A stretch of DNA of 22,277 nucleotides, from the IMG/VR virus record IMGVR_UViG_3300044970_001522, positions 1 to 22,277 of that record; one strand, 5' to 3'. The stretch is from a virus. Its lineage: Duplodnaviria; Heunggongvirae; Uroviricota; Caudoviricetes. Below are positions 1-22,277 of the stretch, piece by piece; positions within the stretch are counted from its first letter, which is position 1; the number at the start of each line of letters is the position of its first letter. The position numbers and the translations under genes are program-made. The notes beneath the pieces are model-generated. The model made no database searches. It worked only from the letters and a program-made list of their open reading frames with translations, and was not told where the DNA came from.

Positions 1-38
1 CAAATGGGGTAGTCACCCCCGGCACATTATGCAGCCAA

Positions 39-112
39 GCCTCCTTAGCTCAGCGGATTAGAGCACACGGTTTCGGCCCGTGGTGTCAGAGGTTCGAATC
101 CTCTAGGGGGCG
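39..112 (+). tRNA. tRNA-Arg(UCG), no encoded CCA
   Basis: Full cloverleaf: acceptor GCCTCCT/AGGGGGC, D-stem GCTC/GAGC, anticodon stem CACGG/CCGTG with loop TTTCGGC (anticodon TCG 73-75), T-arm AGAGG-TTCGAAT-CCTCT. Confidence 0.95.
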
Positions 113-184
113 TAACCTTACAAGGTTACCCACGTATTGAGTCCGGTTTGCCCCTTGCAAGGAGCATACGGCCTTAAGCCAAAA

Positions 185-258
185 GCCCTGTTAGTTCAGC
201 GGATTAGAACATCTCTTTCCTAAAGAGAATGTCGCAGGTTCAAATCCTGCACAGGGCG
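185..258 (+). tRNA. tRNA-Arg(CCU), no encoded CCA
   Basis: Acceptor GCCCTGT/ACAGGGC, D-stem GTTC/GAAC, anticodon stem TCTCT/AGAGA with loop TTCCTAA (CCT 219-221), T-arm GCAGG-TTCAAAT-CCTGC. Confidence 0.95.
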
Positions 259-276
259 TTTCACAGTTAATCCCAC

Positions 277-414
277 GTGGCACGCTTACTCACCCGCCCC
301 TTCCTACTCACCGGTCTCATTCTCTTTGGAGCAGGGGTCGCCGTACCAGGAGCACTGGGACTCTTGCTCTCGATGTTGGGAGGAGGCATTGTAGGATTGG
401 CGCTATTTGCTTAG
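277..414 (+). CDS. Small hydrophobic membrane protein, 45 aa (not in ORF track)
   Basis: GTG..TAG, MARLLTRPFLLTGLILFGAGVAVPGALGLLLSMLGGGIVGLALFA; almost wholly hydrophobic; fills the gap between tRNA and promoter. Confidence 0.55.
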   Translation: MARLLTRPFLLTGLILFGAGVAVPGALGLLLSMLGGGIVGLALFA

Positions 415-442
415 TTAGAGAGGAGGGTGACCGCCCTAACTC

Positions 443-486
443 GGACGGTTCCCCCGCTTTCCCTCACAGAGCAAAAGCGGTATAGT
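443..486 (+). promoter_or_regulatory. Promoter cassette copy 1
   Basis: GGACGGTTCCCCCGC, -35 position TTTCCC (458-463), 17 nt ending AAAGCGG, TATAGT (481-486); ATG 7 nt downstream. Confidence 0.7.
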
Positions 487-529
487 TAAAGTATGGAAAA
501 CACCGCCCCCTCGCTGTGGGATTCTCTGG

Positions 530-886
530 TTGTCCCTCCCGGAGCAAAAATCCCCAGTTCACCCAATCTTCAGCCAAGCTGCTGAGCACTTTCACGTTAC
601 TTTGCGGTTTGGTGTGTTCGAGAATGAGATTCCAGACGGGATCTTAGGGAGAACTTTCACGGCTCGTGCCACTGAAAACTGCTTTGGCGACCGCATTCAT
701 GCCTTACGAGTTGAACTCCCGAGCGGGATCCGGAGTGTTTGCTTGAACAAGAACCCCCACATGACAATTTCGATGCTTCCCGGAGTTCGCCCCGTTGAGT
801 CGAATGTGATGCTTCAATCTCCACTCAGTCTAGAGAAGGTGAATTTTAATCTTTCCCTCATTTGCGAGTTTGTACCCTTTCCCTGA
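530..886 (+). CDS. 2H phosphoesterase (cyclic phosphodiesterase-like); true 5' end uncertain
   Basis: Two HxT motifs (FHVTL, PHMTIS) followed by PGVRPVESN, as in tRNA-ligase CPDase-like/phage 2H proteins; frame is open upstream to 440. Confidence 0.75.
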   Translation: MSLPEQKSPVHPIFSQAAEHFHVTLRFGVFENEIPDGILGRTFTARATENCFGDRIHALRVELPSGIRSVCLNKNPHMTISMLPGVRPVESNVMLQSPLSLEKVNFNLSLICEFVPFP

Positions 887-889
887 CCC

Positions 890-1117
890 ATGAACAACTT
901 CCCTGAGAAAATTGTCTCCTTTAAGGTAGTCCCTCAGAGCGTTTCAGTTTACACCACCCCGGACGACAGTAAAATAACTACTGTTGTAACCGAACATGTA
1001 GTTGCTCTCGACTCTCACGGAAAACTCTGGGTGAGACTACTAATGGGGAACTACGAAGATGAACTTCCATGGAAATGTTTAACCCCTACATCCACCTCGG
1101 CAAACTCTCATGAATGA
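890..1117 (+). CDS. Hypothetical protein, 75 aa
   Basis: ATG start 3 nt after previous stop; overlaps next start. Confidence 0.7.
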   Translation: MNNFPEKIVSFKVVPQSVSVYTTPDDSKITTVVTEHVVALDSHGKLWVRLLMGNYEDELPWKCLTPTSTSANSHE

Positions 1118-1373
1118 ACAACAAGAGTACTACGATGAGCTGGAGCAGTACATGAGAGACCTTGCAGCCGAACTCGGAGTTTCTGTGAGTTGCGCTCAAG
1201 ACGTGTGGTACTTGCGCACTCGATCTCGACACACTCCGACGCTGGAAGCCGAGCTAATTGCACTTCACGCTGCGGGTAGTCCCCCGAACATGTGTGACTT
1301 CGGTGTAACTGATGCCACCCAGGAAAACATTCGGAAAGTTTGTGAAAACGTCGGGAGTCTTCATGGGAACTGA
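1110..1373 (+). CDS. Hypothetical protein, 87 aa
   Basis: ATG start overlapping upstream gene end; same-strand packing. Confidence 0.75.
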   Translation: MNEQQEYYDELEQYMRDLAAELGVSVSCAQDVWYLRTRSRHTPTLEAELIALHAAGSPPNMCDFGVTDATQENIRKVCENVGSLHGN

Positions 1374-1542
1374 AAGAGACGGGGAAGACGCGGAACTGTT
1401 CCGATTTTGGGCACAAGAAATGTGCTCTAACCGCAGACAGGTATCCAACGCTTTAGAGTGGTGCCGAACACCATCCGAAGTTCGAAGCGCACTCTCGGCG
1501 ATTCGTGCGCTGAACAAAGCTTGTCCAAAAAACAACACCTGA
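1363..1542 (+). CDS. Hypothetical protein, 59 aa
   Basis: Internal ATG (1363) of track ORF 1312..1542, overlapping upstream gene end. Confidence 0.6.
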   Translation: MGTERDGEDAELFRFWAQEMCSNRRQVSNALEWCRTPSEVRSALSAIRALNKACPKNNT

Positions 1543-1554
1543 GGGATACCTGTC

Positions 1555-1704
1555 ATGGCGTCAAACGTGAAAGACAACACCGTTGAAGTTCGCTTGCTGA
1601 GTGAGATCCCGTATCAAATTCCCGTAGTGAGAGAGCCCGAGTGGAAGCGAAGCGTCTACAAGCAAATTCAAGCCGAGTTTCGACTCGATCGAGAAAGATG
1701 CTAA
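1555..1704 (+). CDS. Hypothetical protein, 49 aa (not in ORF track)
   Basis: ATG..TAA, MASNVKDNTVEVRLLSEIPYQIPVVREPEWKRSVYKQIQAEFRLDRERC; preceded by GAGGG; fills gap before tRNA-Thr. Confidence 0.6.
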   Translation: MASNVKDNTVEVRLLSEIPYQIPVVREPEWKRSVYKQIQAEFRLDRERC

Positions 1705-1724
1705 GGTAGGGCCGGGGAGAACCC

Positions 1725-1796
1725 ACCCACGTAGCACAGCGGTAGTGCAGCCGTTTCGTAAGCGGCAGGTCGCTGGTTCGAATCCAGTCGTGGGTT
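1725..1796 (+). tRNA. tRNA-Thr(CGU), no encoded CCA
   Basis: Acceptor ACCCACG/CGTGGGT, D-stem GCAC/GTGC, anticodon stem GCCGT/GCGGC with loop TTCGTAA (CGT 1757-1759), T-arm GCTGG-TTCGAAT-CCAGT. Confidence 0.92.
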
Positions 1797-1861
1797 TTGC
1801 CCCCTTGTCCACTTCCCTAAGCCAACCTTGGTTACTACCCTCTAACTCCCGCACAAAACAC

Positions 1862-2181
1862 ATGACCGCACCTGATATTACATCAGTCGAAACCACCGGA
1901 AGCGTTGTAACCCCAGTGACGTATGAGACTGTATACTGTACGAAGTACGCCCTTTCCAAAGGAATTTTAAGGTCACTGGAGAGGCTACGGACCACGGAAA
2001 TTTCTCAGAAAAGCCCTATAAAGCCTACCGTACCCTATTTCTTGGCAGTAGCGACTGGCACCGAAGCTGGGACGAAGCAGTAGTGGACGCGGAGAGACGG
2101 TTAGGTCGGAAGATTGACTCACTGAAAAGGAAAATCGTTGAGTTAAACCAGCTTAAGTTTGTAGAGGTTGACCGACCCTGA
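1862..2181 (+). pseudogene. Phage hypothetical gene split by a -1 frameshift near 1964-1972
   Basis: Frame of ATG 1862 reads ..TKYALSKGIL. The -1 frame (open 1927-2181, no ATG) continues KVTGEA..DWHRSWDEAVVDAERRLGRKIDSLKRKIVELNQLKF. The join resembles a common phage family pattern (KYALTxGI..WHxTxEEA..KIxSL) from memory. Confidence 0.65.
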
Positions 2182-2230
2182 ACCTTGTCTGTGCTGTGGC
2201 TCAAGGTTGCCCTTTCCACCTGAACAAGAA

Positions 2231-2293
2231 CGGGTAACCGGTTGCCGTAGGGCGGTTTCCCGGCTTGTTTCTGCGGAGCAGAAGCGGTATACT
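2231..2293 (+). promoter_or_regulatory. Promoter cassette copy 2 (full length, with spacer hairpin)
   Basis: CGGGTAACCG (2231), GGGCGGTTTCCCGGC (2250), TTGTTT (2265), 17 nt, TATACT (2288). Confidence 0.85.
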
Positions 2294-2319
2294 TACTTTA
2301 GTGCAAACCCTCAAGTCCA

Positions 2320-2484
2320 ATGACCCCCCTCGAAGCCTTTGAAACAATCTACAGCAGGTTGAACTTTCTGGAACGTGATTGTTTGTATGGCGAAGAAGCT
2401 GAGGTTGTTCGAGAGGCACTAGACTCAATGGCCATACTTTGTGGTGGTTATTTTCCACCCGAACCCGACTCCGAATCCTACTAA
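2320..2484 (+). CDS. Hypothetical protein, 54 aa (not in ORF track)
   Basis: ATG..TAA, MTPLEAFETIYSRLNFLERDCLYGEEAEVVREALDSMAILCGGYFPPEPDSESY; first ORF after promoter copy 2. Confidence 0.65.
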   Translation: MTPLEAFETIYSRLNFLERDCLYGEEAEVVREALDSMAILCGGYFPPEPDSESY

Positions 2485-2540
2485 TGTTGTTAAGTAAGCA
2501 CAGTGAAAGAGCTGACCCCCCAAACCGAACTTGGTGTGAA

Positions 2541-2993
2541 ATGAGTAAGGAAACTGATGATCAGAGCTTAGCACCACGTATACTAGCAATGTGCAAGAGG
2601 CGTGGTTGGTCACTGCACTGGTCGGCTCGTGGCGCATACCTACACCTTGAGTCATCAGAACTAATTGAGGCGCTTCGTGGAAAGCGTGGTGACCCGAAGT
2701 CGGAAGCCGCAGATGTTCTGCTTGTTTTGATGTCAATCACAGAGGCTAATGGGATCTCCTGGTCAGACGTTGTTGCGCAAGCTACAGCAACCTGTGCACG
2801 GCTGGAGACTTGCGACCCGTACCCTGGAGAAGAGAGACAAGAGATTGAACGCGCCATGATTCAAACCCCTCACACTCGCTCTACCCCGTTTCGAATGCCT
2901 GCACAAAATACAGTCTGGACCCTTGTTACTGCGTTTCAAACTATACTCTTGTGTTGGGAAATTGCGGTGGCCTTAGACCTTTTTCCCCAATAA
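2541..2993 (+). CDS. MazG-like nucleotide pyrophosphohydrolase
   Basis: All-alpha NTP-PPase ExxE..ExxD signature: LESSELIEA..KSEAADVLLVLM; start moved to ATG 2541 within track ORF 2439..2993. Confidence 0.7.
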   Translation: MSKETDDQSLAPRILAMCKRRGWSLHWSARGAYLHLESSELIEALRGKRGDPKSEAADVLLVLMSITEANGISWSDVVAQATATCARLETCDPYPGEERQEIERAMIQTPHTRSTPFRMPAQNTVWTLVTAFQTILLCWEIAVALDLFPQ

Positions 2994-3143
2994 AATGCTA
3001 GCATACATCCCTGTTTTAGACAGGGAGCCATTTTGTTATCCTCATTCGGGGGCAGACACTCCGGTGTTCCTACCTCGAGTAGCTTGGATTTCGGCTCGGT
3101 CTGGCTCTCAACCTGGTTTCTGGACGCACTGCGCATACCACTA

Positions 3144-4040
3144 ATGACTCTAACTACAAGAACCGCCCTACAACGCCTGATACAACTTGAAGACCGCAAA
3201 GGACCTGCCCCGGCAATCGCAAATGCCTGGACCGACGCTATCGCCGATGCTCGCGCTGCCCTAAGGGCAGAACCAGAAGAGGAGCAGTTGCGCCTAGTCA
3301 AGCAAGGTATTGCGTTCTGCTTTGACAAGTTTCGGCCTGGCCCCTTTGAAGCCCGTTACATTGACCCGTGGGTTGTAGCTGACGTGTTCGGGCCAGAAGC
3401 GTTGGCCGAGTTCGGCGGGTCCATACCTTCACCGAAGCAGGGGCAGAGTGACGCCGTCTTGGAAGGCAGCTTCCGAAACTGGTACGAAATTACCCACGGC
3501 TCCCCCTATTTTAGATCCATTCCCCTTTGCGATGCAATTCGTTGGGTCCAGCACCTGCTACAGCGCAGTGCCCAATCAGAGCCGGGGCCGAGCCTAGCCG
3601 ATGTTAGACAACTGTGCGCAGACAACGAAATTTCAATGGTTGTTGACTCAAACGACTTTGACACCGTTGTTGTCGCAATTCTAGAGATCGTTCGCACCGC
3701 ACTTGCCCGTAGGGTAGCTTTACCACCCCTGATCACGGGAGTGGACCAGTGGTATCCCGACTTCGCAGACTGGCTTGAGCGTGAGATGCCAGAAGGCACA
3801 GTTATAGGTGATCCGTTGTGGTGGGCTTCGAAGATTGCTGACCGAATCATCTGCACCCCCGCCCTGCTCCAGCAGGTCTCCACCCAGAAAGCGCCGAAAC
3901 GGGTAGAGGGGGTGAGGGAGTTAGTGGAAGAACTGGAACTGATGGCCAAGCGTGCCGCAGATGCTCTTCAGTTTGGTGATGCTCACTTTCTCTTCCGCAC
4001 CGTCGCCCTGCTCCAACAACTACAAACCGAACAGCCATGA
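3144..4040 (+). CDS. Mosaic phage hypothetical protein (ARAAL/EPGP module family)
   Basis: ATG 3144 inside track ORF 3033..4040; modules AIADARAALRAEPE and EPGPSLADV..IVRTALAR. Confidence 0.75.
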   Translation: MTLTTRTALQRLIQLEDRKGPAPAIANAWTDAIADARAALRAEPEEEQLRLVKQGIAFCFDKFRPGPFEARYIDPWVVADVFGPEALAEFGGSIPSPKQGQSDAVLEGSFRNWYEITHGSPYFRSIPLCDAIRWVQHLLQRSAQSEPGPSLADVRQLCADNEISMVVDSNDFDTVVVAILEIVRTALARRVALPPLITGVDQWYPDFADWLEREMPEGTVIGDPLWWASKIADRIICTPALLQQVSTQKAPKRVEGVRELVEELELMAKRAADALQFGDAHFLFRTVALLQQLQTEQP

Positions 4041-4732
4041 CAACATCAAATGACTGGGCAAAAGCACTTACGAGCTTTGTCGATGAGATTGGAGGCGATG
4101 GCCCTTCTCTTTGGCAGTGGGCCGGAATTACTCCGACTCCAGAAAAAGTTGTGGACTACCTTCGAGATCAAGTCCATTATCTTATAGCGCTGTACACGCA
4201 CCCTATGCCTATCGCTACCCGCCCCCTCACGGTTGATGATCTTGCGGATATAATGCGGGGTGACACACTTAACCCAATTACCGCTGGTTTTACGGTAGAA
4301 GACCTTGCTCGTCATCTGCTAACGCACCCTGCTACTGCACCGTTGCTTAATTCCGCACTACACACACACTCTGGTACACCTGCCTTAGAAGAAACAGACC
4401 GGCTCGCAGTTGACCAGTTTGCCGCTGCAATGAAACTTAAACTTTCCCGAAAGAGCAAAGAAGGCAAGCAAGGGTGGAAAGAAGCATCCGCTGAGCACCT
4501 GTCTCGTCTTCTATGCGAACACATTCGCAAAGGGGACCCCGTAGATGTTGCAAACTTTGCCATGATGCTACATCAGAATGGTCAAAGCATTTTACCGGAT
4601 TGCACACCCATGGTAGACGTGGGCGCCTTGATTCATACTCTTACTCGTGCTGCGAACTTAATACAGGGGCAGATGGAGAGGATAGCCGAACTTGAGGCGC
4701 AAAATGTTGAACTTGGACGGTTAGGTTGGTAG
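4037..4732 (+). CDS. Phage hypothetical protein with KGDPVDVANFAMM domain
   Basis: ATGA overlap with upstream stop; LAVDQFAAAMKLKL..GW..HIRKGDPVDVANFAMML is a recurring phage motif. Confidence 0.8.
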   Translation: MTTSNDWAKALTSFVDEIGGDGPSLWQWAGITPTPEKVVDYLRDQVHYLIALYTHPMPIATRPLTVDDLADIMRGDTLNPITAGFTVEDLARHLLTHPATAPLLNSALHTHSGTPALEETDRLAVDQFAAAMKLKLSRKSKEGKQGWKEASAEHLSRLLCEHIRKGDPVDVANFAMMLHQNGQSILPDCTPMVDVGALIHTLTRAANLIQGQMERIAELEAQNVELGRLGW

Positions 4733-4877
4733 CTAGCGCACAATGACCCTGGGGTTACGAGTTTACTTTAACCGAGTGCTACCAACACTAAGGGGTGTGA
4801 AATCACCCTTTAAACGAATGTTCTCTGGGCGTACCACCGGAAATTCTACATCCGTTTTCGACACTCAGTTCTAGTCT

Positions 4878-6554
4878 ATGAAACCATTAACCCTGGTCGA
4901 GCTAATTGCAAAGGAATCGTTGGTCGAGCTGCGCTACAGCGATGCCCTAAGCAGTACTCTCCCCAGCTTCAGCCGCTTTCAAGTAACAGTGAACGGGGTT
5001 CGCCGCAATATCACTGGACCGGCAACGCTAATTGACGGTGGAAAAACCGTTCGCTTAAATCTTGCCTCAGCGGTCCTCGCCACAGACACCGTCGCTGTCA
5101 CTTACACCAGCGTCAACAGATTCGACAAGATCGGTTACGGCGACATTCGCTCTCTCAGCACCAATGAAAAGGCGATCTTCTTTCGCAACCAAAAGGCCGC
5201 CAACATCACGCCACCGGTCAATCAGCCTGGTCCCGACCAAGTTCTGTTCTGGATTAGCTGTGCTCTGGAAGCAATCCAATCAGCGGGCAGCAATGGAAAA
5301 CCTGGAGTGCCTCCTACCACGGGTAGTCGTCTGATGGCAATGCTTTCCACGGCAATGTTGGACACTCGGGCAGCGTTCGGTGATCAAGTGGCCTTCTACA
5401 AGATCGACCAAAACGCACCCGCTGCCGCTAGCGTAGATGCCGCGTTGATTGGTGCGGCCTACCGCATTCTTTCGTTGGAGCTTCCTGGAGAACAAGAAAT
5501 ACTCCAAAAGCACTACAAATCAAGTCTGGCCAATCTGACGGGAACCTCGCAGAGCATTCACTCTGGCTTAGCCCTGGGGTCCGGAATAGCTGATCAAATC
5601 CGCTCACTAAGATCCAACGACGGATCAACGAATAATACACCTTATCAACCACCTGCTAACGGCCTTCCGGGGTACACTTGGATGCCCGCTGTGACGGGGC
5701 CTACTGCAGGTGCAGCCTTGGGCCCAAACTGGGGATCAGTCTCCCCGTGGGGTTTAGAAAGTAAACACACATATGGGACCAACGGTCTACAGGGCAAGCC
5801 AGACGTGAATTTGGACCTGTACGCCAGAGACTTAGCTGAAGTGCGTTTGTACGGCGGACTAACAAACACTGCAACCACCACCTCGCGCCGCAATGCTGAT
5901 CAGACGGACATTGCTCTTTTTTGGGCTTACGATCGGCCTGACACCTATAGGCCGTATGGTCAGTTGTTTGATATTGCGACTGAAATAGCAACGAACCAAG
6001 CAACAACCCCAGCTAACAACGCTAGGTTATTCGCTAGCTTAAGCGTCGCCATGGCAGACGCCGTAACCGTGGCATGGAAGGAAAAATACGACAATGTTCA
6101 GCCTCGACCGTGGGACGTAATCACTGGCAGTTTTTCCGACGAAGACGGCTCAGACCTCACTGTCCGAGACACAGAGTGGAAGTCGTTGCTTTCCTCCATA
6201 AACGGAGTACAATCTCCACCGTTCCCTGACTTTATATCTGGCCACTCAGTAATGGGCGGGGTATTTGCGAGTGTAATGACACACTTTTTCGGCGACAAGC
6301 TCGTCTGGTCAACGACTTCGCAGGACCTTCCCGGAAAGTCTCGATCTTTTGACGGTCGCATTGCAAACGGGAGTCTAGGTGATATAAGCTCCGTGACAAG
6401 CTCTAGCCTGTGGAAAGATAACAGCTTCTTTGAAGCTGGCTTGGAAAATGCCATAGGACGTGTTTATGGTGGCGTTCACGTTCGAGAAGCATGCGAGGAT
6501 TCTTTTCTCTTGGGAGTTGAGATAGGAAATTCCACAGTGCAAAAGCTGAGCTAG
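4878..6554 (+). CDS. SwmB-repeat domain fused to vanadium-dependent haloperoxidase / PAP2-superfamily domain
   Basis: N-terminal about 110 aa SwmB-like repeat (LRYSDAL..FQVTVNG..VRLNLASAV..DTVAVTY). C-terminal PAP2/VHPO motifs KYDNVQPRP (Kx6RP), PPFPDFISGHS (xSGH), GRVYGGVH (Rx5H). Confidence 0.85.
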   Translation: MKPLTLVELIAKESLVELRYSDALSSTLPSFSRFQVTVNGVRRNITGPATLIDGGKTVRLNLASAVLATDTVAVTYTSVNRFDKIGYGDIRSLSTNEKAIFFRNQKAANITPPVNQPGPDQVLFWISCALEAIQSAGSNGKPGVPPTTGSRLMAMLSTAMLDTRAAFGDQVAFYKIDQNAPAAASVDAALIGAAYRILSLELPGEQEILQKHYKSSLANLTGTSQSIHSGLALGSGIADQIRSLRSNDGSTNNTPYQPPANGLPGYTWMPAVTGPTAGAALGPNWGSVSPWGLESKHTYGTNGLQGKPDVNLDLYARDLAEVRLYGGLTNTATTTSRRNADQTDIALFWAYDRPDTYRPYGQLFDIATEIATNQATTPANNARLFASLSVAMADAVTVAWKEKYDNVQPRPWDVITGSFSDEDGSDLTVRDTEWKSLLSSINGVQSPPFPDFISGHSVMGGVFASVMTHFFGDKLVWSTTSQDLPGKSRSFDGRIANGSLGDISSVTSSSLWKDNSFFEAGLENAIGRVYGGVHVREACEDSFLLGVEIGNSTVQKLS

Positions 6555-6573
6555 TACTTGTTGTACCTTGACT

Positions 6574-6617
6574 AGGGGTTTCCCCGCCTTGCTTTCTTGG
6601 GGGTCACACGATATGAT
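6574..6617 (+). promoter_or_regulatory. Promoter cassette copy 3
   Basis: AGGGGTTTCCCCGCC, TTGCTT (6589), 17 nt, TATGAT (6612). Confidence 0.7.
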
Positions 6618-6745
6618 TATACCACGAGCCCAGTACCCCCTTTTCTTTCCGCCCCTGCACAAGGAGCCCACGTATATGCCCAACCAAAGCATCCGAGACC
6701 TACAGGATTCCTTAAATAAACCTGACATAACGTTTTGGAATAGAC

Positions 6746-7402
6746 ATGTTCAACCCTAACTTGCGTGAACTGTGCGCTGAACTCCTATTCGCCTTAGATG
6801 AGGCTTCTGAGGCACTTGACCGTACGAGCGACTGCTGCTATGTCAGTTTTCCAGAGGTCTACGCTCAGTGCTCAGACCTAATCGGAAAACACGACAAGCT
6901 CCTTGAAACAGCTCGGGCCGCACTGAATGGGCCGGTATTAGACGAAACCAACGATCTCGCCATAGGGCGTCGTGGACTAAACAACACAGAGGTCCTTAGA
7001 GACGCCATCTCTTGGTTAGGTTGGAGACCAGAGGGGAAACCCAGCCTGCCGGGCTCTGACATCATTTCAAACTCAGACGAGATACGACGTTGGAACGCCA
7101 TTGCTCGCGCCCTGGCTACCTTAGCAGGTCCCCTTTCGTGTTACGGGAAAGTCTATGATGCTTGCCCGGACCATGAAGAAGGTACTAGTAGGGTCCTGAG
7201 CATAGCTAAAGAGATCGACAAGTGTTTCGGCGCTGTCGAGAAGATTCGGCTCGTTATGTCTACGGAAGAACAACAGCGGTACGCGGCACGGATCGCTAAA
7301 ATTGATGCTCGAAACAAGGTAGCTCAACAAAACTACACGAAAACTATAGAAGACTTTAAAAAGTCGATGCCGCCAACCAAGCACCGCACTAAAACGCCAT
7401 GA
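6746..7402 (+). CDS. Mosaic phage hypothetical protein (LRELCAELL/ARAAL family)
   Basis: ATG start; NLRELCAELL..LLETARAAL; ATGA overlap with next gene. Confidence 0.8.
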   Translation: MFNPNLRELCAELLFALDEASEALDRTSDCCYVSFPEVYAQCSDLIGKHDKLLETARAALNGPVLDETNDLAIGRRGLNNTEVLRDAISWLGWRPEGKPSLPGSDIISNSDEIRRWNAIARALATLAGPLSCYGKVYDACPDHEEGTSRVLSIAKEIDKCFGAVEKIRLVMSTEEQQRYAARIAKIDARNKVAQQNYTKTIEDFKKSMPPTKHRTKTP

Positions 7403-8043
7403 GTTATAACTTTCGTAAGCTTTGCACAAGGCTGCTCGCAGCTTGCAATTCTTACTTGTTCTTTACAGACGCTGAGAAAACCACTGCGTCCCAAATGGAG
7501 GAGCGACTGGAGGGGGTCCTGAAAGAGGCTTCCCTTGCACTGAGCACCCTTGTTTCAGAAGACCCCACTTACATTCCCTCAGGCCAGGGTCCGGAGTCCC
7601 GTTTGACGTCTGAGAATCTGGCCTGGGTGGACGAGAAGCTGAAGGAGCCGGGCTGGGCCAGGCAATTTCTGATCTCTGCCGGCATTCTAGATTCCGACGG
7701 TCACTGGAATCGTTCTTACTGGCCTGACGACGGCGAAGCCGGTAACACTTTAGGTTATTACATGGACCACCCTGAGTTCTACTGCGACCTAAAAGAGGAC
7801 GTTGTTGTGCAGAGTGTTTATTCTGGGGGACAAGAAACCGATCAGGATGTATTTGAAGAGCAAAGTAACAAACCCACACGCTCAGAAATTCTGAGTTGGA
7901 TAGAAGACCGATCAGCTTGGGGCTCAGACGACTACCTTGGCCGAGTGGCTCTTATAGTAGAAGAAGCCCTGGCATACTGGTCCCCTAAGTCTAGAAGGGG
8001 GGCGGTTTCCCCTCCTCGTTTTGCGGAGGAAAAGCCGCTATAA
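7399..8043 (+). CDS. Mosaic phage hypothetical protein, related to the upstream gene
   Basis: NFRKLCTRLL N-terminus; KPTRSEIL..IVEEALAYW module; C-terminal 14 aa encoded by promoter cassette. Confidence 0.8.
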   Translation: MSYNFRKLCTRLLAACNSYLFFTDAEKTTASQMEERLEGVLKEASLALSTLVSEDPTYIPSGQGPESRLTSENLAWVDEKLKEPGWARQFLISAGILDSDGHWNRSYWPDDGEAGNTLGYYMDHPEFYCDLKEDVVVQSVYSGGQETDQDVFEEQSNKPTRSEILSWIEDRSAWGSDDYLGRVALIVEEALAYWSPKSRRGAVSPPRFAEEKPL

Positions 8044-8044
8044 T
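8000..8044 (+). promoter_or_regulatory. Promoter cassette copy 4 (inside 3' end of CDS 7399..8043)
   Basis: GGGCGGTTTCCCCTCC, TCGTTT (8016), 17 nt, TATAAT (8039). Confidence 0.8.
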
Positions 8045-8067
8045 AAAGGAGACAGAATAGAGACCTC

Positions 8068-8241
8068 ATGTCGCTAACACAACTTTCCATCCAAGACCTG
8101 GCTGAGCTCGGGAGGCTGATACGTCTTCTTGAAGGCGACGCTGAGTGCATCGCCGCAGAGCAACTCGACTTGATTAGCCTAACGGACAAAGACTTGCTGA
8201 GTGCTGTCCGCATCCTACGACTTCTCCTTTCAACCCTATGA
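8068..8241 (+). CDS. Hypothetical protein, 57 aa (not in ORF track)
   Basis: ATG..TGA, MSLTQLSIQDLAELGRLIRLLEGDAECIAAEQLDLISLTDKDLLSAVRILRLLLSTL; ATGA overlap with next gene. Confidence 0.7.
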   Translation: MSLTQLSIQDLAELGRLIRLLEGDAECIAAEQLDLISLTDKDLLSAVRILRLLLSTL

Positions 8242-8438
8242 CACTCACAGTGATCCAAATTTTGACAACGATCTACATCTCAGGTGTTGTGGTAGTTGCA
8301 CTTGTTCACCGAGTGGAACTAATTTTAGATGATGTTTTCACATGGGGTACGTACAAGTCTCCGGTTAAACCAGCGAAGGTTGCGTTGCTTTGGCCTTTGT
8401 TCCTCCTGAACAACTTTCTGAGACGTGTTCTCAAATGA
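8238..8438 (+). CDS. Small membrane protein, 66 aa
   Basis: Hydrophobic N-terminal helix and ALLWPLFL motif; coupled start. Confidence 0.7.
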   Translation: MTLTVIQILTTIYISGVVVVALVHRVELILDDVFTWGTYKSPVKPAKVALLWPLFLLNNFLRRVLK

Positions 8439-8474
8439 GTTCGTTCCCTTTATATTTGTGAAACTGTGAAGCTC

Positions 8475-8894
8475 ATGCCTACACAACAACACTACTCACA
8501 GGGTTTAGCTGAGCTTGGACTCGACCGGTCCCGACGGGAAATTAGAAAACTTCGCGACCTCTGCGCAGCCATCTACCAAGTTTGCGGGGTTCTCAACGCG
8601 AGCGTAGAGGTACTTGACGCTTTGTCCGCCGCCAGCACCGGTGACTACGACGGAAATCCCTTGGACCTCCTTCCGTACAACTCGTTGAACCCTGTCCCTA
8701 AGACCGAAAGGTTACCTGGATCTGAAGATTGTGACTCGAAGGGGTACTGCTGGTGGGGTAATGAAGCCATAGCTGGAAGTTCGCACCCGGTGTTTTCCTG
8801 TAGTTGCTGGAAATACTCTGCCAGGGTTGGGGACGGCAGCCACTGGTTGCCCTACTACGCACTTCCTGTGGTACCTGCTCGCCCCAAGCTCTAA
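8475..8894 (+). CDS. Phage hypothetical protein with ERLP..DCD..G.CWW..HWLP module
   Basis: ATG 8475 within track ORF 8466..8894; TERLPGSEDCDSKGYCWW..HWLPYYALPV. Confidence 0.75.
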   Translation: MPTQQHYSQGLAELGLDRSRREIRKLRDLCAAIYQVCGVLNASVEVLDALSAASTGDYDGNPLDLLPYNSLNPVPKTERLPGSEDCDSKGYCWWGNEAIAGSSHPVFSCSCWKYSARVGDGSHWLPYYALPVVPARPKL

Positions 8895-9077
8895 ACTGGC
8901 ACGGGTCACAAATCAGACGGCAAGCAGAAAGACACCCCCCTAAAAGTATGCGAACTTTCTAAAAGTTTTCAGAAAAGTGGGTGGCTTGAGCGTCCCACTC
9001 CTCTTTTCACGAGCGTTTCCCCCAAGCTTACGACACAAATTTTCCAGTACTTAGTCTCTCAGACCCACTCACAAACG

Positions 9078-9536
9078 ATGACCATTCAAACAAGACAAGC
9101 AGTTTTTGAAACCAACAGTTCAAGCACTCACTCACTCAGTATCTCTTCAAGTTCCACAGATCTCCTTGATACTTTGCCCTTGAACGAACAGGGGGAAGTG
9201 GTCCTCAATGGGGGCCAGTTTGGCTGGGAAGTGGAAGACTACTCCGATGCGAGCACTAAGGCGAGTTACGCGGCCATTTACGTTTCCGAGTGGTCCGGGG
9301 AAAAGAGTGCGGAGTTCAAGGAAGTTCTTGACACAGTGATCAAGCAGCAAACGGGTTGCTCAAACGTTGTATACGATTTATCTACAGACTGGTCTCACCC
9401 ACGGGAAACATCGTACATCGACCACCAGTCTGTTGAAGGGGGTCAGCTAGACTACTTGTTCGAAGACCCAGAACTTTTGCGACAGTTTATCTTCAACCCT
9501 CGCAGTGTCCTTCACACCGACAATGACAACTACTGA
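9078..9536 (+). CDS. Uncharacterised protein with N-terminal RxxVFETNSSSTHS motif
   Basis: MTIQTRQAVFETNSSSTHSLSI; overlaps start of radical SAM gene. Confidence 0.85.
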   Translation: MTIQTRQAVFETNSSSTHSLSISSSSTDLLDTLPLNEQGEVVLNGGQFGWEVEDYSDASTKASYAAIYVSEWSGEKSAEFKEVLDTVIKQQTGCSNVVYDLSTDWSHPRETSYIDHQSVEGGQLDYLFEDPELLRQFIFNPRSVLHTDNDNY

Positions 9537-10431
9537 GACAGTCCTTCACGCGTACAAAAACGGTAACTGCAACGTTACTTTGTGGTCTGGCGGCACCAAG
9601 ACTCGAGAGACTCTGGACGCAGACCACCCTTGGGCAGAACACCCGGAAAGCATTGACATTAAGGTTACAAACTTTTGCGACCTGGCGTGCCCTTACTGCC
9701 ACGAAAACTCCACTCTCGAAGGAAAGCACGGGGATCTGAACCGCTTACTTACAGTTTTGGAGCCTTTACCTCCAGGGGTGGAGCTGGCGATCGGGGGAGG
9801 AAACCCGCTATCTCACCCTGACCTTATACCGTTCCTTCGCAAAGTTAAGACCAAAGGGTTGGTGGCTAATTTAACCGTAAACGAGAGACACCTGGAACCC
9901 TACAAGTTTCTTTTGAGCTACTTGCGACGGAAAGATCTAATAAAAGGTATTGGTGTTTCCGTTACAGGTTCGAACCTACCTCTGGTAAAACAATTTCTGG
10001 AAAACAATCCGCACACCGTGTTTCATGTGATTGCTGGAGTGCACTCGCCCAGAGTTCTATCCGACCTAAGCTCCCTCCCAAACAGCAAAACTCTTGTGCT
10101 CGGGTACAAAACCTTTGGCCGTGGTATCCAGTTCTACGGTAACAAGACCAAGAAGCTTCTTTCCGAATGGTACCGGGCCATCCCAACTTTCCTTGGAAAG
10201 ACACACTTGTCGTTCGACAACCTTGCTGTGGAACAACTTAACATCAAGAGATTGCTCACGAACGAGGGTTGGTCAAAGTTTTACATGGGGGACGACGGTA
10301 GCTTCACAATGTACATCGACGCTGTCGAAGGAACGTACGCAAAAACAAGTAGGAGCAGCGAACGCACCTTGTTCGACAGCACTGACTTAATCTCTTACTT
10401 TCAAAGCTTGACTCCGAAGAGGTTCGGTTAA
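9523..10431 (+). CDS. Radical SAM protein
   Basis: CxxxCxxC motif CDLACPYC after ESIDIKVTN; GGGNP (GGE-like) motif; ATG 9523 overlaps upstream gene by 14 nt. Confidence 0.93.
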   Translation: MTTTETVLHAYKNGNCNVTLWSGGTKTRETLDADHPWAEHPESIDIKVTNFCDLACPYCHENSTLEGKHGDLNRLLTVLEPLPPGVELAIGGGNPLSHPDLIPFLRKVKTKGLVANLTVNERHLEPYKFLLSYLRRKDLIKGIGVSVTGSNLPLVKQFLENNPHTVFHVIAGVHSPRVLSDLSSLPNSKTLVLGYKTFGRGIQFYGNKTKKLLSEWYRAIPTFLGKTHLSFDNLAVEQLNIKRLLTNEGWSKFYMGDDGSFTMYIDAVEGTYAKTSRSSERTLFDSTDLISYFQSLTPKRFG

Positions 10432-10459
10432 CCCCTCTCCCTGGGGTGGTTTTCCTGGC
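10425..10459 (+). repeat. Decayed/partial promoter cassette
   Basis: CGGTTAACCC (10425) and GGGTGGTTTTCC (10444) at the canonical 19-nt offset, but no -35/-10 at the expected positions. Confidence 0.55.
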
Positions 10460-10583
10460 TACAAGGGGGGACCACAAACTACGGACAGACAGGTTGTCCC
10501 TCTTTACAAATCTCAAACGACGAAACATGACTACTGCAAAAATAGTTAAGCCGCACCAATCAATTGAAACCAACACAAAACAA

Positions 10584-10943
10584 ATGAAAAAAGCTATTTA
10601 CAAGTTCTTCTTCGACTGCGGAAGAATGGGCGAACTTGAGGGGATTTTCGTTGCCAAACCTAAGGATGTCAAAAGGTTGGTTGATAGTGGTGAAGAACTT
10701 TACTTCGGCGAAGTTCTCGGCAAGCACAGCGAAATTTCCGGAGTTGTCTCCGTGGAAAATTTCATCTTCGTAACAGATGAGGAAGAAATTGTAAACTTCT
10801 TCGAGATTCACGAGATGGCAACGGGCATTAACCCGCTTAGTTACTTCGAAGAAGAGGGTGCTGAGGATGACATTAATGAAGAGGACAGTGGTGGCGACGT
10901 TCTAAGCGAGGACCATTCTTTTGAGGGCTTCCCGTGGAACTAA
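10584..10943 (+). CDS. Phage hypothetical protein (YKFFFDCGRMGELEG..YFGEVLGKHSEI family) with acidic tail
   Basis: Recognisable recurring phage motif; alternative start ATG 10527. Confidence 0.8.
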   Translation: MKKAIYKFFFDCGRMGELEGIFVAKPKDVKRLVDSGEELYFGEVLGKHSEISGVVSVENFIFVTDEEEIVNFFEIHEMATGINPLSYFEEEGAEDDINEEDSGGDVLSEDHSFEGFPWN

Positions 10944-11158
10944 TCAACGCTAAACTGATTGACAAGCTAAGGTTCGTAGCCTCGAAGCGCCACCTTTTAG
11001 ACCGAATGGACGAGCAGGGGGCATATGACTTTGACCTGAGCAACATAGACAGGGTGGACGACGCCTTTGACAGTGGATGCAGAGTCGGAGAGATTTATTT
11101 TGCACGAGAACTTTGCACACTATTACGCATAGAGTACACAATTGAGTCCGACGATTAA
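10934..11158 (+). CDS. Hypothetical protein, 74 aa
   Basis: GTG start overlapping upstream stop. Confidence 0.7.
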   Translation: MELINAKLIDKLRFVASKRHLLDRMDEQGAYDFDLSNIDRVDDAFDSGCRVGEIYFARELCTLLRIEYTIESDD

Positions 11159-11172
11159 CCCCCAAGACACCA

Positions 11173-11523
11173 ATGATCACACTCCGTACAACCTTTAACG
11201 ACCTCTTAAGCAAACTTCAAGGGCTTAGCCTCAAGCAAACTGGTTACTGGGTTGACGACCTTCCGGAAGACATCTACGAAAACTTCTTCTACGACTCCAA
11301 CTACGAAGTTGTGGCTAGGGACTTAGACCTTGATAGGCACAGGTGGTACGAAATTTCCACAGAAGTGATCAAGATTCACGGGTCTTTCCTTGGAATACGC
11401 CAAGTTACCCACATGAAGAACGAAAACGACAGTGTCGGAGACGCTAGCTTCGTGTATCAATTCTTTGAAATGCGGGAGAAAACAGTGACTTCCTACGAAA
11501 AGGTGCCTAACGCTGCTGAGTAA
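11173..11523 (+). CDS. Hypothetical protein, 116 aa
   Basis: ATG start, same-strand packing, acidic/aromatic composition. Confidence 0.8.
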   Translation: MITLRTTFNDLLSKLQGLSLKQTGYWVDDLPEDIYENFFYDSNYEVVARDLDLDRHRWYEISTEVIKIHGSFLGIRQVTHMKNENDSVGDASFVYQFFEMREKTVTSYEKVPNAAE

Positions 11524-11646
11524 GTCCGACGAGCTCTACGTCTTAACCTTACCTGGTTGGTGTGAGTCCACTGGAGTTCAGTCCGAGATCTCTTTCGCAC
11601 AGCTGTTGGGGGTGCCTCTTTCTCTACACATTCCTGCGCCCCTAGG

Positions 11647-11709
11647 CGGTTAGCCGGTTGCTCTAGGGCGGTTTCCCCGCTTGTTTTCTCGAAGAGAAAG
11701 CGGTATAAT
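11647..11709 (+). promoter_or_regulatory. Promoter cassette copy 5 (full length, with spacer hairpin), upstream of tsf
   Basis: CGGTTAGCCG (11647), GGGCGGTTTCCCCGC (11666), TTGTTT (11681), 17 nt, TATAAT (11704). Confidence 0.9.
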
Positions 11710-11746
11710 ACATATAACCTGAAAAGTCCCCTCAAACCTGAGTAAC

Positions 11747-12355
11747 ATGGCTTCCATCCCCCCTACAATCCTACAAGTTAAGTCCCTGCGAGAAAAGACC
11801 GGTGCTGGCCTGATTCTCTGCAAAGAAGCACTCATTTTTTCTAGCAGTGACGAAGCCGGTGCGATCACGTGGTTGCGGCAGAGAGGAGTGGCCTTAGCCG
11901 ATGGTAAGGTTGGTCGGAGCGCACGAGAAGGTACTGTGGGCAGCTACATTCACACTGGCGGTAAGGTTGGAGTCCTTATCGAGGTCAACTGCGAAACAGA
12001 TTTTGTGGCCAAATCGGAGCCTTTTCAGGATCTCGTACGCAATTTGGCCATGCAAGTTGCAGCGTGCCCCTCTGTGTGCTACGTGTCGATCTTTGACATT
12101 CCTGAGGAGACTCTCCTTGAGGAGACACGGATTGAGTCGGGAAAAGCAGACCTTTCGAGTAAACCTGAGGCAATTCGAAACAAGATCGTTGAGGGTCGTG
12201 TGGCAAAGCGATTCAGAGAGCTGTCTCTCATGGACCAGCCCTACATCAAAGACAACTCAATGAGTATCGAAACATACGTGGAGAACTTCGCTGCGGTAGT
12301 TGGCGAAAACATCGTTGTGAAGCGATTCGTACGTTTTGTCCTCGGCAGCTCCTGA
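11747..12355 (+). CDS. tsf: Translation elongation factor Ts, short (cyanobacterial-type)
   Basis: VKSLREKTGAG..CKEAL, WLRQRG, EG.VGSYIHTGG, EVNCETDFVA, AMQVAACP, DQPYIKD, GENIVVKRFVRFVLG. Confidence 0.97.
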   Translation: MASIPPTILQVKSLREKTGAGLILCKEALIFSSSDEAGAITWLRQRGVALADGKVGRSAREGTVGSYIHTGGKVGVLIEVNCETDFVAKSEPFQDLVRNLAMQVAACPSVCYVSIFDIPEETLLEETRIESGKADLSSKPEAIRNKIVEGRVAKRFRELSLMDQPYIKDNSMSIETYVENFAAVVGENIVVKRFVRFVLGSS

Positions 12356-12369
12356 GTCTCCTTAAACAA

Positions 12370-12636
12370 ATGTGGTGCCCAGCCCTTTTACCATTGTGGA
12401 TGCGAATGCCCCTGCCTCCGAGGGGCAAAAGACTCGAAGAGCTTCGAGCTGAGACCCTCGCCCTGAAGGAGGAAGAACTTTCCCTGAAGGAGGAAGAACT
12501 TTCTTTTCGAGAAGACACACTGAGGCTAAGAACCGAAGAGCTGAGGCTAAGAGCCCAGACCCTGGCCCTTAAAGAGCTGGGGCTTAAAATTGAGTTAAAC
12601 GAGTTAAACAAGTTGAAACAACCCCGAAAACAATGA
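12370..12636 (+). CDS. Heptad-repeat coiled-coil protein, 88 aa
   Basis: LALKEEE-LSLKEEE-LSFREDT-LRLRTEE-LRLRAQT-LALKELG heptads. Confidence 0.7.
   Translation: MWCPALLPLWMRMPLPPRGKRLEELRAETLALKEEELSLKEEELSFREDTLRLRTEELRLRAQTLALKELGLKIELNELNKLKQPRKQ
12461..12502 (+). repeat. 21-nt exact tandem duplication
   Basis: CCCTGAAGGAGGAAGAACTTT x2 (12461-12481, 12482-12502); a second 21-nt-period pair CTGAGGCTAAGA at 12520 and 12541. Confidence 0.95.
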
Positions 12637-12845
12637 ACATCGAACTTGCAACACCTGGAACACGAGTAGCCTACGTCCCACTTCATGCCTCAGGATGCCT
12701 AGACCACTTTGACGTTGAGTACGGCACGGTGTCCTCTCACAATGGCAAGAATGTTTTCGTAAAGTTCAACGAGGCAGTGTCCCGTTTTGGGTGGGACGGG
12801 GCTACATCTCGGGCTTGTGACCCTGCCGACTTAGTGAAGGTTTGA
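12633..12845 (+). CDS. Phage hypothetical protein, 70 aa
   Basis: ATGA overlap; G.RVAYVP.HA..EYGTVSS.N..VFVKF pattern. Confidence 0.8.
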   Translation: MNIELATPGTRVAYVPLHASGCLDHFDVEYGTVSSHNGKNVFVKFNEAVSRFGWDGATSRACDPADLVKV

Positions 12846-12859
12846 CCGATTAACCCTTA

Positions 12860-12903
12860 GCGGGGTTCCCTGTCTTGTTCACGTTACAAACACTCGCTAC
12901 ACT
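12860..12903 (+). promoter_or_regulatory. Promoter cassette copy 6
   Basis: GCGGGGTTCCCTGTC, TTGTTC (12875), 17 nt, TACACT (12898); CGATTAACCC at 12847. Confidence 0.75.
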
Positions 12904-12939
12904 TAGTTATCACACTCCGAAAACAACCTGAGCTTAAGC

Positions 12940-13197
12940 ATGGACAAGCCCTTCCTCTTAATTGCCGGCGATCATTACTACCCTTCACAAGGGTCAGAAG
13001 ATTGGATAGCTCGTTTTGAAACTGTTAGCTAGGCTAGAGAGCAAATCGAGTACGTTGACTGCCCTAAGTTCTTCAAATCTGGCCCCATGAAAGGCCAACT
13101 AAAAAGCAACGACATCACCTACCGAATTAAGTGCAGCAAAGACCCAGACCGGGAGTACGACTGGTACGAGATTGTTGACGTAAGGGACTGGGATTGA
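12940..13197 (+). pseudogene. Phage hypothetical gene interrupted by in-frame TAG at 13030-13032
   Basis: MDKPFLLIAGDHYYPSQGSEDWIARFETVS*AREQIEY..YDWYEIVDVRDWD reads as one protein across the amber codon. Confidence 0.7.
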
Positions 13198-13239
13198 AAA
13201 CTGCTAGTAACACACGTAGACAAACCAGTAACTGGAAAA

Positions 13240-14376
13240 ATGACAATTACACGAAAAGAAATTGAAGACGGGATGATCCTGTTTTGCAAGTCAGGCAGCC
13301 ACGCCTATGGTCTCAACACCGAGATGTCTGACTTGGACTTTAAGGGCATCTGTGTGGCTCCACAGCGGTTTTACACCACTCTCGAAACATTTGAGCAAAA
13401 GGATAAAGGTTGGGCAGAGCACGGGAAGGAAACTATCGAAACTAGATTCCCTGAGTTAGATAACTCGGATTCAGTGGTGTACGGCATTCGCAGGTACCTG
13501 AGCTTGTTGCGGTCGCAGAACCCTAACATTTTAGAGATGCTCTGGCAAACTCCAGACAGTTATCTGTACCTAGACTTTCTAGGGCAGTCTCTAATTGACA
13601 ACCGAAAGAAGTTAATTTCCAAAAGAATCTCTGGCACATTCGTTCAGTACGCAAGGTCCCAGATCAAGAAAATGGAGACTCACCGCAAGTGGCTGTTAGA
13701 CCCTCCGACACAGCGACCGACATGGGAAGACTACGGGGTTTCTTCGCCGAGCTTAACCCCCTCTCAAATCGAGTCATTCATTGAGTACTTGTACCTGCTG
13801 ATTAAAGACAGAATCGAATACTACCAACCTTCAGTCGAGCTGTACGAGTTACTCAACGACCGAGTTGATTGGAAAGGAATTTTGAAGCAGAGTGTCTTAC
13901 CGGAAGAGTGCTTCGACGAGACGCAGAAAATCACGAGGGCAAGTTACGAGTACATGGCCCTTCTTCACTCAAGCCAGCAGTACCGGGCCGACTTAAAAAG
14001 ATGGAACAACTACCAAGATTGGCTAGTCAATCGGAACGTAAAACGGTCCGAAATCGAGCGAGCTTGCGGGTACGACGGGAAGAACGCCAGCCACTGTGTT
14101 CGACTTATGAAAATGGCCATTGAGGGAATGCGAACCGGAGAGCTTCTTGTGAATAGAAAGTTGGTTGGAGACGCAGATTTTCTTCTGGACATTAAGTACG
14201 GCAGGATTACGTATGACGAACTAAGCACAATTGTAACTCAGCTCTTTAAGGAGGCTGAGCACGTGGTGAAGAACGAGTGCGTCTTGCCGAACACGGTAGA
14301 TGACCAACTCATCAACACTCTCTGTGCTGAGACTGTGGAAAAATTTCAAAGTCTCGGTTGTATTGAGAACCGGTGA
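13240..14376 (+). CDS. Pol-beta superfamily nucleotidyltransferase (RlaP / T4 NrdC.11-like)
   Basis: GSHAYGLNTEMSDLD (GS..DxD) motif, QNPNILEML, and YDGKNASHCVRL C-terminal motif typical of phage members. Confidence 0.88.
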   Translation: MTITRKEIEDGMILFCKSGSHAYGLNTEMSDLDFKGICVAPQRFYTTLETFEQKDKGWAEHGKETIETRFPELDNSDSVVYGIRRYLSLLRSQNPNILEMLWQTPDSYLYLDFLGQSLIDNRKKLISKRISGTFVQYARSQIKKMETHRKWLLDPPTQRPTWEDYGVSSPSLTPSQIESFIEYLYLLIKDRIEYYQPSVELYELLNDRVDWKGILKQSVLPEECFDETQKITRASYEYMALLHSSQQYRADLKRWNNYQDWLVNRNVKRSEIERACGYDGKNASHCVRLMKMAIEGMRTGELLVNRKLVGDADFLLDIKYGRITYDELSTIVTQLFKEAEHVVKNECVLPNTVDDQLINTLCAETVEKFQSLGCIENR

Positions 14377-14885
14377 GCGCAAGGGTAACATTTTCTGTGC
14401 GAATGCATACTACTCCCATGACAATTGAGACTGAAGCCGTCGAAAAAATTGAGTTGGTTTTCTCGCACATAAAAAACGTGCAGAGGAGCTGCTATAAGCT
14501 TGGCCTGAAGCTTATGAAACGTGGCGACATTGAGCTGGGGCGCAACTTAATCGCAAACGGGCAGATTCATGACAATTCAAAGTTCAAGGGAATTGAATTT
14601 GCACACCTTTTTCACTCAGATCCCTTGCTATCTGAAGTCGTAAAGCACCACCAGTCAGTAAACCCTCACCACCCAGAGTACTGGGGAAGCATTCACGACA
14701 TGCCCAAAGTTTACGTCGCTGAGATGGTTTGCGACTGGTACGCAAGGTCCACCGAGTTCGGAACAGGAGTGAGAGAGTGGATTGACGACAAGGCAACCGG
14801 AAAGTTCTCTTTTACAGTCGATGACCCCATCTACGCGACCATACAGGAAATGCTATCGTTGCTCCTTGAGCCTTCCTTCACCTGA
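14373..14885 (+). CDS. HD-superfamily-like protein (DUF5662-like)
   Basis: HIKNV..IHDNSKF..HHQSVNPHHPEYW..EMVCDW; GTGA overlap with NTase stop. Confidence 0.75.
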   Translation: MSARVTFSVRMHTTPMTIETEAVEKIELVFSHIKNVQRSCYKLGLKLMKRGDIELGRNLIANGQIHDNSKFKGIEFAHLFHSDPLLSEVVKHHQSVNPHHPEYWGSIHDMPKVYVAEMVCDWYARSTEFGTGVREWIDDKATGKFSFTVDDPIYATIQEMLSLLLEPSFT

Positions 14886-14914
14886 CTCCTGCAATTTCTT
14901 GGTTAGACCAGAGG

Positions 14915-14977
14915 CGGTTAACCGCTTGCTCCGGGGCGGTTTCCCGGCTTGTTTCTGCGTAGCATAAACGGTATAGT
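14915..14977 (+). promoter_or_regulatory. Promoter cassette copy 7 (full length, with spacer hairpin)
   Basis: Perfect palindrome GCGGTTAACCGC (14914-14925), GGGCGGTTTCCCGGC (14934), TTGTTT (14949), 17 nt, TATAGT (14972); near-identical to copy 2. Confidence 0.9.
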
Positions 14978-15030
14978 ATTTACATGAGCAGCGGTGCTCA
15001 GACACTTAGCCCCCTAACTCAGGAGACCCA

Positions 15031-15273
15031 ATGGACTTTCAGGAATTTGTCGAATGGGCTTCCAACCAACCCCAGACCAAGGGTATTCGGTGGGGTCAAC
15101 ACCTTGTTAACCAGCTTATGCACTGCAGCCCGGTCGCATACAGCAGAGTTCCCGAGGACCTAGACCCCTTCTACAGCGACACTCTTGTCCCAGGGTTCCT
15201 GGCCTTCCTAGGCGATAACTGGGGGAGTCTTACCACTCCGCTGTACCACCCTGAGATGGAGGAATGCGCTTAG
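15031..15273 (+). CDS. Hypothetical protein, 80 aa
   Basis: AGGAG Shine-Dalgarno upstream; RWGQHLVNQL..DPFY pattern. Confidence 0.8.
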   Translation: MDFQEFVEWASNQPQTKGIRWGQHLVNQLMHCSPVAYSRVPEDLDPFYSDTLVPGFLAFLGDNWGSLTTPLYHPEMEECA

Positions 15274-15440
15274 TCCCCCGGTCAAACAAAGCCAGGGCAG
15301 CCCTGGAAAAGTCGATGGGCGGTGACAGCGCCGTTCGGCTGGAAAAACGCACTGGCAACAAAGTACTTGTCTCTTCCAAGAGTGGGTACTGCGTGTGGGT
15401 CGACCTTTCGGGAGACCCGAACTGGGATCTTGTCCTTTAA
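15264..15440 (+). CDS. Hypothetical protein, 58 aa (not in ORF track)
   Basis: ATG..TAA, MRLVPRSNKARAALEKSMGGDSAVRLEKRTGNKVLVSSKSGYCVWVDLSGDPNWDLVL; GGAGG upstream. Confidence 0.75.
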   Translation: MRLVPRSNKARAALEKSMGGDSAVRLEKRTGNKVLVSSKSGYCVWVDLSGDPNWDLVL

Positions 15441-15449
15441 CCCTGCCCC

Positions 15450-15749
15450 ATGAAGTTTATACTGAGTTTAACCCTCTGCACTCTATGCTTGTTTTCTTCG
15501 GCACAACCTGCTTTCGCCTACCACCCGGAAGGGTGGAGACCTTTCTGGTCAAAGGACGCTCAGAGAGTCACAGAGGAAAACTGCAAGTTAGTCGCTGGAG
15601 CACAAAGTGTTGGGACACAAACTTGGGAGTTTCTCTACAAGTGCCCCAACGGTGACTCCTTCTGGTCCGAGGTTCTCATTCCATTCAACCCCACACTGCT
15701 TACTCCGCCCTTCTCATCAAATGGAAAAGCGTCACCAGACTCAGACTGA
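15450..15749 (+). CDS. Exported protein with signal peptide, 99 aa
   Basis: MKFILSLTLCTLCLFSSAQPAFA: Sec-type signal with AxA site. Confidence 0.75.
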   Translation: MKFILSLTLCTLCLFSSAQPAFAYHPEGWRPFWSKDAQRVTEENCKLVAGAQSVGTQTWEFLYKCPNGDSFWSEVLIPFNPTLLTPPFSSNGKASPDSD

Positions 15750-15897
15750 AGTCCCCTCGCAGACCTTGGGAGACCCCATAGCCCTGAGTAGCACAGTTGT
15801 GGATGGCCTCTGGATCCTGATAATTGTGGCACTATCCCTCTCTGCTCTACTCAGGGTCTCCCGAAGCAGGGTCTTTCGCCAGAAGTCCCGGTTTTGA
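15721..15897 (+). CDS. Small single-pass membrane protein
   Basis: ATG 15721 in track ORF 15607..15897; LWILIIVALSLSALL followed by basic tail. Confidence 0.55.
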   Translation: MEKRHQTQTEVPSQTLGDPIALSSTVVDGLWILIIVALSLSALLRVSRSRVFRQKSRF

Positions 15898-15936
15898 CTA
15901 CACTAAAAACACTCTCCGGTAACTCCCGCAAAGTCC

Positions 15937-16107
15937 ATGGAACTCTATCGTAGTCTCACAGCTGAAGAAGATGACTCTTTTCGTAGCTGGGCCAGGGAAA
16001 ACTACGTCCCGTTTTCCGAGATAAAAGGATTCTGGCACCCTTCTGTGCAAGCAGAGTGTGTTCTCATGAATTCTGAAGCCGGTTTACTCACCCCATCTCA
16101 CAGTTAA
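15937..16107 (+). CDS. Phage hypothetical protein, 56 aa (not in ORF track)
   Basis: ATG..TAA, MELYRSLTAEEDDSFRSWARENYVPFSEIKGFWHPSVQAECVLMN.. Confidence 0.75.
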   Translation: MELYRSLTAEEDDSFRSWARENYVPFSEIKGFWHPSVQAECVLMNSEAGLLTPSHS

Positions 16108-16119
16108 ACTGTTAACACA

Positions 16120-16383
16120 ATGTCTCACCTTGATTGTTCCGAAGATGACTACAAACTAAACCTTATGATTGAAGTGGATAACCTACTCTATAAGTTCCAA
16201 AAAGAAATACTCAGTACGAGGCAGGTTATCCCGTGGGCGAGCACCAGGGTTGGACCCTGCTACGCTGTCCCTCAGGACCAAGTTGTAGGGGGGTTTAAGG
16301 GGCTGAAGAAAGAGCTTTTAGCACTTTTAGTACGGAAGTACGACGTGAAACCGAAACTTGAGGGGCTTGCCGCTCATGACTGA
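16120..16383 (+). CDS. Hypothetical protein, 87 aa
   Basis: ATG start, same-strand packing. Confidence 0.7.
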   Translation: MSHLDCSEDDYKLNLMIEVDNLLYKFQKEILSTRQVIPWASTRVGPCYAVPQDQVVGGFKGLKKELLALLVRKYDVKPKLEGLAAHD

Positions 16384-16549
16384 AGGGGACCTTGAAAAGT
16401 TGTTAGAAATTCGAGAGGATTGCCGTTGCCGTTTGAGCAACCGCACTCTGACTCATGACTTGGGGGTTTCGGCCCCCTTACACCGCCAACTTTCCTGGCC
16501 AAAACAGCACCCTACACTCCAACCCACGCTGAAACACTGTGAACCTTGA
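16376..16549 (+). CDS. Hypothetical protein, 57 aa
   Basis: ATG 16376 overlapping upstream gene end with GAGGGG upstream. Confidence 0.5.
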   Translation: MTEGDLEKLLEIREDCRCRLSNRTLTHDLGVSAPLHRQLSWPKQHPTLQPTLKHCEP

Positions 16550-16907
16550 ACTAAAGGCCCTTAGTCCTTCAGGAAAGAAAAAGGCCAAGAAACTAATGTT
16601 GGACCCCGTAGAAATACGAAACTACGGTGTATTTAATTGGGCAGATTTCAAAAGTTCAGAAGACTTCTACCGGTTTAAGGTGGAGTGGGACACACACCAG
16701 GTCATGCGGGAGATCTTGTCTGGTTTGAACACCGAAGAGGTCACCCCGAATCCGACGAGCGACGCGGGAATTAACTGGACGAACTTGTCCGAGTCTCAAG
16801 AGAAAGTATTTAAGAACCTTGCCTGTATCGTCCTTGACCTAAGGCAGAAAGTGGAAAACGCTGAAGAAGCGGCGAGAGAAGTTTCACGGAGGTTGGACCT
16901 AGTATGA
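16539..16907 (+). CDS. Hypothetical protein, 122 aa
   Basis: GTG start, overlaps both neighbours. Confidence 0.7.
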   Translation: MNLELKALSPSGKKKAKKLMLDPVEIRNYGVFNWADFKSSEDFYRFKVEWDTHQVMREILSGLNTEEVTPNPTSDAGINWTNLSESQEKVFKNLACIVLDLRQKVENAEEAAREVSRRLDLV

Positions 16908-17113
16908 TAATGCTACTGAAGGGACCCGATGGGAGAAAATATATAGCCGACTGGACCCCTGACAGGGAAAGTTGGTTAGTAACTGAGTTTGGTCCTAGAA
17001 TTGGTTCCGATGTGCTGCCGTCAGAGTGGTGGGACAAGGAAGCCAGAAATCACTGGGGGCGATCCCAAACTTACGACAATCTTGATGCGTTTGCCATACT
17101 AGCATCCCACTAA
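16904..17113 (+). CDS. Hypothetical protein, 69 aa
   Basis: ATGA overlap; Trp-rich. Confidence 0.75.
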   Translation: MIMLLKGPDGRKYIADWTPDRESWLVTEFGPRIGSDVLPSEWWDKEARNHWGRSQTYDNLDAFAILASH

Positions 17114-17167
17114 GACTCCGACACGTTAACCCATCAGAACCAGGCAGGGGCCTAAATCAGTAGGAAA

Positions 17168-17863
17168 ATGAAGATCCAATCAAAATTCAAGGACTACTAC
17201 GACTATGTGGAGTATTTGTACTCTCAAGAAGGTGGTGACCCCTCGAACACTTACGTTCGCAAAGAGCTGTCACAGCCTGACCAACCGGACTCTTCGAATG
17301 TGTACGTAAACGTCAACGAAACCGAACGCATACCAGAAGTACCCACCAGAAGAGACTACTACGGGGAGATCCTTCCTTGGGTGTTTAAGTGGTGCTCAGT
17401 TTGCGGAGAGCTGTACCTTCTTGTCTCAAAGATAAATTTTAATCCTGATTGGAGACTAATTACAGAAGACCACCCATCCTTGCGCATGGTACACAGCAGC
17501 CACCGAAGATGGTTCGAAGAAATTAGGATGGACGAAATATGGGGTGTTCCGAACAAAAGTTGTGTGGATATCTCAAGACAACTTCAGGTTCCCGTATTCG
17601 TGATAGAACCCACTCCGAGGCTCAGCGGACTTAAAAAGTCGCCTCAAGTGGCCGTAAGTCGAGAGATCCCAAACCTTGGGAAGTTGGGATTCGCCTCAGT
17701 AATCCCGGCTGAGCAAATGTACCAAAATATATCAATGTTTATGGCCTCGCTGAGGGATAGCCCAGACAGTGTTCCGCCTGTGAGTGTATCGGACAAGGAT
17801 CGACTCGTGCAGAAGGGGTTTGATGCTAAGATATCATTTCGAGGAAAGTTTCCCCGTGCTTAG
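17168..17863 (+). CDS. Phage hypothetical protein (MKI.SKFKDYYD family)
   Basis: MKIQSKFKDYYDYV..; LGFASVIPAEQMYQNISMF..SDKDRLVQKGFD..SFR recurring phage pattern. Confidence 0.85.
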   Translation: MKIQSKFKDYYDYVEYLYSQEGGDPSNTYVRKELSQPDQPDSSNVYVNVNETERIPEVPTRRDYYGEILPWVFKWCSVCGELYLLVSKINFNPDWRLITEDHPSLRMVHSSHRRWFEEIRMDEIWGVPNKSCVDISRQLQVPVFVIEPTPRLSGLKKSPQVAVSREIPNLGKLGFASVIPAEQMYQNISMFMASLRDSPDSVPPVSVSDKDRLVQKGFDAKISFRGKFPRA

Positions 17864-17952
17864 CCCTTACCCATGGTGCGAGACTCTAACCCTTACCTTG
17901 GGTCTTATTTCCACCCAAGCAAGCCCGCTCAAACAAGAACCATACAAGGAAA

Positions 17953-18834
17953 ATGACAACTTTCGACAAATGCCTCGGAGCCTTTATTGGCCTTGCGATC
18001 GGTGACGCGATGGGTGCGCCAGTGGAGTTCTCTCCACCGGGGACATTCGAGCCAGTCACAGGCTACCGAGAAGGAGGACCCTTTAATCTGCCGTCAGGCT
18101 ACTGGACGGACGACACATCGCAGGCTGTTTGCCTTGCCGAGTCTTTTATTCATTGCAATGGGCAGATCAATCTTGGAGACCAAATGCGTCGGTACTCCAA
18201 CTGGTACGAGTACGGAAGGAACAGCTCAACAGGTGTCTGTTTTGACATCGGCAATGGAACACTCCGTGCAATTGAGACTTTTCTCGTTGAGGGGTCTTTG
18301 GGTCTCTATCCGGAGAATTCGAAAGGAAACGGGTCTTTGATGCGTTTGTCCCCCGTTTCTATTGTTTACCACAAATCGAGTGAGGGGGACGCTGTAGCAG
18401 CTTGTGACGCGTCATCCTCAACAACCCATGGCCACTTGGCATCCGACCTATGCAAAGATCTCGGTCGTTTGCTGCACCGATACTTGAATGGTACGGGGGA
18501 GAAACCTGAAGTCTCGCCGGAGGGAATTGAAAATTCCGGGTACGCACCGAAGTCCTTAAACGCCGCACTCTACCATTTCGGGTCAACTTCGTCCTTTGAA
18601 GAGGCCATCCTGCAGGCTGTGAACTACGGGGACGACTCAGACACGGTTGCTGCGATCACGGGACAGCTAGCAGGTGCTTACTACGGTTACAAGGCTATTC
18701 CTAGGCGATGGATTTCAGGGTTGCACGACAGTGAAAGACTTTTGCTCATAGCAAGCACTTTGTACGACCTTTCGTTTGGGGCGGTTTCCCCCCCTTGTTT
18801 CTACTCTGAAATAACGTATAATACCCTTACTTAA
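17953..18834 (+). CDS. ADP-ribosylglycohydrolase (DraG/ARH family)
   Basis: GLAIGDAMGAPVEF, WTDDT, GNGSLMRLSP, GDDSDTVAAITGQLAGAYYG. Confidence 0.95.
   Translation: MTTFDKCLGAFIGLAIGDAMGAPVEFSPPGTFEPVTGYREGGPFNLPSGYWTDDTSQAVCLAESFIHCNGQINLGDQMRRYSNWYEYGRNSSTGVCFDIGNGTLRAIETFLVEGSLGLYPENSKGNGSLMRLSPVSIVYHKSSEGDAVAACDASSSTTHGHLASDLCKDLGRLLHRYLNGTGEKPEVSPEGIENSGYAPKSLNAALYHFGSTSSFEEAILQAVNYGDDSDTVAAITGQLAGAYYGYKAIPRRWISGLHDSERLLLIASTLYDLSFGAVSPPCFYSEITYNTLT
18779..18822 (+). promoter_or_regulatory. Promoter cassette copy 8 (inside 3' end of ARH gene)
   Basis: GGGCGGTTTCCCCCCC, TTGTTT (18795), 16 nt, TATAAT (18817). Confidence 0.8.
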
Positions 18835-18850
18835 GCTCTCGAAACCGCAA

Positions 18851-19258
18851 ATGCATTTCTACGCGATCACACGCCGCGACCTTGACCCTGCTCAGCAAGC
18901 TATTCAGGCGGCTCACGCACAAGTTGAGTTTGCGAGAGTACACCCTGATTCTTTAGCCCAAGACCACCCGCCTTTCGTATGGCTATCGGCTGAGAACAAG
19001 TGGGAGCTTTTGCAACTCTCGTGTGTTCTTCGGAGTTACGGACTCTCGGTGGTAGAATTTCACGATCCAGACTACAAGGGGTTTGACCCCAGTGCCCTAG
19101 CGTGCCTGGTCGACGAAGACCACCGTTATTTGCTCTCTGAGTTCCCTTTATGGGTTCCCCTCAGGGCTACGCCGGTTGCAATCAAGGGGCAAACGGTAGC
19201 CTCACATTTTTTCTCACTACTGCGGGAAGGCAGCTTGGAAAACCACGCGGAGGGGTAA
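18851..19258 (+). CDS. Peptidyl-tRNA hydrolase type 2 (Pth2)-like protein
   Basis: YAITRRDL..QQAIQAAHA N-terminal motif, then wL..ENKWEL and F.DPD..T/SALA pattern as in phage Pth2-like proteins. Confidence 0.65.
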   Translation: MHFYAITRRDLDPAQQAIQAAHAQVEFARVHPDSLAQDHPPFVWLSAENKWELLQLSCVLRSYGLSVVEFHDPDYKGFDPSALACLVDEDHRYLLSEFPLWVPLRATPVAIKGQTVASHFFSLLREGSLENHAEG

Positions 19259-19267
19259 AGTACCTTA

Positions 19268-20488
19268 GTGCTTGCTTCGGTTGTACGAATGTACGGAGAA
19301 ATTTCCCCCGATACCCTGGCGTTAATACACGACTTCACACGTTGTGTAAAACCGGACGGCGGGGTGTATGGTACAGCAGGACAGTGCCGCAAGGGGGTGG
19401 AGTCCGCAAAGGAAACTCGCAGCATTCGACGAGAGTCTGTACTTAAGAGTGTAGAACTTTACGAAAAGAATAGCTCTGACGCTCTAAACAAGAATCTAAG
19501 GACTCTTGAGGGAATGCTTTTGTCAAAGCCAGGGTACCGCACACCCCTCACAGAGAGTGCCCTAACCGCAATGCGATACCTTCGCCTAAAGACTCACTTG
19601 GCGAAGAAGGCAGAGCAAACACAACAAAAGGGTGCCCTTCAGGATCAATACGAAGAATTAGTGAGAAACTCACCGAAGTACACGCAAACACCCGGATCGA
19701 GCAAACCTTTACCGAAAGCCACGGTTGAGAAAGAGGTTGAGCTTCTTGAAAAGGAACTTGAAGCACTGAAGAAAAGAGTCCGAGCAATAGGAGAGCCTAC
19801 CGACGACGTGTCAAGAGAGAAGCTTTTACACCTGCAAAAGGAAGGTATGGAGCTCGGTCGAACACTTTCGAGTGCTCGAAAGGGCACCTTGTTACCGCCG
19901 ATTCTCACTTCTGTGTACGAACGACAAGGTTTTCATGCTCGACCGGAAGTTGTTGCAACACGATCGGAACTGGAATCAAGAAAAGATATAGCCCGGAACC
20001 CCGACGGAAGGCCAATTGTGGCTTATCGCGGCGTAAGTTCAAGTGAGTTTTCATTGCAGTTCAAGGGTGGTGGTCCCGAAGGAGACAAGCACTTTCCTGG
20101 TGGAGGGATTTACGGGAGTGGGAGTTACTCTGCTTCTTCCCCTTTGTCTGGTAAGGTTAAGCATGACAAGTGGGCCCAAGAGACAGCGAAAGACTATACA
20201 GGTGACTGGAGAAACGCCACAACCATGGTTTCAGCCTTTGCATTCCGGTCTGACGCTCGACTCGTACAGTTTGAGGGGGACGGGAAGCAGTTTAAGCAGT
20301 GGGAAGAAGAAACATTGAAAAAAGCAAGAGAGACGACGGGCTACGACCATCACGATGTTGGGTCCGCCGCTGCATCTCTTGGAGTGCATGCGTATAGAGT
20401 TCCACAGACCGATGGCCAAGACTTCTGGGTTGTTCTCAACCGTGGAGCAATCATCGTAGCGAACGACCCTGAATTAACACCGGACTAA
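19268..20488 (+). CDS. Multi-domain protein: DFTRCxxPDG..YGT.G.CRKG motif, helical middle, C-terminal ADP-ribosyltransferase-like domain (tentative)
   Basis: C-terminal IVAYRGV..GGGIYGSGSYSAS..LGVHAY.V..DFWVVLNRGAIIV resembles ART-fold strands; catalytic Glu not evident; alternative start ATG 19289. Confidence 0.5.
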   Translation: MLASVVRMYGEISPDTLALIHDFTRCVKPDGGVYGTAGQCRKGVESAKETRSIRRESVLKSVELYEKNSSDALNKNLRTLEGMLLSKPGYRTPLTESALTAMRYLRLKTHLAKKAEQTQQKGALQDQYEELVRNSPKYTQTPGSSKPLPKATVEKEVELLEKELEALKKRVRAIGEPTDDVSREKLLHLQKEGMELGRTLSSARKGTLLPPILTSVYERQGFHARPEVVATRSELESRKDIARNPDGRPIVAYRGVSSSEFSLQFKGGGPEGDKHFPGGGIYGSGSYSASSPLSGKVKHDKWAQETAKDYTGDWRNATTMVSAFAFRSDARLVQFEGDGKQFKQWEEETLKKARETTGYDHHDVGSAAASLGVHAYRVPQTDGQDFWVVLNRGAIIVANDPELTPD

Positions 20489-20489
20489 A

Positions 20490-20645
20490 ATGAACCTTAA
20501 CGACCCCACAACCAGTCGCACTCTCGCGGCACTCATTCAGAATATTGCAGCTGATTCCCGCGAGCAATTTCGACAGGATGCTGCGCAGGCCCCAGACATG
20601 AAAACCTTTCTGAAAGGGTTGAACCGATACAAATCGACTCTGTGA
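20490..20645 (+). CDS. Hypothetical protein, 51 aa (not in ORF track)
   Basis: ATG 1 nt after upstream stop; MNLNDPTTSRTLAALIQNIAADSREQFRQDAAQAPDMKTFLKGLNRYKSTL. Confidence 0.7.
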   Translation: MNLNDPTTSRTLAALIQNIAADSREQFRQDAAQAPDMKTFLKGLNRYKSTL

Positions 20646-20680
20646 GACTTTCTTGCAGTGAGACTGCTTATGGCGAAGCA

Positions 20681-20830
20681 ATGGAAAAGCTCTTCACAGC
20701 TCAGTGGAACATTCCTCAGGCCGCCACCGCACTCGGGAAGCCAGTGAGCGAAGAAAGCTGGGACGAAACGAAAGAGTTATTCCGTGAATATTGTTTGGAA
20801 CACACACCTATCGCCTTCAACGCCGGGTAG
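20681..20830 (+). CDS. Small phage hypothetical protein (LF.A.WN.PQAA family)
   Basis: ATG 20681 within track ORF 20642..20830. Confidence 0.65.
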   Translation: MEKLFTAQWNIPQAATALGKPVSEESWDETKELFREYCLEHTPIAFNAG

Positions 20831-20844
20831 TTTACCAATTCGAG

Positions 20845-20911
20845 AAAGCGATATACTGTAAAAGTCCTGAGACGTAAATACGTCGCCCGTTATGAGTGGG
20901 TTCCCTGTCTT
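20845..20911 (+). promoter_or_regulatory. Partial cassette pieces upstream of the lysin genes
   Basis: AAAGCGATATACT (20845-20857) matches the cassette -10 end; GGGTTCCCTGTCTT (20898-20911) is identical to part of copy 6. Confidence 0.4.
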
Positions 20912-21033
20912 CGCAGACAAGGTAGGACTCGGAGCCTAACATTGCGCTCTTAAATAAAATGTGCCGTGGGAAAACGCACCTTGAAACAGGTGAGTGACCG
21001 TTTCCTATACGGATGCCGAATTCTCTTCAATAA

Positions 21034-21672
21034 ATGCTCAACCTTGCTACACTTGTGGCCGTCTCCCTCGTTGGAACTGCTGCAACCCCTTTCAGCAACA
21101 CCGTTGCCGCTAGGGACATTGCCCCAGAAACAACTTTCGAATCGCGCTTCATTTGCACAGGCTGCGGTCCAATCAATTCTCTGCCGACTCACGCTTACAA
21201 ACTCACCCCAGAGCGTCGAGCCCTTTTAAACACCATTCGCTTCGCTGAAGGAACTTGGAAAGACGGCCATAATGATGGCTACCGAGTTGTATTTGGGGGT
21301 GGAACGGTGTCCACGCTAGACCGACATCCCAACCAAGTGCGCTACTCGCCGCGTTATGCTAGCGCAGCAGCGGGGGCCTACCAGTTTCTGCCAAGTACTT
21401 GGTATGAGGCAGCCCGAAAGCTCAACCTGAGCGATTTCGGTCCCACTAACCAGGATCAGGCTGCCTTGTACTTAATCGAGCGACGCGACGCTTTGCACCT
21501 CGCTGACTCTGGGAAGATTACCCCAACTCTACTCGCAAGACTCGCACCAGAATGGGCTTCCCTTCCAACTTACAATGGAAGCAGTTACTACGATCAGCCG
21601 GTCAAAACCTACGACAACCTTCGCCTCTTCTACGAAAACAACTTGGCGATGCTGCGCCAGGAGGAAGGTTGA
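21034..21672 (+). CDS. Lambda-lysozyme-like / GH104 lytic transglycosylase with N-terminal signal sequence
   Basis: RALLNTIRFAEGT (catalytic Glu), YRVVFGG, SAAAGAYQFLPSTW, FGPTNQDQAALYLI, LAPEWASLP; hydrophobic N-terminus. Confidence 0.9.
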   Translation: MLNLATLVAVSLVGTAATPFSNTVAARDIAPETTFESRFICTGCGPINSLPTHAYKLTPERRALLNTIRFAEGTWKDGHNDGYRVVFGGGTVSTLDRHPNQVRYSPRYASAAAGAYQFLPSTWYEAARKLNLSDFGPTNQDQAALYLIERRDALHLADSGKITPTLLARLAPEWASLPTYNGSSYYDQPVKTYDNLRLFYENNLAMLRQEEG

Positions 21673-21673
21673 T

Positions 21674-21718
21674 GGGCGGTTTCCCGAACTTTACCTTGGG
21701 CCTTTTACGAGCTAAGCT
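21674..21718 (+). promoter_or_regulatory. Promoter cassette copy 9, upstream of rlpA-like gene
   Basis: GGGCGGTTTCCCGAAC, TTTACC (21690), 17 nt, TAAGCT (21713). Confidence 0.65.
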
Positions 21719-21827
21719 TGGGTCCAGCCCGAAACGGCTTCAGCTAGGTACACCTTCGCTGGGCCAACGGGCACTGAGCCGTGGTTGCGCAATGCAACGA
21801 ACACGGATGTTCAACTCTACTTTATCC

Positions 21828-22181
21828 ATGCGTCTTACAAGACTCGCTTCATTCTTTCTCGCCGCCGGACTTCTCTCCGGAGCACCCGCTCAAGCAAGGC
21901 AGTGTGGTCAAGCCAGCTGGTACGGTCCAGGCCTCTACGGAAATAAAACTGCCAACGGGGAGACTTTCCGACCCGGAACCATGACCGCTGCTCACCCGTA
22001 CCTCCCCCTCGGGTCTTGGGTGCGAGTTGTCAATCGCGACAACGGGCTTATTGCCGACGTTCGCATTAACGACCGAGGACCCTATGTCGGTGGACGAATC
22101 ATCGACCTGGGGCACGGATCTGCTCAGCGTCTTCGAGTAACTGAGAGTGGACTCGCTAACGTTTGCATCACTCGCATTTAG
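21828..22181 (+). CDS. rlpA: RlpA-family (double-psi beta-barrel) lytic transglycosylase with signal peptide
   Basis: GQASWYG..TANGETF..MTAAHPYLPLGSWVRVVN..VRINDRGPYVGGRIIDL; signal MRLTRLASFFLAAGLLSGAPAQA; alternative starts 21792/21807. Confidence 0.92.
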   Translation: MRLTRLASFFLAAGLLSGAPAQARQCGQASWYGPGLYGNKTANGETFRPGTMTAAHPYLPLGSWVRVVNRDNGLIADVRINDRGPYVGGRIIDLGHGSAQRLRVTESGLANVCITRI

Positions 22182-22188
22182 CCCCTTC

Positions 22189-22216
22189 GGGTGATGACCC
22201 TGGTTGTCACCCTTTT
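22189..22216 (+). terminator. Rho-independent terminator
   Basis: GGGTGATGAC-CCTG-GTTGTCACCC stem-loop followed by TTTT, just after the rlpA stop. Confidence 0.75.
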
Positions 22217-22277
22217 CCTTAGTTGTCTTTCCCAATGATTTTCTACGATTCAGCCACCGCTCAACGATTTGGGACTC

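Follow-up and report, generated by a model that had tools for sequence, protein, structure and literature searches.

PeSLs (promoter-early stem-loops) are regulatory cassettes of the T4-type phages RB49/phi1, PST/T4 and nt-1/KVP40 (Arbiol et al. 2010, PMC2839356; Comeau et al. 2014, PMC4122927). In them, a polyG/polyC stem-loop overlies the promoter hexamers or lies between the two, and one that was tested terminated as well as rrnB T1 (PMC2839356). Termination or attenuation by the stem-loop and the excision of mini-circles are further marks of the kind. The PeSL is the closest known kind to the cassette described here, from a ~280-kb uncultured lake myovirus, and the analogy drawn in an earlier, sequence-only reading is apt, as PeSLs, too, have a stem-loop between -35 and -10 (PMC2839356). 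Both elements occur as dozens of dispersed intergenic copies of about 60-100 bp, with a sigma70-like -35/N17/-10 core and a stem-loop most often between the hexamers. Both cluster where small genes of unknown function make up a hyperplastic region, and in both, indels between close relatives are bounded by two copies, with the crossover within the cassette. Where PeSLs have an AT-rich tract upstream of -35, the present cassette has a conserved box of 12 bp that is rich in GC and often present twice, at a distance of 22 bp. By eye, no Shine-Dalgarno sequence is present at its 3' end, the predicted transcripts being leaderless or having leaders of 15-50 nt, and the breakpoint enrichment at cassettes is modest (12% of breaks). 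A Mu-type portal, a pol-gamma-like polymerase and kinship with Synechococcus phage S-CBWM1 set the phage itself apart from the T4-type phages.

S-CBWM1, the closest cultured relative, was reportedly first described by Xu et al. in 2018. Its large terminase is 57.6% identical, and in its genome (MG450654.1) GGGCGG-(T/G)AAA-CCGCCC abuts TTTACA-N17-TAAGCT/TAAAGT at no fewer than 13 intergenic sites on the coding strand. The two phages share the dyad arms GGGCGG/CCGCCC, the distance of the dyad from -35 (its centre lies 7-8 nt ahead of the hexamer in both), the 17-nt spacer and the TAnnnT -10, and the cassettes of both occupy the coding strand in non-structural DNA, tRNA array included. In S-CBWM1, however, the dyad is perfect, with a centre of mostly (T/G)AAA, the reverse of the TTT(C/A) found in this phage; the -35 is TTTACA and the -10 mostly TAAGCT or TAAAGT. 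A variable second dyad (CTGAC-N4-GTCAG) covers the -10 and start site of S-CBWM1, whereas in this phage the second dyad is in the spacer.

Known class-II activator positions are -41.5 for CRP/FNR, -42 for lambda cI at PRM and about -43.5 for phage Mu Mor at Pm. Like such promoters, the cassette has a dyad of ~16 bp that abuts -35, its centre 42-43 nt ahead of the inferred start, and some copies have a second site two more helical turns upstream. Unlike them, the cassette keeps TTG in its -35, no Mor-family protein was found in the phage, and one site type stands at about 80 promoters per genome, not at a few.

Copies of the cassette in the window and beyond

The window is a stretch of 22,277 nt, the first 22 kb of a 190-kb contig of this phage; in a megablast search, it matched no GenBank phage. 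The cassette consists of the box GGGCGGTTTCCC (about -50 to -39), 3-4 G/C between box and -35, a -35 of the form TTGnnn, a 17-nt spacer with G at -14, and a -10 of the form TATAnT. Six exact boxes are present in the window, on the + strand only (2250, 8000, 11666, 14934, 18779 and 21674), and weaker ones lie at 443 (2 mismatches), 6574 (3) and 12860 (at least 4). With up to 2 mismatches allowed, the window contains 10 matches against 2.0 expected, a count reached in 0 of 100 shuffles. Although the boxes at 6574 and 12860 are degenerate, the sigma70-like layout is kept there and is present in all nine copies, with the spacing between -35 and -10 that had been reported (17 nt in eight copies, 16 nt at 18779).

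All copies are on the + strand. Cassette 1 (425-493) has an inverted half-site at 425-436, the box GGACGGTTCCCC at 443-454, a -35 TTTCCC at 458-463 and a -10 TATAGT at 481-486, followed after 6 nt by an ATG at 493. In cassette 2 (2228-2300), an upstream box at 2228-2239 precedes the box at 2250-2261, the -35 TTGTTT at 2265-2270, the spacer dyad TTCTGC-GGA-GCAGAA at 2269-2283 and the -10 TATACT at 2288-2293. Cassette 3 (6573-6624), by which a synteny break against the relatives begins at 6562, combines the weak box TAGGGGTTTCCC, with its 3 mismatches, with a -35 TTGCTT at 6589-6594 and a -10 TATGAT at 6612-6617. In cassette 4 (8000-8051), the box at 8000-8011 is followed by TCGTTT at 8016-8021, TATAAT at 8039-8044 and an ATG 23 nt past the -10. 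A decayed copy at 10422-10455 retains only remnants of the upstream box (CGGTTAACCC at 10425) and of the box (GGGTGGTTTTCC, 10444-10455), without -35 or -10; it falls within a homology gap against a 277-kb relative (10410-10557).

Cassette 5 (11644-11716) is again doubled, with an upstream box at 11644-11655, a box at 11666-11677, a -35 TTGTTT at 11681-11686, the spacer dyad TTTTCTC-GAA-GAGAAA and a -10 TATAAT at 11704-11709; the EF-Ts-like gene at 11747 is, by its position, predicted to be driven by it. Cassette 6 (12860-12910) has the degenerate box GCGGGGTTCCCT, TTGTTC at 12875-12880 and TACACT at 12898-12903. The upstream box of cassette 7 (14912-14984) lies at 14912-14923 and includes a perfect CGGTTAACCG at 14915; a box at 14934-14945, TTGTTT at 14949-14954 and TATAGT at 14972-14977 lead to a putatively leaderless ATG at 14984 that opens a 59-codon ORF. 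Cassette 8 (18779-18829) comprises a box at 18779-18790, TTGTTT at 18795-18800, the 16-nt spacer and TATAAT at 18817-18822, and an ATG 28 nt past the -10 opens a 135-codon ORF. The box of cassette 9 (21674-21725), at 21674-21685, starts 2 nt past the stop of the ORF at 21034-21672. Its hexamers, TTTACC at 21690-21695 and TAAGCT at 21713-21718, are of the types dominant in S-CBWM1, and one relative has the -10 TATACT there.

The sequence-only reading had described an upstream palindrome, and CGGTTAACCG-like sites are indeed found at 2231, 10425, 11647 and 14915, each exactly 19 nt ahead of the box start. This palindrome forms the core of a further box (GGGCGGTTAACC) that precedes the first by 22 bp. 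Copies 2 and 7 are 92% identical over 36 nt, and against the reference copy at 11644 they show 75% and 79% identity (67-nt family), so that the description 'near-identical over 60 bp' is somewhat overstated.

A motif scan beyond the window, as the same reading had proposed, finds about 42 cassettes in the contig, every one on the coding (+) strand and confined to 0-98.5 kb, and about 70-78 copies in the 277-kb relative. The contig contains 18 exact boxes and 36 at up to 1 mismatch, 32 of the latter on the + strand, and the relative G001 (98% complete) contains 78. About 130 distinct members of the family are present in relatives; copies within and between closely related genomes are not independent, which clustering lessens and does not remove. 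The repeated unit is genuine, and its copies outnumber by far those within the window.

Probable promoter core and the genes it would serve

Among 61 non-redundant copies, T occupies -35 positions 1 and 2 in 51 and 53, respectively, G is present at -14 in 54, and a purine lies 7 nt past the -10 hexamer in 55. In 41 of 42 cassettes, an ORF of 40 or more codons has its start codon 6-73 nt from the -10, mostly at 21-55 nt. In about 9-10 copies, the ATG or GTG falls exactly at the purine position (a 6-nt gap after the -10), that is, at the predicted transcript start, so that several cassette-driven mRNAs would be leaderless. The -35 agrees with TTGACA at only 3 of 6 positions, which is why a generic promoter scan detects no cassette at all. 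The hexamer geometry, the G at -14, the purine at 7 nt, the leaderless starts and the intergenic placement on the coding strand support the proposal of sigma70-type promoters. Judged by these features, each copy is probably a promoter for a bacterial-type RNA polymerase holoenzyme driving pre-late genes of the ~280-kb myovirus. The host primary sigma would most likely read the cassette, and transcription is expected to start at the purine 7 nt past the -10.

The copies had been assigned to an 'early/host-takeover regulon'. This is borne out in part, but 'pre-late (early plus middle)' fits better, since the cassettes span the whole non-structural 98 kb, with tRNA, nucleotide and DNA-modification genes included. 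The structural genes are without a cassette and carry instead GGGTAAAGT, a distinct motif without a -35, found 8 times on the + strand and 0 times on the - strand.

The GC-rich box, the spacer dyad and their possible readers

The GC-rich box lies, as the sequence-only reading had noted, where an UP element would be expected, which is also the place of a class-II activator site. Of 140 copies, 33 have a further half-site in direct orientation 21-23 nt upstream, and 13 have an inverted one 14-15 nt upstream. The right arm is fully complementary in only 7 of 133 boxes; no stem of more than 3 bp is possible in 103 of the 133 boxes of this lineage (77%), and hardly any variation is seen in the left arm and 'loop'. 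Because 77% of boxes are without a hairpin, we read the box as a putative protein-binding site at the class-II activator position, not as a terminator. The 12-bp box would be the conserved half of a 16-bp dyad, GGGCGG-N4-CCGCCC, with its centre ~42-43 nt upstream of the start, and in a quarter of copies a second box would lie two helical turns upstream. Its reader would be a dimeric protein with sequence specificity, by which phage promoters are marked or tuned; that the phage encodes this protein is likelier than that the host does. A tentative extension of this reading, possible although short of probable, is that the box is the operator of a dedicated dimeric factor, phage-encoded or virion-delivered, acting from the class-II position at some 80 promoters. 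Such a box would be a genome-wide tag that splits phage from host promoters and times the pre-late programme, conserved as far as S-CBWM1.

Searches for the binder gave negative results within their scope. No Mor/C-family activator is found in this phage, G001 or S-CBWM1, and the small proteins common with S-CBWM1 show no convincing DNA-binding domain, one being without a Pfam match and four judged by eye only. Against a reversed control, GGGCGG-N4-CCGCCC is not enriched in 301 evenly sampled cyanobacterial genomes, the one exception being an unrelated repeat in a single genome; there is thus no sign of a host regulon. In 185,579 prokaryote genomes, the pattern box+TTG+N20+TAnnnT gave 48 single matches, 14 of them from Verrucomicrobiota. 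As a clue to the host these were rejected, since the 14 represent a single conserved, putatively coding stretch that recurs from species to species, and no promoters.

About half of the spacers between -35 and -10 hold a covarying dyad at a fixed position, and the other half have no good stem. Watson-Crick pairing reaches 53% when the stem is centred 12.0 nt ahead of the -10, against 42% (sd 1.7%) in shuffles, and four neighbouring registers show no excess; at the pair -15/-9, for example, GC occurs 10 times, TA 9 and CG 13. A perfect stem of at least 5 bp is present in 59 of 129 copies, against 5% of random 25-mers. The closing C-G pair is invariant (32 of 32 stems), and the loop is of 3 nt in most; loop sequences vary, with GNA in 11 of 32 stems against about 6% expected. 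Stem mismatches show no bias toward sense-strand G-U pairs (TG 11, CA 13), a result that lends no support to a reading at the RNA level. The spacer dyad would be under selection for symmetry, as an operator or as a structure-forming stem-loop of the PeSL kind.

A PeSL-type terminator-promoter, in which box and spacer dyad form RNA stem-loops that curb read-through before the promoter restarts transcription, without a dedicated DNA-binding protein, is a somewhat doubtful account. The PeSL precedent of efficient termination favours it, as do the S-CBWM1 dyad, whose perfect GC stem of 6 bp and loop of 4 nt precede TTT, a simple terminator scan that flags the boxes at 7997, 11666 and 14931, and boxes that often start a few nt past an upstream stop (stop 21672, box 21674). 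A structure-only element, however, would be the opposite of what is seen in the boxes, where most lack a stem and yet the left arm and 'loop' are near-invariant, and the arm sequence is kept in a phage as distant in its terminase as S-CBWM1. The spacer stem-loop is followed by GGTATAnT, not by a U-tract, its mismatches lack the G-U bias, and the strict 22-bp phasing of tandem boxes is left unexplained.

The other alternatives concern the polymerase. A middle-class promoter read by a phage sigma70-family protein instead of the host primary sigma, with the box or the CGG before the -10 as specificity determinant, is unlikely. The phage does encode two proteins of this family (204 and 242 aa), both matching Sigma70 region 2 above the curated cut-off, and conservation is unusually high for the box, the C at -15 and the G at -14. 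The hexamers, however, are of the ordinary primary-sigma type, one of the sigma genes itself lies behind a cassette-like promoter at 177,890, the first genes need transcribing before any phage sigma exists, and the -35-less GGGTAAAGT of the structural region is the more natural phage-sigma target. The coliphage N4 promoter is a stem of 5-7 bp with a 3-nt loop, extruded from supercoiled DNA, and the fixed position of the spacer dyad, its mostly 3-nt loop, its invariant C-G closing pair and the excess of GNA loops resemble this arrangement. A hairpin promoter of this style for a phage single-subunit or virion RNA polymerase is nevertheless highly improbable. The loop sequences vary, half of the cassettes have no good stem, and a start 11 nt past the loop centre would hit the first T of TATAnT, which accounts neither for the conserved -10 nor for the purine at +7 or the leaderless start codons. 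No ORF has the size of a giant virion polymerase: the largest, of 1590, 1207 and 1159 aa, match tail-fibre or tape-measure families, and one of 1241 aa has a tail-sheath domain. A search for the T7-type RNA polymerase family gave no match, and its controls gave no response either.

Synteny breaks and implications

Beyond their probable role as sigma70-type promoters, the cassettes had been proposed to delimit exchangeable gene modules. Compared with four relatives, 86 unique breakpoints are found, and 10 of these (12%) lie inside cassettes, which make up 3.15% of the sequence; this is a 3.7-fold enrichment over uniform (p=4e-4) and 2-fold over other intergenic DNA. Among the intergenic breaks, 9 of 29 are in cassettes, against 15% expected (p=0.02). 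Against G001, 56 of 67 breakpoints fall in the cassette-bearing 0-100 kb, and in that genome a 1.8-kb one-gene insertion has a cassette at either end and a crossover that falls within the box. The proposal is partly borne out, in the modest enrichment and in clean one-gene indels, but about 88% of breaks are elsewhere. Recombination between cassettes would occasionally add or remove gene modules, because about 60 bp are common to dozens of copies.

As the same cassette is present in the cultured pair S-CBWM1 and Synechococcus sp. CBW1002, the reader of the box is testable at the bench. In conclusion, the cassettes provide a map of predicted promoters for a large phage lineage that is almost wholly without annotation, with about 80 transcription units, a split between pre-late and late genes and predicted leaderless genes, and they carry the PeSL idea, in which regulatory cassettes are also recombination joints, beyond T4-type phages into a group of cyanophages unrelated to them.

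Promoter core and the genes behind it

The GC-rich box of the cassette, the 12-mer GGGCGGTTTCCC, has six exact copies in the window, each on the + strand, and ten matches at up to two mismatches; 2.0 matches are expected, and no shuffle reached ten. The sequence-only reading had listed nine cassettes composed of a box, 3-4 nt, a TTG-type hexamer, 17 nt and TAnnnT, and this layout is present in all nine; the -35 to -10 spacer is 16 nt at 18779 and 17 nt in the remaining copies, and the boxes at 6574 and 12860 are poor. The contig, meaning the whole record, contains 18 exact boxes and 36 at up to one mismatch (32 of the 36 on the + strand), with approximately 42 full cassettes, all on the + strand and confined to 0-98.5 kb. 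An exact-pattern scan of IMG/VR for the composite motif located 46 stretches on about 25 contigs and supplied 129 distinct cassette cores, 61 of which form a non-redundant set, every pair differing at five or more of 26 positions.

Aligned on the -10 element, these 61 copies carry T at the first and second positions of the -35 in 51 and 53 cases, and G in 54 at position -14, two bases ahead of the -10, the key base of an extended -10. The -10 hexamer reads T-A-T(50)-A(50)-n-T, and the seventh base past it is a purine in 55 copies, usually preceded by a pyrimidine. Judged by these sequence features, the cassette is an ordinary bacterial-type promoter, the base-7 purine having the expected start-site geometry. 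The positions of gene starts lend this reading independent support: in 41 of the contig's 42 cassettes an ORF 40 codons long or longer begins within 6-73 nt, mostly 21-55 nt, the exception being the copy at 6612, where the distance is 128 nt. Behind ten contig cassettes such an ORF begins with an ATG or GTG precisely 6 nt past the -10. Transcription is there predicted to start on the first base of the codon itself, which would make the mRNA leaderless; two of these ten codons are GTG, each with an ATG slightly downstream. The cassettes at 481 and 58301 place an ATG at the same spot, with a short ORF only. By eye, no Shine-Dalgarno-like sequence was seen in the cassette leaders. A conserved string, ATGGAAAAC(A/G), also begins precisely 6 nt past the -10 (window 493; contig 58313, 67435, 69937 and 96438; relatives); it opens a long ORF in some copies, giving a paralog family starting MEN..., and a short ORF at 481 and 58301, and may mark either a family of leaderless paralogs or a conserved RNA 5' end.

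Directly behind the cassette at window 11644-11716 (+), a 202-aa ORF (11747-12355, +) matches translation elongation factor Ts (Pfam EF_TS, E=4.6e-31), a gene unusual for a phage. Between them, the spans 13240-14376, 17953-18834 and 9505-10431 hold genes listed as cassette-driven for an RlaP-type nucleotidyltransferase (RNA repair), an ADP-ribosylglycohydrolase (E=6e-61) and a radical SAM protein. The ORF at 12370-12636 includes a perfect 21-nt tandem duplication (CCCTGAAGGAGGAAGAACTTT x2, 12461-12502), which adds seven in-frame codons. The contig starts with tRNAs Arg-TCG (39-112), Arg-CCT (185-258) and Thr-CGT (1725-1796). Since the same cassette type lies inside the array of 30-plus tRNAs of the cultured Synechococcus phage S-CBWM1 (MG450654.1), the cassettes probably drive tRNA transcription too.

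The box, its upstream partner and the spacer dyad

In S-CBWM1, a perfect dyad, GGGCGG-(T/G)AAA-CCGCCC, occupies at least 13 intergenic sites on the coding strand and directly abuts TTTACA-N17-TAAGCT/TAAAGT/TATAAT. The centre of the dyad precedes the -35 by 7-8 nt in the contig phage and in S-CBWM1 alike, which places it at about -42 to -43 relative to the start; the 4 central nt are mostly inverted between the two, with either orientation found in each. In the contig lineage the promoter-proximal arm has decayed: six of six complementary bases are retained in only 7 of 133 distinct boxes, and a stem longer than 3 bp is impossible for 103. Box positions 4-8 (CGGTT) and 11 are almost invariant, an invariance partly built in by selecting copies at up to two mismatches. 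The box is thus probably half of a dyad and, in the contig lineage, not a hairpin. A purely structural element is expected to keep its pairing while its sequence drifts; the box keeps its sequence and loses its pairing, and the arms are the same in S-CBWM1 despite 57.6% identity between the large terminases, which disfavours a hairpin.

Among 140 distinct cassettes from five contigs, a second, direct GGGCGGTT half-site is found 21-23 nt upstream in 33 (22 nt in 26 of them), and an inverted one 14-15 nt upstream in 13; almost no half-sites occur at other offsets. The 22-bp spacing corresponds to two helical turns. The palindrome CGGTTAACCG reported earlier does exist as a site, four sequences like it each starting precisely 19 nt ahead of a box, but its identity has to be revised, as it is the centre of the second box, GGGCGGTTAACC(G/C). 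Sequence conservation without pairing and the strictly phased tandem boxes together favour a putative sequence-specific dimeric protein binding at a class-II position. The search for a box binder found no encoded Mor-family protein, and that for a host regulon no dyad enrichment across 301 cyanobacterial genomes; an all-prokaryote genome scan, likewise negative for a host regulon, gave only chance matches and one conserved verrucomicrobial stretch resembling coding sequence.

Another dyad lies in the spacer. Perfect stems of 5 bp or more occur in 59 of the 129 cores, compared with 5% of random 25-mers; 48 of the 59 have their loop centre at a fixed 11.5-12.5 nt ahead of the -10. Gap-free comparison of the 61 representatives yields 53% Watson-Crick pairs in the register centred at 12.0, against 42% (sd 1.7%) with shuffled partners, and no excess in four neighbouring registers. 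Pair -15/-9 is GC in 10, TA in 9 and CG in 13 representatives, pairs -16/-8 and -17/-7 being TA or CG. The closing pair is C-G in all 32 copies with a three-base loop, which is GNA in 11 and variable in the rest. T4-type phage PeSLs (promoter-early stem-loop cassettes) bear a stem-loop at the same place (PMC2839356). The mismatches of the spacer stem show no sense-strand G-U preference, and GGTATAnT, without a U-tract, directly follows the stem; the dyad could therefore be either a DNA-level element (operator or cruciform) or an RNA-level attenuator.

Recombination joints and the likeness to PeSLs

The proposal that cassettes border exchangeable modules was assessed by blastn breakpoints between the contig and four relatives. 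Against the 277-kb relative G001, 56 of 67 breaks lie in the cassette-bearing part of the contig. Within 0-100 kb, 10 of 86 distinct breakpoints fall in cassette intervals, which occupy 3.15% of this stretch (binomial p=4e-4), and 9 of 29 intergenic breaks do so against 15% expected (p=0.02; intergenic by crude ORF calls). At contig 37,201, G001 carries an additional 1.8 kb that contains a single 354-codon ORF and is bordered by two cassettes; the left flank of the lone contig cassette is that of one G001 cassette and its right part that of the other, the switch occurring within the box. Breakpoint enrichment and this clean one-gene indel uphold the proposal in part: by sequence comparison, cassettes do serve as recombination joints, but in a minority of rearrangements.

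By analogy, the cassette works like a PeSL: both have a sigma70-type promoter and an internal stem-loop, both reside in the hyperplastic region, and both show cassette-bounded indels. In contrast, it has no AT-rich tract upstream and no Shine-Dalgarno sequence seen at its end, and its genome is not T4-type. A further feature is the conserved GC-rich dyad, which lies at a class-II position and is shared with S-CBWM1. The second dyad of S-CBWM1 is variable (CTGAC-N3/4-GTCAG and variants; examples at 11210-11235, 17585-17605 and 23075-23095) and overlaps the -10 and start site, which is the alternative location reported for the stem-loops of PeSLs, whereas that of the contig phage is in the spacer.

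The phage and its probable temporal programme

The contig comprises 189,900 bases (window, bases 1-22,277) at 49.5% G+C and 67% CheckV completeness. Beyond the window it encodes a Mu-type portal, tail-sheath domain, baseplate J, tail fibres, tape measure and large terminase, as well as a ribonucleotide reductase and a family-A DNA polymerase with a mitochondrial-type exonuclease domain. The top cultured match of the terminase is S-CBWM1. Because pol-gamma-like polymerases are so far known only from cyanophages (PMC7156551), a picocyanobacterial host is likely. G001 (277,244 bases, 98% complete) is 88-97% identical to the contig across most collinear blocks and has 78 boxes in arms matching gene orientation. 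Contig 1-74,051 is the reverse of G001 121,589-45,600, and 74,051-189,566 runs forward on 143,642-264,711; the switch at 74051 is either an inversion/translocation of about 75 kb among close relatives or an assembly join. The contig cassettes all face one way, and those of G001 form divergent arms.

The last cassette, at 98.5 kb, lies just ahead of the gyrase-like and polymerase genes, and the structural block (about 106-175 kb) contains none. GGGTAAAGT has eight copies, every one on the + strand (window 19253-19261; contig 138680, 140402, 142119, 143319, 144721, 156514 and 167133), seven of the eight within 138-167 kb, where most copies stand shortly ahead of a probable start codon, and G001 conserves the motif. 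It is likely a late-promoter motif that lacks a -35, and a phage sigma may read it. Two sigma70-family proteins, with region 2 alone recognisable, are encoded at contig 177904-178518 and 183385-184113 (both +); the first gene sits behind a cassette-like promoter with two dyads, GGCGG-ATAC-CCGCC and GCCGG-GATA-CCGGC, whose arms are altered yet symmetric. Given the cassette-free structural block with its GGGTAAAGT sites and the two phage sigmas, the simplest programme would be one in which the host holoenzyme transcribes the early and middle genes from the cassettes, and the late genes would then be transcribed through the phage sigma or sigmas.

Follow-up and report, generated by a model that had tools for sequence, protein, structure and literature searches.

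Covarying inverted repeats at a fixed place in the sigma70-type promoter cassettes of a cyanophage-like myovirus

The sigma70-type promoters of an uncultured, cyanophage-like myovirus from freshwater, a relative of Synechococcus phage S-CBWM1 (the nearest TerL match, 57.6% identity), carry an inverted repeat at a fixed place between the -35 and -10 elements. This repeat is a real feature that covaries and is subject to selection. The combination of promoter and stem-loop has already been published; by analogy, it matches the PeSL (promoter-early stem-loop) cassettes of T4-type phages. We tentatively read the element, with somewhat less than even confidence, as a PeSL-type composite terminator/promoter cassette in which the spacer repeat is a second stem-loop acting mainly in read-through RNA.

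Cassette layout and copies in the window

Approximately 41 cassettes, all on the + strand, lie between 0.4 and 98.5 kb of the 189.9-kb contig, confined to the small-gene half of the genome; the large ORFs are also all on the + strand, and relatives contain many further cassettes of the same family. Each cassette runs from a box (GGCGGTTTCCC) through a -35 element (TTGyyt) and a 17-nt spacer to a -10 element (TATAnT). A GC-rich hairpin is built on the box, and the T-rich tract that follows it doubles as the -35. The 5–8-bp stem of the spacer hairpin is formed by the spacer and the 3' half of the -35, with its closing C fixed 14 nt before the -10. The window, the whole 22,277-nucleotide stretch that was analysed, contains the following copies and associated features.

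444–486, +, cassette 1, first of the series; -10 at 481–486; spacer repeat of just 3 bp
2251–2293, +, cassette 2 core; box A 2251–2261, -35 TTGTTT 2265–2270, 17-nt spacer, -10 TATACT 2288–2293
2269–2283, +, cassette 2 spacer hairpin, TTCTGC-GGA-GCAGAA
2320–2484, ORF downstream of cassette 2
6574–6617, +, cassette 3; -10 TATGAT at 6612; without spacer hairpin
8001–8044, +, cassette 4 core; box A 8001–8011, degenerate -35 TCGTTT 8016–8021, -10 TATAAT 8039–8044
8019–8033, +, weak cassette 4 spacer repeat, TTTTGC-GGA-GGAAAA, one G.G mismatch
8068–8241, ORF downstream of cassette 4
11667–11709, +, cassette 5 core, EF-Ts promoter; box A 11667–11677, -35 11681–11686, -10 TATAAT 11704–11709
11685–11699, +, cassette 5 spacer hairpin, TTTCTC-GAA-GAGAAA
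11747–12355, +, EF-Ts gene (Pfam EF_TS, 4.6e-31)
12861–12903, +, degenerate cassette; -10 TACACT at 12898; without spacer hairpin
14913–14977, +, cassette 7; upstream second box GGCGGTTAACC 14913–14923, box A 14935–14945, -10 TATAGT 14972–14977
14931–14947, +, cassette 7 GC hairpin, CCGGG...CCCGG, flagged terminator-like; T-rich -35 follows at 14949–14954
14951–14969, +, cassette 7 spacer hairpin, GTTTCTGC-GTA-GCATAAAC, one C.T mismatch
15031–15273, ORF downstream of cassette 7
18780–18822, +, cassette 8; -10 TATAAT at 18817; weak 4-bp TTTC/GAAA repeat with 6-nt loop
21675–21718, +, ninth copy; box A at ORF start, then TTTACC-N17-TAAGCT, a promoter style like that of S-CBWM1; without spacer hairpin

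All four inverted repeats of the preliminary description are present in the sequence, and its count of four hairpins among nine copies holds for the window. Each loop is closed by C-G and starts 13 nt ahead of the initial T of TATAnT, or 14 nt in the case of the loop at 8025. Taken singly, two of the four repeats stand out from dinucleotide shuffles: the stem at 2269 (RNA -10.1 kcal/mol, z -2.24; DNA -4.8 kcal/mol) and the one at 11685 (RNA z -2.50), where U.G pairs lengthen the stem up to the -10 hexamer. The repeats at 8019 (RNA z -0.63) and 14951 (RNA z +0.16) do not stand out, and the pairing reported at 8019 is not the minimum-energy fold, which prefers an alternative GCGG/CCGC stem. The TAA stop codon (8041–8043) of the ORF at 7399–8043 lies inside the -10 of cassette 4.

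Pairing, loops and divergence

Across the full family, the pairing signal is strong. First, a perfect stem of at least 5 bp occurs in 18 of 40 cassettes of this genome, compared with 1.4 expected from mononucleotide shuffles (maximum 7 in 500) and 5.6 from column permutation (maximum 13). Second, 70.7% of cells pair in an alignment of 41 cassettes (60.9 ± 1.5 in shuffles; 0/500), and pairing is 44–54% when partners are slid by 1–3 columns. The preliminary description had looked to stem covariation and to an excess of C-GDA-G hairpins over shuffled spacers, and both emerged: cells with changes in both partners number 55, compared with 29.5 (0/500), and C-GDA-G hairpins occur in 5–6 of the 41 cassettes against 0.01–0.4 in shuffles. 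Third, perfect pairing holds within each of at least eight stem types.

The loops, which are hypervariable, point to a different selected property than the one first proposed. C-G closure is found in 45 of 52 hairpins, and G..A loops with this closure are enriched in short stems (17/24 of 5–7-bp stems vs 1/19 of 8-bp stems; Fisher 1e-5), so part of the suggested loop bias stands. Conservation of C-GDA-G itself does not: GNA accounts for just 9 of 33 triloops, the commonest 8-bp stem has nine different loops, none of them GNA, and the promoter orthologous to cassette 7 in a relative (L014) has TCG in place of GTA (14959), with a different mismatch. Because short stems are G..A-looped and 8-bp stems carry any loop, stability of the fold appears to be selected rather than the C-GDA-G motif as such. 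The only GNA kinds among the 17 distinct loops are GGA and GAA. Nine of ten tetraloops are GNNA (seven distinct loops, six of them GNRA), CC-GNNA-GG is present in the 6-bp stem class, a C(TTCG)G loop occurs once, in the promoter at 35542, and T..C loops are absent among the family hairpins. Loops of the same types cap canonical T-tract terminators at other sites in this genome, such as those near 75648 and 139572.

In 26 orthologous promoter pairs, the -10 evolves most slowly (1.3% of sites differ), followed by the flanks (6.5–10%), the arms (10–11%) and the loop (24%); as judged from this divergence, the promoter is under purifying selection. That the arms change as fast as the flanks would suit an explanation with no regulatory function, in which a palindrome inherited by cassette duplication is kept perfect by quasi-palindrome correction and gene conversion. 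Strict, wobble-free complementarity would be the product of such templated correction, identical arms are common to many copies (the GTTTCTGC arm is found in 16 unique cores), the GNA triloops, of just two sequences each confined to certain stems, may be identical by descent, and many cassettes have lost the repeat and retained the promoter. We nevertheless consider this explanation improbable, as the stem types pair above both column-permuted and slid controls, G and A are invariant across the seven GNNA tetraloops, the feature persists in relatives differing at 8–10% of flank sites, and the dependence of loop type on stem length points to selection on fold stability.

The same arms and loops bear on whether the palindrome is an operator, bound in the spacer by a dimeric phage or host protein that represses early promoters. 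The spacer is a classical site for repression, complementarity is strand-symmetric, and the commonest arms are conserved around a central 3 bp free to vary, as in lambdoid operators. An operator is very improbable, however, given at least eight arm sequences, half-site spacing that varies by up to 3 bp, and copies that are each self-complementary rather than a mix of half-site variants; moreover, selection by a protein that binds duplex DNA would not account for strand-specific G..A loops in short stems.

Action in read-through RNA or as extruded DNA

In the reading that we favor, the cassettes would separate small, co-directional early or accessory genes, and host RNA polymerase carrying its primary sigma factor presumably uses the promoters. 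In transcripts that read through from an upstream gene, U.G pairs would extend the spacer stem to the A/U-rich -10 sequence, and this stem together with the upstream GC hairpin may attenuate read-through or cap the 3' end; each small gene would therefore be driven by its own promoter. Selection would act on the stability of the folded single strand, with + polarity, and the shared cassette sequence could double as a crossover point for shuffling. Consistent with this model, the stem in RNA runs as far as the UAUAAU of the -10, 22/41 cassettes have RNA energies of -5 to -10 kcal/mol, 41/41 have an upstream region that folds at -8 kcal/mol or better, and the box-A hairpin with its T tract is flagged as terminator-like at 7997, 11666, and 14931. 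The stem-loop in a co-directional intergenic region resembles an intrinsic (rho-independent) terminator, as does the box-A hairpin with its T tract. Unlike such terminators, the spacer hairpin is followed by CGG-TATAnT and not by a canonical T tract, although the genome uses canonical terminators elsewhere. Also counting against an RNA role, RNAalifold found no consensus structure in the 87-nt cassettes, roughly half of the cassettes genome-wide lack a good hairpin, away from the promoter core the hairpin is almost absent, the + and - strands fold with equal stability, and the extra stability known for GNA triloops in DNA is much smaller in RNA (PMC13037366).

Several of these observations would be expected if, in a generalized form of the switch proposed in the preliminary description, negative supercoiling instead drove cruciform or hairpin extrusion in DNA, swallowing the 3' half of the -35 and breaking the -35/-10 geometry, so that host-type early promoters would be shut off or made supercoil-sensitive. 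We regard this alternative as unlikely, but as deserving serious weight. In its favor, both strands fold equally well, the hairpin is bound to the promoter core in a single register with very few orphans, and arms are strictly Watson-Crick, with G.T mismatches (8, 32 expected) depleted like A.C (12, 36 expected). The latter counts speak against RNA-like wobble tolerance, but the test is weak because inner positions alone give 5 against 4. C-G closure is another point in its favor. G(N)NA loops where stems are short, and added base pairs where they are not, would each lower the cost of extrusion. There is also a precedent: according to the summary of Dai et al. (1997) in PMC4496689, the N4 P1 hairpin placed in the rrnB P1 spacer abolished activity and novobiocin restored it, showing that extrusion in a spacer is able to silence a promoter in vivo in dependence on gyrase. 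That construct likewise puts a small hairpin in a sigma70 spacer; as described there, it is a laboratory design with an N4 loop, whereas the spacers here are natural and their hairpins predicted. Against extrusion, 5–8-bp arms are far too short without the 5'G/3'A loop bases needed at physiological supercoiling according to the N4 work, and 18 of 19 eight-bp stems lack these bases. Single-stranded DNA energies are just -3 to -7 kcal/mol, G..A loops are restricted to the + strand although extrusion of a cruciform would not by itself demand this, and promoters remain intact in the half of cassettes without the repeat. The phage encodes two sigma factors, both small. Its GyrA-like subunit, encoded just after the cassette region and with no GyrB, could fit a supercoiling switch, yet S-CBWM1 also has a GyrA-like gene and lacks spacer hairpins throughout the first 50 kb.

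The preliminary description had drawn a parallel with coliphage N4, whose early promoters also have a 5–7-bp stem and, closed by C-G, a 3-nt loop that reads GGA or GAA. This parallel survives in part. Two of the four window repeats contain exact DNA mini-hairpin heptamers, another point for extrusion: GCGGAGC at 2273–2279 in cassette 2, the same heptamer as in the promoter hairpin of N4 (PMC13037366), and GCGTAGC at 14957–14963 in cassette 7. C-G closure and G..A loops are likewise shared with the GCGNAGC and GCGNNAGC mini-hairpins (Hirao and co-workers; PMC13037366), but most family members have other loops, and RNA counterparts (GNRA) explain the tetraloops equally well. N4 hairpins are centered at -11 from the start site, on the template strand, where a giant T7-like virion RNA polymerase reads them, and they need gyrase and SSB. 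Here, by contrast, the loop sits within a -35/-10 promoter, ~24 nt ahead of the predicted start; the non-template strand carries the G..A loops, GNA loops are a minority, and a search of the phage for an N4-like polymerase found none.

PeSL elements and cassette shuffling

PeSL systems are described for phages RB49/phi1, PST, and nt-1 (Arbiol et al., 2010, PMC2839356; Comeau et al., 2014, PMC4122927). The usual location of the stem-loop in RB49 and phi1 is between the -35 and -10 or over the -10, and one stem-loop of this type reduced lacZ read-through to the same degree as rrnB T1 did (PMC2839356; PMC4122927). As in those systems, dozens of conserved intergenic cassettes, each a sigma70-like promoter plus a stem-loop (here predicted from sequence), lie in a region of small, variable genes, and relatives vary by gene cassettes with breakpoints inside the element. 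The hairpin is thus better described as part of the general design of a PeSL-type cassette than as a device special to a subset of promoters, as had been proposed. Differences are also clear. This lineage is not T4-like, the spacer stem is T-rich/A-rich rather than polyG/polyC and its register is strictly fixed, and a GC-rich conserved box replaces the AT-rich tract found upstream in PeSLs; because this box has its own hairpin, there are two stem-loops per cassette.

The gene content of relatives varies, with breakpoints at cassettes. Were DNA extruded, its four-way junction might also start the recombination that shuffles cassettes, as loops change completely between orthologs, breakpoints fall in or adjoin the hairpin, and the RB49 crossover maps to the loop. 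In contigs of relatives, joints or loose ends at cassettes include 6562>14916, 12450>14913, 7999>14934, 11688>1, and 18802>471, and one relative has a cassette that is truncated directly after the 3' arm.

Promoter cassettes and the phage that carries them

The window makes up the opening 22.3 kb of a single viral contig of 189.9 kb (49.5% G+C). Some 41 copies of a cassette were curated on this contig; every one has + orientation, falls within 0.4-98.5 kb, and is sited in an intergenic gap among small variable genes. In the shared plan, box A (GGCGGTTTCCC) is followed by three G/C bases and TTGyyt, and a 17-nt spacer then leads to TATAnT. The TTGyyt-N17-TATAnT portion is a predicted sigma70-like promoter, whose –10 hexamer keeps T1, A2, and T6 in every row of our 41-cassette alignment and differs at 1.3% of sites between the members of 26 orthologous pairs. 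The cassettes precede small ORFs, including that for EF-Ts at 11747-12355 (Pfam, 4.6e-31). In 20 of the 41 cassettes, box A is preceded at a distance of exactly 22 nt by a second, GGCGGTTAACC-type box, within which CGGTTAACCG forms a perfect palindrome; the distance corresponds to two helical turns, which makes this box a candidate protein site. Cassette 4 in its entirety overlaps the 3' end of ORF 7399-8043, and its –10 TATAAT (8039-8044) includes the TAA stop, an overlap that may account for the degenerate –35 and repeat of this copy.

Second boxes in the window
11645-11655, + strand, GGCGGTTAACC-type box 22 nt upstream of box A
14913-14923, + strand, GGCGGTTAACC-type box 22 nt upstream of box A

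The phage, a myovirus (tail sheath, baseplate J, TerL), shares 57.6% TerL identity with Synechococcus phage S-CBWM1 (Aokuangvirus) and encodes a family-A DNA polymerase that includes a gamma-like exonuclease domain; the window had no megablast match among cultured phages. All large ORFs of the contig are on the + strand, and the half that holds the large genes has no cassettes. Two small sigma-70-family proteins presumably steer host core polymerase to other promoters in that half. Right after the last cassette sits a gene for a GyrA-like protein, a similar gene is annotated in S-CBWM1, and neither the contig nor G001, a relative of 277 kb and 98% completeness, has a GyrB-like partner.

Regulatory and topoisomerase genes elsewhere in the contig
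177904-178518 and 183385-184113 (outside the window), small sigma-70-family proteins, region 2 only, PHROG 351
99333-101354 (and 171.4 kb in G001), GyrA/ParC-like type IIA topoisomerase A subunit, PF00521, 1e-93

The cassette architecture matches that of PeSLs, repeated units of an early promoter plus a stem-loop described in T4-type phages that infect enterobacteria and vibrios; in RB49 and phi1, the stem-loop lies most commonly between the –35 and –10 or over the –10 (PMC2839356; PMC4122927). First, like PeSLs, the element occurs in many conserved intergenic copies amid small variable genes, here ~41. Second, a predicted sigma70-like promoter lies within the element. Third, a stem-loop lies beside or inside the promoter, here within the spacer. 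Finally, PeSL cassettes are crossover points of gene shuffling (PMC2839356; PMC4122927), and gene-content breakpoints of relatives fall in the element here too. In four lake metatranscriptome runs (X19-X22) compared with positions 1-20000, contigs of 90-99% relatives broke at cassettes; such contigs cannot show starts, ends, or strand, and only their breakpoints were used. These contigs joined 6562 to 14916, 12450 to 14913, 7999 to 14934, 11688 to 1, and 18802 to 471, and had loose ends at 2250, 2291, 11645, 14929, 14951, and 18779. All joints are inside or beside cassettes, and thus relatives carry differing gene sets between the same cassettes. In one relative (L056/L077), a cassette is cut off directly after the 3' arm. 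PeSL hosts are T4-type, whereas the TerL and polymerase of the present myovirus are not; this is therefore the same design in another lineage, one in which it was previously undescribed. As it structures ~100 kb of a large cyanophage-like virus from freshwater, and does so in relatives too, the design probably represents a general way for phages to pack and shuffle their small genes.

Box-A-like promoters without any spacer hairpin occur in the first 50 kb of S-CBWM1, and the box thus looks older than the hairpin. The window's ninth copy (21675) is in the S-CBWM1 promoter style.

S-CBWM1 promoters
2660, 32322, and 37377 of S-CBWM1, GCCGGTTTCCCGCCC-TTTACA-N17-TAAGCT, box A without spacer hairpin

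A selected hairpin in the promoter spacer

The preliminary description placed triloop hairpins of the C-GDA-G type in the spacers of four window promoters, and the four inverted repeats are there as described, each with a 3-nt loop closed by C-G and each in a copy of one cassette. Taken singly, only two of them outdid dinucleotide shuffles.

Spacer hairpins in the window (+ strand)
2269-2283, loop GGA, RNA z –2.24
8019-8033, loop GGA, RNA z –0.63; the reported pairing is not the minimum-energy fold
11685-11699, loop GAA, RNA z –2.50
14951-14969, loop GTA, RNA z +0.16

Across the family, the hairpin is well above chance. A perfect stem of at least 5 bp was present in 18 of 40 cassettes, compared with 1.4 expected from mononucleotide shuffles and 5.6 when columns were permuted among cassettes, and the distance from the loop center to the first T of the –10 is 12 nt for triloops and 11.5 nt for tetraloops. 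In the triloop register of the 41-cassette alignment, 70.7% of cells paired versus 60.9 ± 1.5% in shuffles (0/500), cells altered on both sides numbered 55 versus 29.5 (0/500), and this register outdid every partner slid by 1-3 columns (44-54%). C-GDA-G hairpins themselves numbered 5-6 of 41 versus 0.01-0.4 in shuffles, and the preliminary description thus withstands the comparison with shuffled spacers by which it had asked to be judged. The tetraloop register over the whole alignment did no better than shuffles because tetraloops occur in only ~9 of the 41 cassettes, and RNAalifold found no consensus structure in 33 whole cassettes, a set that mixes triloops, tetraloops, and decayed copies.

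Three pattern scans of IMG/VR together with G001 yielded 134 distinct cassette cores, which constitute a natural mutagenesis series. The closing pair was C-G in 45 of 52 hairpins, and the commonest stem, GTTTCTGC/GCAGAAAC, carried loops ATC, TCT, CTC, GTC, AGG, CCC, TCA, GGC, and GGT. The 33 triloops on perfect stems comprised 17 sequences, with GNA represented by GGA and GAA only (9 copies). Between orthologs (26 pairs), the loop differed at 24% of sites, the arms at 10-11%, and the flanks at 6.5-10%; an ortholog has TCG where the window has GTA at 14959, and other swaps replaced TCT by GAC and GAGA by GTAA. C-GDA-G is therefore not the conserved feature.

What appears to be selected is the stability of the fold. 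Loops of the G..A type occurred on 17 of 24 stems of 5-7 bp versus 1 of 19 stems of 8 bp (Fisher, 1e-5), counts that are not independent, as stem classes double as lineages of copies. The 6-bp class carries CC-GNNA-GG, and the CTTTCC stem of this length bears six different loops, all G-N-N-A. Loops of the T..C type, equivalent to G..A on the opposite strand, were absent among the family hairpins. This trade-off between stem length and G..A loop points to selection on fold stability. Most simply, a folded strand of + polarity would be selected to reach a threshold stability, a general rule within which the C-GDA-G loop is a minority solution. That the repeat is instead a by-product of copy history seems to us quite unlikely. 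An operator would be a less probable explanation still; as the main explanation, it was set aside given several arm types with differing spacing and strand-specific loop selection.

Function as RNA or as extruded DNA

The likeness to phage N4 that the preliminary description drew is not borne out for the polymerase and probably does not extend to the hairpin position. N4 uses a virion-borne T7-like RNA polymerase, whereas no single-subunit RNA polymerase was found here by PF00940 searches of the contig and G001 or by searches that compared the giant ORFs with PHROG and the PDB. Positive controls for the PF00940 search likewise returned nothing, and the absence of an N4/T7-type enzyme therefore rests also on the latter searches, in which the giant ORFs were tail fibers and the tape measure (PHROG) and had no PDB relatives. 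A strict N4-type mechanism is thus not supported. The N4 hairpin is centered at –11 from the start within a conserved –17 to +1 block, whereas here the loop center is 12 nt before the –10 hexamer and would thus lie at about –24 if the promoter is sigma70-type. N4 loops have three nucleotides with a 5' G and 3' A and are C-G closed; here, C-G closure is general but GNA is found in only 9 of 33 triloops. The original observation is upheld and its interpretation is borne out in part, in that the hairpin is genuine and selected.

The spacer hairpin may act as RNA, a role to which we give tentative preference while holding it in some doubt. Every cassette copy would be transcribed by read-through. 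Of seven distinct GNNA tetraloops, six are GNRA, another loop is C(TTCG)G, and canonical T-tract terminators elsewhere in the genome share these loop types. As RNA, the stem lengthens via U.G pairs as far as the UAUAAU of the –10. By analogy, the PeSL precedent would also count for this role, as the one PeSL stem-loop tested cut read-through like rrnB T1 (PMC2839356; PMC4122927).

Action at the DNA level, by which the hairpin is possibly a DNA structure, strikes us as rather unlikely, although several observations favor it. The + and – strands fold equally well, the hairpin is hardly ever found away from the promoter core, and no T tract lies 3' of it. No wobble tolerance was evident in the stems, with G.T as depleted as A.C (8 vs 32 and 12 vs 36 expected), a comparison of so few events (5 vs 4 at inner positions) that it does not discriminate an RNA from a DNA role. 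With C-G closure, GNA triloops have exceptional stability in DNA and much lower stability in RNA (PMC13037366); the DNA mini-hairpin heptamer (GCGNAGC/GCGNNAGC motifs) is present at 2273-2279 and 14957-14963 and absent at 8023-8029 and 11689-11695. In an engineered construct, an N4 hairpin placed within the spacer of rrnB P1 caused gyrase-dependent shut-off in vivo (PMC4496689). Against this reading, N4 work found that stems this short need C-G closure plus the loop G and A to extrude (PMC4496689), and 18 of 19 eight-bp stems here do not have that G and A. More specifically, and in our estimate improbably, the spacer repeats might be natural DNA mini-hairpins or small cruciforms that would create a supercoiling-sensitive set of host-type promoters, with loops and stem lengths matched to one shared threshold of extrusion; the lone GyrA-like protein might help to set the switch, and the extruded junction might start the recombination that shuffles cassettes. 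Such a switch would be the mirror image of N4, a natural counterpart of the engineered rrnB P1/N4-hairpin switch, and the first natural promoter set so regulated with host polymerase. The cassette family permits a clean test of whether small promoter hairpins act as RNA or as extruded DNA.

Terminator-like features and related repeats

With respect to the RNA role that we tentatively favor, intrinsic terminators need a GC-rich stem and then a T/U tract, whereas the spacer hairpin has no such tract directly after its stem and was not called by a terminator scan. It is the second stem-loop of the cassette. The first is a GC-rich hairpin that box A forms with its flanks in every cassette, ahead of the T-rich –35, and this upstream half folds at –8 kcal/mol or better in 41 of 41. 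In some copies outside the window (near 35.5 and 67.4 kb of the contig), box A has an exact inverted counterpart 8-10 nt upstream, with which it forms a stem of 10-11 bp; box A may thus act both as a recognition box and as the 3' arm in the terminator of the cassette. An excess of G.U pairs in the upstream box-A folds (61 on the + strand vs 35 on the –) was discarded, as it mirrors the G+T-rich + strand.

Terminator-like box-A hairpins in the window (generic scan)
7997-8014
11666-11682
14931-14947

The sole clear instance of the stem outside a promoter is an orphan hairpin at ~246-290 of L285, a stretch of G001, which has the family's commonest arms (TTTTCTGC-TCT-GCAGAAAA) without promoter boxes and lies directly after the apparent 3' end of a tRNA gene. 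A separate repeat could be another promoter or leader type or a small RNA family.

Separate repeat family
119.5-121.3 kb of the contig (outside the window), four copies, each with a variable 6-7-bp hairpin, GATATAGTCTGAA, a second hairpin of the CTTTCTG-GAAA-CAGAAAG type, and a conserved tail of ~30 nt

Follow-up and report, generated by a model that had tools for sequence, protein, structure and literature searches.

Radical SAM enzymes that act on proteins generate glycyl radicals, formylglycine, and thioether and carbon-carbon cross-links. To our knowledge, few such enzymes have been described, and each of them has brought new chemistry. The enzyme considered here is encoded next to a small acidic partner protein in a 22,277-nt stretch of viral DNA (the window). 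Its best structural match is SkfB (PDB 6efn; Z 19.1, rmsd 4.0, 268 residues aligned), followed by SuiB bound to its precursor SuiA (5v1t; Z 17.6, rmsd 4.5, 276 aligned), and Foldseek matched it to peptide maturases at E 3e-7. SkfB and SuiB are the sole matches that align its N-terminal sheet and cover nearly the whole enzyme. In both, an element at the N-terminus of the enzyme holds the partner peptide and offers it to the barrel, as is predicted for the pair in the window. However, sequence identity to the two is 11-14%, and they carry twitch or SPASM auxiliary clusters, whereas the window family conserves three cluster-ligand cysteines only. Moreover, their substrate is a short precursor with leader and core, whereas the client here would be a folded protein with an N-terminal tag. 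The next fold matches, namely viperin, PqqE, BlsE, and EpeE, lie at Z 15.5-16, which is 1.5-3.5 Z units below SkfB and SuiB.

Three further systems offer partial likenesses. The anaerobic sulfatase-maturing enzyme anSME/AtsB (fold match Z 13.4-14.0) serves many different folded clients, in each of which it targets a Ser or Cys within a short, invariant motif close to the N-terminus. However, anSME possesses two auxiliary 4Fe-4S clusters and recognizes C/S-x-P/A-x-R in sulfatases, whereas the enzyme described here has none, and its motif, F-E-T-N-S-S-S-x-H-S, is carried by small acidic proteins. The glycyl-radical enzyme activases PflA and NrdG are likewise small single-cluster enzymes whose folded partner is encoded by the adjacent gene, but they target the Gly of a C-terminal RVxG motif, whereas the tag here is N-terminal and lacks an invariant Gly. 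Viperin and pVip resemble the enzyme in having a single cluster, a similar size, and a common core (Z 15.5-15.9, rmsd 3.1-3.4); viperins, however, act alone on CTP or UTP, whereas in 96% of loci the enzymes of the window family are linked to a tagged protein.

The gene pair and the family of its enzyme

The window belongs to a giant virus of freshwater cyanobacteria. The earlier note had reported a 152-aa acidic protein whose gene overlaps that of a 302-aa radical SAM enzyme by 14 nt, and both open reading frames were indeed found there. The features of the locus are as follows.

8000..8035, + strand: repeated promoter-like cassette (repeat families D2 and D3), nearest full copy upstream of the pair
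9078..9536, + strand: tagged partner gene, 152 aa, pI 4.23, from the ORF list
9078..9143, + strand: N-terminal tag, partner residues 1-22, MTIQTRQAVFETNSSSTHSLSI; the element common to all partner types
within 9078..9536, + strand: partner body of type A, with features FGW, K61..Y64, YIDHQS, and a TDNDN end
9523..9536, + strand: 14-nt overlap of partner stop and enzyme start
9523..10431, + strand: radical SAM enzyme gene, 302 aa, single-cluster type; ATG at 9523, stop at 10431
9541..9612, + strand: three-stranded N-terminal sheet of the enzyme, residues 7-30, Y-x-N-G-N...D-G-T-K-x-R-E
9676..9699, + strand: CX3CX2C cluster motif (C52, C56, C59), read from the sequence
10431..10447, + strand: weak, uncertain terminator-like hairpin immediately 3' of the enzyme stop

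The partner begins with MTIQTRQAVFETNSSSTHSLSISSSS and contains 25 Asp and Glu vs 8 Lys and Arg residues. A GTG at 9505 could serve as an alternative start of the enzyme (308 aa); the starts of its homologues resemble the ATG form. The 14-nt overlap suggests that translation of the two genes is coupled. Upstream of the partner lies an intergenic gap of 183 nt (8895-9077), in which a scan found no sigma-70-like promoter site; the cassette at 8000-8035 is probably the start of the transcription unit that includes the pair, and the next full copy is located at 11644-11710. As for the cassette remnant previously noticed downstream, a sequence match of sorts does exist at 10823-10858, but it is weak (64%) and lies approx. 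390 nt beyond the enzyme stop, inside the next ORF. Terminator-like sites number 2 vs 3.7 expected in shuffled sequences; thus, the hairpin at 10431-10447 alone carries no weight. No further tagged gene was found in 189.9 kb of the same phage, and the module in the window is the minimal 1:1 form, in which a single enzyme accompanies a single tagged protein with the commonest type of body.

The enzyme is a member of the radical SAM superfamily, as is evident from its cluster motif, its Pfam score, and a barrel with a Gly-rich strand. In particular, the match to PF04055 is a marginal pass (32.3 bits, cut-off 29.5) that is backed by the fold: the AF2 model (pLDDT 88) consists of alternating beta-alpha units with N-terminal strands at residues 7-13, 16-21, and 26-30, and it matches some 50 solved radical SAM enzymes at Z 10-19. 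The cluster motif, CDLACPYC, spans residues 52-59. The enzyme contains four Cys in all (positions 16, 52, 56, and 59), so that neither a SPASM nor a twitch cluster is possible, in agreement with the earlier observation that no C-terminal SPASM cysteine cluster is obvious. Across 106 family cores, the columns of C52, C56, and C59 are 100% Cys and are the sole conserved Cys columns; every other column is at most 18% Cys, and 21 cores have no additional Cys. GGGNP at residues 91-95 is also invariant, as are the polar or basic barrel residues H123, H168, K189, K196, R277, and R281.

The enzyme matches phrog_16999 over almost its full length (4.6e-67, profile positions 8-287 of 288). A grouping with viperin, QueE, or MoaA, which the earlier note had named as a refutation of its idea, is not borne out by NCBIfam, where the enzyme reaches 13-27 bits against cut-offs of 131-450: viperin NF038283 scores 19.5 bits (cut-off 180), MoaA 16-20 bits (231-325), and QueE 12.9 bits (300). 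NrdG2 is among the best NCBIfam matches (26.7 bits, cut-off 131), and PqqE, WgkB, StsB, ScmE, and others score 12-27 bits (350-650). A glycyl-radical activase was considered and rejected, as the NrdG2 score is below its cut-off and the partner has no C-terminal RVxG motif; membership among the SPASM/twitch maturases was likewise dismissed because a C-terminal Cys cluster is absent and the curated scores are missed. The pVip models of PADLOC match residues 44-146 only (1.6e-7), which is the generic cluster-binding half.

The tag, its bodies, and their association with the enzyme

The conserved element of the partner is the tag and not the 152-aa body, a point that the earlier note had missed. 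The tag comprises approx. 22 residues with the consensus M-K-x-x-I-R-x-G-V-F-E-T-N-S-S-S-T-H-S. In a set of 263 distinct tagged ORFs, conservation reaches 97-99% at each of R-4, F, E, T, S, S, and H, and 237 of the ORFs have the F at a distance of 8-9 residues from the start Met; such a pattern is far above chance. The window partner matches R-x-x-[VI]-F-E-T-N-S-S-S-x-H with R6, F10, E11, T12, N13, S14, S15, S16, and H18. In contrast to the tag, the bodies are diverse, with at least 35 unrelated ones: 266 tagged proteins fall into 35 clusters at the BLAST level, and invariance over representatives of the 35 body types is limited to R, T, N, S, S, and H. The sole obligate parts of the module are the enzyme and the N-terminal tag of about 22 residues. 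The type A/B body has invariant polar motifs of its own (K61, Y64, D115, H116, and D150), and G49, the single nearly invariant Gly of the partner, is located outside the predicted interface.

The partner matches phrog_28997 (1.1e-12, profile positions 3-142 of 165), it has 241 near relatives, and a profile search retrieved 5277 cluster representatives. No family was found for it in Pfam, NCBIfam, or PADLOC, and a sequence-profile search of the PDB returned nothing. Fold comparison with the PDB was also blank (Foldseek best E 2.2; VIA-align wide best Z 2.6), which does not imply a novel fold because the 14 N-terminal residues are poorly modelled. These invariant residues (1-14) have pLDDT below 50 in the monomer model, as would be expected if the segment became ordered only on the enzyme. 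A tblastn search of phage records gave no match to the partner, although gp130 of phage Ma-LMM01 is a clear relative; the BLAST low-complexity filter may be the cause, and this blank was discarded. In the ESM Atlas, a feature search returned unnamed viral clusters only, whereas a shape search found one 261-aa cluster with a Tad2-like domain (PF11195) that shares the partner fold (TM 0.63). A Tad2-like identity was not borne out: PF11195 is absent from 57 of 57 long forms and from 35 of 35 body types.

The earlier note stated that proteins with an N-terminal TNSSS motif are repeatedly encoded next to radical SAM genes in large phages, and the locus surveys confirm this, with co-occurrence holding in both directions. 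Starting from the tag, a same-strand radical SAM gene was found within 6-8 kb in 128 of 151 loci (70 of 79 viral and 58 of 72 genome-bin loci), mostly overlapping or abutting; the gap is at most 50 nt in 108 of the 128, with a median of -11.5 nt over the 70 viral loci. Among the remaining tagged loci, the radical SAM gene is adjacent but divergent in two, and in another two it lies at a different place on the contig. Starting from the enzyme, a tagged ORF was present at 69 of 72 distinct viral loci (96%). A type A/B body accompanies 63 of the 72 enzymes, and five loci have a small type C body alone. In many loci, a single enzyme stands beside 2-10 tagged genes. Moreover, tag, body, and enzyme occur fused in both orders, as in Arash gp146c and, with the enzyme first and the tag internal, in locus L084 (4115-5476); a 461-aa fused form is present in BFVD. 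Within the lineage of the window phage, identity is 78% for the type A/B body vs 77-81% for the enzyme.

A survey of neighbours in 162 loci revealed no third gene conserved with the pair, the commonest neighbour being present in 15, and no co-occurring protease or capsid gene. The most frequent neighbours are the RNA-repair genes RlaP, Thg1, CCA-adding enzyme, and metallophosphoesterase, each in 3-9% of loci. Of 20 neighbours that were scanned, 10 of which have 655 aa or more, most resembled genes for phage replication or housekeeping; one gave weak Pfam matches to STAND-NTPases next to a strong match to AAA/Vps4. At three loci (L147, L153, and L162), the module occupies what seem to be sites on bacterial chromosomes, where phage genes are absent from the surroundings. 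The module to which the pair belongs is very large, uncharacterized, mostly phage-borne, and present in thousands of phages. Literature searches on the TNSSS motif, on radical SAM enzymes of phages, and on anti-defence combined with radical SAM yielded nothing relevant; the module is undescribed in the searchable papers and curated families searched, and PHROGs 16999 and 28997 have no tested function.

Predicted docking and possible roles of the tag

Prediction of the partner-enzyme complex gave a score of 0.92 vs 0.00 for the best of three controls and places the motif in the barrel of the enzyme, as the earlier note had envisaged. Of 80 solved complexes, 58 attained the 0.92 mark, as did 2 of 110 mismatched pairs; these counts apply only roughly here, because the present prediction used custom alignments and included small molecules. 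The runs share at least 75% of contacts, and partner pLDDT is at least 79 in the complex. On the partner side, the predicted interface comprises residues 1-30 plus 90-94, 140, and 142; on the enzyme side, it comprises the barrel strand ends (87-95, 114-118, 141-144, 164-168, 189-193, 228-233, and 251-256). The lowest-error contacts join enzyme residues 24-29 with partner residues 3-10, and tag residues 3-6 are predicted to pair with the N-terminal sheet. The tag is thus predicted to thread into the active site, across the barrel. Body residues D115-H116 and D148-D150 lie outside the confident contacts, which is not evidence that they make no contact. No solved complex resembles this pair, and the partner has no PDB relative by sequence or fold. 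Together with the co-occurrence and the lack of grouping with viperin, QueE, or MoaA, the predicted complex supports the original idea that the partner is either a substrate or an accessory subunit.

The favoured reading, held at about even odds, is that the enzyme is a maturase whose clients are modified at the tag. The gene pair and its conservation, the tag, the fusions, and the single-cluster nature of the enzyme are direct observations, and binding and the position of the tag in the barrel are predictions, whereas the modification itself, its chemistry, and its biological role are inferences. In such a mechanism, the enzyme would recognize the N-terminal tag of about 22 residues, residues 3-8 (I-R-x-x-V) would join its N-terminal sheet as a beta-strand, much as leader peptides do on RiPP maturases, and F10 to S19 (F-E-T-N-S-S-S-T-H-S) would lie across the open barrel end, with SAM and the 4Fe-4S cluster next to them. 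One invariant residue of T-N-S-S would then lose a hydrogen to the 5'-deoxyadenosyl radical, and the tagged protein would need the resulting modification for its action. As no auxiliary cluster is present, the reaction would be redox-neutral or reductive, or the electron would return to the SAM cluster (DesII or BtrN type). Ser oxidation, an example given in the earlier note, could still take place, but a simple copy of the anSME mechanism is unlikely because the auxiliary clusters of anSME are missing. In other phages, one enzyme may serve up to ten differently built, mostly small acidic tagged proteins. This role is supported by the tag being the partner element, as indicated by the 35 body clusters, the loci with type C alone, and the 2-10 tagged genes per enzyme; further support comes from the coupling in both directions, the complex prediction, the disordered tag in the monomer, the SkfB/SuiB fold, and the absence of a third gene.

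All of this support is genomic or predicted, and several observations speak against a maturase acting on clients. The enzyme lacks the auxiliary clusters found in every solved peptide or protein maturase that resembles it, and viperin-like enzymes match its core almost equally (Z 15.9, rmsd 3.1). The fusions in both orders, including the 461-aa form, suit a two-domain enzyme at least equally well; ten consecutive near-invariant residues exceed the usual need of recognition and would also be fitting for part of an active site; the type A/B body, beside 63 of 72 enzymes, has changed no faster than the enzyme in the lineage of the window phage; and the invariant polar or basic barrel residues could bind a second, small substrate. 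The main rival, which we regard as possible but unlikely, is built on much the same facts: the tag would dock and complete the active site, while the body, with its own invariant polar motifs, would bind the actual substrate, which would be neither tag nor body but a further molecule (e.g., a nucleotide, an RNA such as tRNA, or a host protein), and the extra tagged proteins of other phages would be alternative specificity subunits. The 14-nt overlap, which suggests 1:1 synthesis, fits such a two-part enzyme, and so does the prevalence of RNA-repair genes among the neighbours, though each is present in just 3-9% of loci. However, the predicted tag occupies the barrel opening, where a substrate would be expected, five enzymes have a small type C body alone, and bodies of 35 clusters share no feature except the tag. 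Strongly acidic bodies (pI 4.2 here) are also a poor fit to RNA or nucleotide binding. That D115-H116 and D148-D150 lie outside the confident contacts is a weak point against it, since contact is still possible.

Two other explanations would detach the tag from the chemistry of the enzyme. The tag might be a signal for sorting, packaging, or self-processing, e.g., for targeting to the capsid or for cleavage of the N-terminus, with an indirect link to the enzyme; we consider this improbable, even though its distance from the N-terminus is fixed in 237 of 263 ORFs and unrelated bodies share it in the manner of T4 capsid-targeting sequences, because it is internal in the enzyme-first fusion of L084, is predicted to bind the enzyme barrel, occurs at the three apparent chromosomal sites devoid of phage genes, and is accompanied by no protease or capsid gene. 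Very improbable is an enzyme that works alone on a small molecule in the manner of viperin, MoaA, or QueE, producing, e.g., a modified nucleotide, with the partner as a mere conserved neighbour. Its single cluster, its length of about 300 aa, the viperin-like core match with the lowest rmsd, and the pVip match are consistent with such an enzyme, but that match is limited to the generic half, the scores fall far short of the curated thresholds, the predicted complex stands out clearly from its controls, and adjacency, overlap, fusions, and 96% reverse co-occurrence are unlike an unrelated neighbour.

Returning to the modification of the tag, it is tentatively proposed, at somewhat less than even confidence, that the module is an undescribed, phage-wide protein-maturation system in which the invariant N-terminal T-N-S-S-S tag receives a radical-derived modification from a single-cluster radical SAM enzyme; this would be a new post-translational chemistry and a common arming step for phage effectors. 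If so, the tag would be common to thousands of otherwise unrelated small acidic proteins, and the armed, fast-diversifying effector set would possibly act in phage-host conflict. The family has thousands of members, is bound to one invariant peptide tag on many bodies, and lacks the auxiliary clusters used by all related maturases. A modified tag would represent a new protein modification and a common maturation step for a large class of phage proteins of unknown function, whereas a tag that completes the enzyme would mean that the radical SAM enzyme is, unusually, split and that its subunits can be exchanged. In both cases, two large families of unknowns would gain a function.

Relatives in cultured phages

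Cultured systems exist for the module in phages Ma-LMM01, Arash, RM378, and phiYS40. The relatives are annotated as 'Fe-S oxidoreductase', 'methyltransferase', or 'hypothetical', and none has a described function. ORF169c of RB43 was considered as a relative on account of a weak match to the enzyme and was rejected, as it is a different, Cys-rich radical SAM protein with no tag nearby. In Microcystis phage Ma-LMM01, gp128 is 49.7% identical to the window enzyme, and the tagged partner is gp130 (N-terminus MLSIQVRQGVFETNSSSTHS), with one unrelated gene between the two. Salmonella phage Arash encodes tag and body fused to the enzyme (gp146c). In Rhodothermus phage RM378, the enzyme is p108; p109, immediately upstream of it, proved to be no partner, and the tagged gene is p106, which carries a variant of the tag. 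In Thermus phage phiYS40, enzyme 161 is accompanied by partner 162, whose tag is degenerate (LTSMTNSSSASM).

The gene pair and its transcription unit

The partner, an acidic protein whose ~22-residue N-terminal segment (the tag) carries the motif F-E-T-N-S-S-S-x-H, and the radical SAM enzyme are encoded on the same strand, and the ORF call confirms both genes where the earlier note had read them:

9078-9536, +, partner gene (152 aa, pI 4.23, one cysteine)
9523-10431, +, radical SAM gene (ATG start at 9523, 302 aa)

The enzyme's ATG sits 14 nt ahead of the partner's stop codon, so that the genes overlap; this start is preferred to GTG 9505, as the N-termini of homologues resemble the ATG form. 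The Pfam match to PF04055 is narrow (32.3 bits, cut-off 29.5); CDLACPYC occupies residues 52-59, and the whole protein has only four cysteines. The 189.9 kb of the phage record contain a single tagged ORF and a single enzyme gene, the minimal form of the module (tagged genes plus a single-cluster radical SAM gene).

No sigma-70-like site was found in the 183-nt gap upstream of the partner gene. A promoter-like sequence (the cassette), with the pattern GGGCGGTTTCCC..GCTTGTTT..hairpin..GCGGTATA[AG]T, is repeated along the window, and its copies split the window into transcription units:

421-487, cassette-like copy
2228-2294, cassette-like copy
8000-8035, cassette-like copy, full
11644-11710, cassette-like copy, full
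14912-14978, cassette-like copy
18778-18800, cassette-like copy

The two full copies flank the pair; thus, partner and enzyme genes probably lie within one transcription unit bounded by them. A cassette remnant, which the earlier note had placed downstream of the pair, is present at 10823-10858, but it matches at only 64% and lies within the next ORF. In four lake-water RNA libraries, contigs span both genes and individual contigs cross the overlap, a weak sign of expression because these libraries may contain carried-over DNA. By manual count, differences between these contigs and the window in the enzyme frame fall mostly at third codon positions, which is consistent with purifying selection.

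The gene 3' of the enzyme (10446-10943, +) matches phrog_5848 (function unassigned; 3.1e-21) over residues 49-141 only, and therefore its true start is probably an internal Met near 10584; it is kept in close relatives only and lies outside the module. Right behind a full cassette, 11747-12355 (+) encodes a 202-aa EF-Ts homologue (TIGR00116, 1.7e-43; cut-off 104 bits). Positions 12461-12502 hold a perfect tandem duplication of the 21-nt unit CCCTGAAGGAGGAAGAACTTT, in ORFs overlapping on both strands.

Linkage of tag and enzyme across genomes

Partner and enzyme are members of large unnamed families. The partner matches phrog_28997 (1.1e-12) and has no family in Pfam, NCBIfam or PADLOC; when 1.84 billion proteins were searched with a profile of 56 relatives, 5277 cluster representatives reached E <=1e-3. 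For the enzyme, the PHROG match is phrog_16999 ('Fe-S oxidoreductase'; 4.6e-67), and 6814 proteins were retrieved at E <=1e-5, with identities of roughly 50-95% among the matches listed (120 of 6814). Named relatives are Ma-LMM01 gp128 (49.7% identity), proteins of Lak megaphages (36-42%), RM378 p108 (29%) and Salmonella phage Arash gp146c (27%). Ma-LMM01 has an early set, gp054-gp063, a separate gp037-041 cluster and 162 middle genes (PMC5780444); lying outside the first two, gp128-gp130 are, by exclusion, probably among the middle genes.

The suspected co-occurrence of tag and enzyme holds in both search directions. Starting from the partner, with 6-8 kb of flanking sequence per locus, the enzyme was present in 70/79 viral and 58/72 genome-bin loci, in each case on the strand of the tagged gene; viral loci have a median gap of -11.5 nt and genome-bin loci one of 11.5 nt, and in 108 loci the gap is at most 50 nt. 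Among the remaining loci, two carry a divergent radical SAM gene immediately upstream, two have the enzyme elsewhere on the contig, and the three others that were searched come from records of 9-38% estimated completeness. Starting from the enzyme, a tagged ORF was nearby in 69 of 72 distinct viral loci, and in one of the three exceptions the enzyme lies at the extreme contig end. No third gene accompanies the pair, the top neighbour family (RlaP) occurring in only 15 of 162 loci.

Genome bins of Clostridia and Christensenellaceae hold genes for tagged proteins of ~240-320 aa and a radical SAM gene amid housekeeping genes (fusA-tuf, asnA, ZIP transporter), so the module is not confined to phages:

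L147, 7271-9826
L153, 8001-10795
L162, 8001-9820

The conserved element on the partner side is the tag and not the remainder of the protein (the body). Many loci have 2-10 tagged genes alongside a single enzyme, and clustering at BLAST level sorts 266 tagged proteins into 35 types of body, no representative of which has a Pfam domain. The only residues that these 35 types share without exception are R, T, N, S, S and H.

Types of tagged bodies
Type A/B: 161 members, including the window partner; motifs FGW, K..Y, Y-I/V-D-H, [TG]-x-N-D-N
Type C: 53 members; small, very acidic; ...TTPSGDxIVAFGKYGYDG
~313-aa type: 12 members; Clostridia genome bins
Remaining bodies: 27 singletons and five small clusters (2-4 members each)

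Type C is the sole partner for five enzymes. Over 263 distinct tagged ORFs the tag reads M-K-x-x-[IV]-R(98%)-x-G-V-F(99)-E(98)-T(98)-N-S-S(99)-S(97)-T-H(97)-S-[IL]-x-[IV], where N and the first S were preset by the search pattern; in 237 of these ORFs the F comes 8-9 residues from the start Met. A pattern-independent HMM search yielded only two tag variants among 277 hits. Gene 162 of Thermus phage phiYS40 (L166, 2018-2971; 317 aa) overlaps the start of radical SAM gene 161 and bears a degenerate tag, MRRLKEVRLTSMTNSSSASM, in which the F, E and H positions vary and T-N-S-S-S is unchanged.

Enzyme fold and predicted complex with the tag

The AF2 model of the enzyme (pLDDT 88) consists of a three-stranded N-terminal sheet (7-30) followed by a barrel, and its top Foldseek matches are SuiB (E 3.4e-7, TM 0.61 by query), CteB, AbmM, BlsE, DesII, SkfB and anSME. 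By Z score, SkfB leads (Z 19.1, rmsd 4.0, 268 aligned, model residues 7-302), followed by SuiB with its precursor (Z 17.6, rmsd 4.5, 276 aligned, 3-296), viperin-like enzymes (Z 15.9, rmsd 3.1), PqqE, BlsE, EpeE and ChlB (Z about 15.5-15.8), MoaA (Z 14.2) and anSME (Z 14.0). The next matches mostly span the model from about residue 36-40 on, so SkfB and SuiB probably lead by aligning the N-terminal sheet too; as this lead is modest, the modelled enzyme resembles them without membership being implied. Nor does it group with a characterised stand-alone family, since it scores far below the cut-off of every curated model. SPASM and twitch enzymes are defined by auxiliary-cluster cysteines, whereas this family lacks them: beyond the three ligands no Cys column exceeds 18% in 106 cores, which bears out the lack of a C-terminal SPASM cluster noticed at first reading. 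An expanded cluster motif, e.g. CAFGLNPKTGKSFCSFC (CX12CX2C), replaces CX3CX2C in 26 family members, among them the radical SAM genes of L005, L006, L016, L017, L021, L025, L028 and L036.

In the partner monomer model the body is confident and the invariant residues 1-14 are disordered (pLDDT <50). The complex with the enzyme, folded together with SAM and a 4Fe-4S cluster from our own alignments (A1 and A2), scored 0.92, compared with 0.00 for the best of three controls; the score is the model's own confidence and not a measurement. According to the tool's calibration, 58/80 solved complexes and 2/110 mismatched pairs reach this mark, counts that are only rough here because we supplied the alignments and ligands ourselves. 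Between runs, at least 75% of contacts agree, and partner pLDDT is at least 79. On the point raised in the earlier note, whether the motif enters the barrel, the prediction sets the tag against the barrel strand ends. The confident interface comprises partner residues 1-30, 90-94, 140 and 142 and, on the enzyme, the N-terminal hairpin 23-33 and the C-terminal ends of barrel strands (87-95, with the SAM-binding GGGN, 114-118, 141-144, 164-168, 189-193, 228-233 and 251-256). In particular, the lowest-error contacts join partner 3-6 to enzyme 25-28, and partner F10 is predicted to contact G24, E87, N116 and G142. There is no solved complex of similar kind and no PDB relative of the partner; therefore, the result is unlikely to stem from model memory.

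Possible roles of the module

It is known in general that radical SAM enzymes can act on short motifs in partner proteins; no paper on this motif or module was found, and the literature searched holds no description of the tag, of the client superfamily or of the single-cluster enzyme. We see about an even chance that the enzyme is a maturase working on tagged client proteins. This reading is favoured by the many-to-one relation, the diversity of bodies and the predicted binding of the tag, which is placed like a substrate and adds a strand to the enzyme as a leader peptide would. That the radical SAM protein and the tagged partner form a two-part enzyme is a tentative alternative, which we consider rather improbable. 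It draws on the fusions (Arash gp146c, ordered tag-body-rSAM; L084 4115-5476, ordered rSAM-tag-body, with an extra free tagged gene adjoining), the extreme conservation of the tag, the large number of basic barrel residues that are invariant, and the dominant, slow-evolving type A/B body (78% identity to the nearest other lineage vs 77-81% for the enzyme). A sorting or processing signal fits the tag poorly and is very unlikely, and a stand-alone nucleotide enzyme, also a poor fit, is barely credible. Because the enzyme lacks an auxiliary cluster, its chemistry is less likely to copy that of anSME than to be redox-neutral, reductive, or an oxidation returning the electron to the SAM cluster.

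The tagged bodies, which are small, acidic and diverse, frequently stand in tandem arrays, features often seen in anti-defence proteins, and module neighbours are mildly enriched for RNA repair (RlaP, Thg1, CCA-adding enzyme, RNA ligase); both give hints only of the biological role. RNA-repair genes (RlaP nucleotidyltransferase, Thg1-like guanylyltransferase, CCA-adding enzyme) are the commonest neighbours, each in 3-9% of loci:

L107, 6455-7483, RNA-repair neighbour gene
L049, 9246-10085, RNA-repair neighbour gene
L059, 2074-3426, RNA-repair neighbour gene
L102, 5005-6372, RNA-repair neighbour gene

A viral ESM Atlas cluster of 261-aa proteins with a Tad2-like domain (PF11195, Thoeris anti-defence) shares the partner fold (TM 0.63 over 134 residues) and may represent an anti-defence domain joined to a tagged body; such a fusion was unconfirmed in the proteins scanned. 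Moreover, a class V aminotransferase (cysteine desulfurase-like, PF00266, 1e-80) lies close to the module in eight loci, including L074 (7821-8957), and may be the sulfur source for the enzyme's Fe-S cluster.
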